A DNA stretch of 64,000 bases. Origin: Escherichia coli (lineage in GTDB: Bacteria; Pseudomonadota; Gammaproteobacteria; Enterobacterales; Enterobacteriaceae). Shown one piece after another: positions 1-64,000 of this stretch. Position numbers and translations under genes: made by a program. How positions within the stretch are numbered: the stretch's first letter is position 1; every line of letters starts with the position of its first letter. Below the pieces are notes generated by a model. The model was given only the letters and a program-made list of their open reading frames with translations, made no database searches and was not told the origin of the DNA. The stretch lies in assembly GCA_902500125.1 (NCBI GenBank), contig GCA_902500125.1_4132.1, one strand, 5' to 3'.

Positions 1-168
1 GGTTATAAGAAAGAAGTACAGAAGATTGATGTATTTGTTCGTGCATTAAGTCCAACACATGCACTATTTAAATTGTTTGATGAAGTAACTAAGTACAACA
101 CACCAAAAACACAACGCTATATTGAAACAGTACATAGTGTAATACTCACTGAATATGATGGAGAATGA
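1..168 (+). CDS. hypothetical protein, C-terminal fragment (gene begins left of window)
   Basis: Frame 1 open from base 1 to TGA 166-168; same strand and packing as following genes. Confidence 0.5.
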   Translation, partial: GYKKEVQKIDVFVRALSPTHALFKLFDEVTKYNTPKTQRYIETVHSVILTEYDGE

Positions 169-171
169 CAA

Positions 172-390
172 ATGAATTTATATCTAGTTGAAGGGTCAGT
201 ACAAGTATCCAAGCAAGACGGAGAAGGGTATCGTTTTTCACATGTAGAATATTTTAAGTACGTAGTAAAGGCCGATGGTCAGTACGACGCAGAAATTCAG
301 GTTGAAGAATCATTCCGTAAGAAGAATGATATTGGTAAATTTGAATACCAAGACTTACAATTCACTGTATGGCCTAGCATTAATGACTAA
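172..390 (+). CDS. hypothetical protein (72 aa)
   Basis: ORF track; GGAG at 160-163 upstream of ATG. Confidence 0.6.
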   Translation: MNLYLVEGSVQVSKQDGEGYRFSHVEYFKYVVKADGQYDAEIQVEESFRKKNDIGKFEYQDLQFTVWPSIND

Positions 391-595
391 GATGTGGTGG
401 TGTCATGGTGTCTACAATGTCTATGAATATGGTAGATTCAAAATGAGCAGCACCTATGCCAGACGTGTTAATGCGAAAAACCAAGTTGATGCTGCTTGTG
501 AGATTGTAGAGTGGTATGCAGAGTTCAATGCAATTGATTTTATGTACGAAATAGTTACAATAAATGTTGTACAAATTGACACGTCTTTGATATAA
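383..595 (+). CDS. hypothetical protein (70 aa)
   Basis: ORF 275..595 trimmed to ATG 383 (MTKMWW...); 8-nt overlap with previous stop; upstream part lies inside 172..390. Confidence 0.45.
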   Translation: MTKMWWCHGVYNVYEYGRFKMSSTYARRVNAKNQVDAACEIVEWYAEFNAIDFMYEIVTINVVQIDTSLI

Positions 596-629
596 TAACT
601 GTATCAAAACAACCGCAACTGAGGATACT

Positions 630-1292
630 ATGTTAGTTAATCTTAATTTCATCACTTCTCCTGATTGGGCATTGCGTGGTGTTTCTTTGAACTTTAAAGA
701 AACTAATTTCGACTACATTGGTGATTGTACTTTAGTTAATGCTACATTTGATCCTCATCATCCTTTTTGGGCTGAAATTCATGATCCTAATGTAAACAAT
801 AGTACATCTGTTATGACTATTGTACAGACGAAACATACAGGTATCCTCGCAGGTTACAGACCAGGACATGCGATTGAACACTTCACTGATTATGATGTAG
901 TAGATGAGTATCCAATGATCCATGAAGATGGAAGTTTATACACGTCAGAAGACTTCCGTGCTATCTTTAATAGTACTGATGACATTCTACCAAGTGGTCG
1001 TCCACGCCCTGAGTCTTATCTTATGCACTCGTCTTATGGTGTAGCAGATACGCTTGAACAGATTTTGACGAAGTACAAGAACCTTATTGAAGGTCCTGAA
1101 GAAATTGTCATGTGCTATCATCCAGTACTGAAGTCTGACCAACCAGAGAGTGGTGGGTGGCGTTGGCATAAGAATGGTGAGTACATCGGTACTAAGCGTA
1201 GTAAAGAACGCTTTGAGTACTTGTATGATGAGCCAGATGTTGAGGTTGTTTTATGTTATAATTTTCTTAAGGTGAAAAAGAAATGTATCTAG
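630..1292 (+). CDS. hypothetical protein (220 aa)
   Basis: ORF track; GAGGA 621-625 before ATG. Confidence 0.7.
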   Translation: MLVNLNFITSPDWALRGVSLNFKETNFDYIGDCTLVNATFDPHHPFWAEIHDPNVNNSTSVMTIVQTKHTGILAGYRPGHAIEHFTDYDVVDEYPMIHEDGSLYTSEDFRAIFNSTDDILPSGRPRPESYLMHSSYGVADTLEQILTKYKNLIEGPEEIVMCYHPVLKSDQPESGGWRWHKNGEYIGTKRSKERFEYLYDEPDVEVVLCYNFLKVKKKCI

Positions 1293-1525
1293 TATTGAGT
1301 TTTGTAGTTGCATTATTGTTTATGTTCTACCCTACACTAGTAGCAGTAGCCACTAAACGAAAGCTGGTGGATATCACTACTGTATTCTTGCTAAACGTGG
1401 CACTCGTTCTAGTGTCTATTATCATTCCCGTGAGCTTTACGGTTATTGATATTATTTCGGTATTACTCTTCGTGTTAAGTTATCTTATGCTTATTGAAGA
1501 AACAAATGTTGACAAACGTTCGTAG
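1283..1525 (+). CDS. small membrane protein (80 aa)
   Basis: ORF track; almost entirely hydrophobic (2-3 TM); AAGGTG upstream. Confidence 0.6.
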   Translation: MYLVLSFVVALLFMFYPTLVAVATKRKLVDITTVFLLNVALVLVSIIIPVSFTVIDIISVLLFVLSYLMLIEETNVDKRS

Positions 1526-1536
1526 TACTGTATAAT
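1509..1536 (+). promoter_or_regulatory. sigma70-like promoter
   Basis: TTGACA 1509-1514, 16-nt spacer containing AGTACTG, TATAAT 1531-1536; feeds 1583. Confidence 0.55.
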
Positions 1537-1582
1537 GGTTCCTGTAGTCTGAAACTTAACACTTAAACTTGAGGTAAAAAAT

Positions 1583-1909
1583 ATGCTATCAGTACTAATT
1601 TCAATTCCGTCTTTAATTCTGATTTGGCTTCTGGTTTACGAATGCTTTATTACTGATGATAATGATAAAAAAGAGTTCTCTGAGTTGTTTATGCTTGATT
1701 CACCGATTGTGCGTATTTTCTATACAGTCGTTGTGGTTTCAGTAATTGTATGGGTTTTGAGTTTTATCTTCCCACTCGGTGCAGTAGTTAAAACTTTGGA
1801 TTTAGTTGAGAACTTTGTTGCAATTATGTGGCTAATCAAAGCACTATTTGCAGGAAATGTTAAAATTTGGATTGATATTATCAAATTCAAGTTCACGAAT
1901 AAGATGTAA
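1583..1909 (+). CDS. membrane protein (108 aa)
   Basis: ORF track; GAGGT upstream; hydrophobic segments. Confidence 0.65.
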   Translation: MLSVLISIPSLILIWLLVYECFITDDNDKKEFSELFMLDSPIVRIFYTVVVVSVIVWVLSFIFPLGAVVKTLDLVENFVAIMWLIKALFAGNVKIWIDIIKFKFTNKM

Positions 1910-1933
1910 CAGTGAAAATATCTCTATAGTATT

Positions 1934-1970
1934 AAATACTTCTGTACATATATATAGTACAGAAGTATTT
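1934..1970 (+). terminator. 14-bp perfect hairpin, probable terminator
   Basis: AAATACTTCTGTAC / loop atatatata / GTACAGAAGTATTT directly after stop of 1583..1909; weak T tract. Confidence 0.5.
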
Positions 1971-1987
1971 CTCGTTAGAGGTTTGTT

Positions 1988-2347
1988 ATGAAGAGTTATA
2001 TAAAATTAATAGCACTTGTGTGTGCATTATTTTCATGTTTTAGTTATGGTGCAGCAGCAGAAACATATTGTCGTAGTACTAAGGGAACGTGGCATGTATT
2101 GACTAACGACCCTAGAAATGGTAAAAATATAGTTGTTGATGGTGTGATTTATCGTTTTAAAGTAGCAAGTATTATCGGTAATAAAAAAATCTCGACTTAT
2201 AGAGATGATTCTGGTACATTAGCAAACGTAATATTAATTGTAGACCCAAGAACTGGTAATGGTGATATCTATATAGTAATTTACTTGGACTCATCGGTAC
2301 GCCGTGACCTAGATATAGATAAATTGAACTTACACTGTGAAATATAG
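1988..2347 (+). CDS. small secreted protein, signal-peptide/Cys-pair family
   Basis: N-terminal signal peptide MKSYIKLIALVCALFSCFSYGAAA; Cys near mature N-terminus (ETYC) and C-terminus (LHCEI). Confidence 0.7.
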   Translation: MKSYIKLIALVCALFSCFSYGAAAETYCRSTKGTWHVLTNDPRNGKNIVVDGVIYRFKVASIIGNKKISTYRDDSGTLANVILIVDPRTGNGDIYIVIYLDSSVRRDLDIDKLNLHCEI

Positions 2348-2358
2348 GACTTAAAAAA

Positions 2359-2736
2359 ATGGTAAACACTATTTTACTTTTGTTGTTGAATATTCCAATT
2401 ATTCTGTCTTTTTTAATTTCTATTTTTATGGCAGGATATTGTTTAGTTGCAGTAATTCATTTCATTTTAACAAACAAATATGTCCTAATTTCTAAGCTTG
2501 ATTCTATTTTTGCTTGCGATTCGATTGCTTATAACTTGTGGTTAATTTGTTCTTGCATTATGGGAGTAACTTTCCTTCTGTATGTATTTGATGTCCTTGA
2601 CCAAAAGTTCGTATATATCAGTACTGGATTGGCTCTTTATCCTGCTACGTGGTACTTGATTTACGTTGGTGATATATGGTATAGTACTTATAAAGAATAT
2701 CAGTACAAGAAATCACTTAACGTTGGAGGAAAATAA
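2359..2736 (+). CDS. membrane protein (125 aa)
   Basis: ORF track; 3-4 hydrophobic segments. Confidence 0.65.
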   Translation: MVNTILLLLLNIPIILSFLISIFMAGYCLVAVIHFILTNKYVLISKLDSIFACDSIAYNLWLICSCIMGVTFLLYVFDVLDQKFVYISTGLALYPATWYLIYVGDIWYSTYKEYQYKKSLNVGGK

Positions 2737-2738
2737 TC

Positions 2739-3089
2739 ATGAAAATTATTTTATTTTTTGTATGTATGTTAATGTGTGGATTGTCATATGCTGAACCATT
2801 GGAAGGTTTAGTTTGTACAGATGGTAATATTAAACATATCTATCAAGGTGATAGTGACGATCGAGATATTGTATATATTGATGGACAATCATATACGTTT
2901 GTTAAAGAGCATACAGTAGGCGACATTAGCTTCACTGAGTTTTCTAACGACACAGACCCTAACTTCTTAGCGTTTATTGAAGTAGATGTATATGAAGATA
3001 GTAATGGTACACAATATGCTAAATTAGTTATGATGCGTCGTGGTGCTAAAGAAACTAGTTTTGGTGGCTTGTGTAAATATAAGGATTGA
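2739..3089 (+). CDS. small secreted protein, signal-peptide/Cys-pair family
   Basis: Signal peptide MKIILFFVCMLMCGLSYA; Cys pair LVCTDG ... GLCKYKD; paralog of 1988, 6964. Confidence 0.7.
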   Translation: MKIILFFVCMLMCGLSYAEPLEGLVCTDGNIKHIYQGDSDDRDIVYIDGQSYTFVKEHTVGDISFTEFSNDTDPNFLAFIEVDVYEDSNGTQYAKLVMMRRGAKETSFGGLCKYKD

Positions 3090-3093
3090 TATT

Positions 3094-3285
3094 ATGTTGA
3101 TTTATCAAAGTGATAATATTCGTGTTATGCAGCATCCCTACTTACAAATCTTTGATGTGCAGCAGTATATGGAAGGTGATGACCCAAGAACCTATGGTCG
3201 TAAGTATGATTACTTCACTGTAAAGCAGTGTAATAATATTAACGAAGTACGACAATTAGTTCAAGAACTTCAAAACAAAGGTTGA
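3094..3285 (+). CDS. hypothetical protein (63 aa)
   Basis: ORF 3040..3285 trimmed to ATG 3094 just after previous stop (3089); AAGGA upstream. Confidence 0.55.
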   Translation: MLIYQSDNIRVMQHPYLQIFDVQQYMEGDDPRTYGRKYDYFTVKQCNNINEVRQLVQELQNKG

Positions 3286-3311
3286 CTTCGGTCAGCCTTT
3301 TTTGTTATAAT
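3280..3311 (+). terminator. TTCG-loop terminator hairpin whose stem carries a -35 (terminator/promoter cassette)
   Basis: GGTTGAC-ttcg-GTCAGCC + T6; TTGACT 3282-3287 and TATAAT 3306-3311; stop TGA 3283-3285 lies inside the stem. Confidence 0.6.
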
Positions 3312-3339
3312 TCTCTTAATAAATTAGAGGATTTTAATT

Positions 3340-3780
3340 ATGTATGTATATCGTTTTGAACTTAAATTTAGTTACATTGAACCTAACTTAGATCCTGCAC
3401 GAACTGTAGGTCCGTTTGCACGGTATTCAACCAGATACAGTACTAAAAATGGATTTGACCGTTTGCTTATGACTACACCTTCTCAATTCCAACCTGAACC
3501 AACTGAGGATGGGATCTATTCAATCAAAAGTGGATGGGTATTTGGCTGTCAAAGTTTGAAAGATTTGTTCAGATTCTTCACTATGGACTTAGGTAAATTG
3601 CATCGTGCTGGGTTTGCTATATCTGTATATGAAGTTCCAGACCACCATGTAGACATTGGTCGTAATCAGGTTCAGTACTATTGCGGTAGTGCTAAATTAG
3701 TTCGTATCATGTCAGTTAAGGAAGCAAAGGATGAGTTCCGACAAAGTAAAAGAGAAACACATGAGGTAATATATGGATAA
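3340..3780 (+). CDS. hypothetical protein (146 aa)
   Basis: ORF track; GAGGA upstream. Confidence 0.65.
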   Translation: MYVYRFELKFSYIEPNLDPARTVGPFARYSTRYSTKNGFDRLLMTTPSQFQPEPTEDGIYSIKSGWVFGCQSLKDLFRFFTMDLGKLHRAGFAISVYEVPDHHVDIGRNQVQYYCGSAKLVRIMSVKEAKDEFRQSKRETHEVIYG

Positions 3781-4117
3781 AACTCAAATAGAATTAAAGA
3801 AATTTGTTTCATTCTATCTTCCTGATGACCCACGTAATTCACAAAAAGATATTGAATATTATAATATCCTATCTAAACAGTTAATGAGAAAGTTTCAACA
3901 GTGTTTAACTATATTCAATACAGATGGAAGACGTAGATACCGAATCGTTTCAATGAATGATGAAAACGCAAATTTCTTTGATTACGATGTAGTTTTTAGA
4001 GCATATAATGATGATCGTATAAAATTAAATTATGATCAAATTATACTTGACCTGAATGTTATATGTGTTATAATCACTCACGTAGCCGAACTTAATGGTT
4101 TTAAAGAATGGTATTGA
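3773..4117 (+). CDS. hypothetical protein (114 aa)
   Basis: ORF track; 8-nt overlap with previous gene. Confidence 0.6.
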   Translation: MDKTQIELKKFVSFYLPDDPRNSQKDIEYYNILSKQLMRKFQQCLTIFNTDGRRRYRIVSMNDENANFFDYDVVFRAYNDDRIKLNYDQIILDLNVICVIITHVAELNGFKEWY

Positions 4118-4131
4118 ATAGAGGATAACAT

Positions 4132-4398
4132 ATGAAGCTTAAATTACAATATAATGGATTTACTTTACGTAATGATACTGAATTTATTAATCGTTCTCCT
4201 GGTGCTGAACTGTTTTTACGAGAGATGAACATTCCTTTCATCATTACTACAGTGGGCGACCGTGAAGTTCTACAATATGCAGAGCATCCGATTATTGATG
4301 TTCCTTGGTACTCTGAGCATATGTACATGGATATGGCACGTCGCTACAACTGTAAGTTCGTAGTTGAAGGTGATAAAATTACAGTCGAATTTAAATAA
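4132..4398 (+). CDS. hypothetical protein (88 aa)
   Basis: ORF track; GAGGA upstream. Confidence 0.6.
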   Translation: MKLKLQYNGFTLRNDTEFINRSPGAELFLREMNIPFIITTVGDREVLQYAEHPIIDVPWYSEHMYMDMARRYNCKFVVEGDKITVEFK

Positions 4399-4409
4399 GG
4401 TAAATTAAA

Positions 4410-4703
4410 ATGATCAGTACTTCAGTTAATGAAAGCATCGTCGCTGACGTAGAAATGGTTAAAGAATGTGCAGATGAAACTCTTCGTGATATGTACATTA
4501 ATGATTTAATTACTGAATACGGTAGTCGTGGTGTACACGAATTTATTCGTTTAAGTGGAGAGTTGATGAAAAATCGAATTCGTATGAAGCTTAACGTACA
4601 TCCAAAAGCATGGGCATTTACATTAAAATACGCAGAAGATATTGTGAATTTGCGTCGAACTGAAGTATATGAACGTTTACACAATGGTATGTTAGATAAA
4701 TGA
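4410..4703 (+). CDS. hypothetical protein (97 aa)
   Basis: ORF track; close packing. Confidence 0.6.
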   Translation: MISTSVNESIVADVEMVKECADETLRDMYINDLITEYGSRGVHEFIRLSGELMKNRIRMKLNVHPKAWAFTLKYAEDIVNLRRTEVYERLHNGMLDK

Positions 4704-4712
4704 TTGTAAAAT

Positions 4713-4739
4713 AGGAATTCTTAAATGAATTCCTTTTTG
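4713..4739 (+). terminator. rho-independent terminator
   Basis: AGGAATTC-ttaaat-GAATTCCT followed by TTTT. Confidence 0.65.
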
Positions 4740-4755
4740 TTTATAAGGTATAGTA

Positions 4756-4977
4756 ATGAAATATATAGTACTTGTACTGATATTATTCAGTACTGTTGTA
4801 AGTGCTAAACAAAAAGAATATATTAAATGTATAAATTATGAAGAGAAATATGTTGAAACATATAAAAAAAGTATAATTAAAAACGTTTCGATTACTAACA
4901 GAGCAACAATCATTGTACTTAAAAATGGGTTAATTATGCTATATAAACCACACGTTAAATGTGAAATTATTAATTGA
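4756..4977 (+). CDS. small secreted protein, signal-peptide/Cys-pair family
   Basis: Signal peptide MKYIVLVLILFSTVVSA; Cys pair IKCINY ... VKCEIIN. Confidence 0.6.
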   Translation: MKYIVLVLILFSTVVSAKQKEYIKCINYEEKYVETYKKSIIKNVSITNRATIIVLKNGLIMLYKPHVKCEIIN

Positions 4978-4984
4978 GGAAATT

Positions 4985-5557
4985 ATGAATCGTAAAGGTC
5001 GTTTTAAAGTATCAAAAAAGAACAAAAGTTCTAGGTTTAAACCTATTGTTTTAACAGTTAAATCTAACAAAGATTTAACTGCACTTAGTAAAAAGATAAT
5101 TTCATCTAAGATTGAAGTATCATACGTAAATTCATTAAAATATATGAATGTCAAACCACTGGACCAACTCATTTCACTTATATTTGAACGTAATGATTTT
5201 GAGATATCAGTAGATGATTATAGAGCCTATAATGCTGGTTTCATTAATGTTACTTGTAATAAAAAACTAACTGAGTTGGAAAATTTGTCATGTATAATAA
5301 ATCTAGATAAAGGTGTTGTGAAGTACCATTTTGTACATTTCACTAATATCAATAATGGAATGGGTGTACAATCCAGACCTATAGTGCCTACGTGTGATGT
5401 TACTAAATTAGCAAAGCTCAATGATGAAGAATATTTTCAAGAAAGCATTGTAACTGAGCATTTAGATGATATAATAGCTACTTACAAAGAATGCATATGG
5501 GTGTTGAATGCTATAAAACCTAAATTGTGTTTAATGAATATTGTTCGTGATTTATGA
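4985..5557 (+). CDS. family C protein, long form with basic N-terminus (190 aa)
   Basis: ORF 4961 trimmed to ATG 4985 (GAGGA upstream); motif NDEEYFQESIVTEH shared with 59065-63737 genes. Confidence 0.65.
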   Translation: MNRKGRFKVSKKNKSSRFKPIVLTVKSNKDLTALSKKIISSKIEVSYVNSLKYMNVKPLDQLISLIFERNDFEISVDDYRAYNAGFINVTCNKKLTELENLSCIINLDKGVVKYHFVHFTNINNGMGVQSRPIVPTCDVTKLAKLNDEEYFQESIVTEHLDDIIATYKECIWVLNAIKPKLCLMNIVRDL

Positions 5558-5570
5558 ATGGGGAATCGTA

Positions 5571-6014
5571 ATGAGTTGGGTAAATGTTAATAGTATTGAA
5601 CTTAACGAACAAGATATTTTTGCATTTGTAAATTTAACTAATAACACAGTACTAAAAGGGCGTTTGTTCAGTGCGAGTGATGGATATAAATGGATCTCTT
5701 TGATGGATGATAGTGGTGTGATTTATAATGTAATGCAATTACCCCAATGGGTATATAGTAACACTGCCGACGATGTTCTTGCCGCAGTTATGCGTGAGTT
5801 TGAAAAACTCCCAGGTGGTGATATCAAAAACAAAGTTTTTAATGCAGAACGGAAAAATTATACAGCACAGCAGTTGGAATCCCTTGCCATTGCTGCTTAT
5901 CAAGCTGCTATTAAGAAGCCAGAGTGCGTTATTCTTAAGTATGTACCAGACTTAAAACTTACGTTGGAAGACATGGATGCATTCATTTTTACATCTGAAC
6001 TTGATCAGTACTAA
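5571..6014 (+). CDS. hypothetical protein (147 aa)
   Basis: ORF 5541 trimmed to ATG 5571 after previous stop; GGGGA upstream. Confidence 0.6.
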   Translation: MSWVNVNSIELNEQDIFAFVNLTNNTVLKGRLFSASDGYKWISLMDDSGVIYNVMQLPQWVYSNTADDVLAAVMREFEKLPGGDIKNKVFNAERKNYTAQQLESLAIAAYQAAIKKPECVILKYVPDLKLTLEDMDAFIFTSELDQY

Positions 6015-6021
6015 TTTAACT

Positions 6022-6051
6022 TTGGGACAACCATTCTTATTATGATATAAT
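6022..6051 (+). promoter_or_regulatory. sigma70-like promoter (weak -35)
   Basis: TTGGGA 6022-6027, 18-nt spacer, TATAAT 6046-6051 followed by GTTTTATGTC, the downstream box seen in the 34-52 kb promoters. Confidence 0.45.
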
Positions 6052-6129
6052 GTTTTATGTCATTCGATATAAATGACAACGGAACTATAAATATTATAGT
6101 AAAATTTATCTCTTATAGGAGTTATAAAA

Positions 6130-6513
6130 ATGGTTGGTAAATGGAATAAGAAAGATCCATCACATGATGTTGATATTTCTGGTCTAGACAATGCACATAA
6201 GCACAAGTATCTAGATTCACTAGGTCTTCTAAAACCAGACCAAAGTCTTGCACATGATCGTCCATCCCGTGAAAAAGCATTTAGCCTAGAATCACTAGGC
6301 CATGAGCTTAATCGTGTGTTTGAGGATCACCCAATCTATGTACGTGATATTATCGAGAAACTTAAAGTAACTCCTAAAGAGCACTTTAAAGCAACTGTAC
6401 ACTCTGCATTCCGTGCATTACATGAATCTCTAAAGAAAACTCACAATCTTCGTAAAATTCATGATGAAATCGTGAATGCAATCGAAAGTGAAAAACATAA
6501 GTTCAAGAAGTAA
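6130..6513 (+). CDS. hypothetical protein (127 aa)
   Basis: ORF track; AGGAG upstream; module YLDSLGLL...EKLKVTPKEHFKA resembles part of 7859..9118. Confidence 0.65.
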   Translation: MVGKWNKKDPSHDVDISGLDNAHKHKYLDSLGLLKPDQSLAHDRPSREKAFSLESLGHELNRVFEDHPIYVRDIIEKLKVTPKEHFKATVHSAFRALHESLKKTHNLRKIHDEIVNAIESEKHKFKK

Positions 6514-6520
6514 TAAAAAT

Positions 6521-6552
6521 GGTTGACTAAGGTCAGCCCTTTGTTGTATCAT
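6521..6552 (+). terminator. terminator/promoter cassette (variant)
   Basis: GGTTGAC-taag-GTCAGCC then CTTTG; TTGACT 6523-6528, TATCAT 6547-6552. Confidence 0.5.
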
Positions 6553-6581
6553 AACTTCTCAATATAACTGAGGTATCATAT

Positions 6582-6695
6582 ATGCAAGGTTTGAAATTTG
6601 TAGTTGCTGCCCTAATCGCTGCTGTTGTAGTGGGTACAGTATGTTATTCAATTGACACCTATATCAATACACCTAGTGTTGAACAAACCAAATAA
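6582..6695 (+). CDS. small membrane peptide (37 aa)
   Basis: Not in ORF track (<60 aa); ATG 6582 after GAGGT; MQGLKFVVAALIAAVVVGTVCY hydrophobic; fills the gap. Confidence 0.4.
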   Translation: MQGLKFVVAALIAAVVVGTVCYSIDTYINTPSVEQTK

Positions 6696-6703
6696 GGGAT
6701 ATC

Positions 6704-6967
6704 ATGGCTGAAACATTATCACTATATGCGTTAGTACTGTTATTTGTCGGATTTCTTCCCGCACTCATTACAGCCATTCGTGTTGTTAAACATGAAGCTG
6801 CATTGATTGTATGTAGTATTGGGTCGAACATTCTATTGTATTTCTTTTTGACAAATACTATTGTACTGTTTGCTTTCTTTATCATGATTCTGTGGGTACT
6901 TGTAATTCTCGGATTCTTCATTTGGTCATTGGTTGATCCTAAGAAAAAATCAGGAGAAGTGAAATGA
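6704..6967 (+). CDS. membrane protein (87 aa)
   Basis: ORF track; 2-3 TM segments. Confidence 0.6.
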   Translation: MAETLSLYALVLLFVGFLPALITAIRVVKHEAALIVCSIGSNILLYFFLTNTIVLFAFFIMILWVLVILGFFIWSLVDPKKKSGEVK

Positions 6968-7260
6968 AATTAATTATAGCAATGATAATGTGTTTGGCTT
7001 TCCCTGTACTGGCTACTCCTAATCTGGACTGCACACTGTTGCGTTCAGATGGTGACACACTTGAAATCAACACATATGAACTCTTTGGTCCAAGTGTAGT
7101 GGAGAATGAAACCACCTACAATTTCAAAGCTATTGACTTTGAAGGTAATGTTCCAGTACTAACTACAATGACTATTGACAAAACTACTTTACTCGGACGA
7201 ATCACCACACAACGCGGAGAAAGTAAAACATTCACAGCGAAAGCTGACTGTAACTACTAA
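6964..7260 (+). CDS. small secreted protein, signal-peptide/Cys-pair family
   Basis: ATGA overlap with previous gene; signal peptide MKLIIAMIMCLAFPVLA; Cys pair LDCTLL ... KADCNY. Confidence 0.65.
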   Translation: MKLIIAMIMCLAFPVLATPNLDCTLLRSDGDTLEINTYELFGPSVVENETTYNFKAIDFEGNVPVLTTMTIDKTTLLGRITTQRGESKTFTAKADCNY

Positions 7261-7282
7261 TGGTATAGTACAGTGAAAATAG

Positions 7283-7312
7283 GGTTGACTTCGGTCAACC
7301 TTTATATATAAT
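7283..7312 (+). terminator. terminator/promoter cassette
   Basis: GGTTGAC-ttcg-GTCAACC + TTT; TTGACT 7285-7290; TATAAT 7307-7312 overlaps ATG 7311. Confidence 0.5.
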
Positions 7313-7883
7313 GGAAGAAATAAACATGGAACGTTGGAAATTAATTCCTGATTATGACTATTCAATTTCTGATCATGGAAGAGTAAGAAACGAACAAACT
7401 GGATATATAAGTTGTGGATTTAAAAATAAAGATGGGTATGTGAAGGTCGATTTGTATCGCAATTCTGTGAAAAATAGAAAGGCGATTCATCGACTAGTAG
7501 CTGAAGCATTTTTACCACCACCCACACAGAAACAGTTACAGTGGGCGAGTAGAACAAAGAAAAAAGTTGTTCACATAAACCATAAAGATTGTAATAGAAG
7601 TAACAATCACTATTTGAATTTGGAATGGAACACAGCATCTGAAAACGTACTATATTCTTATTCACATGGTAACGCAACAACTAATCGTGGTGCTGCTGTG
7701 TTGACATGGGAAATTGTAAGAGAAATAAGAAAAGATTATAATGATAATTATAATGATGTGATAGAATATGCACGAGAAAATTGTAATAAATACCGTGTAT
7801 GTAAAAAAAACAATACGTCGTATTTTATACAATCAAACATGGATAGAGGATTAAAAATATGCCACAAGATAATGGGGATATGA
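7311..7883 (+). CDS. HNH homing endonuclease (NUMOD4 + HNH_3 type)
   Basis: ERWKLIPDYDYSISDHGRVRN (NUMOD4-like) and HINHKDCNRSNNHYLNLEWNTASEN (HNH); start could be ATG 7326. Confidence 0.85.
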   Translation: MEEINMERWKLIPDYDYSISDHGRVRNEQTGYISCGFKNKDGYVKVDLYRNSVKNRKAIHRLVAEAFLPPPTQKQLQWASRTKKKVVHINHKDCNRSNNHYLNLEWNTASENVLYSYSHGNATTNRGAAVLTWEIVREIRKDYNDNYNDVIEYARENCNKYRVCKKNNTSYFIQSNMDRGLKICHKIMGI

Positions 7884-9118
7884 AACATCGTAATGGTGGA
7901 CTAGTACAACACTCGGATAAATGGGCCGACCGAAATCGTCGCAAAAATAGTTATCAAGCAGGACAAGGTTCACGTGGTTCCAGAAACCAAGGAACGGGAC
8001 TTGCTGGTAAGGCAAACGCAGAAGCAGGTGAAGTTAAGAGTACTGAGAACATGACTGAGCTAGAAAAGCTACGTTATGTTAATTCATTGGGACTTCTTAA
8101 TGCTACACAAAAACAACGTCTAGCTGATATGGAACGTGAAGAAAAAGAAAAGTCTGCTCCTGCGAAAGAAGAACCAAAACAAGAAGCACCAAAGGCGGTT
8201 AACCCTGTCAAAGAACTGTCTGATAAGTTAGGTAAGATTTTTGCTAATAAACCACAACTTATCCAAGGTATTGTGAAAGAATTGCAATCTGTACCTAAAG
8301 AAGAATTAAAAGTCAAAGCACAAGCTGTACTTGATGCAATGAGTGGAAATACCAGTACTGAACCAACTGAAGTATTCAGTACTATAATGCGTGCACTTGA
8401 AGGTACGCAACAAGGTGATGTGCCTGCACAAGAGGAAGTAAGTCTTGAAAGCGTACTTAAAACATTTGATAGTATTGGTAAAGAAGACCGTGCTAATGCT
8501 CAACAAGTTAAGAATGTACTAGCTAAGTTAGAAAACCGTCTGGAAGGTAAAGACGATAAGATTAAATTAGTATCTGATGCAGTTAACGATGCACTTAAAT
8601 CTTATGTACAAGGTGAAAAGAGTCGTTTTGTAACTGCAATGGATGCTGCATTCAATACTATGAAAAAGTATGAAGCTGATCATGGTGAGAAGGTTACACG
8701 AGATGGTTATCTGATGCGTGATGATGAAGAAGGTGCAGTAGAACAGAATGATGTTCATTCAGACGAAGAAATTGATGACATGGAAGCTGAACTGTCACAA
8801 GACCGCCAAATGACTGAAAAATCCCATAACGAACTACAGAAATTAATGCAATGGGTTGCAGATGTTGGTGAAAAAGCTGGTGCTGATAAGAAGAGTATAA
8901 ACCGAAATCTTAGTTGGATTAAAGATAAAGTTGGTAACAACGCTCGTAAACTACAAAAAGCGTGGACTGATGTAGTGAATGGTGCTGTTGACATTGATGT
9001 TGAATCCGGTGAGGCATATGATTATGCATTGACTACACTTGATGACTCTTTCCGTGATTACGAAAATGGAAATGTAACTCCTTGGGAAAAGGATATCATG
9101 AGCAAATACGGTAAATGA
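7859..9118 (+). CDS. hypothetical protein (419 aa), basic Gly-rich N-terminus and acidic helical body
   Basis: ORF track; AGAGGA 8 nt upstream; overlaps end of HNH gene by 25 nt (alternative ATG 7880). Confidence 0.7.
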   Translation: MPQDNGDMKHRNGGLVQHSDKWADRNRRKNSYQAGQGSRGSRNQGTGLAGKANAEAGEVKSTENMTELEKLRYVNSLGLLNATQKQRLADMEREEKEKSAPAKEEPKQEAPKAVNPVKELSDKLGKIFANKPQLIQGIVKELQSVPKEELKVKAQAVLDAMSGNTSTEPTEVFSTIMRALEGTQQGDVPAQEEVSLESVLKTFDSIGKEDRANAQQVKNVLAKLENRLEGKDDKIKLVSDAVNDALKSYVQGEKSRFVTAMDAAFNTMKKYEADHGEKVTRDGYLMRDDEEGAVEQNDVHSDEEIDDMEAELSQDRQMTEKSHNELQKLMQWVADVGEKAGADKKSINRNLSWIKDKVGNNARKLQKAWTDVVNGAVDIDVESGEAYDYALTTLDDSFRDYENGNVTPWEKDIMSKYGK

Positions 9119-9128
9119 TAAAACAAAA

Positions 9129-9160
9129 GGTTGACTTCGGTCAGCCTTTTTTGTTATGAT
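9129..9160 (+). terminator. terminator/promoter cassette
   Basis: GGTTGAC-ttcg-GTCAGCC + T6; TTGACT 9131-9136, TATGAT 9155-9160. Confidence 0.6.
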
Positions 9161-9188
9161 GTTGGTATTAACTACAGAGGATAAAGTA

Positions 9189-9830
9189 ATGACTAAGCAA
9201 GACATATTCAAAACTTTAATTGACATTTTGCGTCCATCAAAAACTCGTTGTGCGATGGAGTTTGATATTCCTTATGCTGAACGCGTAATCTTTCCACAAG
9301 TTAAAGCTGCTGGACTTACTTTGCTTGGAATGGGGATGTACTCTGTAGTAGTTGAACATAAAAACTATCCTGGACGTGCATTTAAAGTAACCACTTCACG
9401 CTGGGATGGTTTTCGTGCTTATGCAAAGTACTGCATTGAAAACGCAGGAACCAAGTTTCTTCCAGTGATCTACAGTGCCAACGAACAAGGAAACTTTGGA
9501 TGGTATGAGATGGACAAGTACTATCCTATAATTAAACAAAAAAATAATTATGATGACTTTGTTAGTACTAAAATTGGAGATTTATATTCTTATGCACATG
9601 CTGGTCAGTACGCTACTTCAGTGAATGATATGCGTGGAAATTCTGAAGAGATTGCTATTGCAACGGTCGCTGCTAACATCATGAAAGAGTTTCACGGGCG
9701 TTTTGTACCAGACATTCATTCAAGTAATGTGATGATGGATAAAGATGGCAATGTATTCATTACTGATCCTCTTTCGTGTGATGTACGTAGAGAAATACCA
9801 GTTACTGAAGAAGATCCAGTTTTTTATTGA
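9189..9830 (+). CDS. protein kinase-like fold protein (213 aa)
   Basis: ORF 9156 trimmed to ATG 9189 (GAGGA); G-loop-like LLGMGMYSVV, RAFKV lysine, catalytic-loop-like DIHSSNVMM, then ITDP. Confidence 0.55.
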   Translation: MTKQDIFKTLIDILRPSKTRCAMEFDIPYAERVIFPQVKAAGLTLLGMGMYSVVVEHKNYPGRAFKVTTSRWDGFRAYAKYCIENAGTKFLPVIYSANEQGNFGWYEMDKYYPIIKQKNNYDDFVSTKIGDLYSYAHAGQYATSVNDMRGNSEEIAIATVAANIMKEFHGRFVPDIHSSNVMMDKDGNVFITDPLSCDVRREIPVTEEDPVFY

Positions 9831-9891
9831 CAGAACTGATGTTCTGGTGTATTCTTAATAAACCATAAAAATTGCGGTAAAGGATAAAATC

Positions 9892-10173
9892 ATGCGTTCA
9901 TTTGAAAACTTAATAGGTAAGCATCTTTTATCTGAAATTGATGCAGACGTTAAAGAATTATCCAAATCAAAAAGTTACATTCATTTGGATGAACTGTTTA
10001 TTAAGTACGGTGAGATTGGTTTTAAGTCATTATTTGTTTTTACTATGAAAGTACATAGTTTAAAGTACTTCGATTTGAGTTCTAAAGATGGTGAACCGAA
10101 TCTATATTACATGTATTACCTTAAGAACAAAGATGAAGCTAATACATTACTCTCTGAATATATATTGGGGTAA
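9892..10173 (+). CDS. hypothetical protein (93 aa)
   Basis: ORF track; AAGGA upstream. Confidence 0.6.
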   Translation: MRSFENLIGKHLLSEIDADVKELSKSKSYIHLDELFIKYGEIGFKSLFVFTMKVHSLKYFDLSSKDGEPNLYYMYYLKNKDEANTLLSEYILG

Positions 10174-10175
10174 AA

Positions 10176-10514
10176 ATGGAACAATATTTTGAATTAATAA
10201 ACAAAGTATCATTTTATGTAGTATCTTTGGTTTGGGTGTATTATATGTTTTGCTATATTATTGCATTCTTCCGATATACTACTTTATATGAACGTATCTA
10301 CTATGATGCCCCAATTTCATTCTTGATGTTTTGTGCATGTACGTGGGGAATATTAGAAGTACTGATATGTGGGTATAGTACTGATGAATTAAATCTGGTA
10401 TCGGTGTTGACTGGGTTTTCATTTGTTGTTATGATAGCTGCCGTTCCAGTATGGTTGTTCTTTGGACTAGTTCATCGCATTGATATATGGCGTTCTAATA
10501 TCCCTGAAAAGTAA
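10176..10514 (+). CDS. multi-TM family protein (112 aa)
   Basis: 3-4 hydrophobic segments; C-terminal tail RSNIPEK shared by the family. Confidence 0.65.
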   Translation: MEQYFELINKVSFYVVSLVWVYYMFCYIIAFFRYTTLYERIYYDAPISFLMFCACTWGILEVLICGYSTDELNLVSVLTGFSFVVMIAAVPVWLFFGLVHRIDIWRSNIPEK

Positions 10515-10523
10515 GGATTGGAA

Positions 10524-10865
10524 ATGATTTATTACACTAACATGTTTGCCTATGCTGTTGCTTGCATTTACATTGTTTACTTCTTATTCGGTGGAGTACT
10601 GTGCTTCTTTAAGTACAAAACGTTGTTCAACCGAATGTACCCAAATCATCCAATTGTAGTTGTACTTTTGATTCTTTCAGTTTCTCAAATAATCGTTGAA
10701 ACTACAATGGGTATCAGTAGTGTACATTATAGTTTTGGCACTATAGTAATTATTACTATGCTTATTGCATACATTTTAGTACTTGGATATGGTATCTTTG
10801 GTAATATTGGTATGAAAATGTATCATCGAATTAAAACATTACGTGATAATCTACCGGAGCGTTGA
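10524..10865 (+). CDS. multi-TM family protein (113 aa)
   Basis: ORF-track TTG 10518 trimmed to ATG 10524 (AAGGA 6 nt upstream); tail RDNLPER. Confidence 0.65.
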   Translation: MIYYTNMFAYAVACIYIVYFLFGGVLCFFKYKTLFNRMYPNHPIVVVLLILSVSQIIVETTMGISSVHYSFGTIVIITMLIAYILVLGYGIFGNIGMKMYHRIKTLRDNLPER

Positions 10866-10866
10866 T

Positions 10867-11211
10867 ATGTATAATTTGAACCTAATCTCATATATTATAA
10901 CAACACTGTTTACATTCTATGCCTTTGTTGGTATAATCCTACTGTACTTTAAATTTTATAAAGTGTTTAACCGTTTCTATCCTTCAATGGAGAATGAGTT
11001 TTTCTTTGTGTTGTACGTAGGTTACACATTAATGGCTACATGTTTCACTGTAGCCGATGGTGTCATCGGCATTAAAACTGATTCCCCAAATGGTAGTACG
11101 CTGGTTGCATTTATTCTTACTGGATTCCTTGCAACTTATATTGCCTTCATTACAACATGGTCAGTGGTTGAATTTCTCTTGCGACTACGAAAGAATATGC
11201 CGAATCGATAG
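10867..11211 (+). CDS. multi-TM family protein (114 aa)
   Basis: ORF 10843 trimmed to ATG 10867 right after previous stop; tail RKNMPNR. Confidence 0.65.
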   Translation: MYNLNLISYIITTLFTFYAFVGIILLYFKFYKVFNRFYPSMENEFFFVLYVGYTLMATCFTVADGVIGIKTDSPNGSTLVAFILTGFLATYIAFITTWSVVEFLLRLRKNMPNR

Positions 11212-11220
11212 GAGACATAT

Positions 11221-11475
11221 ATGTTTGCGTTGCGTAATAAAAACACTAAAGAATTATTATGTATTGATACCGTATGGGATTGTGCGGGATCAACTACAGT
11301 TCTTGAAGAAGGAACTGGATATTGCGTGTTTGTTGTTCATGATAGGAATGAACTCGAATTATTACTTGCTGAGTTCAATGCTGGTGGTAATCCTAACAGT
11401 ACTGAATACCCTGAGATTATCAATCCAGCACCACCAGGCTCTTATGAAATTCTACAACTGTGGGAGTTGAAGTAA
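11221..11475 (+). CDS. hypothetical protein (84 aa)
   Basis: ORF track; AGGAG upstream. Confidence 0.6.
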   Translation: MFALRNKNTKELLCIDTVWDCAGSTTVLEEGTGYCVFVVHDRNELELLLAEFNAGGNPNSTEYPEIINPAPPGSYEILQLWELK

Positions 11476-11855
11476 TGCGTCAAATGCACAAAGTAACCGA
11501 GCTAAACAAGCGTCTGGTTAAACAATCAATGTTCGAGGATAAAGAGTCTTATTATAACTTTAAACGTGCTGTAGAGGCTGCTATCCACATTCAGAAGCTT
11601 AAAGAACGTGGTTGTATTATTCTGGAAAATGGGTCGGAAGTTGTAACGGATGACTTTAGTGTAGCGTTTGATGTTTCACCTGACGGGACGCTATCAATGC
11701 CCCGCTTAGGAACTGGAAACATGACTGTTTGGGTTGGCTTCACTATGGGGAATGTACCTGGTACTGTGTACGTAGATGATGCGGAATTGAAAGACAGTTT
11801 CAAAAACTTATCTTATCTTGAACCACAATACGCACATGAAATGAATTTATTTTGA
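11475..11855 (+). CDS. hypothetical protein (126 aa)
   Basis: ORF 11460 trimmed to ATG 11475 (TAATG overlap with previous stop). Confidence 0.6.
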   Translation: MRQMHKVTELNKRLVKQSMFEDKESYYNFKRAVEAAIHIQKLKERGCIILENGSEVVTDDFSVAFDVSPDGTLSMPRLGTGNMTVWVGFTMGNVPGTVYVDDAELKDSFKNLSYLEPQYAHEMNLF

Positions 11856-11856
11856 G

Positions 11857-11913
11857 TTGACAAACACATTCAGTACTGTATAATGCTTATCAAGGGGATG
11901 AACTTCTCATCCC
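11857..11913 (+). promoter_or_regulatory. promoter + 5' stem-loop cassette (PeSL-like)
   Basis: TTGACA 11857, TATAAT 11879, hairpin GGGATGA-acttc-TCATCCC 11895-11913, SD GAGGA, ATG 11932. Confidence 0.6.
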
Positions 11914-11931
11914 TACAATCGAGGAACTACC

Positions 11932-12486
11932 ATGATTACTTTTAAGAAAACTGCTAACCACATCCATGAAATCTACATTAACGGTCACAAAGCTGGCCTT
12001 CTTCGTTTACTCGCCCATCATCCTGATGTTACCGTATCTGATAATGAACCTAAAGATTGGCGTGTATTTTTCTTTGGAAAGTACAGTGATTTTCAAGTAT
12101 CAAACCTGAAGAACATTCGTTCAGTATGCACGTTAACTGAAATTAAAGAAAAGTTAGAAAAAGCATTGAAAACTAATCCAGATGGTGTTCTTCCACCTGA
12201 TAACTTTGTAGAGAAAGGTTATGCATTAGCTCATTTCAAAGATGGTACTATTCAATCTATCAGTACTGAATATGAATATCAATGGACTGAGTACTTCACT
12301 TATGGATCGCGTAATACATTGATGGCTTCACGTAGTAAATTGGAAGAAGTACTGACTCGTATGAATGAACGCGAACGTCAATTTTATGACAAACCAGAAA
12401 TGTGGAGTTCAACTTACATTGACCGTATTGACTATGTTATTATGACTCCAATCTTTGACACTGCTTACTATGATTCTTTGAAATAA
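11932..12486 (+). CDS. hypothetical protein (184 aa)
   Basis: ORF track; own promoter/hairpin/SD. Confidence 0.7.
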   Translation: MITFKKTANHIHEIYINGHKAGLLRLLAHHPDVTVSDNEPKDWRVFFFGKYSDFQVSNLKNIRSVCTLTEIKEKLEKALKTNPDGVLPPDNFVEKGYALAHFKDGTIQSISTEYEYQWTEYFTYGSRNTLMASRSKLEEVLTRMNERERQFYDKPEMWSSTYIDRIDYVIMTPIFDTAYYDSLK

Positions 12487-12497
12487 GGATAACTTAT

Positions 12498-12674
12498 ATG
12501 AAACTACGTACTCGTAATCGACTGATGGATGCACTGTACCATGAACAGCTTTCACTGAATGAAGTGAAGCGACAGTTAATGTACACATATCTGTTACCCG
12601 ATCGCATTGCAAAACAACGTGCTAAAGAATTGCTGAAAGAAGCAATCGAGTACTGGGAATCTGATTCGTACTAA
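12498..12674 (+). CDS. hypothetical protein (58 aa)
   Basis: Not in ORF track; ATG 12498 after AAGGA; MKLRTRNRLMDALYHEQ...; fills gap. Confidence 0.45.
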   Translation: MKLRTRNRLMDALYHEQLSLNEVKRQLMYTYLLPDRIAKQRAKELLKEAIEYWESDSY

Positions 12675-12702
12675 TTGTCACGTTAATTAAGTGAGGCGAT
12701 AA

Positions 12703-12954
12703 ATGAAAATTTTATTAGTTCTAATACTACTAATTGTTTTACCATTTACGTTAGTATCCCCTGAACTTGCATGGAATGTGTTTGTGTACTTAGTATGTAC
12801 TATTGTAGTAAATGGTATCTTGTTCTTAGTTCTATTCATAAATGGAATAGGACACGGTGGAGGATGGACCAGTACTGCTGATATTGTACATAAAACCACT
12901 ATGTCTTTATTTGTAATGTGGAATTTATTCTGGACTTGGTTTGTGTTCTTCTAA
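12703..12954 (+). CDS. membrane protein (83 aa)
   Basis: ORF track; GAGG upstream; hydrophobic. Confidence 0.6.
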   Translation: MKILLVLILLIVLPFTLVSPELAWNVFVYLVCTIVVNGILFLVLFINGIGHGGGWTSTADIVHKTTMSLFVMWNLFWTWFVFF

Positions 12955-12962
12955 TTAAAAAT

Positions 12963-13334
12963 ATGAATATAGATTTGAAAGGTGCAACCCGAACTGTCAT
13001 ACTCATTGGGGAATATGCTATCAAGATTCCAACCTTTAAAAGTTGGAAGCTATTCTTAACAGGGATGATAGCTAACCTCAATGAACGTTCGTGGATGCAG
13101 TACTCCAATCGTAGTGATAGTAGTATCTGTCCTACGTTGTGGTCATCATGTACTGGACTAGTAACTGTACAGAAACGTTGTAAGCCAGTGCAACATAGGG
13201 GTTTATTTTGGGTGGAGTTGTGTGCTTTAGCATTGAATTCAGAGTTAAGTACTGACTTCTTCTATTCAGATGCGAAGCCAGAAAACTTTGGGTATCTGTG
13301 TGGTAAGTTGGTTAAACTTGATTATGGAGATTAA
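12963..13334 (+). CDS. minimal protein kinase-like protein (123 aa)
   Basis: ORF 12918 trimmed to ATG 12963; GEYAIKIP (VAIK-like), DAKPENF (DxKPxN catalytic loop), KLDYGD (DFG-like); very short for a kinase. Confidence 0.5.
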   Translation: MNIDLKGATRTVILIGEYAIKIPTFKSWKLFLTGMIANLNERSWMQYSNRSDSSICPTLWSSCTGLVTVQKRCKPVQHRGLFWVELCALALNSELSTDFFYSDAKPENFGYLCGKLVKLDYGD

Positions 13335-13335
13335 T

Positions 13336-13605
13336 ATGTACGCATTGTATAATAAAGAAAAGAAACGATTTGCTAAGGTTGAAATTTCGATTGATACATT
13401 TGACATGTTGGAGTACTGTATTGTAACGGACTTATATGCTAACTTGTATTACGTTCTTGATGACGTATCAGTACTGCAACGATTGCTTGAGAATTCCAAA
13501 AGTCAATGCCAGGACATCCATGATGGTTCATCTTATGAAACACCTGAGTGTCCCCACGGGCAACTCGATGGGTATGAGATTGTTAAGTTGGGAATTGTTG
13601 AGTAA
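13336..13605 (+). CDS. hypothetical protein (89 aa)
   Basis: ORF 13270 trimmed to ATG 13336 (GGAG upstream), 1 nt after previous stop. Confidence 0.55.
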   Translation: MYALYNKEKKRFAKVEISIDTFDMLEYCIVTDLYANLYYVLDDVSVLQRLLENSKSQCQDIHDGSSYETPECPHGQLDGYEIVKLGIVE

Positions 13606-13611
13606 AAGGTA

Positions 13612-13640
13612 TTGACACCGTACTCATTTAACTGTATTAT
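13612..13640 (+). promoter_or_regulatory. sigma70-like promoter
   Basis: TTGACA 13612-13617, 17-nt spacer, TATTAT 13635-13640. Confidence 0.55.
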
Positions 13641-13670
13641 GTATGTACACCAACTAATGAGGAATCGGAA

Positions 13671-14030
13671 ATGGCATCTTTATCTGAAATCACTGAACTG
13701 AATCCACTGGTAATTAGTACTGTTCAACGCACCAAGACGTTTTACTTCCGTCCTGCTGATGGATGGAAACGTGGAATGAATGGTGACTATCGAGTACTGG
13801 AAGATTCGCTCATCGAGCGTATCAACTCTGAACTACAGAAGTATGAAGGTGTTAAAGTTGTCCGTTCAACTTCTCGTTATTTTGAGTACTACATTGAGTC
13901 TTCAACTGTAAATGAAAACTCATCATTCTCGGTGGATAACACTGATATTCTTCGCAATGCAGTTGGTTTGCTATGCAACATTGCAGAAGAAATGGGATTA
14001 ACTATCACCACAATGAGTGAGTTAGAATAG
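13671..14030 (+). CDS. hypothetical protein (119 aa)
   Basis: ORF track; GAGGA upstream. Confidence 0.65.
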   Translation: MASLSEITELNPLVISTVQRTKTFYFRPADGWKRGMNGDYRVLEDSLIERINSELQKYEGVKVVRSTSRYFEYYIESSTVNENSSFSVDNTDILRNAVGLLCNIAEEMGLTITTMSELE

Positions 14031-14040
14031 AATAAAAAAA

Positions 14041-14072
14041 GGGTTGACTTAGGTCGGCCCTTTTGCTATTAT
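14041..14072 (+). terminator. terminator/promoter cassette
   Basis: GGGTTGAC-ttag-GTCGGCCC + TTTT; TTGACT 14044-14049, 17 nt, TATTAT 14067-14072. Confidence 0.6.
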
Positions 14073-14100
14073 ATCTATATCGAAACGAAGGAGACAAACC

Positions 14101-14874
14101 ATGACCCGTCAAGAGAAAGCAATCCAAATCGAAAAAAACTTCAATAGCATGATGGCTGCACTGGAATGCCTTCTTGATACACAAGCTAACTCTATCAACT
14201 CTCTGATCGTATCAGGTAAAGGTGGTGTTGGTAAAACTTATAACGTTGACCAACGGTTGCAGAAAGCTGATGATAACTTTGAAATCGACTACAAGAAAAT
14301 CAGTGGTAAAGTAACTACTTTGGGTCTGTACGAAGCACTGTATCGTTCACGTCATGCCGCATCAGTACTGTTACTTGATGACGTTGATATCTTCTCTGAC
14401 GAGACTAATATTGATTTGCTTAAAGCTGTGTTGGATACGTCAGAGAAGCGTGTAGTTTCTTACGCGACTTCTGCTAAGTACCTGGAACAGCAGGGTATCC
14501 CTAAGCAGTTTGAATTCCGTGGTAAAGTAATCTTTCTGACTAACAAAAACCTGTCACAGATTGCTAAAGGTAAAAGCAGCTTAGCACCACACATCGATGC
14601 ACTGATCACTCGTAGTATCTTTGTTGACCTGCAACTGTTCACCAACGAAGAAGTGATGATTCACATTGAGAACATCATGAACAAAACTAACATCCTTGAA
14701 AACAATGGTGTTAACAAAAATGGTTGTAAAGCAATCCTGAATTGGATGCTGAACAACGAAGAACGTTTGCGTAGTCCATCACTGCGTATGCCAGTACTGA
14801 TCGCTGGTTTGTATAATAAATTCCCATACGATTGGGAATCAATGGCAGAGAATATGTTCCTTGAGAAAATTTAA
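14101..14874 (+). CDS. P-loop NTPase, AAA-type ATPase (257 aa)
   Basis: Walker A SGKGGVGKT; Walker B VLLLDDVD; AGGAG upstream. Confidence 0.8.
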   Translation: MTRQEKAIQIEKNFNSMMAALECLLDTQANSINSLIVSGKGGVGKTYNVDQRLQKADDNFEIDYKKISGKVTTLGLYEALYRSRHAASVLLLDDVDIFSDETNIDLLKAVLDTSEKRVVSYATSAKYLEQQGIPKQFEFRGKVIFLTNKNLSQIAKGKSSLAPHIDALITRSIFVDLQLFTNEEVMIHIENIMNKTNILENNGVNKNGCKAILNWMLNNEERLRSPSLRMPVLIAGLYNKFPYDWESMAENMFLEKI

Positions 14875-14882
14875 TTACATGT

Positions 14883-14911
14883 ATTGACAGTACTACACTA
14901 TGGTAGTACTA
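14883..14911 (+). promoter_or_regulatory. sigma70-like promoter
   Basis: TTGACA 14883-14888, 17 nt, TACTAT 14906-14911. Confidence 0.5.
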
Positions 14912-14941
14912 TAACTTAATATTCACCACCGGAGATACGAT

Positions 14942-15280
14942 ATGCTTGAGTTTTTTAATTCAGATACAATGATTAGTATTACTTTGATTTATCTGTTTGG
15001 TTTTTTCTTTTATCATGCACTGGTTGTAGTACTGTGGTATTTTAAAAAGAAAATTGTTTTTAAACTGTATCCAGTAAGGAATTCATCACTAGTTCTTTAC
15101 ACACTAGTTCAAGGTTTGTTTGCAATTGTTGGTCTTATGGCACACTTAATTTATTGTGCCAATCCTCACTTGAACTCAATCTCACAATATATTGTATTCT
15201 TTGGGTTGTTCATTTGGTTAGTTGTATACTTAATCCATCTCATTATTCATGGTAGAGATAAAATTCGCGGAGACTTCTAA
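14942..15280 (+). CDS. multi-TM family protein (112 aa)
   Basis: Hydrophobic segments; tail RDKIRGDF; first of 7 tandem coupled paralogs. Confidence 0.65.
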   Translation: MLEFFNSDTMISITLIYLFGFFFYHALVVVLWYFKKKIVFKLYPVRNSSLVLYTLVQGLFAIVGLMAHLIYCANPHLNSISQYIVFFGLFIWLVVYLIHLIIHGRDKIRGDF

Positions 15281-15627
15281 TGTTTGAAGCTTATCTTGAG
15301 TTTTTAAGGAGTAGTTCAGTTGCACATTCACTTGCAGGGATTATTCTAACAACTTATGTATCATTTTGGGTAGTTATGTTTCTAGGATGGTATTTTAAAC
15401 GACAATTCTATAAACGTAATGGTGAAGATTTTATGAATTCTGCCATTAATCAATCGTTGTTTGCATCAACATTGATTGCATGTATTGTAGCAACACTCAC
15501 AGGAAAGGTACTACCAGCTTTTTCCGCAGTTTACGGCACACTTGGGATGATATGTTTAACTTTTATATTGACCATTAAAATTTGTTGTGTTATGATTGAA
15601 CTTCGAAATAAGATACCGGAGGAATGA
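15280..15627 (+). CDS. multi-TM family protein (115 aa)
   Basis: TAATG overlap; tail RNKIPEE. Confidence 0.65.
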   Translation: MFEAYLEFLRSSSVAHSLAGIILTTYVSFWVVMFLGWYFKRQFYKRNGEDFMNSAINQSLFASTLIACIVATLTGKVLPAFSAVYGTLGMICLTFILTIKICCVMIELRNKIPEE

Positions 15628-15962
15628 TGGAGTACTTTATTGATTTACTGCCGTGGTATATGAAAGTTAGTACCATGTACTATATTATTAGTGCTGGATT
15701 CTACTTTCTGATGTGGTTCTTTAAACGACCAATTTCAGTATTCATCGCTGATAACATGCTGCAATTAAAATTACACGCATGGTTTGGTATGGCGATGATT
15801 ATGCCTATTATTCACTACTCAATGATTAGTAGAGGTTTCCGTTCTAATGGTGAACCAATTGTATTAGTATTCTATTGGGGTTCAACTATTGCATATGTAA
15901 GTTTGTTGTTGTTCCCAGTCGTTCATAAGTTACGTGCTAAAGTTCCTGATGCGAGGTACTAA
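15624..15962 (+). CDS. multi-TM family protein (112 aa)
   Basis: ATGA overlap; tail RAKVPDARY. Confidence 0.65.
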   Translation: MMEYFIDLLPWYMKVSTMYYIISAGFYFLMWFFKRPISVFIADNMLQLKLHAWFGMAMIMPIIHYSMISRGFRSNGEPIVLVFYWGSTIAYVSLLLFPVVHKLRAKVPDARY

Positions 15963-16276
15963 TGGATATAGTAACATTGATTTACACGTTGTATTCATTC
16001 TATTTCATTATGTGTTGGGTTGGATTTTTATTTGTACTCAAGATGTTTGATTATGTTGAAAAACAGATAAAAGAATTTTGTATTCCTTTTATCGGTTCAA
16101 CCATTATTAGTGTTTCTTGTGTGTATTTTTTGGTTTTTGATCCACCAGATAACACTGCAATGATTGACTTGATGTTACTACCAACAACTGTTACTTTTTT
16201 ATGTAGTCTGATGCCGCCGATTAGCCGTGGACTAACAGAATTTAGACGCAATCAAAAGCGTAAACGAGGGATGTAA
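15962..16276 (+). CDS. multi-TM family protein (104 aa)
   Basis: TAATG overlap; basic tail RRNQKRKRGM. Confidence 0.65.
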   Translation: MDIVTLIYTLYSFYFIMCWVGFLFVLKMFDYVEKQIKEFCIPFIGSTIISVSCVYFLVFDPPDNTAMIDLMLLPTTVTFLCSLMPPISRGLTEFRRNQKRKRGM

Positions 16277-16644
16277 TGGAAATTGCTCTTATTATCTTAA
16301 CTGCTATGCTGTTTATTAGTACTGTGGTTATAATTGGTAAATTCTTTTGTGTATCATTTTTAGAAACGGTATACGATGAAATTGCTGATGATTATGAATT
16401 ACAAGCCGGATTTTTCATTACGTATTGGCTTAGTTTATTTTGTCTAGTCATTGCTTGGATTTTACATATCTTTAAATGGGGTATGGTAGACGGTGATCCT
16501 ATTATGGCAATTATTGTTCTAGTGTTTGGTATCCTTGGTGGTGCAGTGCATAATCTAATGGTTATCTGGCAAACTGTTCAATATGTTTTGGTTCCCTATT
16601 TCGAAAAGATGCACAGTACAATTAAAAAACGTAAACGAGGTTAG
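16276..16644 (+). CDS. multi-TM family protein (122 aa)
   Basis: TAATG overlap; basic tail IKKRKRG. Confidence 0.65.
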   Translation: MEIALIILTAMLFISTVVIIGKFFCVSFLETVYDEIADDYELQAGFFITYWLSLFCLVIAWILHIFKWGMVDGDPIMAIIVLVFGILGGAVHNLMVIWQTVQYVLVPYFEKMHSTIKKRKRG

Positions 16645-16645
16645 T

Positions 16646-17008
16646 ATGAACGGGATAGAATTATCTTTCGTTGGTCAATTACTAGTAATGGCGTATACAT
16701 TTATCTTCTCACTGAATGCATTCGTGTGCATTGGGAAGTACTTCCATAAGCGACCATTATCAAATATATATGATGTAATCCAAAAGAGATATAGTCCAGC
16801 ATATACTGTGTTGGGTACAGTATTCAATTTTGGTTTTATTGTATTAATAATTGGACTGTTCACATCCTCTTTGAATACAATAACCTTCGGTCTTATGATA
16901 TGTTCATTGGTATTAGCCGTAATTATATGTTGTTTAGTACTGCACCTTGTGGTACTATTGTATATAAAGATCTCTGAAATCCACCAACGTTTGGGTATGA
17001 GGAAATAA
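16646..17008 (+). CDS. multi-TM family protein (120 aa)
   Basis: ORF 16583 trimmed to ATG 16646, 1 nt after previous stop; tail HQRLGMRK. Confidence 0.65.
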   Translation: MNGIELSFVGQLLVMAYTFIFSLNAFVCIGKYFHKRPLSNIYDVIQKRYSPAYTVLGTVFNFGFIVLIIGLFTSSLNTITFGLMICSLVLAVIICCLVLHLVVLLYIKISEIHQRLGMRK

Positions 17009-17009
17009 T

Positions 17010-17381
17010 ATGAGTTACCGTGAGATATTTTCCATTATTTCAATTATTATGTTCAGTACTGGAACACTGGTATGGTTATTATACTTCTTCTGTATTAATC
17101 CAGTGTATAATATGTTATGTAATATTAAATCAAGTGCCGGATATATCACTTTTATGGTCTTTATGGGATATTATTGTCTAAGCATTTTAGGTGTTGTTTT
17201 GGTTGTTATATTTGATGTGGGACCAAATAGTGATGGTATGGAAATACATGAATTAATAACCATGTTTGGATGTATGATACCAACAGCACTACTGTTTGTA
17301 GCTACTGGTAGTGGATTGATAAAATTATATAATTATTTAAAATCCATTCATAATTCCATTCATAATAAGCGTATGTCATAA
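17010..17381 (+). CDS. multi-TM family protein (123 aa)
   Basis: 1 nt after previous stop; tail HNSIHNKRMS. Confidence 0.65.
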   Translation: MSYREIFSIISIIMFSTGTLVWLLYFFCINPVYNMLCNIKSSAGYITFMVFMGYYCLSILGVVLVVIFDVGPNSDGMEIHELITMFGCMIPTALLFVATGSGLIKLYNYLKSIHNSIHNKRMS

Positions 17382-17388
17382 TAAAAAA

Positions 17389-17410
17389 TCCAGTACTATT
17401 AAGTACTGGA
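17389..17410 (+). terminator. hairpin built from AGTACT half-sites (weak terminator)
   Basis: TCCAGTACT-atta-AGTACTGGA; A-run before, no T-run after. Confidence 0.35.
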
Positions 17411-17423
17411 TGTATAAGGAGTT

Positions 17424-18086
17424 ATGATGAAATCAAAATTAGGTTTGTTTTATAAAAACTATTTTGTTAAACAACGTAAATTTATAAAAAAATATTTCTC
17501 TGGCGAGAAGTCTAGTCCTATAATCTTTAAAAGACCAAGTTATAATACTTACTTAGCTGGTGCTAAACAGTCTAAGAAATTTATTACTCTTTTACATAAA
17601 AACAAAATTAAAGCTTCTTATGTTGAAACGAGAAGAAACTCATCAATAACTCCTGGTGATTTTATTGAGTACGGATGTTTCAATATTAAGTACAATGATA
17701 ATACATACTTTATGGATATTGATTGTAATACATCCAATCTTTTTAACATTGTAGTAAATCCATTAAAACAATATAATGTTTATGGTGATTCTATTATCAA
17801 ATTAATCAAAAACAAAGATAGCTTTGATTTTGAAATAAATGTTTTAGATGATAATTTTGACGAAGTACCAGTAAACCCTGAAATCTGTGATATTTTAAAC
17901 AGTTTAAAAGGTAGTACCTACACTATATCATCTGATTTAATGTTTCAGTACTCATTAATCCATAAAGATATTGAAAAGTATATTGAATGCTCCAAAATTT
18001 TGAATTATCTTTACGATGAATTTAAAAAGAGTTCTAAAATAACCGCATACACTTTGTACAATATTCCTAAAATGGTGAATCTTTGA
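17424..18086 (+). CDS. family C protein, long form with basic N-terminus (220 aa)
   Basis: AAGGAG upstream; motif SDLMFQYSLIHKD; 3' end overlaps convergent minus-strand ORF by 20 nt. Confidence 0.65.
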   Translation: MMKSKLGLFYKNYFVKQRKFIKKYFSGEKSSPIIFKRPSYNTYLAGAKQSKKFITLLHKNKIKASYVETRRNSSITPGDFIEYGCFNIKYNDNTYFMDIDCNTSNLFNIVVNPLKQYNVYGDSIIKLIKNKDSFDFEINVLDDNFDEVPVNPEICDILNSLKGSTYTISSDLMFQYSLIHKDIEKYIECSKILNYLYDEFKKSSKITAYTLYNIPKMVNL

Positions 18087-18490
18087 CAAATACAGTACTG
18101 GCAACTCCACCGTCTGTAACATATTGTCCAGTACTGTAAATTTGTATACCATCGGTTAAGTAAGTTCTGTATAAAGTTGCTGTAACATATACGTTATTCA
18201 TATTCATCTCTATTGGTAGTACACATTTGGTATAGGCTGAGACATCTGTTTGTGTACCTATACCTAATTGACCTGCGTTATCGCCTGTGTTATAACCAGT
18301 TGCGTAAACACCTAATGAAGTTATAATATGATTAGAAAAATATGAATAACCCAAACTCTTGAGATTCTCTACTGTACAACGTACCATCTGACATAAGGGC
18401 AAAAACTGTTGTATCAGATGAAGCTATTTTTGTTACAGAAGGTTGTATGTTCTGTTTTGATGATGTGATAATTCTTCGAAAGGGTAGCAT
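18067..18490 (-). pseudogene. decayed/frameshifted mini-member of the MLPF-propeller family
   Basis: ATG 18490 after GGAGG gives MLPFRRIITSS...DGTLYS, then stops. ORF 18402..18067 in another frame matches the C-terminus of 26650..27816 (GQLGIGTQTDVS...TDG..YSTG). Total about 140 aa versus 370-410. Confidence 0.55.
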
Positions 18491-18555
18491 TGTATCCTCC
18501 AAATGTAAATCGTTATTATATTTAGGACAAAAAAATGCCAGTACAAAATACTGGC
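18491..18555 (-). promoter_or_regulatory. terminator + late-type promoter/SD cassette (variant)
   Basis: Minus strand: GCCAGTAttttGTACTGGC + T7, then AAATATAATAA...GGAGG before ATG 18490. Confidence 0.5.
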
Positions 18556-18561
18556 TTTATT

Positions 18562-19767
18562 TTATATACCACGACTGGGTATTTTATATAATTGAAATTT
18601 AGTGTAATAATCAGAAACTGTTGTACCTGTCGCTTGTGGGATATAGCCACTCAAATACACATCCCCTTGATTATCCATATACACATTTGTACATTCACTT
18701 GGACAGAATAACTCGATGCTGCCAACTTTAGGTGCATCAACTGGAACTACAAATGTAGTACTTGATGTTGTATTACCGCGACCGAGCCTACCATATGTGT
18801 TTATACCACACATATAAAGTGAATTGTTAGTTTTAACCGTAAGACCACCATATGTTAATGAATTTGATTTCATTATCATATCATCTGATATTGGTAGAGT
18901 GGAGATTGTAGATAATACTGTCCCTGATGAAGCGGCTGAACCATTACCCAAGTTACCTTCCGATTGAATCCCACTTGCACGAACTGTATATGTATTATTC
19001 GTGTTGTGTTTAGATACAACCCATGATGCACTCCCACCAAGTTCATAATGTATAACAGTATTGTTGGCTAATGCACCCATTTGTGTCCATACTCTAATGT
19101 TAGTTTCACCATTACTTATACCAAGTGAACCCCATGTGTTTTGACCAGTTACCCAAAGTGTTTTATCAATTTTCTGCACAATCACTGCACTTGAACCTGT
19201 TTTTACACTATCCACATTCGTATTAATTGAAGTAAATGTTGATAATCTTGTGGTTGTGTTATTACCAAAATATCCCTGTGTATTTGCCCCCATTCCATAT
19301 AGCGTACCATTTTGAAGTAAAACAAAAATACCCTCCCCTACAATTTGAATGTCCTTAATTTGCGACAATTGTGTTGCATTGAATACTGATGTAAAATATG
19401 AAGTACAATCAGTATAAGTACTGACAGTACTTAATCCTGCACCAATAGCTCTACCTACGCCACTGTAATAAAATTTATTATCTTCGGTTTGGATTAAATT
19501 AAAAGAACCTTGGGCTGTTCTAAAACGTTTTACATTTTGGTATATTAAAGTCCACTCTTTTACTTTCGCATTAGGTACACCATTTCCGAATCCATAGTTT
19601 TGTGAACTAGTTCCACCTATACCCATTAAGTCTCCATTTTTATATAATAGTAAGAGTGCTGTTGCTGGAATAACTGACGCACTATAACCATTGTAAATAA
19701 AGATTTCTTTCACTTCAGGAACTTTCATTTTATTTGCGTATTTTATCATCCTTGGAAAAGGTAACAT
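18562..19767 (-). CDS. MLPF-tagged RCC1-like beta-propeller repeat protein (401 aa)
   Basis: Starts MLPFPRMIKYAN; repeats such as GANTQGYFGNNTTT, GQNTWGSLGISNGE, GINTYGRLGRGNTT. Confidence 0.75.
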   Translation of the reverse strand: MLPFPRMIKYANKMKVPEVKEIFIYNGYSASVIPATALLLLYKNGDLMGIGGTSSQNYGFGNGVPNAKVKEWTLIYQNVKRFRTAQGSFNLIQTEDNKFYYSGVGRAIGAGLSTVSTYTDCTSYFTSVFNATQLSQIKDIQIVGEGIFVLLQNGTLYGMGANTQGYFGNNTTTRLSTFTSINTNVDSVKTGSSAVIVQKIDKTLWVTGQNTWGSLGISNGETNIRVWTQMGALANNTVIHYELGGSASWVVSKHNTNNTYTVRASGIQSEGNLGNGSAASSGTVLSTISTLPISDDMIMKSNSLTYGGLTVKTNNSLYMCGINTYGRLGRGNTTSSTTFVVPVDAPKVGSIELFCPSECTNVYMDNQGDVYLSGYIPQATGTTVSDYYTKFQLYKIPSRGI

Positions 19768-19831
19768 AAAATCCTCCTTTATTCATTATACTATATTTAA
19801 TCAAAAAGAAAAGCCAGTGTTAAGTACTGGC
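19768..19831 (-). promoter_or_regulatory. terminator + late-type promoter/SD cassette
   Basis: Minus strand: hairpin 19831-19813 + T-run, TTAAATATAGTATAATGAATAAAGGAGG, ATG 19767. Confidence 0.6.
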
Positions 19832-19838
19832 ATAAAAT

Positions 19839-21008
19839 CTAAGCAGAAGGCATATTCTTCATCTTAATAAATGAAAATTGTGTACCAGTATTTGTGGTTT
19901 GATCAGTAAAATATGAATTACTCCCAGCCCAGTACAATTCATTATTGACTATACAATATATAACAGAACTCGAACTCTGTGAATACACACGACTTATATT
20001 TGATTGTTCTACTCCAGTACTGAACTGAACTACCCCCAACTGTGAACTTGGTATTACATTAGTTGGTCTACCTAAACCGTTAACACCCGCTCCACCACCA
20101 CATGTATATACTCCAGTACTATCAGTTGATATATTAACATAACCATTTCCGGCATTTTCAAATAGTATTTCACTGGGAACAACACCAAATCCTGTAAGAT
20201 CTATTTTCCTGAATGTAGTGTAAACAGTAGAACCACCAACACCTCTTCCACCATAATCATTAGAACCAGCCATATAGATACTATATCCAGAACTTCCTAA
20301 ACATAATAACTGTACGTTGTCATATAAAATTTGCATAGATATAACGTTATCAGGAATACTCAATACCGTAAAAGTAGTTAAAGAAGAACTTCCAATATTA
20401 CTACCAACCGATGTTCCACATCTGTAGTACTTACCGCCTTTTATATAATGGAACGATGAACCGCCTAACTTATGTGCTCCTATTTCACTTACCCCAGTAT
20501 CTATAAGAATGGGAGATACAACTTTGTTATTAACACCTAACTCAGATCTACTGTTCATACCGAACCCATATAAACGACCATCTAACATCAATATTAGTGT
20601 ACTACCTGACGTACCTGCTGACGTAAATTCTATATTCTTTATTTGCGACACGTCAATACCTACAAATAATGAAGTTACTTCAGTCCAGTTAACATATGAA
20701 CCACTAGCCCCAAAATATCCACCCATGTATAGTCCGGCACAATATAACTTATTATCAACCGTCTTTATTAATGTACCGGATACACACGCCCAAAAATCAT
20801 CAACTTCATAGGGTACATGTACCCAACCACCTAATACATCACTATCATTCCCTGTTCCTAATTTGTAGTTCGATCCAGAACCACGCATATACATATTCCC
20901 TGTACTATAAAGTAATCCGACATGTAATTGACTACCATCCAATTTCTTTATTTCGGGAAGAGTTGGTTTAATATTTCCGTACTTTAACATTCTTCCAAAA
21001 GGTAACAT
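19839..21008 (-). CDS. MLPF-tagged RCC1-like beta-propeller repeat protein (389 aa)
   Basis: ORF 21074 trimmed to ATG 21008 (MLPFGRMLKYGNI) after AAAGGAGG; GMNSRSELGVNNKV, GAGVNGLGRPTN. Confidence 0.75.
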   Translation of the reverse strand: MLPFGRMLKYGNIKPTLPEIKKLDGSQLHVGLLYSTGNMYMRGSGSNYKLGTGNDSDVLGGWVHVPYEVDDFWACVSGTLIKTVDNKLYCAGLYMGGYFGASGSYVNWTEVTSLFVGIDVSQIKNIEFTSAGTSGSTLILMLDGRLYGFGMNSRSELGVNNKVVSPILIDTGVSEIGAHKLGGSSFHYIKGGKYYRCGTSVGSNIGSSSLTTFTVLSIPDNVISMQILYDNVQLLCLGSSGYSIYMAGSNDYGGRGVGGSTVYTTFRKIDLTGFGVVPSEILFENAGNGYVNISTDSTGVYTCGGGAGVNGLGRPTNVIPSSQLGVVQFSTGVEQSNISRVYSQSSSSVIYCIVNNELYWAGSNSYFTDQTTNTGTQFSFIKMKNMPSA

Positions 21009-21072
21009 AATTCCTCCTTTATTCATTATACTATATTTAATACAAATAAGAAAGCCAGTACAAAGTACTGGC
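21009..21072 (-). promoter_or_regulatory. terminator + late-type promoter/SD cassette
   Basis: Hairpin GCCAGTACtttGTACTGGC (21072-21054) + T-run, TTAAATATAGTATAATGAATAAAGGAGG. Confidence 0.6.
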
Positions 21073-21086
21073 ATAGTTTTATAGTA

Positions 21087-22196
21087 TTATTTCGGCATTG
21101 TAATTGCAGACCATGAGTTCGTGGTAATAGGACCTGGCACATACAAAAAAGAACCACAAGCATAAATTTGATTATTACCATCAAATACTATACTAAAATG
21201 TGCACATGTGTATAATGCTGATTTTTCTGGGTTGTAATTATCTAAAGTTAGTGTATTGGTGAATCTACTCAAACCACCACCAGAACCATTTCTACCAAAT
21301 TCACCAGTACTGTATATCTTTCCTTCGGTTGTTGCGTACATATTAACATATGAAGTCGCACTTGATTTTGATATTTTATGTATCTTACTATCAATAGTAG
21401 TGGAGTTAAATGCAAATGGATATACTTGTGTGTTCGTTGTAATACCGTTACCAAGTTGACCAATATACTGCCAACCTGCGTTGTATATATTGCTGGCTGA
21501 ATAAGCAAGAGTACCAGTACTGTTACCACCAAATAGTTTAACACTTGTTAACCTGCTTACTAGTGTAGTATACTGTCCGGGACTTACGCCAAGTGAACCA
21601 TATCCACTGCTCCCGCAACCGAGAAGTTCATTATTTGATGTTAATATTAATGTGTTATTCTGTGTACCCAATATATCAAGGACTGTATTAGCTCCGGTAT
21701 TAACAACTGAAACAAAAGTACTCTGAACCGTGGAATACCCACCACCGAGTGAATAGTTACCATTCATGCCTCTACCATAAACAATCGAACCACTAGCATC
21801 AACGTAGTGCATTGTATCTGCACCAATTGATATCATTTTAATATTAGATATATGTGGAAATGAAGAAGTAACATTCAAACCACCCAACGGAATCATAGTA
21901 TTTCCTGTGCCTAATTGTGTGGTAACTCCATGCATTATGAATTCTTCACCCTTGAGATAAAGAATATTGTACGCACCAGCCCATGCATCAGTAACACCTT
22001 CTGAAATTAATATCCAAGTATTTCTTGTTGCTGTATTTTCAACGTTTAACTGCAAATACGTATTAACCCCACAACCATAAAGTGAGCCATCGCCATAGAG
22101 GACGTACAAATTATCAAGACCGCACAGAACTTTCTTTATCTTTGGAGCTTCAGGTGCAATATTTCCGTACTTAACCATTCTAGCAAAAGGTAACAT
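21087..22196 (-). CDS. MLPF-tagged RCC1-like beta-propeller repeat protein (369 aa)
   Basis: MLPFARMVKYGNI; GWQYIGQLGNGITTNTQ, GSSGYGSLGVSPG, GMNGNYSLGGGYS; SD overlaps stop of upstream gene. Confidence 0.75.
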   Translation of the reverse strand: MLPFARMVKYGNIAPEAPKIKKVLCGLDNLYVLYGDGSLYGCGVNTYLQLNVENTATRNTWILISEGVTDAWAGAYNILYLKGEEFIMHGVTTQLGTGNTMIPLGGLNVTSSFPHISNIKMISIGADTMHYVDASGSIVYGRGMNGNYSLGGGYSTVQSTFVSVVNTGANTVLDILGTQNNTLILTSNNELLGCGSSGYGSLGVSPGQYTTLVSRLTSVKLFGGNSTGTLAYSASNIYNAGWQYIGQLGNGITTNTQVYPFAFNSTTIDSKIHKISKSSATSYVNMYATTEGKIYSTGEFGRNGSGGGLSRFTNTLTLDNYNPEKSALYTCAHFSIVFDGNNQIYACGSFLYVPGPITTNSWSAITMPK

Positions 22197-22206
22197 AAAT
22201 TCCTCC

Positions 22207-23386
22207 TTAAATTTGTGGCAATTGGTATTCAGTTAAAGTCCATGTACCAACAACTGTCCCTACTGGAGACATACCAGTGTAGTATAATTTCCCACTCACA
22301 TATGCAAATAATGCATTGTCATTCGCAGCAACCAACGATGTTGACGGATCATAAACTACAGAATTTGGAAATTGTGCTTGGACGAAAATTGAAGCATTAT
22401 TAGATGAATTGTTACCAAGCTGTCCATAATTATTATACCCTGTTCCAAAAATACGACTTCCATTTCTATATAATAATCCCCTAGGGTTTTGTGAATATGT
22501 TTGTATAAATTCAAAATCGGAAACATTAGTTAATTGTAAATAAGTACTTTGTGGCGTTAAAGATATCTTATTAGTATTAGATAGAACACCATTTCCTAAT
22601 TGTCCGTGAATTTTGTGACCCTACACCATATAGCGGATAAGTATTATCTACATTAAGAACTATACCCAACATATTGTTATATGAAATTATATCAACTGGG
22701 TACTGGCCTGTAGGAAAACTATACTTTGTCCAACTCGTCAAAGTATCAGTAGCAGAACCAGTTAACAATGTACCAGTACTAGTTTTACCACATCTCCATG
22801 CTGAATTATCATTTTTAATTATCCAAGTTGGACTATTGAAAAATGAACTAACCTTTTTAACATTAATATTAACCTGTGTAAATGATGTAAGTGTAGATGA
22901 ACTACTACCCAACTCATAGGTTGAATTATCACCTATTGCGTAAAGAACACTATCATTTGTTAGTAAAAACATATTACGAACATTTGGATATATCTCCTTG
23001 ATATTATCCACATTAAAACCTAAAAAATAAGACGTACAATCAACAAATGTAGTACTTTGAACTGCCCTAGATGTACCAGTCCAAAAGTTCCAACCTGCAT
23101 AATAAAATTTATTATCATTGGTCTGAACTAAGCTATATGAAGCATTCCTTGTGCACCAAAAATTTTTCACATTTTGCATTAAGCGAACCCATTTGGTCTG
23201 TGTCGTTGTATTTCCAAGACCGAATATACCAGCATTGTTACCGCCAATACCCCACAAATCACCGTTCTTATACAGAATCATCAATGTGTTGTTGGTAAAA
23301 GCCGATGGTGCTTGCATTTTAATTACATTAGATTCATATACAGGTGCTATATTCCCGTACTTTAACATTCTCCCAAAAGGTAACAT
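22207..23386 (-). pseudogene. MLPF-tagged propeller paralog interrupted by a frameshift near 22620-22632
   Basis: ORF 23386..22577 (MLPFGRMLKYGNI, 269 aa) hits TAA. Shifted frame continues ..GHKIHGQLGNGVLSNTN..NYGQLGNNSS.. to TAA 22207-22209. Summed length about 392 aa equals the paralogs. Confidence 0.6.
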
Positions 23387-23394
23387 ATTCCCTC

Positions 23395-24570
23395 CTATTC
23401 CGGTAAAATCATTTTCTTCATTTTAACTTGTTGTGTACCTGGACTCTGTTCCTGAAACATAGACCCGTTACCACACCAGTACACCTCATTAGTACCCACT
23501 AACGCGTATAACACACCAGAACCACCTTGTACTGAAAATGCATTAACATCTGGTGCAACATCCATATCCTCATATTGTACCTGGTGGTAATAAGATCTTT
23601 CTGATGCAGTAGTAACAGGCCAACCAAGAGGAACACCACTACCACATGTATAAAGTTTACCATTCTGTGTCATTGCCATTATAAAATAATTCAAACTGTG
23701 ATTGTTCATCGACCCAGCATCTGGTATAATACCACTAATTGCAGGAGTGGTACTAAATGGACTCATGATAATAGTAGTGTCGCCATACCCTATTCCTAAA
23801 CAATAATCAGTGTTTTTTCCAGCAGTATATACATTAATCTTATTTCTATTGGATGTAAGTACTGAAGTGGTTTCAGGAGTACATGAAATACCAATAACTG
23901 TTCCAGATATATCAGTACTTACTGTAAATGTGGATAGTTTAGATGAACTTGAACCTAGGTTATAACTTGCATTATTACCACATCTGTAATATTGTCCATT
24001 TTTTACAAAATGGAAAGCACCACCCGACTGTGTTCCTGCGATTAAAGTAACACCCGTGTTAATCAAAATAGGTGTTGATTTTATTCCAGTAACACCCAAT
24101 TCACCCCCAGCATTACGGCCTATCCCATATAAGTTACCATCACTTAACAGAATTAACAAAGAACCATTGGATGCGGTAGTTTCGGTAGAAGCTATATCTT
24201 GAACTGTAGTAAGGCTTGGAATTGTAGACAATATAGATGTAATATTAGTCCATCCGGGAACAGGTGATGCAGATACACCGACATAGTTCATTTGCCCTGC
24301 TAAGTAAAATTCTCCGTCAGTCGTAAGTATAATTGTCCCTGCGAATAAACACCAAACATTAGAAACTTTATATGGACACTGTACCCACCCATTTTGTACA
24401 TACTCCGTACTATTATTTCCTAGCCTATAATGTGCACCACTTCCACGTAGATATAAGTTACCACTATCAAATAACATACCCATATGTGATGACGATGTAC
24501 TAATCTTTAATACACCAGAAGGTGCAGGTTTAATATTTCCATACTTAACCATTCTTGCAAAAGGTAACAT
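23395..24570 (-). CDS. MLPF-tagged RCC1-like beta-propeller repeat protein (391 aa)
   Basis: ORF 24588 trimmed to ATG 24570 (MLPFARMVKYGNI); GRNAGGELGVTGIKS; stop TAG overlaps SD of next gene. Confidence 0.75.
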   Translation of the reverse strand: MLPFARMVKYGNIKPAPSGVLKISTSSSHMGMLFDSGNLYLRGSGAHYRLGNNSTEYVQNGWVQCPYKVSNVWCLFAGTIILTTDGEFYLAGQMNYVGVSASPVPGWTNITSILSTIPSLTTVQDIASTETTASNGSLLILLSDGNLYGIGRNAGGELGVTGIKSTPILINTGVTLIAGTQSGGAFHFVKNGQYYRCGNNASYNLGSSSSKLSTFTVSTDISGTVIGISCTPETTSVLTSNRNKINVYTAGKNTDYCLGIGYGDTTIIMSPFSTTPAISGIIPDAGSMNNHSLNYFIMAMTQNGKLYTCGSGVPLGWPVTTASERSYYHQVQYEDMDVAPDVNAFSVQGGSGVLYALVGTNEVYWCGNGSMFQEQSPGTQQVKMKKMILPE

Positions 24571-24634
24571 ATTTCCTCCTTTATTCATTATACTATATTT
24601 AATACAAAAAGAAAAGCCAGTACTCTGTACTGGC
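24571..24634 (-). promoter_or_regulatory. terminator + late-type promoter/SD cassette
   Basis: Hairpin 24634-24616 + T-run, TTAAATATAGTATAATGAATAAAGGAGG. Confidence 0.6.
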
Positions 24635-24641
24635 CTATATT

Positions 24642-25379
24642 TTAGACTGAATTGTTAGGATAATATCTCCCACGTCCCCATATTATTCGCACAGCACCAC
24701 CACCAGCAGCCGTATAAGAAAAATTATCCCATATACTACCACCACCACCATACATCTTACCAGCACCACCACTACCAGCACCACCATTATATGAACCATC
24801 GTATCTACCGCCAATACCATTAGCACCTTGAACAATGATACCAGTACCACCACCCGTACCAATGAACGAGGTATTATAGAATGCACCACCACCACCGCCG
24901 CCGCCAGCACCATTTTCACCAGTGATTGCATCTCCGTTACCACCTTTACCAGTGTAGCCACCAGCACCACCACCAATGACTGCACCACCACTTACACCAG
25001 CGTTGCCCCCATTACCACCACCATCATTAATAGCGTTAGCAGCTTTCCCACCTAGTCCACCAACCCTATATTCACCAGTGAAGCTAACACATAGTTTTTC
25101 AGTTCCACGATATAAACCGTTTTCAACTGCTGTAGTAGTGTTGGGATGTGTAAGAGAAACACTTAAGTACTCACCACTAGTAACCGGAATATTATTACGC
25201 CACGATAAGCCGCCGCCAGCACCACGTTGACCACCCGGCGAAATAACACATACTGATATTTCGGTAACGCTAGCAGGAACTGTAAATTGTGTTGTTCCTA
25301 TTGTCGTGATTAATTGTTCACCATGTGGCTTATATTCAATTTCATTCCCGTACTTAATCATTCTTCCAAAAGGTAACAT
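24642..25379 (-). CDS. MLPF-tagged glycine-rich protein (245 aa), tail-fibre-like Gly-rich domain
   Basis: MLPFGRMIKYGNE, then QFTVPASVTEISVCVISPGGQ and long GGxGG runs (GAGGGGGGGAFYNTSFIGTGGGTG); no propeller repeats. Confidence 0.7.
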   Translation of the reverse strand: MLPFGRMIKYGNEIEYKPHGEQLITTIGTTQFTVPASVTEISVCVISPGGQRGAGGGLSWRNNIPVTSGEYLSVSLTHPNTTTAVENGLYRGTEKLCVSFTGEYRVGGLGGKAANAINDGGGNGGNAGVSGGAVIGGGAGGYTGKGGNGDAITGENGAGGGGGGGAFYNTSFIGTGGGTGIIVQGANGIGGRYDGSYNGGAGSGGAGKMYGGGGSIWDNFSYTAAGGGAVRIIWGRGRYYPNNSV

Positions 25380-25445
25380 AATTCCCTCCTTTATTCATTA
25401 TAATATATTTAATACAAAAAAGAAAAGCCAGTACAAAGTACTGGC
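25380..25445 (-). promoter_or_regulatory. terminator + late-type promoter/SD cassette
   Basis: Hairpin 25445-25427 + T-run, TTAAATATATTATAATGAATAAAGGAGGG. Confidence 0.6.
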
Positions 25446-25452
25446 ATAGTAT

Positions 25453-26580
25453 TCAAAAAGGTAAATCAATTTGCTTAGTAATAATAGTATCTAACGGTAT
25501 TGAACACAATGAGAAATTCTTTCCACCCGTATTTTTAGGATTATATCCATTCATCCATACATTATTACCTTCGTAAAATGTATTCCAGTATAAAGACCCA
25601 CTATATCGTGTATTCGAATTGAACGATGTAAAATTGAATTCTTGAAATGCTGTAAAATATGGAAGGGAACTTGAACTACTTCCCGTAAATGGGGTATGCC
25701 CAGTTGCTATTAGTTTGTTTGTATCTGCATTAATTAAAAATACAACACTAGTCGAATAGTCCAACGAATCAGGATGATATATATTACTCATATCACCTAT
25801 AGTAAAACCAACATCAAAAACTTTACTATGTGCACCACTACCAGCAAAAGTAGTTCCAGTTGCATATATTTTATTATCAGATGTTATCATTACAAAACCA
25901 ACACCAGAAACAAAACTGCATTTTATATCATAAGATATATCATCAAACAACGGAACAAATGTGGTTGCATCACCCGATGTTGCTTTAACTTGAAAGCTGT
26001 TATTTGAACCTGAACCATATACAGTTCCATCGTTTTTAATCTTAAACAATGTATCGCCAAGGTAACCGCCAAATATATTATCCACATTAGTGTCAAGTAC
26101 AGTCCACGCTGAAACATAATTTTTATGTCCTAAACCTAATGAACCACTTCGATTCCATCCTCTTCCATAAAGTGTTCCGTCTTTCATTAATATAAATGCT
26201 GTATAACCACATAACATTTTTTTAATTTGGGTAACATCTATACCAGTGAAATACACAGCCCAGTCAGTATATCCTTGTTGGAAAGTATTAGAATTCGTGA
26301 ATGCATATGTTGAACCTGAACCATATATTTTATCACCTTTAATAACAACGGAAAACGATCCTAACCATAAGTCATCAACTTCAGTTGTGATTTGTTGAAC
26401 TGCTCCTAACGATACAAACTGTGTACTTAAACCCGCATTATAGTTTGAATCTTCACCGTGTGCATATACAGTGCCATCTTGCATTAGAAACATTTCAAGA
26501 GTGTAACTAACAACACTTTTCTTTATATTATTAACTTCGATTATATTCCCATAATCAAACATTCTAACAAAAGGTAACAT
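25453..26580 (-). CDS. MLPF-tagged RCC1-like beta-propeller repeat protein (375 aa)
   Basis: MLPFVRMFDYGNI; GWNRSGSLGLGHKNYVS, GSGSNNSFQV. Confidence 0.7.
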   Translation of the reverse strand: MLPFVRMFDYGNIIEVNNIKKSVVSYTLEMFLMQDGTVYAHGEDSNYNAGLSTQFVSLGAVQQITTEVDDLWLGSFSVVIKGDKIYGSGSTYAFTNSNTFQQGYTDWAVYFTGIDVTQIKKMLCGYTAFILMKDGTLYGRGWNRSGSLGLGHKNYVSAWTVLDTNVDNIFGGYLGDTLFKIKNDGTVYGSGSNNSFQVKATSGDATTFVPLFDDISYDIKCSFVSGVGFVMITSDNKIYATGTTFAGSGAHSKVFDVGFTIGDMSNIYHPDSLDYSTSVVFLINADTNKLIATGHTPFTGSSSSSLPYFTAFQEFNFTSFNSNTRYSGSLYWNTFYEGNNVWMNGYNPKNTGGKNFSLCSIPLDTIITKQIDLPF

Positions 26581-26642
26581 ATTTCCCTCCTTTATTCAAT
26601 ATACTATATTTAATCAAAAAAAGCCAGTACTCAAGTACTGGC
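26581..26642 (-). promoter_or_regulatory. terminator + late-type promoter/SD cassette
   Basis: Hairpin 26642-26623 + T7, TTAAATATAGTATATTGAATAAAGGAGGG. Confidence 0.6.
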
Positions 26643-26649
26643 ATATCAA

Positions 26650-27816
26650 TTACGAAAAACGTGGATCATCAAGAACAAACACGGTACTACTTGGACCACC
26701 TTGTGTGGTGACAGCACTAGTACTGTAAAGAAAGTTACCATCTGTCATATAAGTTCTACGATTCGTACAAATAACTCTTACTTTATTCATATCGATATCA
26801 GGATTAGGTAATGGACATGAAGTATACACTGATACATCAGTACTTGTTCCTATTCCCAGCGTACCTTCATTTGTGGTTGAACCGCTATTCAACCCACTAG
26901 CATATATACCACTGCTTGTAATAACAAAAGTGGCGTAGAATGGAGAACCTTCACCTATATTTAATTTAGTTCCAGGTGGTTGTCTTGCCGCAGCAACCGC
27001 ACCATATGCTTTCCCACCAGATGTGGCAAGATTACCAAGAGCACCATACTGTTGTTGTCCACCATTATACACTGTGTTAGTGCCATCACTGTTAGTGTGG
27101 ATACCAATAGAATTATAGTTACTGTTGCTATATACTAAAGCGGCATTAGAAGTAACTGTATTTCGTGTATATACTTTATATTGTTGGGTAAAATTACCAC
27201 TAGTGGACGTACCCTGTACAGTTCCAGTGTAGTATATATATCCGTCTGTACCAATGAATGAGTGCATAACACTACCTGCAAAAATTTTTTCTGGAGTAAC
27301 ACCTGACGGTATTGTTGATTGTACAAATCTACCCACTACATTTGTTGTTGTATTATTTCCCAATTGACCGGAGTCACCATAACCACTTGACCATATGGTA
27401 TTGTTCTCAAGAAGAACACTAATTGATAATCTTGATAAAGCTATTTCTTTAACATCACTTTCTAATGTATCAAAAAATGAAGTACAATTTGTCCAAGTGT
27501 TCACTACGCTAGAACTAACACCAATTTGTTTATTATCACCAGAACTATAATAATTCCCATCATATGTTTGTATAAGTATAACAGAACCACCAACCCATAC
27601 TTTATCAACTGAACCAAACGTTCTTGTCCATGTGGTAACTATATCCCCGCTATTATTACCCAATCCAAAGCAACCACTACTATCTACGCCTCGTACATAT
27701 AAATCTCCTGAAGTCATCAGAACTGCACAGAATGATTGTGCACCTTTAACATCTTTAATTGGCTCTGGTTCAGGTGCAACATTTCCATAATCAAACATTC
27801 TTACAAAAGGTAACAT
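26650..27816 (-). CDS. MLPF-tagged RCC1-like beta-propeller repeat protein (388 aa)
   Basis: MLPFVRMFDYGNV; GYGDSGQLGNNTTTNV, NEGTLGIGTSTDVS, QQYGALGNLATSG. Confidence 0.75.
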   Translation of the reverse strand: MLPFVRMFDYGNVAPEPEPIKDVKGAQSFCAVLMTSGDLYVRGVDSSGCFGLGNNSGDIVTTWTRTFGSVDKVWVGGSVILIQTYDGNYYSSGDNKQIGVSSSVVNTWTNCTSFFDTLESDVKEIALSRLSISVLLENNTIWSSGYGDSGQLGNNTTTNVVGRFVQSTIPSGVTPEKIFAGSVMHSFIGTDGYIYYTGTVQGTSTSGNFTQQYKVYTRNTVTSNAALVYSNSNYNSIGIHTNSDGTNTVYNGGQQQYGALGNLATSGGKAYGAVAAARQPPGTKLNIGEGSPFYATFVITSSGIYASGLNSGSTTNEGTLGIGTSTDVSVYTSCPLPNPDIDMNKVRVICTNRRTYMTDGNFLYSTSAVTTQGGPSSTVFVLDDPRFS

Positions 27817-27850
27817 AAATCCCTCCTTTATTCATTATATCATATTTACC
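27817..27850 (-). promoter_or_regulatory. late-type promoter/SD (first cassette of the minus-strand block)
   Basis: Minus strand AAATATGATATAATGAATAAAGGAGGG before ATG 27816. Confidence 0.5.
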
Positions 27851-27865
27851 CCATAAACAAAACCC

Positions 27866-27894
27866 TTGACATCCTTTCAGTACTGATGTACTAT
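27866..27894 (+). promoter_or_regulatory. sigma70-like promoter for the family A array
   Basis: TTGACA 27866-27871, 17 nt (contains CAGTACTG), TACTAT 27889-27894; divergent from the minus-strand block. Confidence 0.55.
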
Positions 27895-27919
27895 AGAATG
27901 AATATAAGGAGAACTGCAC

Positions 27920-28147
27920 ATGACAAATACTTTTAAGTACTACCTCAATACTCTAAATGAACTAGAGTACGCGAAGTTTCTCGCGGATTGTTCGTGGCTA
28001 ATTGAGCTAAAAAAATATAACAGTACTGGATGTAACCTTATGCTGAACAATGCACTTGATACCCTTGTAGTGAGCATTTTACACAACAACATCTGCGGGG
28101 ATAGAAACAAACAATTATCAAAAATCTTAGTACTGCTATCTATATGA
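27920..28147 (+). CDS. family A small protein (75 aa, divergent first member)
   Basis: AAGGAG upstream; MTNTFKYYLNTL... Confidence 0.6.
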   Translation: MTNTFKYYLNTLNELEYAKFLADCSWLIELKKYNSTGCNLMLNNALDTLVVSILHNNICGDRNKQLSKILVLLSI

Positions 28148-28347
28148 ATATCGAACAGTACTACATCGATGCACTACCAACAAAAGGTCTACGTGAAAGC
28201 CTACTGCATACACAAACTAATTTCAAACACCTCAAACGTAGCCCTAAACTCCTGAACTCGTACAGGAATAATAACATAAGAAATGCTTTACAAGGGGTAG
28301 AATGTATGCAATACTATTACATCCTTACCCTATTAATCGAGTACTAA
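28144..28347 (+). CDS. family A small protein (67 aa)
   Basis: ATGA overlap; MNIEQYYIDALP...LTLLIEY. Confidence 0.65.
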   Translation: MNIEQYYIDALPTKGLRESLLHTQTNFKHLKRSPKLLNSYRNNNIRNALQGVECMQYYYILTLLIEY

Positions 28348-28348
28348 T

Positions 28349-28558
28349 ATGAATACTGAACATAAAGAATTCTACACCAAATACCTTAGCAACGAAGAAC
28401 AATTGTTTCTAAGGAGTGTATCACCTGTAAGTACCAATACTCAATTCGGTAGAGATTGCTTTAATAATTGTATACGTAGTACTCTAGAAGCAATCGAATG
28501 CAATAACAAAAATATTATGTACTCAGGTTTAATAGGACTAATATATTTCTATGAATAA
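28349..28558 (+). CDS. family A small protein (69 aa)
   Basis: TAAtATG junction; MNTEHKEFYTKYLS...IGLIYFYE; close paralog of 31333. Confidence 0.65.
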   Translation: MNTEHKEFYTKYLSNEEQLFLRSVSPVSTNTQFGRDCFNNCIRSTLEAIECNNKNIMYSGLIGLIYFYE

Positions 28559-28745
28559 TCATAAAGATTTCTATTGTAGTAAACTACCCAAACAAGAACA
28601 GCTATCATTCTCTTTAGCACCACCTATGAGAAAGGATAATCTGTATTATAATTACGATTTCAGGATGGTGACACGTTATGCAATAGAACATCAATTTCCT
28701 GAAACTAAGTACTTATCTATCATGAACATCATCTTTAAGTTCTAA
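28551..28745 (+). CDS. family A small protein (64 aa)
   Basis: 8-nt overlap; MNNHKDFYCSKLP...; close paralog of 31535. Confidence 0.65.
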   Translation: MNNHKDFYCSKLPKQEQLSFSLAPPMRKDNLYYNYDFRMVTRYAIEHQFPETKYLSIMNIIFKF

Positions 28746-28756
28746 AAGAGTACTAT

Positions 28757-28969
28757 ATGAAAACTATGAACATTCATCAGTACTACTTGGATATTCTCCC
28801 TAAAGATGTACAGTTCATCCTTAAACAAGAATACAGTACTTTAAAAAACCTTAAAAGAACCGCACCGAATGTATTAATCCTGCACCAAGAAAATGTAGTT
28901 GATAATATTCTACAAGGTGTACCAGGAACCGAGTACTTTAACATAATAAGGCTAATTACATTACCATGA
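28757..28969 (+). CDS. family A small protein (70 aa)
   Basis: M(KTM)NIHQYYLDILP...; family alignment would favour ATG 28766. Confidence 0.6.
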   Translation: MKTMNIHQYYLDILPKDVQFILKQEYSTLKNLKRTAPNVLILHQENVVDNILQGVPGTEYFNIIRLITLP

Positions 28970-29151
28970 ATCATATATTATACTATTACCAAAATCTATC
29001 CGACAGGGACAAGTACACCCACAACTCCCATGTATGGTACTACAAACGCGGTAGTATAAGGGACAAACAACATTACTTCAGTACTGCTATAAAAGAAACA
29101 CTAACAACTAAGTACACGTACAGAGCAGTACTGAAACTTATTGATATGTAA
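28966..29151 (+). CDS. family A small protein (61 aa)
   Basis: ATGA overlap; MNHILYYYQNLS...AVLKLIDM. Confidence 0.6.
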   Translation: MNHILYYYQNLSDRDKYTHNSHVWYYKRGSIRDKQHYFSTAIKETLTTKYTYRAVLKLIDM

Positions 29152-29161
29152 AGAGAATACT

Positions 29162-29347
29162 ATGAATACATTTGAGTACTATACAAATAAACTATCTATG
29201 CCAGAAAGATCTCATCTCTATGTGTGGAGAAATGCGTATAAAAGCGGCAATAAACTTATACAAAGAAATTCCCTTACAGTGTGTACAAATTTAATTAAAG
29301 CAGAGTACCGCACATATATTGAAGTACTGAAACTAATCTCTATCTAA
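29162..29347 (+). CDS. family A small protein (61 aa)
   Basis: ORF-track TTG 29141 trimmed to ATG 29162 (AAGAGA upstream); MNTFEYYTNKLS...EVLKLISI. Confidence 0.6.
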   Translation: MNTFEYYTNKLSMPERSHLYVWRNAYKSGNKLIQRNSLTVCTNLIKAEYRTYIEVLKLISI

Positions 29348-29355
29348 GGTACTCT

Positions 29356-29535
29356 ATGCAAGAATTCTATATCTATAAACTTCAGCACAAAGATAGATAC
29401 AACTATAATAAATTCCAAAGGTACTACACAGTCGGGAACAAAAGAGATAAAAAACGATACTTTCTATCATGTACAGTAGAAGCACAAAACGAAAAGTACA
29501 CGTACAGAGAAGTACTGAAACTCATCTCTATGTAA
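29356..29535 (+). CDS. family A small protein (59 aa)
   Basis: Not in ORF track (<60 aa); MQEFYIYKLQ...EVLKLISM. Confidence 0.55.
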   Translation: MQEFYIYKLQHKDRYNYNKFQRYYTVGNKRDKKRYFLSCTVEAQNEKYTYREVLKLISM

Positions 29536-29543
29536 GGAATAAT

Positions 29544-29723
29544 ATGCAAGAATACTATATAGAACACATAAACATTAAAGACCGTTTCATGTACGACACC
29601 TTCGTGAAGTACTACAACCTGGCAACTAACAGTACTAAAAATATTAATCTCAATAGCTGCATTCATCACGCACTAACAAAAGATAATCCCTTCAGGGAAA
29701 TCCTCGCACTAGCATCTGTATAA
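29544..29723 (+). CDS. family A small protein (59 aa)
   Basis: ORF 29469 trimmed to ATG 29544 (AAGGA upstream); MQEYYIEHIN...EILALASV. Confidence 0.55.
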   Translation: MQEYYIEHINIKDRFMYDTFVKYYNLATNSTKNINLNSCIHHALTKDNPFREILALASV

Positions 29724-29733
29724 AGGAAACCAA

Positions 29734-30393
29734 ATGAAACTTAATGCACACAGCAAACAATACCTTAAGCACTTTAAGTACCTCAACAGTATTCAAGCAG
29801 AATCTATTACATCTGCATATACGTATCACCCTAATGTACTAAAGAAACGAAATAAAAAGAAAAAATCCAGAAATGTTCTCGTATCTAAGAACCTCAAATC
29901 GTACTTGAAGAAAAATAATATAGCTCTTGCTTTTATTAATATCTATCATACTGATTTAAAAGTATTGAGTACTAATACCAGCACAAAAGCACTAAAGAAT
30001 GCATCTATCTATATACACATGGATAATATCCCGTGCACTATAATTCTATCTTTCGGGAATGTATACTTCTTCGGGAATTGTAATAGCACCCATGATATCA
30101 GTACTGCACAATTCCAAATCGGCGATATGTACTGCATGGGTTCAGAAAAAATACACGATAACATGCACTTCTTCCAAAAGCAACGTACTAACGAAACTGA
30201 TACAGTACTGCAATTCCTCAAAGAACTACAAAACAAAGAATTAACACCAGAAGAAGAATTCATGTACAGTACTGTAATCGATAATCCAGAACTCTATAAA
30301 AACGCGTACAAACTAACAAAACATGTACAGGAACTTATCAGTACTGATAAGAAATTTCATAACCTCATTACGTATATTACAAACTATGTATAA
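29734..30393 (+). CDS. family C-related protein, long form with basic N-terminus (219 aa)
   Basis: AAGGA upstream; KKRNKKKKSRN N-region; TPEEEFMYSTVID resembles the EEYFQxSL motif; interrupts the family A array. Confidence 0.6.
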   Translation: MKLNAHSKQYLKHFKYLNSIQAESITSAYTYHPNVLKKRNKKKKSRNVLVSKNLKSYLKKNNIALAFINIYHTDLKVLSTNTSTKALKNASIYIHMDNIPCTIILSFGNVYFFGNCNSTHDISTAQFQIGDMYCMGSEKIHDNMHFFQKQRTNETDTVLQFLKELQNKELTPEEEFMYSTVIDNPELYKNAYKLTKHVQELISTDKKFHNLITYITNYV

Positions 30394-30571
30394 AGAATAC
30401 TACATAGAGAAACTCCCAATGTATCTCCAACACCTTCTACCAACAGAACCATTGGGTATAGAAAAAAACTACGAAAAAGACTACTTCATTCAGTGCACTA
30501 AATCCTCGATATATATTGAAGACTATAATCGAGTACTGTATCACATCCTTTTACTAATATATAGGTACTAA
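30386..30571 (+). CDS. family A small protein (61 aa)
   Basis: ORF 30323 trimmed to ATG 30386; MYKEYYIEKLP...ILLLIYRY. Confidence 0.6.
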   Translation: MYKEYYIEKLPMYLQHLLPTEPLGIEKNYEKDYFIQCTKSSIYIEDYNRVLYHILLLIYRY

Positions 30572-30572
30572 T

Positions 30573-30755
30573 ATGCACAAAGAATACTACACACAATTTC
30601 TCCCCAGCATTTTTGAACACTACGCCAGATACAAAGTCCCTATGGATAACGATTTGGCAGTACTGGGATTCAATAACTGCATAGAACGAAGTATAGAAAA
30701 TAGTAGTAGTTATGACCAGCTATATAACACTATCCTACTTATATTCAGGTACTAA
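30573..30755 (+). CDS. family A small protein (60 aa)
   Basis: TAAtATG junction; MHKEYYTQFLP...TILLIFRY. Confidence 0.65.
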   Translation: MHKEYYTQFLPSIFEHYARYKVPMDNDLAVLGFNNCIERSIENSSSYDQLYNTILLIFRY

Positions 30756-30756
30756 T

Positions 30757-30945
30757 ATGCATAAAGAATACTACACAAAATATTTCCCAATGTACCTCAG
30801 TACTAATCTATTAGATAAACCTCGCGGTATCAATGCACAAAACGATAAAGTGTACTTTACTATGTGCACTAAAGCATGTATACTAGATTTTGACAGCTAT
30901 CATCGAGTACTGTATCATACCCTGTACCTAGCTTTCGTATTCTAA
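30757..30945 (+). CDS. family A small protein (62 aa)
   Basis: ORF 30712 trimmed to ATG 30757 (TAAtATG); MHKEYYTKYFP... Confidence 0.65.
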   Translation: MHKEYYTKYFPMYLSTNLLDKPRGINAQNDKVYFTMCTKACILDFDSYHRVLYHTLYLAFVF

Positions 30946-30954
30946 AAGAACAAT

Positions 30955-31140
30955 ATGCATAAAGAATTCTACTTAAGCCATCTCGATCTAAACTCCCAAA
31001 TGCTTATACCACTAATCCCAATAGATATCAAGGATAAGAAAAATACCGAACAATTCATTTACCATACACAGTGTGCGATCACCCCAAATTACATTCCATA
31101 TGAATTGTACTACATTATCGCCCTAATATATAGGTACTAA
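30955..31140 (+). CDS. family A small protein (61 aa)
   Basis: MHKEFYLSHLD...IIALIYRY. Confidence 0.65.
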   Translation: MHKEFYLSHLDLNSQMLIPLIPIDIKDKKNTEQFIYHTQCAITPNYIPYELYYIIALIYRY

Positions 31141-31141
31141 T

Positions 31142-31327
31142 ATGCATAGAGAATACTACACACAATTTGTTAAAGGGAACTACAAACATGCCGTACCCAG
31201 AACCCCTTTAAATTCTCATGACCCAAGTACTATATTCTTGTTTAATGACGCAATACGTACAGTACTCAATACTAAAGATGAACAAGTGCAGTACGTATTC
31301 TTACTATTACTTATATACAGACACTAA
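31142..31327 (+). CDS. family A small protein (61 aa)
   Basis: TAAtATG; MHREYYTQFVK...LLLLIYRH. Confidence 0.65.
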   Translation: MHREYYTQFVKGNYKHAVPRTPLNSHDPSTIFLFNDAIRTVLNTKDEQVQYVFLLLLIYRH

Positions 31328-31332
31328 CTAAT

Positions 31333-31542
31333 ATGAATAAAGAACATAAAGAATACTACTCCAAACACCTCAGCCCCTCAGAACAAATGTTTCTAAGGAC
31401 TACTCCACCTTTAAGTACTAATACATTTTTCGGCAGAGTATGCTACAATAATTGTATTCAAATGACTTTAAACGCAAACGAAGATGGTAACAGTACTAAC
31501 CTGTACTCAGGTATCATAGGTATACTATTCCTGTATGAATAA
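31333..31542 (+). CDS. family A small protein (69 aa)
   Basis: MNKEHKEYYSKHLS...IGILFLYE. Confidence 0.65.
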   Translation: MNKEHKEYYSKHLSPSEQMFLRTTPPLSTNTFFGRVCYNNCIQMTLNANEDGNSTNLYSGIIGILFLYE

Positions 31543-31723
31543 TTACAAAGACTTCTATTTGAATACACTACCTACTGTACTTTCTCTAAGTGCTCAATGT
31601 AAAATCCCGCTGGATAATGCTTACGCCAGATATAGCTATTCCATAACTGTTAATCGATGTATAGAGAATCATTGCAGTACTAACCAGTACTATAACATAA
31701 TCCTACTTATATTCAGGTACTAA
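31535..31723 (+). CDS. family A small protein (62 aa)
   Basis: 8-nt overlap; MNNYKDFYLNTLP...IILLIFRY. Confidence 0.65.
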   Translation: MNNYKDFYLNTLPTVLSLSAQCKIPLDNAYARYSYSITVNRCIENHCSTNQYYNIILLIFRY

Positions 31724-31724
31724 T

Positions 31725-31907
31725 ATGAATAAAGAACATAAAGAATTCTATATACGAAAACTAACATTCGTCCCCGTAAGAATATATAAAGAATGCGACC
31801 CAAGATTATACCTATGGCACTTCAATGAGTGCATAAAAGATTCTATATACCATAAGAACTATAAAGAACAATTGTGCTCAGTACTAACACTAGTACTATC
31901 ATATTAA
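31725..31907 (+). CDS. family A small protein (60 aa)
   Basis: TAAtATG; MNKEHKEFYIRKLT...VLTLVLSY. Confidence 0.65.
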   Translation: MNKEHKEFYIRKLTFVPVRIYKECDPRLYLWHFNECIKDSIYHKNYKEQLCSVLTLVLSY

Positions 31908-31922
31908 TTAATAGAGAATACT

Positions 31923-32114
31923 ATGTATAAAAACTTCTATATAAGTAAACTAAAAGAAAATGAACAAGTATGGATTAGATCTATAATTCCACTGGCATTT
32001 AATAGATATGCATTTAACAGATGTACCGAGATTGCTATAGACCCTTATAATATTAAAGAGAATGTACAGTATAATCAGTACTACTATATCTTAATGCTTA
32101 TATATAGAAAGTAA
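31923..32114 (+). CDS. family A small protein (63 aa)
   Basis: AGAGAA upstream; MYKNFYISKLK...ILMLIYRK; last member. Confidence 0.65.
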   Translation: MYKNFYISKLKENEQVWIRSIIPLAFNRYAFNRCTEIAIDPYNIKENVQYNQYYYILMLIYRK

Positions 32115-32130
32115 TTAAACACATAGAGAC

Positions 32131-32222
32131 AGGGGAAGCTCCTAGTGAACAACCTTTATGTACAGGCGAATTGTTAAAATTCAGCCTGGACAAATGCGAT
32201 CACTAGGATTCTCCCCAGGCTA
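32131..32222. repeat. interleaved inverted repeats (A-B-A'-B')
   Basis: A GGGGAAGCTCCTAGTGA 32132-32148 / A' TCACTAGGATTCTCCCC 32200-32216; B AGCCTGG 32183-32189 / B' CCAGGCT 32215-32221. Confidence 0.45.
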
Positions 32223-32290
32223 AACCCCGTAATCATAGGTAGTCATAAGTAATCATATATAAACATTTATATGAGCACCGTAGAATCACA

Positions 32291-32388
32291 GAATGATTAT
32301 ATATGATTCAGTACTGATTAGTATAGACAAGATTGCTCAAGAATGCACGGAAATGTGTGTGAATGATTATATATGATTCAGTACTGAT
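32291..32388. repeat. 28-bp direct repeat pair
   Basis: GAATGATTATATATGATTCAGTACTGAT at 32291-32318 and 32361-32388. Confidence 0.8.
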
Positions 32389-32674
32389 ATGCCACTAAGT
32401 AGGCAGAGGAAGTCTGCCGTACTTTGTAGTTTCCAAGCTCCTTTTCCATTTTGCAAATTACATCAAATGTAATCAAAAGTAATCACACAATGATTAGTAC
32501 TGAATTATTACTTTCACCTTAATTACAATTACCCTTTTACCCTTCGGGGTAAAATTCCATTACCCCTTGAGGCTCCAGCAAAAAGTTGGTTAGTACTCCA
32601 TCCTAAATCTCGATCCTAAAAATTTTGGAGTACCTATGAAATAAAAGTTGGATCTTCGAAAGTTGAAATTTACG

Positions 32675-32704
32675 TTGGGACGTTTATGATTTGTGGGATA
32701 TAAT
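32675..32704 (+). promoter_or_regulatory. possible promoter (weak -35)
   Basis: TTGGGA 32675, 18 nt, TATAAT 32699; same layout as 6022-6051. Confidence 0.35.
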
Positions 32705-32762
32705 GATGTTTGTAGTCGGGTAGTTCTCAAGAATATCAGTACTGAATAATGAAAGAAAGCTA

Positions 32763-32790
32763 TTGACATTATGATTCAGTACTGTATAAT
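32763..32790 (+). promoter_or_regulatory. sigma70-like promoter with no downstream ORF
   Basis: TTGACA 32763-32768, 16 nt (CAGTACTG), TATAAT 32785-32790, GTTCTACATAGAGAG start region; no SD or ORF follows. Confidence 0.55.
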
Positions 32791-32976
32791 GTTCTACATA
32801 GAGAGATGAGTTGCCGCAAACAATTCATTCACTCTACCTCCTGTCGTGAGACAGTACTGAAAGGATAGTTCCTCCTATGGGTGGTACATCTTTTTATAAC
32901 CTCTTTTTTCGTAATATAAACAGTACTGATATTAACAGAATGGTGTCAGTACTGATTTTAATCTAAAGCATTATGC

Positions 32977-32995
32977 CACCAGCTTGTGCTGGTGG
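32977..32995. other. hairpin made of Chi and its complement
   Basis: CCACCAGC-ttgt-GCTGGTGG; + strand Chi at 32988-32995. Confidence 0.8.
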
Positions 32996-33192
32996 ATTCC
33001 CTCTAACAGTATTCAGTACTACATGATGGTCTTCATCCTCCTAGGGTAACATAGTGAGGGCTATGATGGCAGTACTGAATACTCCCTTTCAAAAGATAGA
33101 TCTATGGTATAGTACTGACGGATTTTGGGTGTAGTTACCCTGGGTGGATTTTGGACGTAGATATGTCTAGCCCTCCAGAAGTCTGGAAGTAA

Positions 33193-33328
33193 AGATGGCT
33201 ATCCATCTAGACGGCTAAACGGCTAGATTTCTGGATGGCTGGATGGCTAGATTTCTGGATGGCTGGATGGCTAGACGTTTGGACGGCTAAACGGCTAGAT
33301 GGTTACACGTCTGGAAGTATAGACGGCT
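33193..33328. repeat. iteron-like array of the octamer RRAYGGCT (10-11 copies), with 24-bp tandem unit x2
   Basis: AGATGGCT 33193, AGACGGCT 33209, AAACGGCT 33217, GGATGGCT 33233/33241/33257/33265, GGACGGCT 33281, AAACGGCT 33289, AGACGGCT 33321; flanked by GTCTGGAAGTA 33181 and 33309. Confidence 0.8.
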
Positions 33329-33489
33329 AAATCAAAATTTTATTTTGTTTTTTCCAATAGTTCCCCTACCGCGTGGGGATAGTTTCCCCGCAGTATCTGG
33401 AGTTAGATTTTTCTGAATCTGGAATCATTATCTTATAAACTGGGGGCAATGTCAACGGCCTGGACGGATATTTTTAAAAATTTTTTCAG

Positions 33490-33580
33490 TACTGAATTTT
33501 GGGCGTAACTATGCACCCGGTGGGCTTGAGTCTTTCTCGACTTGATGGAACTATTATACAGTACTGAAAAAATAAAGCAA
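33490..33580 (-). promoter_or_regulatory. U element: promoter + conserved transcribed core
   Basis: Minus strand TTGCTT (33580-33575), 16 nt, TATAAT (33558-33553), then ...ATCAAGTCGAGAAAGACTCAAGCCCACCGGGTGC (core 33525-33513). Confidence 0.45.
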
Positions 33581-33639
33581 TACCCTGGAAGCAAAAAAAT
33601 TTTAATTAATTTGCTTGCTATCCTGGGCCGGACTATGGT

Positions 33640-33702
33640 ACTATATTTCAGTACTGAGAAAGTGCGTTTGCCTGCTAGGGTGCGGGAGTGTATCCTTTTT
33701 TT
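33640..33702 (+). promoter_or_regulatory. U element, degenerate copy (core + T7)
   Basis: CTAGGGTGCGGGAGTGTATCC 33675-33695 followed by T7; no good promoter; converges on next element. Confidence 0.3.
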
Positions 33703-33711
33703 ATATCTTGA

Positions 33712-33796
33712 ATTTTGGGCGTAATTCCGCACCCCCTGGGGTTTCCGCTTTCTCGCGTCTATGTAGTAATTATACGCTTTTTCAGGATCAAGTCAA
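33712..33796 (-). promoter_or_regulatory. U element: promoter + conserved transcribed core
   Basis: Minus strand TTGACT (33796-33791), 16 nt, TATAAT (33774-33769), TACTACATAGACGCGAGAAAGCGGAAACCCCAGGGGGTGC. Confidence 0.45.
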
Positions 33797-33949
33797 TACC
33801 TAAAAACAAAATAATTGAAAATAATTTAACGCGTTTAAACGGCCCGTAAAGCCCTGGAATGATTAGAATGGTGCAAATGTATAGCTTAGGTGTATTAATG
33901 CGTTAGAATGCGTCTGAGGCCGTTTTACGGGGTATAGGGATGATTTAGT

Positions 33950-34115
33950 GGATTGATTCAGTACTGAATAATAGTACTCCTATATAGAAAGATAGTTCCC
34001 CTGGATTGATTCAGTACTGAATAATAGTACTCCTATATAGAAAGATAGTTCCCCTGGATGGTTGCAGTACTGAATGATAGTACTGAATAATAGTTCCCCT
34101 ATATAGAAAGAAAAC
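33950..34115. repeat. 53-bp tandem repeat, 2 exact copies + 1 diverged
   Basis: GGATTGATTCAGTACTGAATAATAGTACTCCTATATAGAAAGATAGTTCCCCT at 33950-34002 and 34003-34055; variant 34056-34115. Confidence 0.85.
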
Positions 34116-34142
34116 TATTTTAAAAGTATTTGTAGAAAGTAC

Positions 34143-34202
34143 TTGCAAACTAAGTTTAACGGCGTATAATGTTTTACATCGAGAGCGGGAACACTTCCCG
34201 CT
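34143..34202 (+). promoter_or_regulatory. PeSL-like cassette (early-type promoter + stem-loop)
   Basis: -35 TTGCAA 34143; -10 TATAAT 34165 + GTTTTACATC; hairpin 34184-34202; ATG 34226. Confidence 0.7.
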
Positions 34203-34225
34203 ACATATTACGAGAGATTAAAACG

Positions 34226-34588
34226 ATGGCGACTCAAATCACTAAAATTATTGCTAACCTGGTTAACTTTCGCGACGAGATGAAAGATCTTCCGGCAGAA
34301 ACGGTAAAAATTCACATTTCAGCTTATCGGGAACTTATTGCAATGTTACCGCTTAAGCGTGAACAATACGCCGCGACCGTGATGCTTGATGCGATGATCC
34401 ATAAGATGATCGCCAGTGATTTAACGATGGTTTATCAGTATATGGGCGAAAATTTCGCGGTGTATAGTAAACCAGTACCAGGAATGGAAAGTACAGAAGT
34501 ATTACACGGTTTAAATTTAAAACAAGATGCATGGGATAATATGCCTCGTTTCCTGGTATGGGCTGACAGTGGCAAGATTTACGAATAA
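34226..34588 (+). CDS. hypothetical protein (120 aa)
   Basis: ORF 34169 trimmed: its first 19 codons read through the -10 and hairpin; ATG 34226 follows GAGAGA. Confidence 0.65.
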   Translation: MATQITKIIANLVNFRDEMKDLPAETVKIHISAYRELIAMLPLKREQYAATVMLDAMIHKMIASDLTMVYQYMGENFAVYSKPVPGMESTEVLHGLNLKQDAWDNMPRFLVWADSGKIYE

Positions 34589-34602
34589 GTTTTAGAAAGT
34601 AC

Positions 34603-34661
34603 TTGCAAACTAAGTTTAAAAGCGTATAATGTTTTACATCAGGTGGGGAATAGTTCCCCAC
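34603..34661 (+). promoter_or_regulatory. PeSL-like cassette
   Basis: TTGCAA 34603; TATAAT 34625; hairpin GTGGGGAA-tag-TTCCCCAC 34643-34661; ATG 34682. Confidence 0.7.
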
Positions 34662-34681
34662 TATATAAGAGGATTAAAAAA

Positions 34682-34921
34682 ATGGCTAAATCAAAAATGT
34701 TCTTAGGTCACAAAAACAAAACTCATTGGAATGTAAGCCTTTGGATTAATAACGATGAGTCATTGTACCGGTTGGCCCAGGACTTTATTAACGATAGCAC
34801 TAATCGCAATGATGCGGCCCGTCATATGATGTTATTTTTAGAACAGACTGGACAAGATAAAACACCGGACGGATTCAAATATAGCACTACTGCGATCCGT
34901 GCGGCTATGGTTGGAATGTAA
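34682..34921 (+). CDS. hypothetical protein (79 aa), paralog of 36724..36963
   Basis: Trimmed from 34643; shared GHKNKTHWNVSLWINN..ESLYRLAQ...TPDGFKYSTTAIRAAMVGM. Confidence 0.7.
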   Translation: MAKSKMFLGHKNKTHWNVSLWINNDESLYRLAQDFINDSTNRNDAARHMMLFLEQTGQDKTPDGFKYSTTAIRAAMVGM

Positions 34922-35009
34922 TAGAATAGAATTTATTTAAAGTACTATTGCACGGGGATAGTACTTTATAATAGTGTTTTATTCATACACCAACGATAAG
35001 GGCAACAGC

Positions 35010-35276
35010 ATGAATATTAAGTATTTTGCGACGCGTGAACAAGCTCGGATCGCCGCTCGCCAGGACGGGGCAACGTTTAAAGATATGGGCGTACAATCGG
35101 AACGTGGTAAACGTTGGGCCATTGTAAAGCGTAGTACAGCCAGATCATTACAGTACTGGTTAGCGGCGTTAAAAAGTCCCGATAGTGTATCGCGTCGAGT
35201 GGTAGAAATAAAGCTCGACCGAAAGGGCAACCGCGTGACCGTGTACCGTACTAAAAAGATTGCAGTACTTGAATAA
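35010..35276 (+). CDS. hypothetical protein (88 aa), paralog of 46942..47337
   Basis: Trimmed from 34974; KYFATREQARIAARQDGATFKDMG...DRKGNRVTVY shared with 46942. Confidence 0.65.
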   Translation: MNIKYFATREQARIAARQDGATFKDMGVQSERGKRWAIVKRSTARSLQYWLAALKSPDSVSRRVVEIKLDRKGNRVTVYRTKKIAVLE

Positions 35277-35283
35277 AAAGTAC

Positions 35284-35342
35284 TTGCACCGTACTGATAA
35301 AAGCGTATAATGTTTTACATCGAGAGCGGGAACTCTTCCCGC
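35284..35342 (+). promoter_or_regulatory. PeSL-like cassette
   Basis: TTGCAC 35284; TATAAT 35306; hairpin 35326-35342; SD GGAG. Confidence 0.7.
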
Positions 35343-35363
35343 CTATAACCTGGAGTAATGAAA

Positions 35364-35594
35364 ATGACTAATATGTATATGACTGAAGTTAAAACCGTAA
35401 AAGATACTACCACGAATAAAACTACTTACTTACAGCGGATCTGTGGTGTATGGCAACGTATCAGCAAATCAAAGTACTTTAAATTAACATCATATGCAAA
35501 CCGTTCGGATTCATTCAGTACTGAAATAAAAGGTAATAAAGTACACCAATACGGCACTTATTATTATTACAGCCTGGACGCGATTGCAGTATAA
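35364..35594 (+). CDS. hypothetical protein (76 aa)
   Basis: ATG 35364 is 8 nt after GGAG (ATG 35358 is too close to the SD). Confidence 0.6.
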   Translation: MTNMYMTEVKTVKDTTTNKTTYLQRICGVWQRISKSKYFKLTSYANRSDSFSTEIKGNKVHQYGTYYYYSLDAIAV

Positions 35595-35624
35595 GCAGTT
35601 TACAAATCTTTACAATTGCCGGTA

Positions 35625-35704
35625 TTGACTTATTTTGTCAGTACTGGCATAATGTATTCATTGGCAGATAAGCCGTAGCCCATAGGGTGCGGGAGTGTAT
35701 CTAT
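35625..35704 (+). promoter_or_regulatory. U element: promoter + conserved transcribed core
   Basis: TTGACT 35625, 17 nt, CATAAT 35648; core GCCCATAGGGTGC 35678-35690; TGTATCTAT 35696-35704. Confidence 0.5.
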
Positions 35705-35734
35705 AGAAAAATTAGTTTAGTATAGTTACAATTG

Positions 35735-35797
35735 TGCACCCGGTGGGTTAGCTGTTGTCATGGGGTATATTATGCCAGTACTTGATAATGCTGTCAA
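35735..35797 (-). promoter_or_regulatory. U element, convergent partner of 35625-35704
   Basis: Minus strand TTGACA (35797-35792), 17 nt, CATAAT (35774-35769), core AACCCACCGGGTGC (35759-35746). Confidence 0.5.
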
Positions 35798-35843
35798 TAC
35801 TTTTTTTTAATATTCAGTACTGAAAACTATTTTTAAAAAGTAC

Positions 35844-35871
35844 TTGTAAACTATGTTTAAAGGCGTATAAT
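35844..35871 (+). promoter_or_regulatory. early-type promoter (upstream of tandem pair)
   Basis: AGTACTTGTAA: TTGTAA 35844; TATAAT 35866 + GTTTTACATC. Confidence 0.6.
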
Positions 35872-35876
35872 GTTTT

Positions 35877-35953
35877 ACATCAGGACGGGGAACGAAATAA
35901 GTAACTTCCCGTTAAGTAGCCCAGGAGTAAGGCACACGAAAAACTCCCCTGAT
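35877..35953 (+). ncRNA. conserved structured leader RNA (copy 1 of 3)
   Basis: Closing helix ATCAGG/CCTGAT; inner hairpin ACGGGGAA..TTCCCGT; motifs TAAGTAG, AGTAAG, ACGAAAAACT; near-identical at 46016-46090. Confidence 0.4.
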
Positions 35954-35961
35954 AAAATAGT

Positions 35962-35989
35962 TTGACAATAGAAAGTAAAAGCGTATAAT
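35962..35989 (+). promoter_or_regulatory. sigma70-like promoter (downstream of tandem pair)
   Basis: TTGACA 35962, 16 nt, TATAAT 35984; ATG 36022. Confidence 0.6.
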
Positions 35990-36021
35990 ACTTACATCAA
36001 CTACTGAATGAGGGTTACAAA

Positions 36022-36633
36022 ATGAAAACTATCACTACTACTACTTTTGTTATGGCTTTTTCTGAACTGAACGCAGAACAAAAAACGGCGGCTATCGAAC
36101 TGGTTCGGGATCGTGAGCGTTCATGTGAGGATAATTTCTTTGCTGAGGGCGTTATCGAGTACTATAAAGAAACAGTACTACCAGAATACGGCATAGATGA
36201 AGCTGAATTGCAATACAGTGGTTTTTGGTCGCAAGGTGACGGTGCATCAATCAGTACTAACCACGTTGACGCTGAGAAGTTTTTACGCAAGGTTAAGGCG
36301 TTAACGAAATATCGTTCAATCCGTCACCTGTTGAACGAGGATGATTTAGAAATGAGTGTAGAACGTTTCCAATCACGCTACGCACACGAAAACACGGTAG
36401 GCGGTTGCGTTGATACTCGCTACACTGATTTAACTGTAAAACAGGCGGCATTGGCTGAGGATCTGGAAAACTTACTGACTGATGCGATCCGTGAATTATC
36501 TCGTAAGTTGTACCGTGATTTAGAGAATGCATATGAGGATCAATTCACTACTGAAAACATTACTGCACTGATTGAGGGTAACGAATATCAATTCAATGTT
36601 ATTGATGGCGTAGTGGAATCAATCGAATATTAA
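36022..36633 (+). CDS. hypothetical protein (203 aa)
   Basis: ORF track; GAGGG upstream; acidic; motif GFWSQGDGAS; function not recognised. Confidence 0.7.
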   Translation: MKTITTTTFVMAFSELNAEQKTAAIELVRDRERSCEDNFFAEGVIEYYKETVLPEYGIDEAELQYSGFWSQGDGASISTNHVDAEKFLRKVKALTKYRSIRHLLNEDDLEMSVERFQSRYAHENTVGGCVDTRYTDLTVKQAALAEDLENLLTDAIRELSRKLYRDLENAYEDQFTTENITALIEGNEYQFNVIDGVVESIEY

Positions 36634-36644
36634 TTTAAAAAGTA

Positions 36645-36705
36645 CTTGTAAACTAAGTTTAAAAGCGTATAATACTTTACATCAAGGCGGGGAGTGGTTC
36701 CCCGC
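36645..36705 (+). promoter_or_regulatory. PeSL-like cassette
   Basis: TTGTAA 36645; TATAAT 36668; hairpin GCGGGGA-gtggt-TCCCCGC 36687-36705. Confidence 0.7.
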
Positions 36706-36723
36706 TCAAACGAGGATTTAAAA

Positions 36724-36963
36724 ATGGCTAGTACTAAAACTTACAACGGACACAAAAACAAAACTCATTGGAATGTAAGCCTTTGGATTAATAACGGTGA
36801 GTCATTGTATCGGCTTGCTCAAAGTTGCATCGCACAAAGTAGAACTAAAGATATTGCTGCGGAATGTATGTACCGCAGATTAAAAGCCAACGGTACTACT
36901 ACAACGCCGGACGGCTTTAAGTATAGCACTACTGCGATCCGTGCTGCAATGGTTGGAATGTAA
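36724..36963 (+). CDS. hypothetical protein (79 aa), paralog of 34682..34921
   Basis: Trimmed from 36694 to ATG 36724 after GAGGA. Confidence 0.7.
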   Translation: MASTKTYNGHKNKTHWNVSLWINNGESLYRLAQSCIAQSRTKDIAAECMYRRLKANGTTTTPDGFKYSTTAIRAAMVGM

Positions 36964-37020
36964 TATTCAGTACTGAGATAATGGCGGGTAATAGTTCCCG
37001 CCTTTACTGAGGGTTATCTA

Positions 37021-37281
37021 ATGAGTAAAGTAATTAGCTATACAGCACTAAGCAAGTCATTATCTATTAGCCAGTGCACCGATGGTTATTGGCTTTATGA
37101 TGAAACGCGTGGAATGAATTTAGCTATGCGTGCAAAAACTGCTGAGGCGGCGTATCTTGAGGCACTGGAATACTACCAGGAACGTTTAACGGAAGTAGAA
37201 GAAGATTATAAAAGCCTCAAAGCGAAAGTAGATCATTTCGTCGGTCAATTCATCGAGGAAGACGACGATAAACAATACTGA
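37021..37281 (+). CDS. hypothetical protein (86 aa)
   Basis: ORF track; GAGGG upstream; preceded by hairpin GGCGGG-taatagtt-CCCGCC. Confidence 0.6.
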   Translation: MSKVISYTALSKSLSISQCTDGYWLYDETRGMNLAMRAKTAEAAYLEALEYYQERLTEVEEDYKSLKAKVDHFVGQFIEEDDDKQY

Positions 37282-37291
37282 AAAAAAGTAC

Positions 37292-37350
37292 TTGCAATTA
37301 GTTTTCAGTACTGTATAATGGTTTACATCAAAGGGAGAAATGGTTCTCCC
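37292..37350 (+). promoter_or_regulatory. PeSL-like cassette
   Basis: TTGCAA 37292; TATAAT 37314; hairpin GGGAGAA-atgg-TTCTCCC 37333-37350. Confidence 0.7.
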
Positions 37351-37369
37351 TGGTAATGAGGAAAATAAA

Positions 37370-37591
37370 ATGGCTAATATCACTACTCTTTCCCAACTGG
37401 AAGCACTGGTGAAATCTATGCGGGAACATGCCGACAAAATCGGCGTACAAGATCCAGCCGTTTGCTTCTGCGACGAATTGAATGATGATACCCTGGTAAT
37501 AGCAGAAGTCCAGGACGTTTCTAACTATTCATCGCGTTACACTGGCGGCGTAGCAAATAAAGGCGACTTCTGTTTATACCTTACAAAATAA
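37370..37591 (+). CDS. hypothetical protein (73 aa)
   Basis: Trimmed from 37340 to ATG 37370 after GAGGAA. Confidence 0.65.
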   Translation: MANITTLSQLEALVKSMREHADKIGVQDPAVCFCDELNDDTLVIAEVQDVSNYSSRYTGGVANKGDFCLYLTK

Positions 37592-37595
37592 CAAC

Positions 37596-37626
37596 GCGGG
37601 GAGATAATAACTCCCCGTTACTTTTT
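37596..37626 (+). terminator. rho-independent terminator
   Basis: CGGGGAG-ataataa-CTCCCCG then TTACTTTTT. Confidence 0.6.
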
Positions 37627-37639
37627 CAGTACTGAATCA

Positions 37640-37726
37640 TTTAATAGACGGATCTCGGCACCCGGTGGGTTAGTGACTGTTTCGTCTTGATGTAGTAATT
37701 ATGCCAGTACTGGATGCACTTGTCAA
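37640..37726 (-). promoter_or_regulatory. U element: promoter + conserved transcribed core
   Basis: Minus strand TTGACA (37726-37721), 17 nt, CATAAT (37703-37698), TACTACATCAAGACGAAACAGTCACTAACCCACCGGGTGC (core 37671-37658). Confidence 0.5.
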
Positions 37727-37759
37727 CAACTATTTTTCAAATACTTTTTATTAAAATAC

Positions 37760-37814
37760 TTGCAATTAGTTTTTAAACGCGTATAATGTTTTGCATAGGG
37801 GGAGCGGTTCCCCC
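37760..37814 (+). promoter_or_regulatory. PeSL-like cassette
   Basis: TTGCAA 37760; TATAAT 37782; hairpin GGGGGA-gcggt-TCCCCC 37798-37814. Confidence 0.7.
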
Positions 37815-37835
37815 TGGTAACTAAGGAATAATAAA

Positions 37836-38072
37836 ATGCTTGAACAAATCAAATCAACGACTTCGAATGTAACGGGAACGGTAGCACACTTTACTAGTGA
37901 TGAATCGCGGGGCGTACCCTATTGTGCTGTACATGTAAACACTGATGGCAACTACTGGTTTACTGTTTACGGATCATATTCCTTTGGACGACCAGGGCAT
38001 CAAAAAATTCTGGATAAAGTACAGCCAACGGGTAAAAATATCACTGCTGAAATGTTTTATAAAAAATCATAA
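37836..38072 (+). CDS. hypothetical protein (78 aa)
   Basis: ORF track; TAAGGAA SD. Confidence 0.65.
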   Translation: MLEQIKSTTSNVTGTVAHFTSDESRGVPYCAVHVNTDGNYWFTVYGSYSFGRPGHQKILDKVQPTGKNITAEMFYKKS

Positions 38073-38077
38073 AGTAC

Positions 38078-38136
38078 TTGATAATAGTTTTTAGTACTGT
38101 ATAATATTTTACATCGCAAGGGGGAGCGGTTCCCCC
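38078..38136 (+). promoter_or_regulatory. PeSL-like cassette
   Basis: TTGATA 38078; TATAAT 38100; hairpin 38120-38136 identical to the one at 37798. Confidence 0.65.
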
Positions 38137-38156
38137 TGGTAACTAAGGATAATCAA

Positions 38157-38456
38157 ATGAAAATTGCAATCATCGCCCTGGCTTTATCTGTTTCCTCTTT
38201 CGCTGTTAATGCGTCATTAGATGTAAGTAGTGAAAAATTCATTCAGTGCACTGTTGCAATGACCGATGAAAGTACTGGCGAGATTGTATTAAAGGATCTG
38301 GAGATTCAGCCGGAAGCATTTAAAAACGGCCCGTTCCATGAAGAAGACGAAAACGGTAGCACGACAATTTATTATGATGCCAGTACTAAACGCGGTTCGG
38401 TCACTGTAATGGATACTGAGAAAGTAACGCATACCGGCGTTATTAATTGCCGTTGA
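38157..38456 (+). CDS. small secreted protein, signal-peptide/Cys-pair family
   Basis: Signal peptide MKIAIIALALSVSSFAVNA; Cys pair IQCTVA ... VINCR. Confidence 0.7.
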   Translation: MKIAIIALALSVSSFAVNASLDVSSEKFIQCTVAMTDESTGEIVLKDLEIQPEAFKNGPFHEEDENGSTTIYYDASTKRGSVTVMDTEKVTHTGVINCR

Positions 38457-38477
38457 TAGATACTACGGGGTAACATC

Positions 38478-38708
38478 ATGACTAAGCGAATTGTTTTACT
38501 TAACGAAAGCAGTACTACACAACTACTTAACGCCGTGCATTATGATATTGAAACGAGCGTTAATCTTATCAGTACTGTAGTACTGTTGGACACTGGAAAG
38601 GTCGCCAATGATAAAGCGATTGCAGGTATATTAACGGATCTTGAGCCTGGTAGCAGTGCACCAATAACGTTAAATGGTAAAGTGTTTAATATTTTACTCA
38701 CTGATTAA
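38478..38708 (+). CDS. hypothetical protein (76 aa)
   Basis: ORF track; GGGG upstream. Confidence 0.6.
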   Translation: MTKRIVLLNESSTTQLLNAVHYDIETSVNLISTVVLLDTGKVANDKAIAGILTDLEPGSSAPITLNGKVFNILLTD

Positions 38709-38714
38709 GTACAT

Positions 38715-38737
38715 AGCCCACCTGGTGGGCTTTTTTG
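38715..38737 (+). terminator. rho-independent terminator
   Basis: AGCCCACCTGGTGGGCT + T6. Confidence 0.75.
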
Positions 38738-38790
38738 TTTTTGTAGTATCGTAGTACTGAGATACTTTGAAAATAGTTTTAAGAAAGTAG

Positions 38791-38818
38791 TTGACATTAC
38801 CGCAGAAAAGCGTAGAAT
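38791..38818 (+). promoter_or_regulatory. sigma70-like promoter
   Basis: TTGACA 38791, 16 nt, TAGAAT 38813. Confidence 0.55.
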
Positions 38819-38823
38819 GTATT

Positions 38824-38898
38824 ACATCAAGACGGGGAGCACTAAGTAGACCGCCAGTAAGTCGAACGAAAAACTGGACACGTCGAGAAAACTTTGAT
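38824..38898 (+). ncRNA. structured leader RNA (diverged copy 3)
   Basis: ACATCAAGACGGGGAG...; closing helix ATCAAG/CTTTGAT; shares TAAGTAG, AGTAAG, ACGAAAAACT with 35877 and 46016. Confidence 0.3.
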
Positions 38899-38941
38899 AC
38901 ACTAATAAACGTAAACTAAACTTTAATTGAGGATTTATAAA

Positions 38942-39424
38942 ATGGCTAATGTAAAATCATTCATCAAAGCACTGGTAGCAAATGAAACTAACGTCGCGGC
39001 TGAGATCCTGGCTGAACTGGATAACGATACCATGAAAGCGGTACGCAATAATTTTAACATCGCGTACAGTACTGCGAAAGAACTACAAGCAAATAAAGCG
39101 GCAGAGATTGAAGCAGCGAAGGCGGCCCGTGAAGCAGAACTACAAGCAACAATTGAAAGTATCCAGGCGGCAGTAGTTGGGCTGGATCTGGAAGTAGTTA
39201 CCGAGATGGCACAAAAAGCCCTGGCGGTTAAGTACGGGGAAGATAAGCCGGAATCTAAGCCTAAAAAATGGATTCAAGAACGTGTAGCGGTAGTACTTGA
39301 TAACGGGGAAGAATATCTGATTCCGGTGCGTGGTAACTGCATTGCGGTAGTACTGGATGCTATCAAAGAAAGCGGATTGACTCGCGAGGAATGGATCGAA
39401 GCTCATCGCAAAGTTGAAGCATAA
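38942..39424 (+). CDS. hypothetical protein (160 aa), Ala/Glu-rich helical centre
   Basis: Trimmed from 38927 to ATG 38942 after GAGGA. Confidence 0.65.
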   Translation: MANVKSFIKALVANETNVAAEILAELDNDTMKAVRNNFNIAYSTAKELQANKAAEIEAAKAAREAELQATIESIQAAVVGLDLEVVTEMAQKALAVKYGEDKPESKPKKWIQERVAVVLDNGEEYLIPVRGNCIAVVLDAIKESGLTREEWIEAHRKVEA

Positions 39425-39445
39425 CAATTAAAGTACTGAATCATT

Positions 39446-39472
39446 AGCCCACTTATACAGTGGGCTTTTTTG
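39446..39472 (+). terminator. rho-independent terminator
   Basis: AGCCCACT-tatac-AGTGGGCT + T6. Confidence 0.75.
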
Positions 39473-39552
39473 TGTTTATCGTTTACCAGGCCACCAGCAC
39501 CGCCTAGAAACGATTCTAACGTATTAAACTGTTTATCTGATGCATTGCCCTA

Positions 39553-39560
39553 GCTGGTGG
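39553..39560 (+). other. intergenic Chi octamer
   Basis: GCTGGTGG; its complement CCACCAGC lies at 39491-39498. Confidence 0.8.
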
Positions 39561-39625
39561 CGTTAAAGTCGTTAGAATGCGATTGAGTGCGTTTAAAGTA
39601 TTTTGCAAAAAGTAATAAAAAGTAC

Positions 39626-39687
39626 TTGCACGATTAAGAGATTAGCGTATAATGTTTTACATCGAGAGGGGGAAACGGTTCTCCTTC
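39626..39687 (+). promoter_or_regulatory. PeSL-like cassette
   Basis: TTGCAC 39626; TATAAT 39648; imperfect hairpin 39666-39687. Confidence 0.65.
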
Positions 39688-39708
39688 CAAATCAAAGGAA
39701 TCAAAACA

Positions 39709-39936
39709 ATGGCTATCGTAATCGCTTATGTAACTGGTACTACTGGCACTTCTTCTACTGTTGCTGTAATTACCAACAAGAAAGGTGCGGAATTACATTC
39801 TGCAATGGATACCTGGGCGGTAAATGAGTTCGGTCAGTGGGCAAGTGTAGCATATGTTGAAACCTATCAAGTGCCAACCATTAGCTTAACGGATCTCGGT
39901 GTAGATCGTATCCTTTGCCTGGATGAATTAAATTAA
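39709..39936 (+). CDS. hypothetical protein (75 aa)
   Basis: Trimmed from 39652 to ATG 39709 after AAGGAA. Confidence 0.65.
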   Translation: MAIVIAYVTGTTGTSSTVAVITNKKGAELHSAMDTWAVNEFGQWASVAYVETYQVPTISLTDLGVDRILCLDELN

Positions 39937-39944
39937 AAAAGTAC

Positions 39945-40005
39945 TTGCAAAGTAAGTTGGATAAAGTATAATACATTACATCAAGGGGAGAAAATGGTTC
40001 TCCCC
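39945..40005 (+). promoter_or_regulatory. PeSL-like cassette
   Basis: TTGCAA 39945; TATAAT 39967; hairpin GGGGAGAA..TTCTCCCC 39985-40005. Confidence 0.7.
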
Positions 40006-40023
40006 ACTAAGAGGAAACTAAAA

Positions 40024-40167
40024 ATGAAAACTTGTCAATGTGGTAAAAAATCTATTACTGGTTTGAAACGGGGCGTTGCTCTTTGTCAGTATCACTATAA
40101 CGCTCAGGTATGGGGTAAAGAGTGGGCCGACCAGGTGGAAGCAGTAAAGAAAGCAAAAAGTAAGTAA
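40024..40167 (+). CDS. small Cys-containing protein (47 aa)
   Basis: Not in ORF track; own cassette + AGAGGAAA SD; MKTCQCGKK...ALCQYHYNAQ (CxC...CxxH). Confidence 0.55.
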   Translation: MKTCQCGKKSITGLKRGVALCQYHYNAQVWGKEWADQVEAVKKAKSK

Positions 40168-40186
40168 AATTATTATCACAGTACTA

Positions 40187-40215
40187 TTGACATAGATTGA
40201 TAGTACTGGCATAAT
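40187..40215 (+). promoter_or_regulatory. class-2 promoter (AGTACT-flanked)
   Basis: AGTACTATTGACA: TTGACA 40187, 17 nt, CATAAT 40210; about 85-bp unit repeated at 40445-40542. Confidence 0.65.
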
Positions 40216-40248
40216 AGATTTTATCAAGACAACTAAGAGGAAACAATA

Positions 40249-40461
40249 ATGGCTATCATCACAAAAATCAAAGTAAACAAATCACTGGTTAAGCTGGAAG
40301 AAGTGAAAGAAGGTTATAAAGTATCGTGGTGCGGCATGTATCGGATTTTTACAGATGTTGACGATGCAATCAATTACTACACTGACACGGTAAAAAACTT
40401 TGTTCGTGCTGATGTGGTTATGGCAGTGGCAACACACAAAGCATCGAAAGAAAGTAAGTAA
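40249..40461 (+). CDS. hypothetical protein (70 aa)
   Basis: ORF track; AGAGGAAA SD. Confidence 0.65.
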   Translation: MAIITKIKVNKSLVKLEEVKEGYKVSWCGMYRIFTDVDDAINYYTDTVKNFVRADVVMAVATHKASKESK

Positions 40462-40480
40462 AAATATTATCACAGTACTA

Positions 40481-40509
40481 TTGACATAGTTTGATAGTAC
40501 TGGCATAAT
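40481..40509 (+). promoter_or_regulatory. class-2 promoter (repeat of 40187)
   Basis: TTGACA 40481, CATAAT 40504. Confidence 0.65.
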
Positions 40510-40542
40510 AGATTTTATCAAGACAACTAAGAGGAAATTAAA

Positions 40543-40887
40543 ATGGCTAATATCAACACTATCGCAAAACAAAATATCAACCTGTCTTCTGTTGAAGTTG
40601 TACATATTGCCGCTCGGCGTTGGTTCCAGGCTTCATATGGTAACACTTATTTCTCTTTAAGTGTAGACGTAGAAATTGATGGTAATTTTATTGAAGTAGT
40701 AAACGTGCCGTTCCAATATGGATACGGGGATCACTTTGACACTGTAGCAATGGAAGAATTTAGCAAGGTTATTAATATGGAAGATAAAGAGTTTTTACGC
40801 GGTTCTTATCTTTCCCGTTTTTGCCGTGACAATAATATCACTGTTTACAGTTCGGTAACTGATGTTAAACGCAAAAAAGATCTTTAA
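40543..40887 (+). CDS. hypothetical protein (114 aa), paralog of 46523..46846
   Basis: Shared NTY..S, F.YGYG and C-terminal DVKRKKD(L/M). Confidence 0.7.
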   Translation: MANINTIAKQNINLSSVEVVHIAARRWFQASYGNTYFSLSVDVEIDGNFIEVVNVPFQYGYGDHFDTVAMEEFSKVINMEDKEFLRGSYLSRFCRDNNITVYSSVTDVKRKKDL

Positions 40888-40967
40888 TTAGCTTTACTTT
40901 ATGCAGATACTTTGATATAGTGTCTGCATAGGGGAAAGAAATTAAATTAACTTAAGAGGATCGTATA

Positions 40968-41237
40968 ATGAAAAATATCAGTACTTTAATCGATGCAGGT
41001 ACACATGTTCGGCGGTCTATGGTTGCAACCAGTACTACAAAACAAGTAGCGAGCGGTTATCTTGTATTTGTGCACGATGGTAAACTCCTGGAACGTTCAA
41101 TCAATTTTGATGTTAAAAACAATTGCCGTTTTATTATCTTTCGCCGTGAACAATATAAGATCGACATTCCAGCGAAGCCCATTAGCGGTGCGTACAATGT
41201 GCAATCATTGTTTGAGCGTCAACCATACACCTATTAA
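40968..41237 (+). CDS. hypothetical protein (89 aa)
   Basis: ORF track; AAGAGGA SD. Confidence 0.6.
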   Translation: MKNISTLIDAGTHVRRSMVATSTTKQVASGYLVFVHDGKLLERSINFDVKNNCRFIIFRREQYKIDIPAKPISGAYNVQSLFERQPYTY

Positions 41238-41288
41238 TCAAAACATCGTTAGCGGTCGATTCAGGCCGCTTATATTGGGGATTATACC

Positions 41289-41561
41289 ATGAACGTTAAT
41301 CAAGTACTGAATGAGATCGAAAGCATCATTAAACCGATGAAGCGTACTGATGCTATGTTAACACCGGAAGAATGCCGCCTTTATGAGCGTTACAGCGTCG
41401 AACAAGTCCAGGCAATGGCTATGGCTACCCCAGCCGTTAAACCGCCTGAGAATGCGTTACAGGACGTTACAGGGGATTATATCATCAATCCAGTACTAGG
41501 GAAGATGGCTGCAATCACCGAAGATCAACAAGACTACTTAAGCCAGTACTTAAAAGGTTAA
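41289..41561 (+). CDS. hypothetical protein (90 aa)
   Basis: ORF track; GGGGA upstream. Confidence 0.6.
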   Translation: MNVNQVLNEIESIIKPMKRTDAMLTPEECRLYERYSVEQVQAMAMATPAVKPPENALQDVTGDYIINPVLGKMAAITEDQQDYLSQYLKG

Positions 41562-41566
41562 TTAAT

Positions 41567-41776
41567 ATGCTTACTGTACAGGATAAGATCGACATCTTAA
41601 AGGTTAATATGTATGTGATTGATGCCGTACCTGGTAAAGTATTTGCATACGATGACACTACTGTAAGCGATTTCTACTATAGCCAGGCCGTGGGGGATCT
41701 TTCTGTACAGTCGGTTATTGAAAACGTAGTTAATGCAGCGTATGAGCATTTACTTTCAAATAGTACTTGCAATTAG
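41567..41776 (+). CDS. hypothetical protein (69 aa)
   Basis: ORF track; last codons ..NSTCN* are encoded by the next cassette's AATAGTACTTGCAATTAG. Confidence 0.6.
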   Translation: MLTVQDKIDILKVNMYVIDAVPGKVFAYDDTTVSDFYYSQAVGDLSVQSVIENVVNAAYEHLLSNSTCN

Positions 41777-41826
41777 TTTTTAAACGCGTATAATGTTTTA
41801 CATGAAGGGGAGAAATGATTCTCCCC
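41767..41826 (+). promoter_or_regulatory. PeSL-like cassette
   Basis: TTGCAA 41767; TATAAT 41789; hairpin GGGGAGAA-atga-TTCTCCCC 41807-41826. Confidence 0.7.
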
Positions 41827-41845
41827 ACTAATTAAGGAATATGAA

Positions 41846-41992
41846 ATGAAAGCATCAAAAAAGAGTAATACTAAGAAAGCACGTTCACCTTTCGCTGGGG
41901 TATTCCCTTTACGTTTCGTTGATGAAGTAGTTTCCTACCCGCCGGGCCTTACTCCTGAGATGGTAGAAAGTTTGCGTAAATCTAAAAAATAG
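41846..41992 (+). CDS. small basic protein (48 aa)
   Basis: Not in ORF track; own cassette + AAGGAA SD; MKASKKSNTKKARSPFAG...; stop TAG lies in next cassette. Confidence 0.5.
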   Translation: MKASKKSNTKKARSPFAGVFPLRFVDEVVSYPPGLTPEMVESLRKSKK

Positions 41993-41995
41993 TAC

Positions 41996-42055
41996 TTGCA
42001 ATTAGTTTTTAGTACTGTATAATAGTTTACATGAAGGGGAGAAATGATTCTCCCC
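41996..42055 (+). promoter_or_regulatory. PeSL-like cassette
   Basis: TTGCAA 41996; TATAAT 42018; hairpin 42036-42055. Confidence 0.7.
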
Positions 42056-42073
42056 AATAACAGGAGAAACAAA

Positions 42074-42226
42074 ATGAAACAATACAACGCTCGGTTTGAT
42101 GTTACTATCGGTAACGGCAAAGGTCAATTCTCTTTCAGTACTCGCAAAAGTTATACAGAAAACTTCCTGCGTAATTGTGCACTGACCGCCGCTCAAATTA
42201 AACATTATTTTCAGGCTAAAAAATGA
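42074..42226 (+). CDS. small protein (50 aa)
   Basis: Trimmed from 42044 to ATG 42074 after AGGAGAAA. Confidence 0.55.
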   Translation: MKQYNARFDVTIGNGKGQFSFSTRKSYTENFLRNCALTAAQIKHYFQAKK

Positions 42227-42312
42227 AATCATTAGCTTATTACAGTTCAGCGGTGATCGGTGCATTGATCGCGGCATTGTTAGTAACCTATCTATTCTTT
42301 ATGGTGATTTAA
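42223..42312 (+). CDS. hydrophobic micro-protein (29 aa)
   Basis: ATGA-coupled to previous gene; MKSLAYYSSAVIGALIAALLVTYLFFMVI (one TM). Confidence 0.4.
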   Translation: MKSLAYYSSAVIGALIAALLVTYLFFMVI

Positions 42313-42453
42313 ATGAATCCTAACGGTTTAATTTACAGTACTCCTAAAACGAAAGCAGATAAAGCGAAAGCACGTAAAGCGAAAGTAAAGGAGTACATTA
42401 AGCAAGGCATGACGCGAAAGGCCGCACTACTCAGAGTAAAGGCTGAAAAATAA
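42313..42453 (+). CDS. small basic protein (46 aa)
   Basis: ATG directly after previous TAA; Lys-rich KADKAKARKAKVKEY. Confidence 0.4.
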   Translation: MNPNGLIYSTPKTKADKAKARKAKVKEYIKQGMTRKAALLRVKAEK

Positions 42454-42460
42454 TTGAAAA

Positions 42461-42548
42461 AAGGGTTGACTCCGGTCAGTCCCTTTGCTATTATATATAC
42501 ATACCAGCGATACACTGGCGGCCCATAGGGTGCACAAATGTATCTATT
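42461..42548 (+). promoter_or_regulatory. composite cassette: terminator hairpin carrying -35, plus U element core
   Basis: GGGTTGAC-tccg-GTCAGTCCC; TTGACT 42466, 17 nt, TATTAT 42489; core GCCCATAGGGTGC 42521-42533; TGTATCTATT 42539-42548. Confidence 0.55.
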
Positions 42549-42588
42549 ATATAAGTATTGAGTACTGAAAACTATTTTTAAAAAGTAC

Positions 42589-42648
42589 TTGCAAACTATC
42601 TCAATAAGCGTATAATGTTTTACATCGAAAGGGGAAACGGTTTCCCCT
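42589..42648 (+). promoter_or_regulatory. PeSL-like cassette
   Basis: TTGCAA 42589; TATAAT 42611; hairpin AGGGGAAA-cgg-TTTCCCCT 42630-42648. Confidence 0.7.
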
Positions 42649-42667
42649 GGTAATAAGGAAACAAATC

Positions 42668-43009
42668 ATGACTATCTCAATTGCTCAATCTAACTTTGAA
42701 AATGAAATCATCGCCCAGGCACTGCGTTTAAATGATGGTCGGGCCGAAATTAATTACGGTTTCAATTCAGGCGGTTGTGAAAAATATCAGTACTTTGTAA
42801 CGGCTGATGGCGGTGTCCTGGGTATCAATACAGTTATTGTAAACATCCAAAAAATTAATTTCAATGATCCAGACGATAGCCAGTTTTACATCACGGGCGT
42901 AGACGTGAACTATGAGGATGACTCACTAACTGATGACTACACTGGTGAAACGTTAGAAAGTGCATACTGTGAAGATGATTATCAGTCCGGTCCAGAAGAT
43001 TTCGAATAA
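42668..43009 (+). CDS. hypothetical acidic protein (113 aa)
   Basis: ORF track; TAAGGAAA SD. Confidence 0.65.
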   Translation: MTISIAQSNFENEIIAQALRLNDGRAEINYGFNSGGCEKYQYFVTADGGVLGINTVIVNIQKINFNDPDDSQFYITGVDVNYEDDSLTDDYTGETLESAYCEDDYQSGPEDFE

Positions 43010-43023
43010 TATAAAAAAATAGT

Positions 43024-43083
43024 TTGACAATAGATTATAGTACTGTATAATAGTTTACATCAAGGGGAGAAAAACTTCTCCCC
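43024..43083 (+). promoter_or_regulatory. PeSL-like cassette
   Basis: TTGACA 43024; TATAAT 43046; hairpin 43064-43083. Confidence 0.7.
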
Positions 43084-43105
43084 ACTAACAGAGAGAGAAA
43101 ACAAA

Positions 43106-43318
43106 ATGGCTAATATCTGCACTGTACTGAAAAATGCAAAACAAGTTTTATTTTCTGATCACGATCATTTAAACAAGGATATTACTGGCGTTCGGAATAT
43201 CAAAGATGTAAAAAGTGTTATGGGTATCTATTGCAATATGAAACGTGTTGGAACGTTCGGCGACAAAGTACTATACCAGGCAGGGGATTACAATTTTACA
43301 CTGACTATCATTAACTAA
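43106..43318 (+). CDS. hypothetical protein (70 aa)
   Basis: ORF track; GAGAGAGAAA SD region. Confidence 0.65.
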   Translation: MANICTVLKNAKQVLFSDHDHLNKDITGVRNIKDVKSVMGIYCNMKRVGTFGDKVLYQAGDYNFTLTIIN

Positions 43319-43337
43319 AAATATATTACCAGTACTA

Positions 43338-43365
43338 TTGACATAGTTTGATAGTACTGTATAAT
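43338..43365 (+). promoter_or_regulatory. class-2 promoter
   Basis: AGTACTATTGACA: TTGACA 43338, 16 nt, TATAAT 43360. Confidence 0.65.
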
Positions 43366-43409
43366 AAGTTTTATAAACAGTAGTTAACTTAACCTAAGAG
43401 AGAAATAAA

Positions 43410-43553
43410 ATGATCGCACTGGATTCATTCATCGACGCAGTACTGGCAAAAACTGGCGAGGATCTGACCGCAGAACAATACGCGATGATCGAGCAATGTC
43501 AGCAAGACGGTAAATCGGTGAAAGATACTGTTAAGATTATCCGCAAGATGTAA
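43410..43553 (+). CDS. small protein (47 aa)
   Basis: Not in ORF track; AAGAGAGAAA SD; MIALDSFIDAVLAKTGEDL... Confidence 0.5.
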   Translation: MIALDSFIDAVLAKTGEDLTAEQYAMIEQCQQDGKSVKDTVKIIRKM

Positions 43554-43560
43554 TATTATA

Positions 43561-43587
43561 GCCCACTGGTCAACGCTGGTGGGCTTT
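43561..43587 (+). terminator. terminator hairpin containing Chi
   Basis: GCCCAC...GTGGGC + TTT; 3' arm includes GCTGGTGG 43575-43582. Confidence 0.5.
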
Positions 43588-43658
43588 AATCCTTTACCCT
43601 ATACAATGCCAGTACTAAACCGTTTATCTCGTTAGAATGCGTTACAGGACGTTTGACA

Positions 43659-43856
43659 ATGATTAGCATGAAATCAGTACAAAAACAAATAGAAACATTA
43701 TCAAAAATTAAACGTAAACAGTACTCGTTAGAATATACAATCAATGGTAACTATCATCTAATGAAAGAGAATAATTTTATTGTCATTGATGAATCATTGC
43801 AAATCATTAGTATAGTACTGAAAGCATTAATCAATGACAGAAAAAAATTAAAATAA
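43659..43856 (+). CDS. hypothetical protein (65 aa)
   Basis: ORF-track TTG 43653 trimmed to ATG 43659; AT-richer than neighbours; weak SD. Confidence 0.45.
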   Translation: MISMKSVQKQIETLSKIKRKQYSLEYTINGNYHLMKENNFIVIDESLQIISIVLKALINDRKKLK

Positions 43857-43860
43857 TCTA

Positions 43861-43944
43861 TTGACAATATCATCCAGTACTGGCATAATACTTACATCAA
43901 GACGAGAACGTCACTAACCCATAGGGTGCACAAATGTAACTATA
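43861..43944 (+). promoter_or_regulatory. U element: promoter + conserved transcribed core
   Basis: TTGACA 43861, 17 nt, CATAAT 43884; ACTTACATCAAGACGAGAACGTCACTAACCCATAGGGTGC (core to 43930). Confidence 0.5.
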
Positions 43945-43951
43945 TAATATC

Positions 43952-44022
43952 GATCAATAAATGATCAAAAAAGTACTGGATCAATTTAACATAAGGAGTA
44001 TAATTCTGATCAATTCTTGATC
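43952..44022. repeat. cluster of five GATCAA(A/T) motifs
   Basis: GATC at 43952, 43963, 43979, 44008, 44019, each followed by AA; non-coding. Confidence 0.8.
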
Positions 44023-44084
44023 AAAGGCAATATACGCAGTTGAATTTATATAGACATTACAAAGGCGTTACTATCCGTGGTAAT

Positions 44085-44092
44085 GCTGGTGG
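44085..44092 (+). other. intergenic Chi octamer
   Basis: GCTGGTGG. Confidence 0.8.
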
Positions 44093-44185
44093 ATATGTAG
44101 TATCATATGGTTTGAATAAGATTAGCACTAGTAGTATTATTGTAGCATTACAGTACTATAGTATTTTTATAATGAGGTTAAAATA

Positions 44186-44443
44186 ATGGCAGTAGGATAC
44201 GCGAAAGACGGGGCCGAACAAGACGAGATTCACGCAGTGATTCAGGCCGCCGTTAACCACGCTAGAAAGCAAATTAACGCACAAAGAGAATCACTGGTAC
44301 ATTGCCTCGACTGCGGCGATAAAATCCCTGAGAATCGACGCCAGGCCGTTATAGGGTGCATGTATTGTATTACTTGCCAGGAGGATCATGATAGTACTTT
44401 TAAAAGAGATCCGCGTAATTGTTGGCATAGATCTATGAGATAA
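44186..44443 (+). CDS. TraR/DksA-family C4 zinc-finger protein (85 aa)
   Basis: CLDCGDKIPENRRQAVIGCMYCITCQ = CxxC-x17-CxxC with the IP..RR signature; GAGG SD. Confidence 0.8.
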   Translation: MAVGYAKDGAEQDEIHAVIQAAVNHARKQINAQRESLVHCLDCGDKIPENRRQAVIGCMYCITCQEDHDSTFKRDPRNCWHRSMR

Positions 44444-44450
44444 AAAGTAA

Positions 44451-44478
44451 TTGACAGTACTGAAAGATAGTGTATAAT
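44451..44478 (+). promoter_or_regulatory. sigma70-like promoter
   Basis: TTGACA 44451, 16 nt, TATAAT 44473 + GTTTTATATC. Confidence 0.65.
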
Positions 44479-44507
44479 GTTTTATATCTTAACTGAGGAT
44501 AGTAATC

Positions 44508-44864
44508 ATGGGAATACAACATATCACGCGTACTACTGACAATGGAGAGATCACTGGTTATCAGGTACAGGGCAAAGTAGCACAATTGCAGTACTGGTTT
44601 GTTAAACGTGGAATCATTGCACCGGATCTTGATTATGACCGTGTAGCGTTTATTGATTCTCTTTATGTTGATCCTGATAGTCGGGGCAATGGTGAAGGTA
44701 ACGAATTAATGAATGCCTTTATCGATGCCGCCGATGATTCAGATTGTATCATCTTAGAATGCGATACGGGAGAAGATAACGCCTTTAATCTTAAAGAATG
44801 GTACGAAGGTTTCGGATTCGAGGTATTGATAGATAGTGAATATCCTATCATGATTTTATCATAG
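44508..44864 (+). CDS. GNAT-family N-acetyltransferase (118 aa)
   Basis: LYVDPDSRGNGEGNELMNAF (motif A-like R-x-x-G-x-G) and WYEGFGFE tail; short for a GNAT. Confidence 0.55.
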   Translation: MGIQHITRTTDNGEITGYQVQGKVAQLQYWFVKRGIIAPDLDYDRVAFIDSLYVDPDSRGNGEGNELMNAFIDAADDSDCIILECDTGEDNAFNLKEWYEGFGFEVLIDSEYPIMILS

Positions 44865-44867
44865 TAC

Positions 44868-44924
44868 TTGCATTTAGTTTTCAGTACTGTTATAGTACTT
44901 GCATCAAGGGGAAACATCTTCCCC
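44868..44924 (+). promoter_or_regulatory. PeSL-like cassette, degenerate -10
   Basis: TTGCAT 44868; TTATAG 44890; hairpin GGGGAA-acatc-TTCCCC 44908-44924. Confidence 0.45.
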
Positions 44925-44942
44925 TACTAAGAGGAAATAAAA

Positions 44943-45131
44943 ATGGAAAACTTATCAAGTATTTTAGTACAAGATGATTTCGGTAATCCTGGAAGTGCTA
45001 TCATTGTTCGGGGCAATAAAGCAACGTTTGTTATTGCTGGTGGACCCGTACAGCGTAGCATTAAAAATAATGCTGTTACCATTAATAATGTACGCTATCG
45101 CTTAGATAAAGAATTAATTCATAAACTGTAA
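44943..45131 (+). CDS. hypothetical protein (62 aa)
   Basis: ORF track; AGAGGAAA SD. Confidence 0.6.
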   Translation: MENLSSILVQDDFGNPGSAIIVRGNKATFVIAGGPVQRSIKNNAVTINNVRYRLDKELIHKL

Positions 45132-45139
45132 AAAAGTAC

Positions 45140-45199
45140 TGGATAATAGATTATAGTACTGTATAATAGTTTACATGAAGGGGAGAAATGATTCTCCCC
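45140..45199 (+). promoter_or_regulatory. PeSL-like cassette (degenerate -35)
   Basis: TGGATA 45140; TATAAT 45162; hairpin 45180-45199. Confidence 0.55.
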
Positions 45200-45216
45200 A
45201 CTAAGAGGAAAGAAAA

Positions 45217-45429
45217 ATGCAAGGTCAACTAATCGTTCGTAAATGGTCTGATACTAACGAAAAACCGTGGGATGTACAATACATCGCCCCCAATGGTGAA
45301 TCCAGATATCAACCAGGTGTAACGCATAGTACTGAGCAATTCGCCGCCGCTCATCGCGAACGTCTGTTACAATCAATGCAGCAAGGTTTCGGTGAAAAAT
45401 TCATTCAGGATCATTGGCTGAAAGATTAA
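45217..45429 (+). CDS. hypothetical protein (70 aa)
   Basis: ORF track; AGAGGAAA SD. Confidence 0.65.
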   Translation: MQGQLIVRKWSDTNEKPWDVQYIAPNGESRYQPGVTHSTEQFAAAHRERLLQSMQQGFGEKFIQDHWLKD

Positions 45430-45436
45430 AAAGTAC

Positions 45437-45494
45437 TTGCACTGTACTGAATAAAGTGTATAATGTTTTATATCGGAAGGGGAATAGTTCCCCT
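45437..45494 (+). promoter_or_regulatory. PeSL-like cassette
   Basis: TTGCAC 45437; TATAAT 45459; hairpin AGGGGAA-tag-TTCCCCT 45478-45494. Confidence 0.7.
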
Positions 45495-45515
45495 CCTAAC
45501 AAAGAGGAAAGTATA

Positions 45516-45689
45516 ATGGTCCAGGTAGAATTAACAGTACTGAAAGATCTGTTTTATCGGATTGGTACTACTGGCGAATATCCGAAGGGTGATAATGCAA
45601 AACTTTACGTATCACTCGACTTATGGCAACGCGAACAATTAGCAACGGCCTGGCGTAAAGGCAAAGCAGATAGCGAGGTGAAAGCATGA
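45516..45689 (+). CDS. small protein (57 aa)
   Basis: Trimmed from 45414 to ATG 45516 after AGAGGAAA. Confidence 0.55.
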   Translation: MVQVELTVLKDLFYRIGTTGEYPKGDNAKLYVSLDLWQREQLATAWRKGKADSEVKA

Positions 45690-45835
45690 AAGAATTCTTA
45701 TTTGAAGTAGTGTTTCAAGGTGTCGGTAGTAACCAACTGATTCGCTCAAGTGGTTATAATGTTAACCAGGCATGGAATAACATTAAACAAATGTACCCGA
45801 ACGCTATCACCTATCGCAACCCGAAAGAAGTTTAA
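45686..45835 (+). CDS. small protein (49 aa)
   Basis: Not in ORF track; ATGA-coupled; MKEFLFEVVFQGVGSNQ... Confidence 0.45.
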   Translation: MKEFLFEVVFQGVGSNQLIRSSGYNVNQAWNNIKQMYPNAITYRNPKEV

Positions 45836-45848
45836 AAATAATTGAAAA

Positions 45849-45930
45849 AGGGATTGACTCCGGTCAGTCCCTTTGCTATTATATACGCATAGAAACAAAT
45901 TAGCCCACCGGGTGCATAAATGTATCTATT
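45849..45930 (+). promoter_or_regulatory. composite cassette: terminator hairpin carrying -35, plus U element core
   Basis: AGGGATTGAC-tccg-GTCAGTCCCT; TTGACT 45854, TATTAT 45877; core GCCCACCGGGTGC 45903-45915; TGTATCTATT 45921-45930; Chi 45935-45942 follows. Confidence 0.55.
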
Positions 45931-45982
45931 GTTTGCTGGTGGCTAGTACTATCAAGTACTGAAAACTATTTTTAAAAAGTAC

Positions 45983-46010
45983 TTGCATTGTAATTAGAAT
46001 CAAGTATAAT
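45983..46010 (+). promoter_or_regulatory. early-type promoter (upstream of tandem pair)
   Basis: TTGCAT 45983; TATAAT 46005. Confidence 0.6.
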
Positions 46011-46015
46011 GTTTT

Positions 46016-46090
46016 ACATCAGGACGGGGAACGAAACAAGTAACCCCGTTAAGTAGTCCAGGAGTAAGACATACGAAAAACTCCCCTGAT
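46016..46090 (+). ncRNA. conserved structured leader RNA (copy 2 of 3)
   Basis: Near-identical to 35877-35953; inner stem ACGGGG/CCCCGT. Confidence 0.4.
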
Positions 46091-46098
46091 AAAATAGT

Positions 46099-46126
46099 TT
46101 GACAATAGAAAGTAAACGAGTATAAT
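46099..46126 (+). promoter_or_regulatory. sigma70-like promoter (downstream of tandem pair)
   Basis: TTGACA 46099, 16 nt, TATAAT 46121. Confidence 0.6.
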
Positions 46127-46159
46127 ACTTACATCAACCACTGATAAGGAAACATTAAA

Positions 46160-46435
46160 ATGCGGATTCTACTGACAGCTAACGAAATCGAACAAGTACT
46201 GACTACTAACCTGGAACAATGGAAACGTGATGCAGATATCCAGGCGGTTCAATGGCTTAACGATAAGTTAACGCCGGATGACTTAAGCAAGATTGTAGAT
46301 CCTCAATTCTACGAAGATATTCACGACACGGCTTTAAGCGTCGAGGATGTACTTGATAAGCATTACATTAATACCGATTTACAGGTTTACGGGCGTAAAA
46401 ACTTTATCACTATTCACGACATTTACAATACTTAA
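46160..46435 (+). CDS. hypothetical protein (91 aa)
   Basis: ORF track; AAGGAAA SD. Confidence 0.65.
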   Translation: MRILLTANEIEQVLTTNLEQWKRDADIQAVQWLNDKLTPDDLSKIVDPQFYEDIHDTALSVEDVLDKHYINTDLQVYGRKNFITIHDIYNT

Positions 46436-46438
46436 GTA

Positions 46439-46500
46439 TTGACAAAGTATCTTAGTACTGTATAATAGTTTACATCAAGGCGGGGAAATGGTTCCCCTCC
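46439..46500 (+). promoter_or_regulatory. PeSL-like cassette
   Basis: TTGACA 46439; TATAAT 46461; hairpin 46479-46500. Confidence 0.7.
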
Positions 46501-46522
46501 TAACAAAGAGAGAGAAATAAAA

Positions 46523-46846
46523 ATGGCTATGATCCTTACCCAGAAAGTGGAATTGAAAATTGTAACCTCCTTTGACATTAAAGTTAATCGCTGGACTGAT
46601 CGGAACGGCAATACTTACCACTCTTGCTACGTGTCTGCGTTAATTGGCGACCGCTGGGAAGACCTGGGACACGAAACCTTTACATACGGTTACGGTACGC
46701 AAGGCGAATACACTGGTTTGGAGATCATTAAAGAAACCGTTATAGGTTTCAACCCGAAAGAAAAAGTTATGCACCGCATCGAAAAAGAGATTAACAAAGA
46801 AATAACAGTTCGCTACTACGATGTAAAACGTAAGAAAGACATGTAA
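46523..46846 (+). CDS. hypothetical protein (107 aa), paralog of 40543..40887
   Basis: ORF track; shared motifs (see 40543). Confidence 0.7.
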   Translation: MAMILTQKVELKIVTSFDIKVNRWTDRNGNTYHSCYVSALIGDRWEDLGHETFTYGYGTQGEYTGLEIIKETVIGFNPKEKVMHRIEKEINKEITVRYYDVKRKKDM

Positions 46847-46868
46847 TAGAATCCATTTAAAGTACTAT

Positions 46869-46897
46869 TTGACATTGCCCAGATAGTACTTTATAAT
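46869..46897 (+). promoter_or_regulatory. sigma70-like promoter
   Basis: TTGACA 46869, 17 nt, TATAAT 46892; a decayed copy lies upstream of 35010. Confidence 0.6.
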
Positions 46898-46941
46898 AGA
46901 CTCTAACTTGTAGTACTAACTCAACTAATAGGATGTATACC

Positions 46942-47337
46942 ATGATTACTAAATTCTACGCTACCCGTGAAGCTGCCCGTATTGTTGCACGCGAGGAAGG
47001 AGCAGCATTTAAAGACATGGGAACGACAGCACCGAAAGGTCAACGCTGGGCCGTACAGTTCAAAGAAATCTCTGATATTGTGAATTCACCTGAGCCAGTA
47101 CTAACAGCAGCAGAACTAAAACGAGCGGATATGCTGGCGGCAATACTTGACGCACAAGATGAGTTTATCGCTGATTCTGATATCAAAGTACAGGTAAACC
47201 ACACCGCATGGACTCACGCGGATCACCTGGCAAACCTTAAGCGTCCAAGTGAACTGATTCGCAACCAGAAAGAGATCCGACATGATCGTAAGGGTAATCG
47301 TGTAACAGTATACAGTAAACGCCGCCAGGTTATCTAA
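46942..47337 (+). CDS. hypothetical protein (131 aa), paralog of 35010..35276
   Basis: ATG 46942 is 9 nt after AGGA (ATG 46933 overlaps the SD). Confidence 0.65.
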   Translation: MITKFYATREAARIVAREEGAAFKDMGTTAPKGQRWAVQFKEISDIVNSPEPVLTAAELKRADMLAAILDAQDEFIADSDIKVQVNHTAWTHADHLANLKRPSELIRNQKEIRHDRKGNRVTVYSKRRQVI

Positions 47338-47359
47338 TAACTTGCAGTACTAACAACAC

Positions 47360-47384
47360 GGCGGGATCAGTTCCCGCCTTTTTT
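47360..47384 (+). terminator. rho-independent terminator
   Basis: GGCGGGA-tcagt-TCCCGCC + T6. Confidence 0.75.
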
Positions 47385-47398
47385 ATAGGACAAACAAA

Positions 47399-47653
47399 AT
47401 GATTAAGGTTCAACTATATAAAGATAACATCTTACGGGTACACTATAAAGCACCGAAGAGAATCATCACAAAGGCCGTACAGCTTGCTAATGAGTTTATT
47501 AATGGTAACCTATTACCAAGGAAGTTAAGCAACGGGAAACTGCGTGTAATCGACGTGGACACTAACAACAGGATAGTAATCGAGAACACAGGAAAAATAA
47601 ACCTTTATGAGCATCAACAATACAATAAGAAAATAAAACTAATATCACGTTGA
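47399..47653 (+). CDS. hypothetical protein (84 aa)
   Basis: ORF track; AGGA upstream. Confidence 0.6.
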   Translation: MIKVQLYKDNILRVHYKAPKRIITKAVQLANEFINGNLLPRKLSNGKLRVIDVDTNNRIVIENTGKINLYEHQQYNKKIKLISR

Positions 47654-47678
47654 CAGTACTCAAATGTTTTAGTATTAT
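47650..47678 (+). promoter_or_regulatory. sigma70-like promoter (about 60-bp unit repeated at 47924)
   Basis: TTGACA 47650, 17 nt, TATTAT 47673. Confidence 0.6.
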
Positions 47679-47706
47679 GTACACATACCAACACGGGAGA
47701 AACAAA

Positions 47707-47925
47707 ATGAAATTATCTAAAATCGAAAAGAAAACTATTGATGAAGCAGTTAAGCACGGTTATACCTTTCGTAATGATTCACATTTTACCAATTTTCAAC
47801 AGGGGTATCGTACTATTAAAAAACTAATTGACAAAGGTTTATTAGTTGAAGTCAATAATGGGAACGGTATCGAGTATCAGCCAACCCAAGACGCATTATC
47901 TTTAAAGAAATATAATATTATCTAA
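47707..47925 (+). CDS. hypothetical protein (72 aa)
   Basis: ORF-track TTG 47650 trimmed to ATG 47707 after GGGAGAAA. Confidence 0.6.
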   Translation: MKLSKIEKKTIDEAVKHGYTFRNDSHFTNFQQGYRTIKKLIDKGLLVEVNNGNGIEYQPTQDALSLKKYNII

Positions 47926-47954
47926 TTGACAGTACTCAAATGTTTTAGTACTAT
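47926..47954 (+). promoter_or_regulatory. sigma70-like promoter (repeat of 47650)
   Basis: TTGACA 47926, 17 nt, TACTAT 47949. Confidence 0.55.
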
Positions 47955-47983
47955 ATGTACATACCAACACGGGGAAAAACAAA

Positions 47984-48226
47984 ATGATTACTTTAGAAAA
48001 ACGTATCAAAGAAACTACATCGCTGGTGGAATTGTTAACAGTACTCAAATGTAAAACAACACCATTCAGCACGCCGGACTTTATTAATATGGTTGATGTT
48101 AATGGTCGCTATCGTATCACGGTCGAACAAGGAGCGGCGAAAGTATTCAGTACTAAAAACACGAAGGAAGTGATCCACGCCGTTAATGTTAAAAAAGTAG
48201 TTGCCATTGATAGTAAAGTACTGTAA
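47984..48226 (+). CDS. hypothetical protein (80 aa)
   Basis: ORF track; GGGGAAAA upstream; contains Chi at 48022. Confidence 0.6.
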   Translation: MITLEKRIKETTSLVELLTVLKCKTTPFSTPDFINMVDVNGRYRITVEQGAAKVFSTKNTKEVIHAVNVKKVVAIDSKVL

Positions 48227-48257
48227 TATAGTTTCATTAACTCAAGGAGAACATGCA

Positions 48258-48842
48258 ATGCGTAATTATACTAAATTCATCCGTACACTGTCAGAAATGG
48301 AAACCAACAAAGAGATCCTTTCAGCTTGTCGGTTAGCTGGCCTGGAGATCATCGGTGCTGGTTCTTCCCGTATAGTTTTCGCTTTAAATGATCGGTTAGT
48401 GATTAAGGTCGCGAATTGTGATGCGGGTGTAGAACAAAATGAAACTGAATGTAAGGTATGGAATTTTTTAGACTATGACCGCCCTCAGTTGAAACAGTAC
48501 TTTGCAAAGGTGCATATGCATTTATGCGATCCTGATAATATGTTTATCGTTATGGATCGGTTGAGTACTGCAAGCAAAGGTAGTGTGAAGCACGTAAACG
48601 CGTGCAATGAATTAAAGTACAATATTAAACGTAATGCAATCGAACGCCAGCACCGCTTTGCTGATGCACTACAACACGTCGATGATACATTATCAACACT
48701 AACGATAAGAGATATCAGAAAACAGAATATCGGCCAGGATCGTAATGGCCTTATTAAAGTACTTGATTACGGTTTAACCTGCAATATCTGGAATCAGTAC
48801 TATAAAAAGCGTGATGTGGCAGCAAGTAAGGTAACACGATAA
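48258..48842 (+). CDS. protein kinase-like fold protein (194 aa)
   Basis: Trimmed to ATG 48258 after AAGGAG; G-loop IIGAGSSRIVF, LVIKVA lysine, IRDIRKQNIG catalytic-loop-like, VLDYGL (DFG-like). Confidence 0.55.
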   Translation: MRNYTKFIRTLSEMETNKEILSACRLAGLEIIGAGSSRIVFALNDRLVIKVANCDAGVEQNETECKVWNFLDYDRPQLKQYFAKVHMHLCDPDNMFIVMDRLSTASKGSVKHVNACNELKYNIKRNAIERQHRFADALQHVDDTLSTLTIRDIRKQNIGQDRNGLIKVLDYGLTCNIWNQYYKKRDVAASKVTR

Positions 48843-48855
48843 AAAAGATTAAAAA

Positions 48856-48942
48856 AGGGATTGACTCCGGTCAGTCCCTTTGCTATTATATATCCATTGA
48901 GAGATAACTCACTGACCCATAGGGTGCGGAAGTGTATCTATT
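48856..48942 (+). promoter_or_regulatory. composite cassette: terminator hairpin carrying -35, plus U element core
   Basis: TTGACT 48861, TATTAT 48884; core CCCATAGGGTGC 48916-48927; TGTATCTATT 48933-48942. Confidence 0.55.
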
Positions 48943-48983
48943 ATATAAGTATTCAGTACTGAAAACTATTTTTTAAAAAGTAC

Positions 48984-49044
48984 TTGCATTGTACTTAGAA
49001 TCAAGTATAATGTTTTATATCGAGAGGGGGAAATGGTTCTCCCT
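48984..49044 (+). promoter_or_regulatory. PeSL-like cassette
   Basis: TTGCAT 48984; TATAAT 49006; hairpin 49025-49044. Confidence 0.7.
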
Positions 49045-49065
49045 GGTATATTAAGGAATAAAATC

Positions 49066-49287
49066 ATGACTACAATGACTTGCATTTACGCTTCCAATCG
49101 TCTGAATGATGCGGCCTTTAATGTTGATTCAGAATATCAATGTTATCGGGATGAAAATAAAAAAGTTTTTGTAGTTGATAATAATGGTTTCCATATTGAA
49201 TTACAATCCGGCTTCACTGGTGTTGATGGTAAATCAGTATGGGGCGTACAGGATGATAAAGGTACATATCATTTTAAACGTAATTAA
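49066..49287 (+). CDS. hypothetical protein (73 aa)
   Basis: Trimmed from 49033 to ATG 49066 after AAGGAA. Confidence 0.65.
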   Translation: MTTMTCIYASNRLNDAAFNVDSEYQCYRDENKKVFVVDNNGFHIELQSGFTGVDGKSVWGVQDDKGTYHFKRN

Positions 49288-49291
49288 GTAT

Positions 49292-49350
49292 TTGACAAAG
49301 TATCTTAGTACTGTATAATAGTTTACATCAAGGGGAGAATAGTTCTCCCC
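49292..49350 (+). promoter_or_regulatory. PeSL-like cassette
   Basis: TTGACA 49292; TATAAT 49314; hairpin GGGGAGAA-tag-TTCTCCCC 49332-49350. Confidence 0.7.
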
Positions 49351-49371
49351 GATACTAAAAGGAATAAAATC

Positions 49372-49776
49372 ATGACTACTACTAATCTTGCTCGGAATAT
49401 CGCCAACGATAAAAATCATGCTGCAATGGTCGCTGGTTACATTGAAGCTATGCAATTCAGTACTGTACATAATGATAACGGCGATTACCTGGAAGATTAT
49501 GAGTTATCTGATGAAGCACGTCAAGCGGCGGTGATTGCATGTTCTCGCTTCATTGAGAAACACGGTAATGATCTGGAAGTAGTTCGCGGTATGTTTATTG
49601 ATTACGGTTATGAGCAAGCTGGTCATGATCTGTTCCTTACCCGCGAAGGTCACGGAACTGGTTTTTGGGATCGTGGTTTAGGTCACTATGGCGATGTATT
49701 CACGAAGTACTGCGAAGAAATCAACGTTTGCGATCCCTATGTAGGCGATGATAACTTAATCTATATGGGCGAATAA
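49372..49776 (+). CDS. hypothetical protein (134 aa)
   Basis: ORF track; AAGGAA SD; motif GHDLFLTREGHGTGFWDRG; function not recognised. Confidence 0.7.
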   Translation: MTTTNLARNIANDKNHAAMVAGYIEAMQFSTVHNDNGDYLEDYELSDEARQAAVIACSRFIEKHGNDLEVVRGMFIDYGYEQAGHDLFLTREGHGTGFWDRGLGHYGDVFTKYCEEINVCDPYVGDDNLIYMGE

Positions 49777-49782
49777 AAGTAT

Positions 49783-49841
49783 TTGACAAAGTATATCAGT
49801 ACTGTATAATAGTTTACATCAAGGGGAGAATAGTTCTCCCC
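49783..49841 (+). promoter_or_regulatory. PeSL-like cassette
   Basis: TTGACA 49783; TATAAT 49805; hairpin 49823-49841 (same as 49332). Confidence 0.7.
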
Positions 49842-49863
49842 AATACTAAAAGGAAACAAAATT

Positions 49864-50136
49864 ATGTCCAGCTACTCCGCTACTATGATCATTAAAGATA
49901 TGAACGGTAATCCTACTTCTGCTGGTGGATCATTTGGAAATATTAACTTAGATGGGCGGTTATCCATGCAATCAGCCATCGATGCAGCGAAAGAAGTTTT
50001 TAAGAATGAATGTACTGTTAGTAAGCTGGATTATATGGGTTTCGCTATCGAGAAAACTACTCGTTTTGTGAACTACAAAAATCCACTGATGATTGATACT
50101 AACCTGAAAGCTAACGAAGTGGGGTACTTATTATGA
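49864..50136 (+). CDS. hypothetical protein (90 aa)
   Basis: ORF track; AAGGAAA SD; contains Chi at 49921. Confidence 0.65.
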   Translation: MSSYSATMIIKDMNGNPTSAGGSFGNINLDGRLSMQSAIDAAKEVFKNECTVSKLDYMGFAIEKTTRFVNYKNPLMIDTNLKANEVGYLL

Positions 50137-50324
50137 CAGTAGAAGAAGTAAAAAAAGTACTGGCAGTACTACGATATCATAATCATTGCAAGGTGAAGAA
50201 TGATCCTGATTATCTTGATTCATCCCTGGAGGAAGACACCTTGAACGCTATAAGCCATATGCAGACATTAGCAAAGCGTATGACTGAAAAGAACATGCCG
50301 GACTATATCGGAAATAAAATTTAA
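50133..50324 (+). CDS. hypothetical protein (63 aa)
   Basis: ATGA-coupled to previous gene. Confidence 0.6.
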   Translation: MTVEEVKKVLAVLRYHNHCKVKNDPDYLDSSLEEDTLNAISHMQTLAKRMTEKNMPDYIGNKI

Positions 50325-50331
50325 AAAGTAC

Positions 50332-50393
50332 TTGCATTGTAGTTAGATTAACGTATAATGTTTTATATCGAGAGGGGGAAATGGTTTCCCCTC
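50332..50393 (+). promoter_or_regulatory. PeSL-like cassette
   Basis: TTGCAT 50332; TATAAT 50354; hairpin 50372-50393. Confidence 0.7.
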
Positions 50394-50411
50394 AAGTCCA
50401 GGAGATACACA

Positions 50412-50675
50412 ATGAACACTATCGAAATCACTATCAATGCACACGTATACGACAACGTAGTACTGCAAACTACTATGACCGCTAATGATACCAGTACTTT
50501 GCGGAATACTGTTATTAGTGCCGTATGTGCTGCAATCGGTGATGTATCCCTGGAAAATGCAGAACATATCAACAACGGTTTCACTATGTGCAAGCGTGAT
50601 AACGCAAAACATATCATCGTGGAAGGTTACGGCGGTGTAGAATTTAATGTTTATATGAAAAAAGTACTTGCATAA
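50412..50675 (+). CDS. hypothetical protein (87 aa)
   Basis: Trimmed from 50358 to ATG 50412 after AGGAGA; C-terminus KKVLA* is encoded by the next cassette's AAAAAAGTACTTGCATAA. Confidence 0.65.
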   Translation: MNTIEITINAHVYDNVVLQTTMTANDTSTLRNTVISAVCAAIGDVSLENAEHINNGFTMCKRDNAKHIIVEGYGGVEFNVYMKKVLA

Positions 50676-50724
50676 TAACTAAAACAAAGTATAATGTTTT
50701 GCATAGGGGGAGATATCCTCCCCC
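50668..50724 (+). promoter_or_regulatory. PeSL-like cassette
   Basis: TTGCAT 50668; TATAAT 50690; hairpin GGGGGAG-atatc-CTCCCCC 50706-50724. Confidence 0.7.
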
Positions 50725-50742
50725 ACTAAAAGGAGTAATAAA

Positions 50743-50967
50743 ATGGCTAACTTTGATGAACTGATGCGGGAAGTAGCTAACCTGGCAGAAGAGAAGAAAT
50801 CATTCGATTCTATCTATAACACCGCTCACCGTGATTCAGTACTGGCATGTAACCAGGATCAAAAAGATGAACTAATCGCCACCTATCATGAAGCATGGAA
50901 GTACTACCGACAATGGGAGAAAGAAGAAAGTGAGTCTACCATTGACGGCCTCAATAATCTAATCTAA
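50743..50967 (+). CDS. hypothetical protein (74 aa)
   Basis: ORF track; AAGGAG SD. Confidence 0.65.
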   Translation: MANFDELMREVANLAEEKKSFDSIYNTAHRDSVLACNQDQKDELIATYHEAWKYYRQWEKEESESTIDGLNNLI

Positions 50968-50986
50968 AAGTTTTATTTCAGTACTA

Positions 50987-51015
50987 TTGACATAGCTTGA
51001 TAGTACTGATGTAAT
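50987..51015 (+). promoter_or_regulatory. class-2 promoter
   Basis: AGTACTATTGACA: TTGACA 50987, 17 nt, TGTAAT 51010. Confidence 0.55.
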
Positions 51016-51043
51016 AACTTTACTAACTACAAGGGGAAACATA

Positions 51044-51301
51044 ATGGATCAGTTCACACAATATCGGGTAAATCCTCAAGCTATGGCCTACGTAGAAGAC
51101 CATAAAACGTTACCAGTACTGCAACCAGTTAAAGGCCATATCTATCGTGCAATGTCGTGGTGTGCGGCCCAGGATGGCTATAAAACCGTAGCCGTTGGTA
51201 TGTACTGCGGTAATGGTGAATGGTTTGATCCAAATAATCCGGTATCCATTGACAGTACTGAAAAAATGAAATGGGCCGACTACATCGAAGATATTTCATA
51301 A
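51044..51301 (+). CDS. hypothetical protein (85 aa)
   Basis: ORF track; AGGGGAAA upstream. Confidence 0.65.
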   Translation: MDQFTQYRVNPQAMAYVEDHKTLPVLQPVKGHIYRAMSWCAAQDGYKTVAVGMYCGNGEWFDPNNPVSIDSTEKMKWADYIEDIS

Positions 51302-51308
51302 AAACTAT

Positions 51309-51369
51309 TTGACAGTACTAACCAGTAATGTATAATGTTTTACATAGAGCGGGGGAATAGTTCTCCCGC
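51309..51369 (+). promoter_or_regulatory. PeSL-like cassette
   Basis: TTGACA 51309; TATAAT 51331; hairpin 51349-51369. Confidence 0.7.
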
Positions 51370-51391
51370 CAATAGTTTGGAGTAAAACATT

Positions 51392-51592
51392 ATGTCTATC
51401 GCTATCGCCCTGGTTGAAGTACTGAAAGAAGCTAAAGCCAACCAGATCGACGTAAAGATCCAGGAACTACAAAACGGCTTAATCGGCTGTACTTGTACCG
51501 CTGGTGGAGCGGCAGACTATCGAGAACACGAATCACTCGAATCACTGGTTCGGTATCTTACCATGATCGTTGATGATTGGAGAATCATCTAA
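51392..51592 (+). CDS. hypothetical protein (66 aa)
   Basis: ORF track; GGAG SD; contains Chi at 51500. Confidence 0.65.
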   Translation: MSIAIALVEVLKEAKANQIDVKIQELQNGLIGCTCTAGGAADYREHESLESLVRYLTMIVDDWRII

Positions 51593-51608
51593 CAAAAAAG
51601 AATAAAAA

Positions 51609-51687
51609 AGGGATTGACTCCGGTCAGTCCCTTTGCTATTATATACGCATAGACAAAAACTAGCCCACAGGGTGCATAGGTGTATCC
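51609..51687 (+). promoter_or_regulatory. composite cassette: terminator hairpin carrying -35, plus U element core
   Basis: TTGACT 51614, TATTAT 51637; core GCCCACAGGGTGC 51663-51675; TGTATCC 51681; Chi 51722-51729 follows. Confidence 0.55.
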
Positions 51688-51754
51688 AAAATATATAGTT
51701 AATAACGGTGAGTAACTATCTGCTGGTGGAACTAAAACTATTAATAAAAAAGTA

Positions 51755-51816
51755 TTGACAAAGTATATCAGTACTGCAATAATGTATCTCGTAGGGCGGC
51801 AATGGTGCGACGGCCC
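51755..51816 (+). promoter_or_regulatory. promoter + weak stem-loop (degenerate PeSL)
   Basis: TTGACA 51755; -10 CAATAAT near 51777; GC-rich imperfect hairpin 51794-51816. Confidence 0.45.
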
Positions 51817-51836
51817 ACAAAGTTAGGAGATTCAAA

Positions 51837-52169
51837 ATGACTACTTCAATCGCTATCGTTAAAGCTTTCATCCGTACTAATGTTTCCTCTGTATTCATCG
51901 ACGGCCTCGACCGTAACGTAGAATACTCAATCATTATCGCACAAACGGCAAACGGTTCTCGGTACATCCTGAATGATAGTGAAGCAAATCACTACTACTT
52001 CACTAAAGCCACTGGCTTTAAACGCATCGATGCTGATGTAGTATACGCTAAGATGAATAAGCTGGTAGACAAGATTAACGCGAAAGGTACTATCGATTTA
52101 CAGTACTGGACCGAAACCGATCCAGAATATGGATCTCACCGCTACCTGAATCCAGGTATTAAAATGTAA
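51837..52169 (+). CDS. hypothetical protein (110 aa)
   Basis: ORF track; AGGAGA SD. Confidence 0.65.
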   Translation: MTTSIAIVKAFIRTNVSSVFIDGLDRNVEYSIIIAQTANGSRYILNDSEANHYYFTKATGFKRIDADVVYAKMNKLVDKINAKGTIDLQYWTETDPEYGSHRYLNPGIKM

Positions 52170-52176
52170 AAAGTAC

Positions 52177-52238
52177 TTGCATAGTACTTAGAATCAAGTA
52201 TAATGTTTTACATAGAGAGGGGGAAATGGTTCTCCCTC
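52177..52238 (+). promoter_or_regulatory. PeSL-like cassette
   Basis: TTGCAT 52177; TATAAT 52199; hairpin 52217-52238. Confidence 0.7.
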
Positions 52239-52258
52239 CTAAATTAAGGAGTTTTATC

Positions 52259-52660
52259 ATGACCTTCTCAATCAATTCCTTCGCTGACGTTTTAGTACTG
52301 GCCCGGACTTTTGGTAAAGCTGGCCTTGAACACGCTGTAAGTAATGGTCATATGCACCCTGAATATTGCCGCATCATTGGAAGCTGTAAACGTTGGGCCG
52401 TGTCCCGTAACATTGAGATTGAAAACTTCAATGACGGTAACAACGAATATACAGTTGATGCAGTATTCGAATCCGTTGATCTCGGCGGTATCTATAACAC
52501 TAACCTGAATGATGTGCGTATCGTTCGCACGGGGTTCGGTGCTTATGATGTATCTATCCGTGAAGCTATGGACAAGGGATACATTAGCAAGGACCAGTTA
52601 GCTTACATCATGCAGCAAACTAAGGAACGTAACGAAGCACGTACTATCTTAGGGCTGTAA
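52259..52660 (+). CDS. hypothetical protein (133 aa)
   Basis: Trimmed from 52226 to ATG 52259 after AAGGAG. Confidence 0.65.
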   Translation: MTFSINSFADVLVLARTFGKAGLEHAVSNGHMHPEYCRIIGSCKRWAVSRNIEIENFNDGNNEYTVDAVFESVDLGGIYNTNLNDVRIVRTGFGAYDVSIREAMDKGYISKDQLAYIMQQTKERNEARTILGL

Positions 52661-52684
52661 GCAATACACATCACCAAACATCAT

Positions 52685-52704
52685 AGGCCGCTCTCTAGCG
52701 GCCT
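52685..52704 (+). terminator. GC hairpin, possible terminator
   Basis: AGGCCGCT-ctct-AGCGGCCT; no T tract. Confidence 0.4.
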
Positions 52705-52728
52705 TAACTATATCAGGAGGGCATACAT

Positions 52729-52938
52729 ATGTTCTATACAGTATACAGCGTTCTAGGCACTATTGCAGGCGTACATGATAACGTCGATAGTGCTATGCGT
52801 ACAGTACTGCAACAGGTTCCACTAAAGCCTAAGACCATTAAGCAGATGACAGCACGACTAACCAGGGCGACGGCTGGCGTGGAAGTATGGCAGGACTATG
52901 GGGATACACAGATAATCGTAAGCGTAACGAAGGATTAA
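52729..52938 (+). CDS. hypothetical protein (69 aa)
   Basis: ORF track; AGGAGG SD; last gene of the GC-richer block. Confidence 0.65.
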   Translation: MFYTVYSVLGTIAGVHDNVDSAMRTVLQQVPLKPKTIKQMTARLTRATAGVEVWQDYGDTQIIVSVTKD

Positions 52939-52967
52939 TGCGTAAAAGGATTTAGTACTGAATCATA

Positions 52968-53030
52968 AAAAAGTCAAGGCATTTTTAAAAATCAGCGTTA
53001 AAAAAATGCATAGGTAATCCCTTGACTTTT
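52968..53030. repeat. 11-bp inverted repeat pair
   Basis: AAAAGTCAAGG ... CCTTGACTTTT separated by about 40 nt in a non-coding gap. Confidence 0.6.
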
Positions 53031-53129
53031 ATGAATAAAAAGGGATTGGACTATGGCAAAATGCGTAGGGGGCTTAACTGCGGGTAACCTTAGCGACTTC
53101 GATAAAGGGGTATTACTAATAAAATGTTA

Positions 53130-53157
53130 TTGACTTTTTATACGAATCGTATATTAT
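53130..53157 (+). promoter_or_regulatory. sigma70-like promoter for the family B array
   Basis: TTGACT 53130-53135, 16 nt, TATTAT 53152-53157. Confidence 0.5.
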
Positions 53158-53187
53158 AGGATTGATATTATTTTTAATGGAGTCCCT

Positions 53188-53385
53188 ATGCGTATTTTAA
53201 CTCAAGCAGAACATCACGAAAGACTTATCAATAACATGGCATATATCCTACATATGTCACATATCCGTGGTATTGCATATAAGCGTGAATTGGTTATGGC
53301 ACTATTCATTGGAACTAACTTTCAGGAAAGGTATGTCAAGGATTGGATTTCATATTTAATTGAAGATATAACGGGTAAACTATGA
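53188..53385 (+). CDS. family B small protein (65 aa)
   Basis: GGAG SD; motif FIGTNFQERYVKDWISYLIEDI. Confidence 0.65.
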   Translation: MRILTQAEHHERLINNMAYILHMSHIRGIAYKRELVMALFIGTNFQERYVKDWISYLIEDITGKL

Positions 53386-53590
53386 AAATTATCACACAAT
53401 TTCAACTATATAATCTTATGATCGAATATAGAAAGAATATATATATATACCAGATGAGTTATCTAGGGATGAAAAAAAGTTTATTCTATCGGAGTGGTGG
53501 ATGATGGCTGGACTGGGAACCAACTTCCAAGAAAGTTTTGTTAATGATTGGATTTTACATTTAATAAAAGATATAAAGAGTAAACAATGA
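53382..53590 (+). pseudogene. family B member disrupted at an (AT)7 run
   Basis: ATG 53382 (ATGA-coupled) gives MKIITQFQLYNLMIEYRKNIYIY. The conserved C-half (..SEWWMMAGLGTNFQESFVNDWILHLIKDI) is in another frame. The switch lies in ATATATATATATAT 53436-53449. Confidence 0.55.
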
Positions 53591-53796
53591 AAACTATAAC
53601 ACGAACCCAATCATTAGGTCTTATCTTGAAATACATGGACTTAATGTTGGATATCAGCAAAGACCTTCCTAAAACTGAAATCCAAGTTGCAAGAGCAGAG
53701 ATCCGCATGTTGGCTGTACTGAACACAAACCATCAGGAAGATTATGTTGAAGAATGGATTCGATTTTTAATAGAAGATATAAAGAGTAAATTATGA
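53587..53796 (+). CDS. family B small protein (69 aa)
   Basis: ATGA overlap; VLNTNHQEDYVEEWIRFLIEDI. Confidence 0.65.
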   Translation: MKTITRTQSLGLILKYMDLMLDISKDLPKTEIQVARAEIRMLAVLNTNHQEDYVEEWIRFLIEDIKSKL

Positions 53797-54008
53797 TTAT
53801 TATAGAAAACTCATATCAATATACTGAACGCATCGCTGCCAGACAACTTGAAATCCTCATAATATACGAAGAGACTTCTGATTTAAACTTAGCCGAGGTA
53901 TTGGAAAATGATATACTATTGGGTGCATTCTTAGGAACAGACTATCAGAAGTATTATGAGGAAAAGTATTTGTCATCTCTTGAGAAATATATCAGGAGCA
54001 AATTATGA
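53793..54008 (+). CDS. family B small protein (71 aa)
   Basis: ATGA overlap; FLGTDYQKYYEEKYL. Confidence 0.65.
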   Translation: MIIIENSYQYTERIAARQLEILIIYEETSDLNLAEVLENDILLGAFLGTDYQKYYEEKYLSSLEKYIRSKL

Positions 54009-54217
54009 TTTTTTTAACACCAGAAGAATATAAGAAACGTTTCAATTCCGCACAGGGTGAAATCTTACTTATATACCTTTCAAATGCAGACCTTAACTTA
54101 TCAAGGGTATTAGAAAAAGATTTACTTATGGGTGCATTCCTTGATACAGACTTTCAGGTGTATTATGTAGGGGAATACTTAATTGCACTTCAGAATTATA
54201 TCAGGAGTAAACTATGA
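54005..54217 (+). CDS. family B small protein (70 aa)
   Basis: ATGA overlap; FLDTDFQVYYVGEYL. Confidence 0.65.
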   Translation: MIFLTPEEYKKRFNSAQGEILLIYLSNADLNLSRVLEKDLLMGAFLDTDFQVYYVGEYLIALQNYIRSKL

Positions 54218-54441
54218 AACATTTAAGTAATTCCGAGAAGAATAAAATTATCATTGCTGCAATAAACAAATATTTTACACTTCCTCACAAAGAAGGTTTA
54301 TGTATAAGAGAACACAGGATAAACACCACCGATATACGCATGATGGCTGTACTGGGGACGAACTTCCAGGAAGAGTATGTTATTGCACACATAGTTGCAC
54401 TCAAGAATTACATTATGGACAAATGTAATGAACATCATTAA
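54214..54441 (+). CDS. family B small protein (75 aa)
   Basis: ATGA overlap; VLGTNFQEEYVIAHI. Confidence 0.65.
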   Translation: MKHLSNSEKNKIIIAAINKYFTLPHKEGLCIREHRINTTDIRMMAVLGTNFQEEYVIAHIVALKNYIMDKCNEHH

Positions 54442-54652
54442 TAACTTTGAATACGAGGCCCGTGCTAAGAGTGCCAGAAAAAAAGAGAACACCATTTACT
54501 TCACTATGATGTACTTACAATGGACTGAAATTGAAGAAAAGGTTGCTGAAGTATGGATGTTGGAATTCATGGGGACGCAGTATCAGAATAGGTTTGCGGG
54601 TGAGTATATCAATGTTCTTATGAAACAAATAGAAAGAAAGGAAAAGAACTAA
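54428..54652 (+). CDS. family B small protein (74 aa)
   Basis: ORF 54395 trimmed to ATG 54428; FMGTQYQNRFAGEYI. Confidence 0.6.
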   Translation: MNIINNFEYEARAKSARKKENTIYFTMMYLQWTEIEEKVAEVWMLEFMGTQYQNRFAGEYINVLMKQIERKEKN

Positions 54653-54810
54653 TGGTTTTCATTAACATATCTGACCAACTCGATACTAAACTAGAAGTCG
54701 AGCAGAGTGAGGGATGGATGTTGTACTTTCTTGGAACTTCTCATCAGAATTTTTATATCCATGAACACATAGTTGCACTCACAAATCTAATAAGGGATAA
54801 ATGTAAATGA
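54652..54810 (+). CDS. family B small protein, short (52 aa)
   Basis: Not in ORF track; TAATG junction; FLGTSHQNFYIHEHI. Confidence 0.55.
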   Translation: MVFINISDQLDTKLEVEQSEGWMLYFLGTSHQNFYIHEHIVALTNLIRDKCK

Positions 54811-55064
54811 AACACTTGACGAACGATGAATATTCACTTAGAATTCGAAAGCTCACCCCAGAAGCAAGAGTAATCTACGATGACGATGCACTTTCATGGA
54901 ACGAGATGAAAGTTAAAGTTCATGAGCTATGGTTGCTGTACTTTGTGGGAACCCAATATCAAGAGAAATATTGTACCGATTATCTTGAACAACTAATGGA
55001 TCTTATACAGATAAAACTAAATGAACGAATTGTGGAAAAATATGAAAACTTTATCAAGCACTGA
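54807..55064 (+). CDS. family B small protein (85 aa)
   Basis: ATGA overlap; FVGTQYQEKYCTDYL. Confidence 0.65.
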   Translation: MKHLTNDEYSLRIRKLTPEARVIYDDDALSWNEMKVKVHELWLLYFVGTQYQEKYCTDYLEQLMDLIQIKLNERIVEKYENFIKH

Positions 55065-55293
55065 GTATCAAACTGCCCTCTTCTCCCTTCTAAACACCCT
55101 CCGCACGAACAATAAACTTTATAATTCCCGTGAAGCTGATATCGTCAACGCTGATGTATATCTTAATAAATTCATAGGGACTAACTATCAAGAACTGTTC
55201 ACTCTACGATATATCGCTGCATTGAGAAACGAAATATCAGATAAAACCCGTCAAGCCAGAAGAGAATGGAATAAACAATGCGACAAAGACTAA
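55042..55293 (+). CDS. family B small protein (83 aa)
   Basis: ORF 55021 trimmed to ATG 55042 (either is possible); FIGTNYQELFTLRYI. Confidence 0.55.
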   Translation: MKTLSSTEYQTALFSLLNTLRTNNKLYNSREADIVNADVYLNKFIGTNYQELFTLRYIAALRNEISDKTRQARREWNKQCDKD

Positions 55294-55514
55294 ATCACAA
55301 AATGTATTGTAAACTATTGCAGACACTGGCACAGAAACACTATGACACTGTATCTGAAATATTACCCTATGATATCATGCGTTTAATTCATAGTGAGGCA
55401 GAGATGCTTGTACTGATGACAGGCACTGATAAAAAAGCAATTGCCAAATCAATAGATATGTTCATCGAAGCACAATGTCAACACATTAGAACCGAGATAT
55501 GGAGACGAGAATGA
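55278..55514 (+). CDS. family B-related small protein, divergent (78 aa)
   Basis: Position and size fit the array; motif degraded (LMTGTDKKAIAKSI). Confidence 0.55.
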   Translation: MRQRLNHKMYCKLLQTLAQKHYDTVSEILPYDIMRLIHSEAEMLVLMTGTDKKAIAKSIDMFIEAQCQHIRTEIWRRE

Positions 55515-55726
55515 TAACACTAAATGAGTTTCAGTATCATTGGAGGTTACAAACTATCAAATCAAAAGTGTATAGTATTGTGTTAAACAAATCTATTGCA
55601 CAAGAGGACAAATGTGTTATAATAGCTGAAATGAAGTTGGGTGCTTTCGTAGGGACAAACTATCAAAACATCTACACTGACGTATTGTTAAGTGCCTTAC
55701 GTAACAAGGTGGTATCCAAAATATGA
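55511..55726 (+). CDS. family B small protein (71 aa)
   Basis: ATG 55511 is 6 nt after GGAG and ATGA-coupled (ORF track 55499); FVGTNYQNIYTDVLL. Confidence 0.6.
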   Translation: MITLNEFQYHWRLQTIKSKVYSIVLNKSIAQEDKCVIIAEMKLGAFVGTNYQNIYTDVLLSALRNKVVSKI

Positions 55727-55941
55727 GAAATTTACAAGGCTTTGAATACATCAGACTCCTGAAAACATGCACCAGCAGAAGGAAAATCTTATCAAGCGAT
55801 AAGAGCATCCAAGCTAACCTTAAGCACGCACTAGTAACTGAACTCTATGTAGGTGCACTCTTAGGCACAAACTATCAACAAATGTATGTGGATCTATGGA
55901 TTGACGCTCTACAGAAAGAGGTTAAAAGTAAATGCAAATGA
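55723..55941 (+). CDS. family B small protein (72 aa)
   Basis: ATGA overlap; LLGTNYQQMYVDLWI. Confidence 0.65.
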   Translation: MRNLQGFEYIRLLKTCTSRRKILSSDKSIQANLKHALVTELYVGALLGTNYQQMYVDLWIDALQKEVKSKCK

Positions 55942-56150
55942 TTAATTTAAGTAAAGATGAATATTATGAACGTCTTGCAAAAACTTATCCAGCACGTAAG
56001 GCCGTTTATGATAGTCACATTATTGAACGCTCAAAGAAGTTGATTGTAGTAAATGAGATTAAGATGCTTTCAGTCTTAGGAACAAACTATCAAGAGAATG
56101 CTGTACTGTTGTTAATTGATGCCCTCCAGAGAGAGATACAAAGTAAATGA
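55932..56150 (+). CDS. family B small protein (72 aa)
   Basis: ATGCAAATGA junction (alternative ATG 55938); VLGTNYQENAVLLLI. Confidence 0.6.
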   Translation: MQMINLSKDEYYERLAKTYPARKAVYDSHIIERSKKLIVVNEIKMLSVLGTNYQENAVLLLIDALQREIQSK

Positions 56151-56395
56151 TTCATTTATCTTACCATGATTATCAAAAACGTTTAAATGCATCAAGGGAT
56201 ATAAGGATTCAAATCTTCAATAACAAAAAATTGAAACCTGACACCAGAAGAATCAAAATGATAGAAGCAGAGTTATGCAACTTCCTGGGGACGAACTATC
56301 AGGCAGGTAAGGTAAAAAACTATCTTAGAGAACTAATGATTTGTATCGAAAATAAATGTGAGGTTGATGAACATGCAAATGATCAATTTAAGTAA
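56147..56395 (+). CDS. family B small protein (82 aa)
   Basis: ATGA overlap; FLGTNYQAGKVKNYL. Confidence 0.65.
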   Translation: MIHLSYHDYQKRLNASRDIRIQIFNNKKLKPDTRRIKMIEAELCNFLGTNYQAGKVKNYLRELMICIENKCEVDEHANDQFK

Positions 56396-56636
56396 AGATG
56401 AATATACCGAGCGTATGACAAAAATTACGCACAAACGTAATACAATCTATCACAACCCAGAAATTCAACACAGTAAGAAAATGATTATGATGCGTGAGTT
56501 AAAGATGGGTGTATTCTTGGGAACAAACTATCAAGAGCCAGAAGTAAATCGATTAATTGCTGAGTTACTATTGGAAATCAAAGGTAAGCTGTACTTTCAT
56601 CAAATGACCCAGCCACTGAGGTGTACTGATCGATGA
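56373..56636 (+). CDS. family B small protein (87 aa)
   Basis: ORF 56358 trimmed to ATG 56373 (MQMINLSKDEY, as in 55932); FLGTNYQEPEVNRLI. Confidence 0.6.
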   Translation: MQMINLSKDEYTERMTKITHKRNTIYHNPEIQHSKKMIMMRELKMGVFLGTNYQEPEVNRLIAELLLEIKGKLYFHQMTQPLRCTDR

Positions 56637-56884
56637 ATGCGATGAATATTGTGAATAACATCAGATTAGCAGAAAGATTTGATAGAATTGGGGAAGCACT
56701 GAGAAGATACGATAAAGAATATGGTCATTTGAGCTTTTCTATAGAAAAGAGATATGAACTTGAAGCAGAGTTTAAAATGCAGAGTCTCTTAGGCACACAG
56801 TATCAAAACCAATATATTCAAACTTGGATTGATTGTTTAATCCAGACAATTTACGTAAGAAACATTAAATGCAAAATGAAATGA
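56633..56884 (+). CDS. family B small protein (83 aa)
   Basis: ATGA overlap; LLGTQYQNQYIQTWI. Confidence 0.65.
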   Translation: MNAMNIVNNIRLAERFDRIGEALRRYDKEYGHLSFSIEKRYELEAEFKMQSLLGTQYQNQYIQTWIDCLIQTIYVRNIKCKMK

Positions 56885-57129
56885 TATACTTAACCTATAA
56901 TGAATACGTCGAGAGATTAGTTCGTGCCAAGAGATATACCAATAAACGTCCAATTGACCTAAACCAAACCCCAGCAGAAAGGAGTGCAGAAGTATTATTC
57001 CAATCACTACCATATCTTCTGGGAACTGATAGACAAGAGGAATATGTTGCACGTATGATTAGATATCTTAAAATCACTATTAAGGAAAAAGTAAATGCAA
57101 ATGCAAATGAAATACTTAACAGACGATGA
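56869..57129 (+). CDS. family B small protein (86 aa)
   Basis: LLGTDRQEEYVARMI; alternative ATG 56881. Confidence 0.6.
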   Translation: MQNEMIYLTYNEYVERLVRAKRYTNKRPIDLNQTPAERSAEVLFQSLPYLLGTDRQEEYVARMIRYLKITIKEKVNANANEILNRR

Positions 57130-57352
57130 GTTAAAAGAACGACTAATTAAATCCAGAAAACTTACAAATCAACTTCCAAACGACACAAACAAGTCACATG
57201 CCGAAAGGAGTGCAGAAGTTTTATACATTCAACTCATGTACTTTCTTGGTACTGACAGACAAGAGTATTACATTGAAAGTATGCTTCGATATCTTAAATT
57301 CTCTATAAAGGAAAAGATACATGCTCAAGAATTTAAAAATCCTAACAGTTAA
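57095..57352 (+). CDS. family B small protein (85 aa)
   Basis: FLGTDRQEYYIESML; close paralog of 56869. Confidence 0.6.
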   Translation: MQMQMKYLTDDELKERLIKSRKLTNQLPNDTNKSHAERSAEVLYIQLMYFLGTDRQEYYIESMLRYLKFSIKEKIHAQEFKNPNS

Positions 57353-57563
57353 TGAATATCATAAGATTGTAATGAAAACTAATAGTGAAATTTCTAAAAA
57401 ATCAAACCCAAAGTACATACTGGAACACACATTCGAAGAACGTCAATTAGCTCTAGTTGAAGCAAAACTTCTTGCACTCCTAGGGACTAACTATCAAGAA
57501 GAATACATCAGAAAACTAATATACCTTTTAACTAAACATATAAGAAAAAGAAAAAATGCATGA
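57321..57563 (+). CDS. family B small protein (80 aa)
   Basis: AAGGA SD; LLGTNYQEEYIRKLI. Confidence 0.65.
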   Translation: MLKNLKILTVNEYHKIVMKTNSEISKKSNPKYILEHTFEERQLALVEAKLLALLGTNYQEEYIRKLIYLLTKHIRKRKNA

Positions 57564-57790
57564 AACACTTGACAGATGATGAACATGGGCTTATAGTAAT
57601 GGATGTAATCAACATCGAATACAAAAAGTTGATACGCTACCGTTGTTATGAAGATAAGCAACTCGTTCTAGCAGAACAGAAGTTGTTTCGACTCTTAAAC
57701 ACAAACTTCCAAGCACAATACGAAGAATCGTATATGTACCTTTTGGCGAGGAAAGCAAAAAGAGATTATGAAAATTTTAAGCAAAGGTGA
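57560..57790 (+). CDS. family B small protein (76 aa)
   Basis: ATGA overlap; LLNTNFQAQYEESYM. Confidence 0.65.
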   Translation: MKHLTDDEHGLIVMDVINIEYKKLIRYRCYEDKQLVLAEQKLFRLLNTNFQAQYEESYMYLLARKAKRDYENFKQR

Positions 57791-57983
57791 TTCAGTAATA
57801 TTACTTATAGAGAGTTCAAGTAAATTCTTAAACATAACACTGTCTGATATAGATGAAGATGACAAAGAAGTACTGAGAGCAGATTTAAGAGTACTGTTAC
57901 ATATCGGAACAAACCTACAAGAAGAATATGTAGAGTGCTACATCAATGAACTTAAAGAATTAGTACTGAGAAAATGCAAATGA
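57768..57983 (+). CDS. family B small protein (71 aa)
   Basis: HIGTNLQEEYVECYI. Confidence 0.6.
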   Translation: MKILSKGDSVILLIESSSKFLNITLSDIDEDDKEVLRADLRVLLHIGTNLQEEYVECYINELKELVLRKCK

Positions 57984-58201
57984 AAATCATTACCGATGCA
58001 GAATACCTAACAATCATAAATGGACTGTTTTTGAAGCTCTTCGTCATTAACACATCAGATATACCAGATATGGATAAAATTATTAAGAGAAATGAAGTCT
58101 ATGTTCTAGCTACCCTTGGAACGAACTATCAAGAACACGACATTAAAGATTATATTAATACACTTAAACGAGCGATTGAACTAAAATGCCAAAACCACTA
58201 G
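57974..58201 (+). CDS. family B small protein (75 aa)
   Basis: ATGCAAATGA junction; TLGTNYQEHDIKDYI. Confidence 0.6.
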   Translation: MQMKIITDAEYLTIINGLFLKLFVINTSDIPDMDKIIKRNEVYVLATLGTNYQEHDIKDYINTLKRAIELKCQNH

Positions 58202-58401
58202 GAACAGCAGAATACATTGAACTAATGGGATTACACTTCTCATCCTTTCAGAAACTTATGCGAGAATCAAAGAATGATTTAGAATATACCATCAGAGGTT
58301 CCGATTTAAGAATGCTTCTCACCCTAGACACAGATTCCCAAGAGCGATTTGTCAATGAGCATATTAGAGCACTTTTAATGGAAATTCAAAGTAAACTATG
58401 A
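58186..58401 (+). CDS. family B small protein (71 aa)
   Basis: TLDTDSQERFVNEHI. Confidence 0.6.
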   Translation: MPKPLGTAEYIELMGLHFSSFQKLMRESKNDLEYTIRGSDLRMLLTLDTDSQERFVNEHIRALLMEIQSKL

Positions 58402-58613
58402 AGGTAATATCAAATCAAGAGTACTTGGCACTATTCAGGAAGAATAATCACAAATATATGGCACTTGATTCAAGAACTGATATAAGTGAACTTGAAAAAA
58501 ATCTTTTGCGTTCAGATATGATAGTACTGACACTCTTAGGAACACAGCATCAAGAGAGAACTGTTAATTCACACATAGGGATTCTAATGCAGATAGTACA
58601 GGAAAAGATATGA
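58398..58613 (+). CDS. family B small protein (71 aa)
   Basis: ATGA overlap; LLGTQHQERTVNSHI. Confidence 0.65.
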   Translation: MKVISNQEYLALFRKNNHKYMALDSRTDISELEKNLLRSDMIVLTLLGTQHQERTVNSHIGILMQIVQEKI

Positions 58614-58831
58614 GAATCATAACACAACAAGATATTCTTAAGTTCACAAGGGTTCATGCATCTGAATTTGATGCTATATTATCAAAAAGTTACAACAACC
58701 CTTATACAGAAGATGTACACTACAATGAATTATGGGTGTATATACTTTTAGGTACAGATCATCAAGAGCAAGCAGTACAGAAGTATTTGTTAGCTTTACG
58801 TGATGCTACTGCTAATGGAGTACGTGTTTAA
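58610..58831 (+). CDS. family B small protein (73 aa)
   Basis: ATGA overlap; LLGTDHQEQAVQKYL. Confidence 0.65.
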   Translation: MRIITQQDILKFTRVHASEFDAILSKSYNNPYTEDVHYNELWVYILLGTDHQEQAVQKYLLALRDATANGVRV

Positions 58832-58832
58832 T

Positions 58833-59075
58833 ATGAAAGTACTGACAGAACTAGAAATGTATCATAGATTTAATAAGTACTATCATTTACTTAAGCCTAT
58901 ACAGAGGATTAAATGTCCATTTGAAGAGAAACAGGTATTAATTTATGAGCATAAGTTATTTGTATCATTAGGTACAGATCAACAAGAGTACTATTTGACG
59001 TTGTACTTGATTACATTAATAGATTTAATTTACTATAAAACCAAACAAGCTAATAAAGAGAAATATGAAAACTAA
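58833..59075 (+). CDS. family B small protein (80 aa)
   Basis: ORF 58800 trimmed to ATG 58833, 1 nt after previous stop; SLGTDQQEYYLTLYL. Confidence 0.6.
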   Translation: MKVLTELEMYHRFNKYYHLLKPIQRIKCPFEEKQVLIYEHKLFVSLGTDQQEYYLTLYLITLIDLIYYKTKQANKEKYEN

Positions 59076-59409
59076 TATACAACTCAAGGTATATAAATCA
59101 TTTGAACATACATATATCAAAAGTAGTCTATGTAGAGATGTAATGGATTACAAGGGTAAGCCATTCACAATTACTTATGATTCTTATGTTGATGATTTAT
59201 ATATATCATTTGTTAATTACGAAAATAAAATATACAAGCACGTTGATATTAAAGATTTAAGTACTTTATCACCAGAGGAATACTTCCAGGAATCATTAGT
59301 ATGGGATTTAGAGTTCCCTATGCCATTAGTACATAAGATGATAGTACTAATGAAAGAATCTAAACAGGAGCCTAATAGTGCTTATGAAGAACACATTATT
59401 GAGTATTAA
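59065..59409 (+). CDS. family C protein, short form (114 aa)
   Basis: Motif LSPEEYFQESLVWDLEFPMPLVHKM. Confidence 0.65.
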   Translation: MKTNIQLKVYKSFEHTYIKSSLCRDVMDYKGKPFTITYDSYVDDLYISFVNYENKIYKHVDIKDLSTLSPEEYFQESLVWDLEFPMPLVHKMIVLMKESKQEPNSAYEEHIIEY

Positions 59410-59779
59410 GAGTACTGATAATATTAAGAGTTATACAAGCTCAAGTACTGTGACAATCGAAGTGAATTCTATTAATGCTGGTAATGCAGTAGATAAGTTC
59501 TTTATTGCTCAAGGGTACAGGAAAGATATTCATCAATATTGTTCAGTATATGGGGAGTACAATAGTACTGAAGATATAATTTATTGGTCAACACATCAAG
59601 ATTATCTAACTAAAATTGGAGTCCCAGATGTTAGTACTTTATCTGAAGAAGAATACTTTCAGTACAGCTTAATATGTGATGTACCTATACCTTTAGGGTT
59701 AATCAAGGGTATACAGGAAGAGGTTCATAAGCTTAAATCCATGAGTAAAGGTACTTTCATTAGAACAGTGCAATACTAG
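59378..59779 (+). CDS. family C protein (133 aa)
   Basis: GTG 59378 is 9 nt after AGGAG (alternative ATG 59384); LSEEEYFQYSLICDVPIPLGLIKG. Confidence 0.6.
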   Translation: MLMKNTLLSIKSTDNIKSYTSSSTVTIEVNSINAGNAVDKFFIAQGYRKDIHQYCSVYGEYNSTEDIIYWSTHQDYLTKIGVPDVSTLSEEEYFQYSLICDVPIPLGLIKGIQEEVHKLKSMSKGTFIRTVQY

Positions 59780-59780
59780 C

Positions 59781-59809
59781 TTGACAGTACTTTTCATTAC
59801 TGATATAGT
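59781..59809 (+). promoter_or_regulatory. sigma70-like promoter
   Basis: TTGACA 59781, 17 nt, TATAGT 59804. Confidence 0.5.
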
Positions 59810-59838
59810 ACACTAACGTTAATCATAGGGTAAAAATT

Positions 59839-60084
59839 ATGTTAAATTTTTTAAATTTCCTTATCGTTTTGTGTATTGTTCTTGGGATTGCACCATTTGT
59901 ATTGTATTTCATGGATTCAGATGAAATGCAGAAGATGAATTGTACAAGGACAGGACAGAGTAGAGAAGAGACGATTCTTATGCCTGTTACGGTTATTGTT
60001 AACAACATGCCCATTACAAACATGGTCCCTACCCTAACGACAACGTACCAGTACTCTTGTGCTGACGGAGAGAGGTGGAGATGA
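59839..60084 (+). CDS. membrane protein (81 aa)
   Basis: ORF track; N-terminal TM MLNFLNFLIVLCIVLGIAPFVLYF. Confidence 0.6.
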   Translation: MLNFLNFLIVLCIVLGIAPFVLYFMDSDEMQKMNCTRTGQSREETILMPVTVIVNNMPITNMVPTLTTTYQYSCADGERWR

Positions 60085-60401
60085 AATTTAATATAGCAAA
60101 AACATCGAGTATATGTATTTTTGGTTATGCAGAAGAGTTAGGTGATATTGACATTCTTTTGTACAAAAAGGATGGTGTTATGCATTTCAAGTACCAGGAT
60201 GAAGAGGCAGACAATTATCTTTTACCTAATTTAGTACAAATGCAGGAAGAGGAATTATTCCAGTACAGCTTAGTATACGACATTGATATTTGCACGATGC
60301 CAGTACTAATTAGTATTCAAAAAGTGATGCTCGATATGTATGATAAGCTAATACAAGGTACATCAGGGAGAATCATTGAAATCGATATACAAGACAATTA
60401 A
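60075..60401 (+). CDS. family C protein, short form (108 aa)
   Basis: GGTGGAG SD; QEEELFQYSLVYDIDICTMPVLISIQK. Confidence 0.65.
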   Translation: MEMKFNIAKTSSICIFGYAEELGDIDILLYKKDGVMHFKYQDEEADNYLLPNLVQMQEEELFQYSLVYDIDICTMPVLISIQKVMLDMYDKLIQGTSGRIIEIDIQDN

Positions 60402-60594
60402 TCAAGAATGGAAGACCCAAAAGTACAGGGAATTCAACAGGAATTTTACAAAAGATGCATTGAATTTAAAAACAACAGAGTTTGATATGTTTATTTTTCT
60501 TGGAACACGTTCACAAGAACAATTTGTTCATTATTATATAAATTCGTTGCGAACGGAGATAGTATGCAAAACACAGGGTATTATAAAAAGGTAA
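60376..60594 (+). CDS. family B-like small protein (72 aa)
   Basis: TTG start 5 nt after GGGAG (no in-frame ATG until codon 46); FLGTRSQEQFVHYYINSL. Confidence 0.5.
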   Translation: MKSIYKTINQEWKTQKYREFNRNFTKDALNLKTTEFDMFIFLGTRSQEQFVHYYINSLRTEIVCKTQGIIKR

Positions 60595-60830
60595 ACCAAT
60601 ATTTGTACGCTACAAAGTACAGGGATTTTTGTTTAAAGGGTGGTGATGAAGATTTTTCTTTGCGATTATCAGAATTTAATCTGTTATTTTATCTTGGTAC
60701 AAAAGAACAAGAAGAAATGGCACAGAAATTTATCAAGCACCTTTTACAAAAAATTAATATGCAAATTTTGATGCTTAAGTTACAGAATGAGATAAATGAA
60801 TATGAATCCAGAAATAGTACAGGATCTTAA
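60564..60830 (+). CDS. family B-like small protein (88 aa)
   Basis: GGAGAT SD; YLGTKEQEEMAQKFIKHL. Confidence 0.6.
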   Translation: MQNTGYYKKVNQYLYATKYRDFCLKGGDEDFSLRLSEFNLLFYLGTKEQEEMAQKFIKHLLQKINMQILMLKLQNEINEYESRNSTGS

Positions 60831-61188
60831 ACAAGTAATATTCCTTTTGAATACCAGAAGTGAATTGTATACAGAGTTAAAAGAGATTAATGCATTTTAT
60901 CAGAATTTTGTAATCCAAGAGTTCAGTGATTTAATTACAGATGCATTATTTGAATTCTCGGAGAAATACAAAGGAACAGAGTTCAGTGTTAAGAATGTTA
61001 TTCGTCCAAGTACAAGGAAAATTATATTATCACATTTTACATTTGACAATAAAGATTTATTCAGTCATAATCCAAGTACAGCTTTATATTTTATTCCTGA
61101 TTCAGACAAAAATCATCCTATTCATTACGGATGGATTTTGTCATATATAGTACAAGGAAAGGAGTATCCTATTAAATGGAAAGATTAG
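60796..61188 (+). CDS. hypothetical protein (130 aa)
   Basis: ORF track. Confidence 0.6.
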   Translation: MNMNPEIVQDLKQVIFLLNTRSELYTELKEINAFYQNFVIQEFSDLITDALFEFSEKYKGTEFSVKNVIRPSTRKIILSHFTFDNKDLFSHNPSTALYFIPDSDKNHPIHYGWILSYIVQGKEYPIKWKD

Positions 61189-61337
61189 GGCGATTAGATT
61201 ATTACACAATTAATACAAATTATTTGTTGAGTAATATAAAATCCGATTACAAAATATGGATAAAGAACAGAGATAGCATGTGTTATGAATTTTATTTAGA
61301 TTATGCTATCAAACGATTTTTAAGAGAAGAACATTAA
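61176..61337 (+). CDS. small protein (53 aa)
   Basis: Not in ORF track; ATG 61176 after GGAG; ends TAATG into next gene; fills gap. Confidence 0.4.
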   Translation: MERLGRLDYYTINTNYLLSNIKSDYKIWIKNRDSMCYEFYLDYAIKRFLREEH

Positions 61338-61540
61338 TGCAAAAGATTAATACGATAACATTAAATGCATTACAGGATTCATTATTAGATAGTATTAAGA
61401 TGTATTACAATATACATTTGAAGGGTGGTATTGATAATTACGATTATTATTTGAGTTTAATTACATTTGAGCACCTTTCAGTACAGGACAGGATTATACA
61501 TCCTACAAATCCTAGGTATCCATCGATAGGTAAATTATGA
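61337..61540 (+). CDS. hypothetical protein (67 aa)
   Basis: ORF track; TAATG junction. Confidence 0.55.
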   Translation: MQKINTITLNALQDSLLDSIKMYYNIHLKGGIDNYDYYLSLITFEHLSVQDRIIHPTNPRYPSIGKL

Positions 61541-62085
61541 ATGAGATAGATTTATTAGCACACAAGATAAGTACAATAATGCTTATCCTCAATAACAACC
61601 ATCCTATATCGCAGATAGATGGAATCCTGAGTCAGAGGACAGGTGGTAGTTTATATTTGTCCATAAACGCAGATATCGCAAGGAAATACATTGATATTGA
61701 TGTTGAAATCGAATATGATACAACGGGGATTGTTGATGTAGGAGCATTAATCAGTTCAAATCCAGTATCAGCATCCCCATTGACCAAAGATGTTAGTACA
61801 GGATTCGAAGGATATTTGTGGTACAATACCAATGATGATTATTTTATATATCAGCATTCCAATACAAATTATGATGAAGACAAATTTCAGTTCATAGACC
61901 CTTATGATGAAGCTGAAGTATTTCAAAAATCATTAATCACAAAACCGCATGAGATGATGTATCTAATGTTATTCAGTACAATGCATTTGAATCCATTAAT
62001 TAAAGGTTTAAAATTTTATATTCAATTAAATTTAGTCCATGTAGTTTATGATTTATTAATGCAAGGATATAGTTATGAAGTATAA
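61537..62085 (+). CDS. family C protein, long form (182 aa)
   Basis: ATGA overlap; DEAEVFQKSLITKPHEMMYLMLFSTMHLNPL. Confidence 0.65.
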   Translation: MNEIDLLAHKISTIMLILNNNHPISQIDGILSQRTGGSLYLSINADIARKYIDIDVEIEYDTTGIVDVGALISSNPVSASPLTKDVSTGFEGYLWYNTNDDYFIYQHSNTNYDEDKFQFIDPYDEAEVFQKSLITKPHEMMYLMLFSTMHLNPLIKGLKFYIQLNLVHVVYDLLMQGYSYEV

Positions 62086-62386
62086 AATGATGTATACCCC
62101 AGATATGATTTATGTTGAATTAGAAGATGATGACGATGGGTGGAATTTGATTTATTCAAGAAGTTCAGGTTGGTACATGGCACATTTAAATGATTCGATA
62201 GTTACAGATTATTTTGTAGATTTCAATACATTATCCGATGAAGAATTGTTCCAACAGCAATTAGTGATTGACACGGGTGGTTATGATGTCTTATTATTAA
62301 AAAAGATACAAAAAGCTGTTATTGATTTTAAGCCCATGATATGGCAAAGGAAATATTATGACCTCGAAGTACCATACCAGCAATGA
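62075..62386 (+). CDS. family C protein, short form (103 aa)
   Basis: AAGGA SD; LSDEELFQQQLVIDTGGYDVLLLKKIQK. Confidence 0.65.
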   Translation: MKYKMMYTPDMIYVELEDDDDGWNLIYSRSSGWYMAHLNDSIVTDYFVDFNTLSDEELFQQQLVIDTGGYDVLLLKKIQKAVIDFKPMIWQRKYYDLEVPYQQ

Positions 62387-62924
62387 AATTCAGTACACCT
62401 ACGCTAATGCAATCCTTATGGGACAAAAGTTAGCTTGTATTGTTGCAGCCTTATATAATGCCCAGAAATATCACAAGCGTCATTTCCACAAATGTATTGG
62501 TATTATTCCATCGAAGTACAATACATATATTGCGTGCACGAGTCATTTTGATAAACGATTCAATACACCTGATACCCCAAATGCCAGTAGTGTTATTGGT
62601 CTTTTGGATTTCGCACCTGGTGCTGTTATTGGAAAGAATGATTTAGAGTACACATGGTATAATAAAAATGCCCCGTTAGTAATGGGAAAATATGATACAG
62701 AAACGAATAAAACAATAGAGTACAATACATATAAATCAGAGGAAGAATTTTTCCAAGGTTCATTGCTTGTACCAGTGCGTTTGTTGTTTTATAATGTCCT
62801 TATTAGTACAGTACACAATAGTCCATTACACAAGAATCACAAAATTAATTTCAATTTTTGTGCTTATGCGATTGATGGTGTGTATGAGTGTTTAATGGAG
62901 GTATTGAGTTATGAAGCTGAATAA
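62358..62924 (+). CDS. family C protein, long form (188 aa)
   Basis: AAGGA SD; SEEEFFQGSLLVPVRLLFYNVLISTVHNSPL. Confidence 0.65.
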   Translation: MTSKYHTSNEIQYTYANAILMGQKLACIVAALYNAQKYHKRHFHKCIGIIPSKYNTYIACTSHFDKRFNTPDTPNASSVIGLLDFAPGAVIGKNDLEYTWYNKNAPLVMGKYDTETNKTIEYNTYKSEEEFFQGSLLVPVRLLFYNVLISTVHNSPLHKNHKINFNFCAYAIDGVYECLMEVLSYEAE

Positions 62925-63252
62925 TACATTTGATATTAATAAGTTAAGAGAATGGTTTTATAGTATTGAAATTGAAGCCATCCCGTATCATAGATATGAA
63001 CAATATAATTTAACCAGTATTGATATCCGTGAGTTGTACGCGTATTATCAAAGTGCATTAGAGATGCATAAGTTATTTTTGAGTACAGATTTTGTTATAA
63101 ATTACAATTTTGAGGAATTTAATAATTATAATTTAGTACAGAAATATGTAGTAGCAAAGTACATGTACCTTCAAGGAATTACAAGTAATTTGGAATTCAA
63201 TACAGTCCTGGCTTTAGTTGAGGTAATTTTATGCAGTACATGTATGATTTAG
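62911..63252 (+). CDS. hypothetical protein (113 aa)
   Basis: GGAGG SD. Confidence 0.6.
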   Translation: MKLNNTFDINKLREWFYSIEIEAIPYHRYEQYNLTSIDIRELYAYYQSALEMHKLFLSTDFVINYNFEEFNNYNLVQKYVVAKYMYLQGITSNLEFNTVLALVEVILCSTCMI

Positions 63253-63737
63253 AGTTTAGTTTAGATGCTGCCTTTAAATTTGTTCACAAGATAGAAACAA
63301 TATACAGTACATTATGTGCAATACAATCAGTATCATCTGAGTTTGATGTTGGTGAAAAATATCAGGTATGGAATAATACATTTCTAAACAAAGAACGTTG
63401 CTCTACGGGGTTTAATATTTTAACATTTAATCCCAGCAATTGTTACCCAGAGAAGCATGAACGTTATCCGAATGACGACATGTGGTTTGATTACACAAAA
63501 GATGGTGATATGTCATCCCTTGTAGTTCCTGATGATTTTAATGCCGAAGATTTAACGAAAGAGTGGTGGTTTCAACAGAATTTAGTACACGATGATATTG
63601 ATTTATTTTTTTATGTAGTATTTAAAATGCTTTACCACAACAATATATTAAAAGATAGTGTGTTTTTTTCATGTCTATATATTGATGATTTGTACAATGA
63701 AATCCAAATCAACATGCCCAGAACGCCTGTATCGTAA
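63231..63737 (+). CDS. family C protein, long form (168 aa)
   Basis: GAGG SD; LTKEWWFQQNLVHDDIDLFFYVVFKMLYHNNIL. Confidence 0.65.
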   Translation: MQYMYDLEFSLDAAFKFVHKIETIYSTLCAIQSVSSEFDVGEKYQVWNNTFLNKERCSTGFNILTFNPSNCYPEKHERYPNDDMWFDYTKDGDMSSLVVPDDFNAEDLTKEWWFQQNLVHDDIDLFFYVVFKMLYHNNILKDSVFFSCLYIDDLYNEIQINMPRTPVS

Positions 63738-63762
63738 GATATGGGCTTTTTTCGTTTTGGTA

Positions 63763-63791
63763 TTGACAAAGAAGTGCAAAGCTGTTATCAT
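63763..63791 (+). promoter_or_regulatory. sigma70-like promoter
   Basis: TTGACA 63763, 17 nt, TATCAT 63786; preceded by GGGC + T6. Confidence 0.5.
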
Positions 63792-63819
63792 GTGTAATCA
63801 TTTTAAAGGAGAACATATA

Positions 63820-64000
63820 GTGAGTTTCATAATCCCAAGTACATACGAAGATGCATCAAGTGCAGTGTATAAGGTTCATTATATTTTTAATTTAATTATT
63901 AGTGCATCAAAAAATAAAATGTATGCACCTCTTGTGAAATATGATAAAAATGAGGAAATTTTTGTTAGCACAGAACAAACGATTTTTCCATATTTCAAAG
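63820..64000 (+). CDS. hypothetical protein, N-terminal fragment (runs off window)
   Basis: GTG 63820 is 7 nt after AAGGAG; frame open to the window end. Confidence 0.5.
   Translation, partial: MSFIIPSTYEDASSAVYKVHYIFNLIISASKNKMYAPLVKYDKNEEIFVSTEQTIFPYFK

Follow-up and report, generated by a model that had tools for sequence, protein, structure and literature searches.

The hexamer AGTACT, whose optimum is TTnCAGTACTGnAA, is a free-standing signal of 6 to 8 bp that is under natural selection at the DNA level across a whole phage genome. The window, the entire 64,000-bp stretch of DNA that was analysed, is from a jumbo phage of the 121Q/PBECO4 type (Asteriusvirus). AGTACT is the commonest word of these 350-kb genomes, from which other palindromes have been erased, and it is found again, flanks included, in prophages of an unrelated clade from the same host family. 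Our best guess is a recognition signal that selection maintains and that is linked to the enterobacterial host. No report of the motif was found in the literature that could be searched.

AGTACT occurs 278 times between positions 1 and 64000, without strand, and is the commonest hexamer of the window. Base composition predicts 21.6 copies and a first-order Markov model 21.3, an excess of about 13-fold. Sixty-five copies are extended to CAGTACTG, compared with 0.80±0.94 in dinucleotide-preserving shuffles. These counts correspond to one AGTACT per 230 bp and one CAGTACTG per 985 bp. Maximal-order Markov z-scores in the window are 14.2 for GTAC, 12.8 for AGTAC and 8.7 for AGTACT. In a test of specificity, single-mismatch neighbours were present at 0.5 to 2.1 times expectation, versus 7.7 times for the full hexamer. 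The over-representation reported in a preliminary description of this DNA is confirmed and is stronger than was claimed. Its manual tallies were close: the 22 copies at 32.1-34.2 kb are exact, and the others are off by one or two (8 rather than 7 at 1-2.7 kb, 7 rather than 5 at 20-22 kb, and 11 rather than 12 at 40-42 kb).

The sites share a weak extended consensus, TTnCAGTACTGnAA, with C at position -1 in 47% and G at position +6 in 49% of the window's copies. Flank preferences are symmetric to ±4 bp and information is about zero farther out, indicating that AGTACT is not a long repeat. A repeated element (REP, MITE or promoter cassette) is ruled out by these flanks and by the finding that 33 of the 278 sites are in cassettes. 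C(-1) and G(+6) are preferred nearly independently of one another, as expected for two additive half-sites. Spacing between pairs of sites is almost flat apart from a small peak at 20-22 bp, which gives little sign of cooperative arrays.

Coding sequences hold 176 sites in all three codon phases, as had been claimed (73, 43 and 60 in phases 0, 1 and 2), and intergenic DNA holds 102. Counting inside the extracted gene sequences gives 177 coding sites (73/43/61), versus 55±6.5 after shuffling of synonymous codons and 24±5 after shuffling of codon order. Between the window and EC22.5-2, 92% of AGTACT sites are intact, versus 79% of all hexamers (p = 5e-8), and conservation is above background in coding and in intergenic DNA taken separately. 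Comparison with G17 gives the same result. The synonymous shuffling and the better survival of divergence bear out the earlier proposal of selection at the DNA level. The full CAGTACTG makes up 64% of sites in the non-coding cluster described below and 21% of those in coding sequences.

It is very improbable that AGTACT accumulated passively, through duplicated promoter and terminator cassettes, a bias in codons or dipeptides, or the decay of purged restriction sites (AGCGCT and GCGC into AGTACT and GTAC). Duplicated intergenic cassettes do carry the motif, the dipeptides Ser-Thr, Gln-Tyr and Val-Leu are in excess (73 of the 139 Ser-Thr codon pairs read AGTACT), and GTAC and TGCA are the sole four-base palindromes above expectation. 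Such an origin is nevertheless already contradicted by the flanks, which carry no repeat signal, by conservation above background, by synonymous shuffling, which leaves the proteins unchanged and yields one third of the coding count, and by the 245 of 278 sites that lie outside predicted core promoters. With just 33 sites in core promoters and five hairpins, the enrichment extends beyond the GTAC-containing promoter and terminator cassettes. Purged sites are also too few, as EC22.5-2 expects about 32 AGCGCT and 290 GCGC against a surplus of about 800 AGTACT.

Almost every other GC-containing palindrome has been purged from the phage genome. In the window 24 six-bp palindromes have zero copies (23-24 across the tallies made) and GCGC has none, versus about 50 expected, so that the contrast with palindrome avoidance is sharper than the preliminary description supposed. 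Restriction targets are normally avoided by phages, and AGTACT is identical to the known ScaI/Eco255I-type restriction-modification target. Behavior as such a target is ruled out, since AGTACT is enriched and not avoided while 23-24 other palindromes are at zero. No restriction endonuclease was found for AGTACT. The link to a ScaI-type system drawn earlier is nominal only: relatives encode a Dam-type and a C5 methyltransferase, no restriction enzyme was found, and no methyltransferase motif was found in a siphovirus clade that shares AGTACT (below).

These enzymes bear on the idea, improbable in our estimation, that AGTACT may be an epigenetic mark, the target of a phage Dam-type or C5 or of a host methyltransferase, iterated because of or for its methylation, which is what has been proposed for the cyanobacterial HIP1. 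The closest solved relatives of the C5 enzyme are DNMT3 catalytic domains, a likeness that we take to suggest a very short target, which counts against it. In its favor, a PF05869 N6-adenine methyltransferase of the Dam type and a C5 enzyme of 286 aa are encoded by the relatives (PMC7247149), AGTACT is a known restriction-modification target, 919 unprotected sites would be lethal in a host with an AGTACT restriction enzyme, and the cores of the cyanobacterial palindrome HIP1 are methylated (PMC6604393). For AGTACT, the jumbo relatives carry the two methyltransferases, but a look through the siphovirus ORFs revealed no methyltransferase motif. Flank preferences past the hexamer would be unusual for a Type II methyltransferase, and being a target does not by itself account for a 13-fold enrichment. 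There is also no Vsr homologue and no signature of deamination or very-short-patch repair, AGTATT being at 1.19 and AATACT at 0.95 times expectation; the same observations rule out a mutational drive of the very-short-patch type.

The enrichment is a trait of Rak2-like jumbo phages: genome-wide, the close relative EC22.5-2 contains 919 AGTACT versus 119 expected, and the excess is 7.1-fold in RaK2 (Klebsiella) and 6.4-fold in GAP32 (Cronobacter). The Pseudomonas relative PA5oct (1 versus 11.5±3.5) and T5 (10 versus 13.5±3.7) show no enrichment, and the motif is not a feature of the host chromosome, where 50 kb hold 3 sites. An unrelated clade of temperate siphoviruses, represented by Leclercia prophages, has a 13.6-fold excess with the same logo, the same extended TTnCAGTACTGnAA and a nearly identical list of purged palindromes, GCGC again being zero. 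These prophage loci, which were gathered by protein homology and not by motif, have 4-5 AGTACT per kb, with 87 in coding sequences versus 19 under shuffling. Palindrome profiles correlate among the enterobacterial phages, with Spearman coefficients of 0.77-0.88; no correlation is seen with PA5oct (0.02). The jumbo phages and the siphovirus clade have no detectable protein in common apart from a lysozyme domain. Because two such lineages use the same site and flanks, its reader is most likely from, or tied to, the enterobacterial host and not a conserved phage gene, and the presence of the motif in the prophage family suggests that the reader probably acts on phage DNA. The family-wide occurrence, the crossing to an unrelated phage clade and the one-orientation variant domain described below were absent from the preliminary description.

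Within the window, a block of tiled paralogous ORFs of 60-70 aa (27920..32114, + strand) has 35 AGTACT in coding DNA (8.5 per kb). It is followed by a 2.1-kb non-coding, repeat-rich region (32115..34225) with 22 sites, including 14 full CAGTACTG and 13 CAGTACTGA; a 53-bp tandem unit there bears two sites. The database records of several relatives are linearised close to this region. The early-type region of small ORFs that follows (34226..52953, + strand) has 122 sites, 58 in coding sequences (4.3 per kb) and 64 intergenic (11.8 per kb), and each small ORF is behind a cassette of a sigma70-like promoter and a 5'UTR hairpin. AGTACT peaks at -27 and at -7/-8 from the first base of the -10 hexamer. 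In the promoter at 37287..37319 (+ strand), AGTAC-TTGCAA overlaps the first base of the -35 element and AGTACTG-TATAAT abuts the -10 element, the motif starts being 20 bp apart. At 40180..40215 (+ strand) the motif is found on both sides of the -35 element (AGTACTA-TTGACA-N9-AGTACTGG-CATAAT). All the promoter and terminator contexts claimed earlier are present, with 12 copies of AGTACTGTATAAT, 17 of AGTACTTGCA and five CCAGTAC..GTACTGG hairpins. The sharp promoter positions are partly due to common descent of duplicated cassettes and not to independent placement. PeSL (promoter-early stem-loop) cassettes of T4-type phages were reportedly described by Arbiol et al. in 2010: each small early ORF has before it a conserved stem-loop together with a strong sigma70 promoter, an arrangement repeated many times in a plastic region. 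The cassettes at 34-53 kb, which hold part of the AGTACT sites, would fit that description. PeSL cassettes would cover intergenic sites only, and neither the 176 coding sites nor the genome-wide enrichment.

The reading that we favor, with less than even confidence, is that AGTACT is the recognition site of a symmetric reader of duplex DNA that would be supplied by or tied to the host, be loaded along phage DNA and gate early transcription. A sequence-specific factor would read the duplex as a two-fold symmetric assembly, each subunit taking one TTnCAGT half-site. Binding is one of the candidate functions named in the preliminary description, along with modification, nicking and packaging. Hundreds of sites could load this factor along the whole phage DNA, which it may mark, organise or shield. 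The best-consensus sites are packed into the 2.1 kb of non-coding DNA that precedes the early genes, and occupancy of the sites on the -35 and against the -10 elements of the early cassettes would also gate early transcription. A host repressor on phage early promoters gives the phage no obvious benefit, which is a point against this reading. No HTH or RHH domain turned up when 71 early-region proteins were scanned with Pfam, and no reader protein was identified in this analysis. No DNA-binding protein of E. coli is known to us to have a site of the TTnCAGTACTGnAA type.

The SlmA-binding sites of E. coli (SBS, GTGAGTACTCAC) have the central AGTACT in common with the phage motif, and SlmA is, to our knowledge, the sole enterobacterial DNA-binding protein with an AGTACT core. 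SlmA needs G1, T2, a purine at position 3, A4 and G5 (PMC3020112). Positions 1-3 of the phage motif are instead T, any base and C. The SlmA site (GTRAGY/RCTYAC) is ruled out: position -1 is C in 44-60% and G in 7-10%, position -2 has no preference, and GTNAGNNCTNAC and GAGTACTC occur only two and four times in 352 kb. The LexA SOS box is likewise ruled out, with one CTGT-N8-ACAG and three TACTG-N10-CAGTA in 352 kb and no 18-bp spacing peak.

A one-base variant of the motif is polar. Between 59328 and 64000 there are 29 AGTACA on the + strand, which is the sense strand, and no TGTACT; the variant keeps the same flanks (CAGTACAG), and the last AGTACT of the window is at 60,302. The domain is also present in EC22.5-2 and in G17, where 49 consecutive sites are on the + strand (49:0), so that one domain of 5-9 kb, in which AGTACA takes the place of AGTACT, is conserved in three genomes. 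Orientation biases of 29:0 and 49:0 are beyond what a symmetric dimer on duplex DNA would give and point to some strand-specific process. AGTACA is unbiased elsewhere, with AGTACA and TGTACT at 186 each, and the AGTACT palindrome has no orientation.

This domain speaks for an alternative that we consider unlikely, namely that AGTACT is a protective or processing signal, read by an enzyme that translocates along DNA much as RecBCD reads Chi. Strand-specific CAGTAC would then be the working unit, CAGTACTG a palindromic form suited to an enzyme coming from either side, and the AGTACA domain a stretch that needs or permits one direction only. One-sided CAGTAC, lacking the T that would complete the palindrome, is enriched by hand-derived counts (about 158 versus about 41 in EC22.5-2 and about 321 versus about 41 among the siphoviruses). 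The trait also goes with the host clade, and nuclease pressure on both carrier lineages is extreme. Genuine E. coli Chi (GCTGGTGG) has accumulated about 15-fold in the same phage group (28 versus 1.9 expected in EC22.5-2; 16 in the window), which indicates that host-nuclease signals are under selection in this phage. Chi is likewise a short word accumulated by selection and read by a host enzyme, whereas a reader of AGTACT is inferred; Chi arrays are polar, as is the AGTACA domain. Chi differs in being asymmetric and abundant in the host genome, AGTACT being palindromic and rare there. The equality of AGTACA and TGTACT outside one domain, the lack of Chi enrichment in the siphovirus clade, and flanks symmetric to ±4 bp, which suit duplex better than single-strand recognition, argue against a translocase. 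We also know of no enterobacterial nuclease or translocase that recognises CAGTAC or AGTACT.

A role in RNA seems less credible still. Self-complementary CAGUACUG copies in one transcript could pair and structure the AT-rich phage mRNAs, or AGUACU could be an endoribonuclease target timing decay, as with RegB of T4. A palindrome reaches the mRNA in either gene orientation, palindromic flanks would lengthen inter-copy duplexes, AGTACA is on the sense strand, and density in EC22.5-2 drops from 28-39 per 5 kb in the early region to 5-11 per 5 kb across 150-300 kb. The richest cluster, with the best consensus, is however gene-free, G·U-tolerant variants are not enriched, and CAGUACAG is not self-complementary and has no partner in the AGTACA domain. 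The same octamer and flanks in two unrelated lineages would also be unlikely without a common reader.

The closest analogue of AGTACT is HIP1 (GCGATCGC) of cyanobacteria, which is found within and between genes. Like CAGTACTG, HIP1 is a perfect palindrome of eight bases and exceeds expectation by orders of magnitude. We know of nothing like the polar one-base variant domain for HIP1. In Synechocystis HIP1 occurs once per 1131 bp and is maintained by selection (PMC6604393). AGTACT, as a HIP-like palindrome, has at least an order-of-magnitude excess across the genome and occurs in all coding phases and in non-coding DNA under selection. The sequences differ, and HIP1 is carried by a cellular genome while AGTACT belongs to a virus of Enterobacteriaceae and to a prophage clade of that family, unrelated to the virus, and not to the host chromosome.

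Chi, KOPS and DNA uptake sequences are over-represented oligomers whose readers are known, and each of them exposed a DNA-handling machine. A conserved, recurrent motif allows a concrete and cheap experiment, a pull-down of the reader with one oligonucleotide (TTTCAGTACTGAAA duplex), and could lead to a new way of countering defence or of organising DNA in a host that has been studied well. Possibly, and we put this forward with some doubt, unrelated phages of Enterobacteriaceae that purge restriction palindromes have independently loaded CAGTACTG, and in one domain CAGTACAG in a single orientation, for a cellular or defence-related reader, as a DNA password of the Chi kind that protects, marks or organises invading DNA. 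If so, it would be a new phage-host interface of that kind. The combination of AGTACT-rich and GCGC-free DNA is a signature for spotting such phages in metagenomes, and the AGTACT load is a caution for phage engineering and recoding.

Two smaller features of the window involve paralogous genes. The five CCAGTAC-N3-6-GTACTGG hairpins are on the - strand at 17390, 21055, 24617, 25428 and 26624 (within 17390..26641). Four of them sit in short gaps after RCC1-like paralogue genes and are probably the terminators of those genes. A 4.9-kb stretch of tiled paralogues of about 70 aa (52954..57869) is free of AGTACT (p ~3e-6 at the genome-average density) and has ten TGTACT, which look to have been inherited by paralogy.

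The palindrome AGTACT occurs 278 times in the window, against expectations of 21.6 (base composition) and 21.3 (first-order Markov model), and it is the top-ranking hexamer. The heavy over-representation claimed in the preliminary description is therefore real, and its local tallies were off by one or two at most. The octamer form CAGTACTG is present 65 times, compared with 0.80±0.94 in dinucleotide-preserving shuffles. Under a maximal-order Markov model, which conditions on sub-words that are themselves already inflated, z is 14 for GTAC, 13 for AGTAC and 8.7 for AGTACT. Flank information is confined to position -1, where 47% of sites have C, and position +6, where 49% have G, plus weak preferences for T at -3/-4 and for A at +3/+4; the preferences are symmetric at all informative positions. 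Because the flanks are informative only near the motif, AGTACT is a free-standing palindrome with the optimum TTnCAGTACTGnAA and not a piece of a longer repeat.

The motif was said to occur in coding DNA in all codon phases, and it does: 176 sites lie in coding sequences (phases 73/43/60), a density of 3.35 per kb that represents about a 10-fold excess. Counting inside extracted gene sequences gave 177 sites (phases 73/43/61). Intergenic density is 8.9 per kb. Shuffling of synonymous codons within each gene, which leaves the proteins unchanged, yielded 55±6.5 sites (never more than 76 across 300 trials) versus the 177 observed, and shuffling of codon order yielded 24±5. There is also a 1.5-1.9-fold excess of the dipeptides Ser-Thr, Gln-Tyr and Val-Leu, and AGTACT spells 73 of the 139 Ser-Thr pairs. 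The shuffling deficits and the dipeptide excess indicate that codon choice and amino-acid order are both bent towards the motif. Density falls with gene length, from 4.4 per kb in genes of <80 aa through 3.4 (80-150 aa) to 2.5 (>150 aa), and no bias towards gene ends was seen in the window.

Alignments with the jumbo phage EC22.5-2 (94.5% identity) show 210 of 228 AGTACT sites intact (92%) versus 79% of all hexamers (p = 5e-8). The excess is found in coding sequences (93% vs 78%) and in intergenic DNA (91% vs 80%), and a comparison with G17 gave 92% vs 78%. Sites gained (16) and lost (18) are in balance. Single-mismatch neighbours reach only 0.5-2.1 times expectation, AGTATT and AATACT, which deamination would produce, stand at 1.19 and 0.95, and no Vsr homologue was found. 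Nothing therefore indicates a biased-repair drive, and a very-short-patch type of mutational drive was rejected, there being neither a Vsr homologue nor a neighbour signature. That the enrichment is a passive by-product is highly improbable. The synonymous shuffling and the conservation above the hexamer background both show that AGTACT, a highly iterated palindrome, is subject to purifying as well as positive selection acting on the DNA itself; positive selection at this level had been implied in the preliminary description.

Every part of the window matched the 121Q/PBECO4/G17/phAPEC6 group of ~350-kb jumbo coliphages (genus Asteriusvirus) by megablast at 92-97% identity, and no record among the matches was identical to it. 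The window has a G+C content of 35.6% and, by our own gene calls, 161 genes and 82% coding DNA. Mixed genes on the + strand (1-18.4 kb) are followed by eight tandem RCC1-like paralogues of 245-401 aa on the - strand (18562-27816), tiled ORFs of 60-70 aa (27.9-32.1 kb), a non-coding region (32.1-34.2 kb) and, from 34.2 kb onward, numerous small ORFs on the + strand. The RCC1-repeat genes are annotated in relatives as 'DNA condensation protein'. Stop-codon reassignment was rejected as the cause of the many small ORFs, since long ORFs were hardly altered under any reassignment. No tRNA genes or Rfam families were detected in the window.

The 2.1-kb non-coding region contains 22 AGTACT, 14 of them as the full octamer (64%, vs 21% in coding sequences), and many lie inside local repeats. 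At 33152-33330 and 33949-34120 there are short tandem repeats with units of the GGCTAGAT/TGGATGGCT type and a 53-bp unit, present in 2-3 copies, that carries two AGTACT per copy. These repeats could be an origin, a terminal element or a protein landing pad. The database records of several relatives are linearised close to this motif cluster, which is suggestive of a genome end nearby.

Between 34 and 53 kb most small ORFs lie behind a sigma70 promoter close to consensus, a conserved hairpin in the 5'UTR (GGGGAGAA..TTCTCCCC) and a ribosome-binding site, an arrangement that resembles the PeSL cassettes of T4-type phages. In the intergenic regions of 34589-53187 the cassettes also contain 'gttttacatc', and a second repeated element, aaaaagggattgactccggtcagtccctttgctattatata, is present there in 4 copies and is terminator-like. 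As had been noted, the motif occupies defined promoter positions, overlapping or abutting the upstream edge of the -35 element (AGTAC-TTGCAA, AGTACTA-TTGACA) and abutting the -10 element from the spacer (AGTACTG-TATAAT, AGTACTGG-CATAAT). Where both positions are occupied, the motif starts are separated by 20 bp. These sharp positions are not independent evidence, because the cassettes are duplicated elements. Motifs in hairpin stems, also claimed, were confirmed in five short hairpins only, four of them downstream of RCC1-like genes; CCAGTAC..GTACTGG hairpins stand in several of the short gaps between these genes. Action of the motif at the RNA level is very unlikely. Of the 278 sites, just 33 fall within predicted core promoters. 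Given these few promoter sites and the uninformative flanks, derivation of the motif from a long repeat or cassette was rejected, and promoter and terminator cassettes do not account for the enrichment.

The trait is genome-wide and family-wide. The full genome of EC22.5-2 (351,992 bp) contains 919 AGTACT versus 119 expected, again as the top hexamer; each 5 kb of the early region holds 28-39 sites, whereas 5-kb bins have 10-20 through much of the genome and 5-11 at 150-300 kb, with one bin empty. Arbitrary regions of RaK2 (Klebsiella) and GAP32 (Cronobacter) gave 119 vs 16.9 and 64 vs 10. PA5oct has 1 (vs 11.5±3.5), and T5, an unrelated AT-rich coliphage, has 10 (vs 13.5±3.7). A 50-kb sample of E. 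coli K-12 contains 3. The base-composition expectation of 11.6 suggested special avoidance by the host; dinucleotide shuffles gave only 4.5±1.9, so AGTACT is merely rare in E. coli and not specially avoided.

When IMG/VR was scanned for pairs of CAGTACTG no more than 30 bp apart, Rak2-like contigs and a second family were recovered, so that the trait extends to a phage clade that has the same host family but is unrelated. This clade comprises 28 loci on 25-35-kb contigs (42-43% G+C) with 1061 AGTACT versus 78 expected (13.6-fold). Its members are temperate siphoviruses whose portal is of the lambda type and whose terminase is of the gpA type; they also encode an HK97 capsid-protease fusion and a large serine recombinase. 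They occur as prophages in Leclercia (42% G+C vs 55% in the host flank). The Leclercia loci, retrieved by protein homology rather than by the motif, carry 4-5 AGTACT per kb, with 87 in coding sequences versus 19±4 after synonymous shuffling. Distant members (24-50% protein identity) also have the motif and lack GCGC. The logo matches that of the jumbo phages (60% each for C at -1 and G at +6; T at -3/-4; A at +3/+4). A shared phage gene was sought between the two lineages with blastp, tblastx and phmmer, and a T4-type lysozyme domain alone was found. The clade is uncultivated, with ~33-kb genomes and no close isolated relative; its best capsid match in a deposited phage is 37% identical.

Phages were said usually to avoid short palindromes, and this one does. 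Twenty-four six-bp palindromes, all containing four or more G/C, do not occur at all in the window, and GCGC is absent (0 vs 49.7±6). This extreme avoidance is also seen in EC22.5-2, RaK2, GAP32 and the siphovirus loci. In EC22.5-2, 23 six-bp palindromes stand at zero, with 8-32 expected of each, and 21 of these 23 are also at zero in the siphovirus clade. The purged palindromes indicate that the phage lives by restriction-site avoidance, and a single enriched palindrome is the more striking because the rest are avoided. Over 63 palindromes, Spearman correlation with the EC22.5-2 profile is 0.86 for the siphovirus clade, 0.88 for GAP32, 0.77 for RaK2 and 0.02 for PA5oct, a Pseudomonas relative in which the same list is not purged.

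We tentatively read AGTACT as a recognition signal whose reader may be tied to the enterobacterial cell. To our knowledge SlmA is the sole enterobacterial protein with an AGTACT-cored site. Its site needs G1, T2, a purine at 3, A4 and G5 (PMC3020112). SlmA was rejected because the motif in the phages has T at position 1, any base at 2 and C at 3, and because no SBS-like words are present. LexA boxes are absent from the sequence, and TrpR-type operators, which need a 14-bp spacing, gave no such peak. Among 71 early-region proteins, Pfam matches were to DUF7249, a DksA/TraR zinc finger, GNAT and a ParE-like domain only, with no helix-turn-helix or ribbon-helix-helix domain, and the larger window proteins yielded no relevant match. 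The motif might instead be a methylation target. EC22.5-2 encodes a Dam-type N6-adenine methyltransferase and a 286-aa C5 cytosine methyltransferase (307362-308222), both noted in the phAPEC6 paper (PMC7247149); the solved structures closest to the latter are the catalytic domains of eukaryotic DNMT3A/B/C, matched over their full length (E about 1e-23), with M.HhaI and M.HaeIII behind. No methyltransferase motif was seen in the siphovirus-clade ORFs, and methylation is an unlikely explanation. The known phenomenon closest to the iterated motif is HIP1 of cyanobacteria (PMC6604393), an analogue and not a member of the same family. The searchable literature, including work on iterated palindromes in phages, contains no report of the motif in these phages.

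AGTACT is absent from 52,954-57,869 and from 60,302 to the end of the window. From 59328 to 64000 a polar array of the one-base variant AGTACA, about 5-6 per kb, runs along the + strand, with 29 AGTACA and 0 of the complement TGTACT. The sites fall in each codon phase and in intergenic DNA and keep the usual flanks (CAGTACAG). The array recurs in EC22.5-2 at about 55-85 kb, where the 60-65 kb bin has 27 AGTACA, 0 TGTACT and 0 AGTACT, and in G17 (25365-34351 of the fetched locus) as a run of 49 consecutive sites on the + strand with 0 in the opposite orientation. In the rest of EC22.5-2 the two orientations are equal (186 each). A phage family with CAGTACAG genome-wide was sought in IMG/VR, and only scattered matches were obtained. 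A symmetric dimer on duplex DNA cannot alone yield a one-way variant; the polar domain therefore involves a strand-specific process or a module of different history. The main rival to a cell-tied recognition signal, and the sole idea to accommodate this domain, would be a direction-sensitive signal of the Chi kind, read by a translocating enzyme; on balance we regard this rival as rather doubtful. E. coli Chi (GCTGGTGG) occurs 28 times in EC22.5-2 versus 1.9 expected, and 16 times in the window (12 +, 4 -), so host-read DNA words do accumulate in the phage genome. Chi-like hexamers also top the hexamer lists of RaK2 and GAP32.

The ORFs of 60-75 aa, arranged back-to-back with start/stop overlap, form two paralogous blocks. 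The first (27920-32114, +) has N-termini like M.KEYY and 8.5 AGTACT per kb, and the second (53188-58831, +) lies largely within the AGTACT-free stretch 52,954-57,869. The 10 TGTACT at 53-57.9 kb seem to reflect a codon pattern conserved among the tiled paralogues. Pfam domains in otherwise unknown genes of the window include an HNH/NUMOD4 homing endonuclease (7326-7883), the DksA/TraR-type zinc finger (44186-44443), the GNAT acetyltransferase (44508-44864) and the ParE-like toxin domain (47399-47653).

Follow-up and report, generated by a model that had tools for sequence, protein, structure and literature searches.

Bacteriophage P1 requires the host proteins RecA and RecBCD for recombination between its terminal repeats, and its genome carries 50 Chi sites, 31 of them on the top strand, which are densest around the packaged ends (Subramaniam & Smith, bioRxiv 10.1101/2021.07.08.451572; PMC12315714). 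Terminally clustered Chi sites are also found in lambdoid phages of the LLS class, with 20 sites in the active orientation and 3 in the inactive one (Genome Res 2025, PMC12315714), and Chi-rich phages poor in recombinases have been described (Bobay, Touchon & Rocha 2013, PMC3784561). It has been proposed that the lambdoid phages carry Chi because they lack a recombination module. The Chi sites of the E. coli chromosome are spread almost uniformly at 217 per Mbp, are 13 times more common in open reading frames, and are tied to codon usage. Here we describe an array of Chi sites that is confined to the direct terminal repeat (DTR) of a jumbo phage and faces outward.

Results

Chi sites are concentrated in the terminal repeat

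An exact scan of the window, which is the whole 64-kb stretch of DNA analysed, identified 16 copies of the Chi octamer GCTGGTGG. Twelve are on the plus strand (1363, 11380, 32988, 39553, 43575, 44085, 45036, 45935, 48022, 49921, 51500, and 51722) and four on the minus strand (24700, 24958, 32976, and 39491). The sequence-only reading had listed the same positions, except that it placed the site at 32976 one nucleotide too far, at 32977. Its claim of strong enrichment is borne out by 100 dinucleotide shuffles of the window, which gave an expectation of 0.63 sites on both strands together and a maximum of two. Markov models of orders 1–4 predict 0.3–1.3 sites per strand. All 24 one-mismatch neighbours of Chi are present in 0–2 copies on the plus strand of the window, and the excess is therefore specific to the exact octamer.

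The window is 92–95% identical to Asteriusvirus coliphages, which agrees with the earlier deduction of a host with E. coli-type RecBCD and identifies the source, as judged from sequence, as an Asteriusvirus-type E. coli jumbo phage. Positions 32398–53090 correspond to the DTR unit of 20,693 bp. This assignment is based on homology to three records, one of which has experimentally confirmed ends. Position 1 of fEgEco12, where the alignment starts, corresponds to 32398 of the window; position 1 of the G17 record corresponds to 53090; and the 100%-identical tandem unit of JP4, with a period of 20,114, has the same boundaries. The 20,993-bp DTR of fEgEco12 is a PhageTerm call that restriction digests have confirmed. 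The terminal redundancy of G17 was estimated from coverage to be about 20 kb, and its positions 1–20668 are identical to 350150–370817. The window thus appears to carry a single assembled copy of the approximately 20.7-kb repeat, whereas the linear genome in the virion would have one at each end. The DTR has a G+C content of 38.8%, compared to about 34% outside, a coding fraction of 68%, and a high density of sigma70-type promoters ahead of small early-type genes. A comparison with 5,426 E. coli genomes gave no match to the DTR, which is therefore not host DNA.

All twelve Chi sites of the array are located within the DTR, where 0.23 (shuffles) to 0.55 (third-order Markov model) would be expected, and the remaining 43.3 kb of the window contain four. 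The density of 580 per Mbp is about 20–50 times the expectation. The cluster coincides exactly with the repeat and, given the assigned boundaries, should lie at each terminus of the DNA packaged in the virion. In the related 352-kb genome EC22.5-2, the DTR makes up 6% of the length and holds 11 of the 28 Chi sites, ten times the density of the remainder (binomial P = 3e-7). The other 17 (51 per Mbp, against 2.5–8.6 expected sites) exceed the third-order Markov model roughly twofold. The enrichment found with composition-corrected expectations therefore holds for 32398–53090 and not as a general property of the genome.

The sites at 1363–1370 and 11380–11387, both plus-strand and coding, are probably background and no part of the array; the latter has an ortholog at 349015 of EC22.5-2. 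The minus-strand sites at 24700 and 24958 (spanning 24700–24965) are in frame as GCT-GGT-GG (Ala-Gly-Gly) in a Gly-rich open reading frame (24642–25379), the strand of which carries GGTGGTGG twelve times, and they are most simply explained as codon by-products outside the array.

Orientation and arrangement of the sites

Ten of the Chi sites in the DTR are on the plus strand and face RecBCD arriving from the right end, as the sequence-only reading had correctly argued, and the two on the minus strand face RecBCD arriving from the left end. RecBCD would meet its first site 1.36 kb from the right end or 0.58 kb from the left end. The two minus-strand sites had been regarded as mere hairpin or inverted partners, but both are Chi sites in the orientation that is active for the left end.

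The left part of the array begins with a palindromic double-Chi, CCACCAGC-TTGT-GCTGGTGG (32976–32995), located 579–598 bp from the left DTR end. Its minus-strand site (32976–32983) is the first to be met by RecBCD from the left, and its plus-strand site (32988–32995) the last to be met from the right. The sequence can fold into a perfect 8-bp hairpin (dG −9.8, z −3.8) without a T-tail, and it is kept at 578–598 in all five Asteriusvirus DTRs. The second site facing the left end (39491–39498, minus strand) is intergenic, 7.1 kb from that end and 25 nt beyond a terminator at 39446–39466; it is kept in three of four relatives, and G17 carries CCACTAGC instead. The site at 39553–39560 (plus strand), also intergenic, is followed by a promoter cassette at about 39616 and is kept in four of four relatives, as is the site at 43575–43582, which forms the 3′ arm of a terminator-like hairpin on the plus strand, AGCCCACTGGT-CAAC-GCTGGTGGGCT followed by TTTAAT (43560–43585; dG −9.1, z −3.5).

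The remaining seven sites all face the right end from the plus strand. Four are coding in the Ala-Gly-Gly frame: 44085–44092, which reads GCT-GGT-GG in a small open reading frame and is shared with fEgEco12 only, 45036–45043, 49921–49928, and 51500–51507, where JP4 carries GCTGGCGG. The coding site at 48022–48029 is in the frame xxG-CTG-GTG-Gxx. An intergenic site at 45935–45942 is located 9 nt past a copy of a repeated cassette (45834–45926), ahead of the next promoter. The outermost site, 51722–51729, is intergenic, 36 nt past another copy of the cassette and 33 nt ahead of the promoter TTGACA at 51755. It lies 1361 bp from the right DTR end, and this distance is 1361–1362 bp in five of five Asteriusvirus DTRs.

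The sites are independent of their context and conserved

According to the annotation of fEgEco12, seven of the twelve DTR sites (32976, 32988, 39491, 39553, 43575, 45935, and 51722) are intergenic, one more than had been counted before. The proposal that Chi is built into intergenic cassettes applies to the terminator arm at 43575 and to 45935 and 51722 near the repeated cassettes, but not to the others. The spacings of 9 and 36 nt show that the register of Chi differs between cassette copies, and the remaining two copies have no Chi. The flanks of the Chi sites have an identity of 0.27, which is the random level and the lowest among 88 octamers present in at least eight copies.

The DTR sites are nearly invariant across the five Asteriusvirus DTRs, and the outermost ones are at fixed distances from both DTR ends. 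Orthologous octamers are intact in 43 of 46 cases, compared to a background of 74% (P = 7e-4), in a set of close relatives that are phylogenetically non-independent. Since the sites are mostly intergenic, have random flanks, and are conserved, the comparison supports selection acting on the octamer itself. The loading of Chi into the DTR by selection is probably the best explanation of the array.

The array design recurs in other jumbo phages

Klebsiella phage fENko-Kae01 has 12 plus-strand and 2 minus-strand Chi sites in its PhageTerm-defined DTR, and the 30 kb that follow have one on each strand (P = 1e-4). Outside promoter cassettes, this DTR and that of the window have almost no nucleotide homology. 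The Klebsiella phage DTR nevertheless contains a double-Chi at 484–503, whose loop (TTAA) differs and whose flanks are unrelated, a minus-strand site at 7013, comparable to 39491 of the window, and a terminator-arm Chi of the same design at 19354, GGCCACTGGT-TAAC-GCTGGTGGCC. Several of its Chi sites are within promoter spacers. The design recurs more weakly in Pectobacterium phage CBB (7 plus and 2 minus sites in the repeat compared to 2 and 1; P = 0.035), where the signal is modest and the repeat boundaries are known only from coverage and PFGE. All three clades examined have a Chi of the minority, minus-strand orientation as the one closest to the left end (joint P = 0.005).

Discussion

Based on the position, polarity, and conservation of the sites, a role of the array in the establishment of the phage genome can be proposed. 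We consider it fairly probable that Chi stops RecBCD within the DTR and causes RecA to be loaded, so that the repeats recombine with each other, as has been proposed for P1. Once the linear DNA becomes accessible inside the cell, host RecBCD would load on a free end before any phage protein is present and degrade the DNA inward through the DTR. No unique information would be lost, since each end is repeated at the other. The presence of several Chi sites instead of one would make recognition nearly certain before RecBCD leaves the repeat: at a recognition probability of 0.3 per site, ten sites give a calculated 0.97 and two sites 0.51. About half of the RecBCD entering from the left would therefore pass the two left-facing sites. 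After Chi recognition, RecBCD would spare the 3′ strand and load RecA onto a 3′ tail of DTR sequence, which may invade the other DTR copy, whether on its own genome or on that of a sister. This would create the junction of a circle or concatemer and would prime recombination-dependent replication. We infer both that RecBCD reaches the ends, from which a virion end-capping protein like gp2 of T4 could bar it, and that recombination occurs beyond mere protection.

It is possible, but in our view unlikely, that the array serves only as a nuclease brake or anti-defence element, by which the ends, together with the repeat's early genes, survive until phage functions act, and that fewer RecBCD products may feed CRISPR spacer acquisition. 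All the sequence evidence for recombination fits this explanation equally well, and the sigma70-type promoters that pack the DTR serve small early-type genes that need immediate expression. Rak2-like relatives encode the T4-type recombination proteins UvsX, UvsW, gp46/47, and gp32; they do not need host recombination as Rec-less lambdoid phages do, which speaks against the recombination model, and RecA-dependent recombination of the repeats would be irrelevant if UvsX and gp46/47 did that job. However, protection alone would work equally well with Chi just inside the unique DNA, and the strict confinement to the DTR is better explained by a tail homologous to the other end. Furthermore, the survival of linear DNA in E. 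coli through Chi generally needs RecA (bioRxiv 10.1101/2021.07.08.451572).

We regard as improbable that Chi acts late in infection, when terminase cutting at the repeat boundary would free one concatemer end and leave the other occluded, as in lambda, and the plus-strand sites would protect that free end, or make it recombine, while the DNA is packaged or replicated as a rolling circle. The 10:2 asymmetry resembles that of lambda and the LLS phages, in which the active orientation is determined by the one end that is exposed, but the minority-orientation Chi nearest the left end would be left unexplained, and by late infection, we assume, RecBCD is likely to have been inactivated or the DNA machinery of the host taken apart. 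There is very little probability that GCTGGTGG is the binding site of a factor unrelated to RecBCD, such as an early regulator, a terminase accessory protein, or a nucleoid protein, and is identical to Chi by coincidence. Copies in the promoter spacers of fENko-Kae01 or in a terminator arm, and the near-end palindrome, which has the usual shape of a site for a dimeric protein, would fit such a factor. However, the exact octamer is identical to the host Chi in phages that infect E. coli, Klebsiella, and Pectobacterium, it has no extended consensus and no fixed register to promoters, terminators, or genes, five of the twelve DTR copies are inside coding sequences, and the sites are oriented with respect to the DNA ends in the way that the biology of RecBCD predicts. 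An origin of the excess as a by-product of a G+C-richer repeat, a G-rich coding strand, and favoured GCT-GGT-GG codons, as suggested by the base composition of the DTR, the Ala-Gly-Gly frame of four of its five coding sites, and the clear codon by-products in the Gly-rich gene, is effectively refuted by the DTR-fitted models (0.2–0.55 expected sites), the unenriched neighbouring octamers, the seven non-coding sites, and a GC skew of the DTR that does not exceed the skew elsewhere.

The preferred reading, recombination of the repeats initiated at Chi, can be compared with described systems. The E. coli chromosome has the octamer, the enzyme, and the orientation bias relative to RecBCD arrival in common with the DTR, but the latter is a dense, mostly intergenic array in a 39% GC block. 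Phage T5 follows the same genome logic: each of its ends carries a long and exact DTR of 10.2 kb, whose host-promoter-driven pre-early genes are active before the rest of the genome. This repeat contains two Chi sites, at 8127 and 8689 on the plus strand, with none in the 40 kb beyond it, which is too few for an array; T5 also has nicks and two-step injection, neither of which is known for this phage group. The LLS lambdoids and other Chi-rich phages resemble the DTR in having many Chi sites, biased to the orientation active at the exposed end and clustered near a genome end, which has been read as harnessing of host RecBCD. They differ in having cos ends, genomes of about 30–58 kb, and neither a terminal repeat nor a recombination module, and the rationale proposed for them is not directly applicable to Rak2-like jumbo phages, which encode UvsX, UvsW, and gp46/47.

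In P1 (and P7 and D6), too, Chi greatly exceeds its expected frequency and has a higher density than in the host; it is concentrated where packaged ends and terminal repeats fall, and is located in non-coding as often as in coding DNA. The role proposed there is likewise that RecBCD and RecA recombine the direct repeats at the termini of the linear DNA after its injection. P1, a temperate phage, uses headful packaging from pac, which distributes its ends over 20–40 kb and makes its repeats variable, and its Chi sites are on both strands in broad zones. The Asteriusvirus type, a virulent jumbo myovirus of 350 kb, has a 20.7-kb DTR that is exact and does not vary. Its array stops at the DTR boundaries and has a polarity of 10:2, with the minority sites at the opposite end. 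The dependence on recA and recBC was established experimentally in P1 and is proposed from sequence here. The placement of Chi at genome ends is a strategy known from P1 and some lambda-like phages, of which the DTR array of jumbo phages represents a new version.

Identity of the phage and boundaries of its terminal repeat

The window is 92–95% identical to Escherichia coli jumbo myoviruses of the genus Asteriusvirus, as determined by a megablast search against phage records. The matched phages (JP4, G17, WPEC5, fEgEco12, and PBECO4/121Q-like phages) have genomes of 350–384 kb. The G+C content of the window is 31–40%; it contains no tRNAs, and an Rfam scan of it identified no Rfam families. 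Chi, the octamer GCTGGTGG, is read in one orientation by RecBCD, the end-degrading and recombination enzyme of the host. Chi activity is described, in a later summary of the original work, for every enteric bacterium tested (McKittrick & Smith 1989, cited in bioRxiv 10.1101/2021.07.08.451572). The similarity of the window to E. coli-isolated phages agrees with the earlier proposal, made from the sequence alone, of a host with a Chi-recognizing RecBCD, and we infer that E. coli is the host of this exact phage.

Genes matching window 32–53 kb are present twice, in tandem, in the record of phage JP4. Self-comparison of the record showed that the duplication is 100% identical, with a period of 20,114 bp, and that its unit corresponds to window 32398–53090. 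Both copies are located mid-sequence (PQ330092.1, 122793–163020), each with gene annotations of its own; the record represents a linear genome in permuted form and contains no real internal duplication. The first 20,668 bp of the linear G17 record are the same as its last 20,668 bp, with 0 mismatches, and terminal redundancies of about 20 kb were determined from sequence coverage by the authors of that genome (PMC6563267). The alignment of the window to fEgEco12 starts exactly at fEgEco12 position 1 (window 32398), and the alignment to G17 stops exactly at G17 position 1 (window 53090). Because JP4, G17, and fEgEco12 concur, and one of them has experimentally confirmed ends, window 32398–53090 can be assigned as the unit of the direct terminal repeat (DTR). 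The unit is 20,693 bp long, has a GC content of 38.8%, and matches by homology the DTR that was mapped experimentally in the genus, with which it shares both ends. In the virion, the DTR would form both the left end (from 32398) and the right end (to 53090).

Chi enrichment is confined to the terminal repeat

An exact scan of the window identified twelve Chi sites on the + strand (1363, 11380, 32988, 39553, 43575, 44085, 45036, 45935, 48022, 49921, 51500, and 51722) and four on the − strand (24700, 24958, 32976, and 39491). These positions are those of the sequence-only reading, save that 32977 is corrected to 32976. The strong excess claimed there persists after correction for composition, since the 16 sites compare with 0.63 expected on both strands, and a maximum of two, in dinucleotide-preserving shuffles. 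Markov models of order 1–4 give an expectation of 0.3–1.3 sites per strand of the window.

The DTR contains ten + and two − sites, compared with 0.23 expected from DTR shuffles and 0.55 from a third-order Markov model, and the other 43.3 kb of the window contain two + and two − sites. All twelve sites of the array thus lie within the DTR as assigned by homology to confirmed ends. Their density of 580/Mbp exceeds that expected from composition (0.2–0.55 sites) as well as the 217/Mbp of E. coli (quoted in bioRxiv 10.1101/2021.07.08.451572). The whole genome of the related phage EC22.5-2, which we put together as 351,992 bp with a single DTR copy, contains 28 Chi sites, 11 of which are within the 21.3-kb DTR that makes up 6% of the genome (binomial P 3e-7). 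The spacing is one site per 1.9 kb in the DTR and one per 19.5 kb elsewhere, a tenfold difference in density. The 17 sites outside the EC22.5-2 DTR are mildly above the 2.5 (shuffle) to 8.6 (third-order Markov) expected. Counts roughly near expectation, which would have spoken against enrichment had they extended genome-wide, are therefore confined to the part outside the DTR, and they sharpen the finding rather than undermine it.

The four sites of the window outside the DTR are best treated as background. Sites 1363 and 11380 (+) both fall in coding sequence, and sites 24700 and 24958 (−) consist of GCT-GGT-GG codons read in frame in the Gly-rich ORF 24642–25379. The latter two can be accepted as by-products of composition or codon usage, and three comparable sites are present in paralogous Gly-rich genes of EC22.5-2.

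The same by-product explanation can be ruled out for the sites inside the DTR. The one-mismatch neighbors of Chi are not enriched in the window, as all 24 have at most two copies on the + strand. The sole frequent relative of Chi, GGTGGTGG, has 12 copies on the − strand, and their source is the Gly-rich gene. The expectation under models of the DTR itself is low, and seven of the twelve Chi sites are in its non-coding part, which makes up 32% of the repeat against 68% for the coding part (P 0.05, fEgEco12 annotation). The five coding sites are read as Ala-Gly-Gly in four cases and Leu-Val in one, and Chi is not coding-driven. Nor is the octamer carried by a longer repeat, because the flanks of all 16 sites differ. 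On the DTR + strand, 88 octamers occur eight times or more, and of these Chi has the lowest mean flank identity, 0.27, which is at the random level; words from promoter cassettes reach 0.66–0.74 in the same comparison. Import of the sites with host DNA is ruled out, since a search of 5,426 complete E. coli genomes gave no match to the DTR. The target of selection is the Chi octamer as DNA.

The local contexts of the sites vary. Chi 43575 (+) forms the 3' arm of a terminator hairpin (43560–43585), and Chi 39491 (−) is located 25 nt past a terminator. Chi 45935 (+) lies 9 nt past one copy of a 93-nt cassette, and Chi 51722 (+) lies 36 nt past another copy and 33 nt upstream of a promoter. The octamer had been described as built into such cassettes, which holds insofar as a Chi follows two of the copies; the register differs between them, and the other two copies are without Chi. 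The variety of contexts suggests that Chi was placed wherever the sequence was free to change, and not in a fixed module.

Outward-facing orientation of the array

The ten + sites of the DTR face its right end, the outermost of them (51722) at a distance of 1361 bp, and the two − sites face the left end, at 579 bp (32976) and 7.1 kb (39491). This outward-facing arrangement at both DTR ends, with a polarity of 10:2, is what would be predicted if Chi acts according to its orientation toward a double-strand end. Protection against entry from the right-hand side had been proposed from the sequence, and the + array does face the right end; the − pair, which had been taken for hairpin or inverted partners, faces the left end. 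Sites 32976 and 32988 form a perfect palindrome, CCACCAGC-TTGT-GCTGGTGG, with an 8-bp hairpin (dG −9.8, z −3.8) that lacks a T-tail. Long-range pairing of 39491 with 39553 was dropped, as its z of −1.3 is no better than that of shuffles. Probing IMG/VR with the double-Chi palindrome matched 46 contigs, all but one unrelated and mostly high-GC and Chi-poor, and the search is therefore uninformative about the breadth of the motif. From the 10:2 asymmetry, the right end, in the orientation of the window, is predicted to be the more exposed one. It could be injected first, or it could be the free end of a concatemer after the terminase cut, as in lambda.

Conservation and recurrence in other clades

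For all twelve DTR Chi sites, orthologs are present in the terminal repeats of fEgEco12, G17, JP4, and EC22.5-2. Among the alignable Chi octamers, 43 of 46 are intact, compared with 73.8% of background 8-mers at 94–96% overall identity (binomial P 7e-4). Nine of the eleven fully aligned sites are intact in all four relatives, compared with 56% of the background (P 0.07); the close relatedness of the Asteriusvirus genomes limits the power of this test. The outermost Chi sites of all five Asteriusvirus DTRs are located 578–586 bp from the left end and 1361–1362 bp from the right end.

Klebsiella phage fENko-Kae01 is placed in another genus-level cluster, with an ANI of 28.6% to fEgEco12 (PMC13070987, Table 2). 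Its annotated PhageTerm DTR of 19,736 bp contains twelve + and two − Chi sites, compared with one + and one − site in the next 30 kb (709 vs 66 per Mbp, P 1e-4). The similarity of this DTR to that of the window is limited to promoter cassettes and a few weak gene matches, which argues that the arrays were not copied one from the other. A double-Chi palindrome is present at 484–503, with the loop TTAA and flanks unlike those in the window. The second − site is at 7013, a Chi at 19354 is within a terminator arm, and four Chi sites are inside the spacers of sigma70-type promoters, between −35 and −10. Pectobacterium phage CBB (Mimasvirus), the 22,456-bp repeat of which was inferred from coverage and PFGE, shows a weaker trend, with seven + and two − sites in the repeat vs two + and one − in the next 27.5 kb (P 0.035).

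The order of Chi orientations from left to right is −+−+++++++++ in the window, −+++−+++++++++ in fENko-Kae01, and −+++−++++ in CBB. The leftmost site has the minority orientation in all three clades (product of chance probabilities 0.005). The double-Chi palindrome near the end is kept in Asteriusvirus and fENko-Kae01, but not in CBB.

Other features of the repeat and its flanks

Short stretches of the window (32573–32634 and 33725–33776) are 92–93% identical to fENko-Kae01 86–192 and 1073–1124, and all of them are in the gene-free first ~1.7 kb at the left end. They are candidate terminase or end-recognition sequences. The DTR is organized as a chain of small genes, each with its own consensus sigma70 promoter (about 30 copies at 34107–52263, families D1–D4), and nine perfect TTGACA-16/17-TATAAT promoters are located in window 38.9–52.4 kb. 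Downstream of each DTR promoter come a conserved 5'-leader hairpin of the GGGGAGAA-N-TTCTCCCC type and then a ribosome-binding site (RBS); the unit looks like a modular cassette for early-gene expression. The 93-nt cassette (family D7; 42446–42538, 45834–45926, 48841–48933, and 51594–51686), with Chi downstream of two of its four copies, contains a 12-bp hairpin, AAAGGGATTGACTCCGGTCAGTCCCTTT, that overlaps a TTGACT-17-TATTAT promoter-like site and precedes CCCATAGGGTGC or a variant of it. The cassette may act as a promoter under regulation or mark the start of a small RNA. The 25 top-ranking words of the window are dominated by AGTACT words, the flanks of which are near-random (for example at 32996–33020, 45943–45965, and 48030–48050). 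Some are within promoter cassettes (AAGTACTTGCA at −35 and CAGTACTGTATAAT at −10), many are solitary, and they also head the list in the CBB repeat. These words could serve as a promoter, regulator, or modification motif specific to the group.

A Pfam search of the 45 DTR ORFs identified no Gam, Abc2, or other known RecBCD-inhibitor or end-protector domains. Most of the ORFs are orphans, and the only matches were DUF7249 (twice), DksA/TraR, GNAT, a ParE-like domain, and a weak kinase. The paralogous DUF7249 ORFs (34643–34921 and 36694–36963, +) are 2042 bp apart. The ParE-like toxin domain (PF24732, E 4.6e-11) is in an 84-aa ORF at 47399–47653 (+), and a toxin-type fold is unexpected in the genes that a virulent jumbo phage expresses first.

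Window 18562–27816 (−) contains seven or eight paralogous genes of 245–411 aa with conserved start regions and upstream leaders (families D5, D6, and D8), including the Gly-rich member that bears two background Chi sites. Some of their G17 homologs are annotated as "putative DNA condensation protein" or as RCC1/ATS1-like. Very short repeat families (D10, D11, D15, and D18–D20) are located on both sides of the DTR, at 28309–31756 and 53296–53804. Their units end in an RBS-like AGGTACTAATATG and a mini-ORF start, or form a ~205-bp tandem gene unit, and they correspond to series of ~60-aa genes annotated in G17.

Proposed role of the Chi-armed repeat

Based on the position and polarity of the array, a mechanism can be proposed. 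The redundant DTR would be the first DNA met by RecBCD at either virion end, and it is dense in host-type promoters driving small early-type genes. RecBCD loaded on an exposed end would degrade redundant sequence only, and the array would secure Chi recognition before the enzyme exits the repeat. With a per-site recognition of 0.3, a value assumed from the RecBCD literature, the computed probability of recognition is 0.97 for ten sites and 0.51 for two. The 3' tail on which Chi-modified RecBCD would then load RecA would share homology with the second copy of the DTR, and it would yield a circle or concatemer junction together with a replication primer. DTR-mediated circularization was suggested by the authors of fEgEco12, without mention of Chi or RecBCD (PMC13070987).

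We speculate that the Chi-armed repeat is a general and so far unrecognized design of Enterobacterales phages with long DTRs, in which the repeat is a sacrificial buffer, its outward-facing Chi arrays pass the incoming genome on to RecBCD and RecA of the host, and these circularize or concatemerize it before phage expression, also in virulent jumbo phages with their own T4-type recombination. We regard this generalization, taken as a whole, as possible but somewhat doubtful. If it is true, Chi polarity alone (10:2 here) would tell which end is exposed first, and the conserved double-Chi palindrome would be a bidirectional stop at the inner and outer edges of the repeat. The proposal assigns to the ~20-kb terminal repeats of Rak2/Asteriusvirus jumbo phages, so far unexplained, a concrete role that can be tested, and it ties them to the oldest known recombination signal of E. 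coli. The clustering and polarity of Chi mark the DTR and offer a sequence-only way to find and orient genome ends in collapsed assemblies. For phage-therapy candidates of the genus Asteriusvirus, the recBCD/recA status of the host or RecBCD-targeting defenses may affect efficiency.

Comparison with known systems

Chi enrichment in phages was reportedly treated in general terms by Bobay et al. in 2013. End-related polarity and enrichment of Chi are known from P1 and its relatives and from LLS-type lambdoids (PMC12315714; bioRxiv 10.1101/2021.07.08.451572). Our literature search, the coverage of which was incomplete, retrieved no report that connects Chi with terminal repeats in Asteriusvirus or Rak2-like jumbo phages, and no experiments on the need of Asteriusvirus growth or circularization for host RecA or RecBCD. 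Phage T5 (AY543070.1), considered as a second Chi-armed DTR, has only two Chi sites in its first 50 kb, 8127 and 8689, too few to interpret; both are inside the 10.2-kb repeat and right-end-active, about 1.5 and 2.1 kb from its right boundary.

The LLS-type lambdoids have cos ends, one of them occluded by terminase, whereas relatives of the window have exact ~20-kb DTRs in place of cohesive ends. CBB, a Rak2-like phage, has been reported to encode UvsX, UvsW, gp46/47, and gp32. Rak2-like phages therefore differ from the Rec-less, Chi-rich lambdoids, and by analogy these recombination genes argue against membership of the window's phage in that group. P1 contains 50 Chi sites, densest at the packaged ends, and it depends for growth on RecA and RecBCD, which recombine its terminal repeats (bioRxiv 10.1101/2021.07.08.451572; PMC12315714). 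The recombination of terminal repeats by RecBCD and RecA that is proposed for P1 is the same as that which we propose for the DTR of the window. Exploitation of Chi by phages, as opposed to its avoidance, is an idea that has so far come from temperate P1 and the Rec-less lambdoids, and it would extend to virulent jumbo phages with their own recombinases. The array described here is distinctive in that it stops at the DTR boundaries, faces outward on both sides with, in Asteriusvirus and fENko-Kae01, the conserved double-Chi palindrome near the end, and is carried by virulent jumbo phages with recombination genes of their own.
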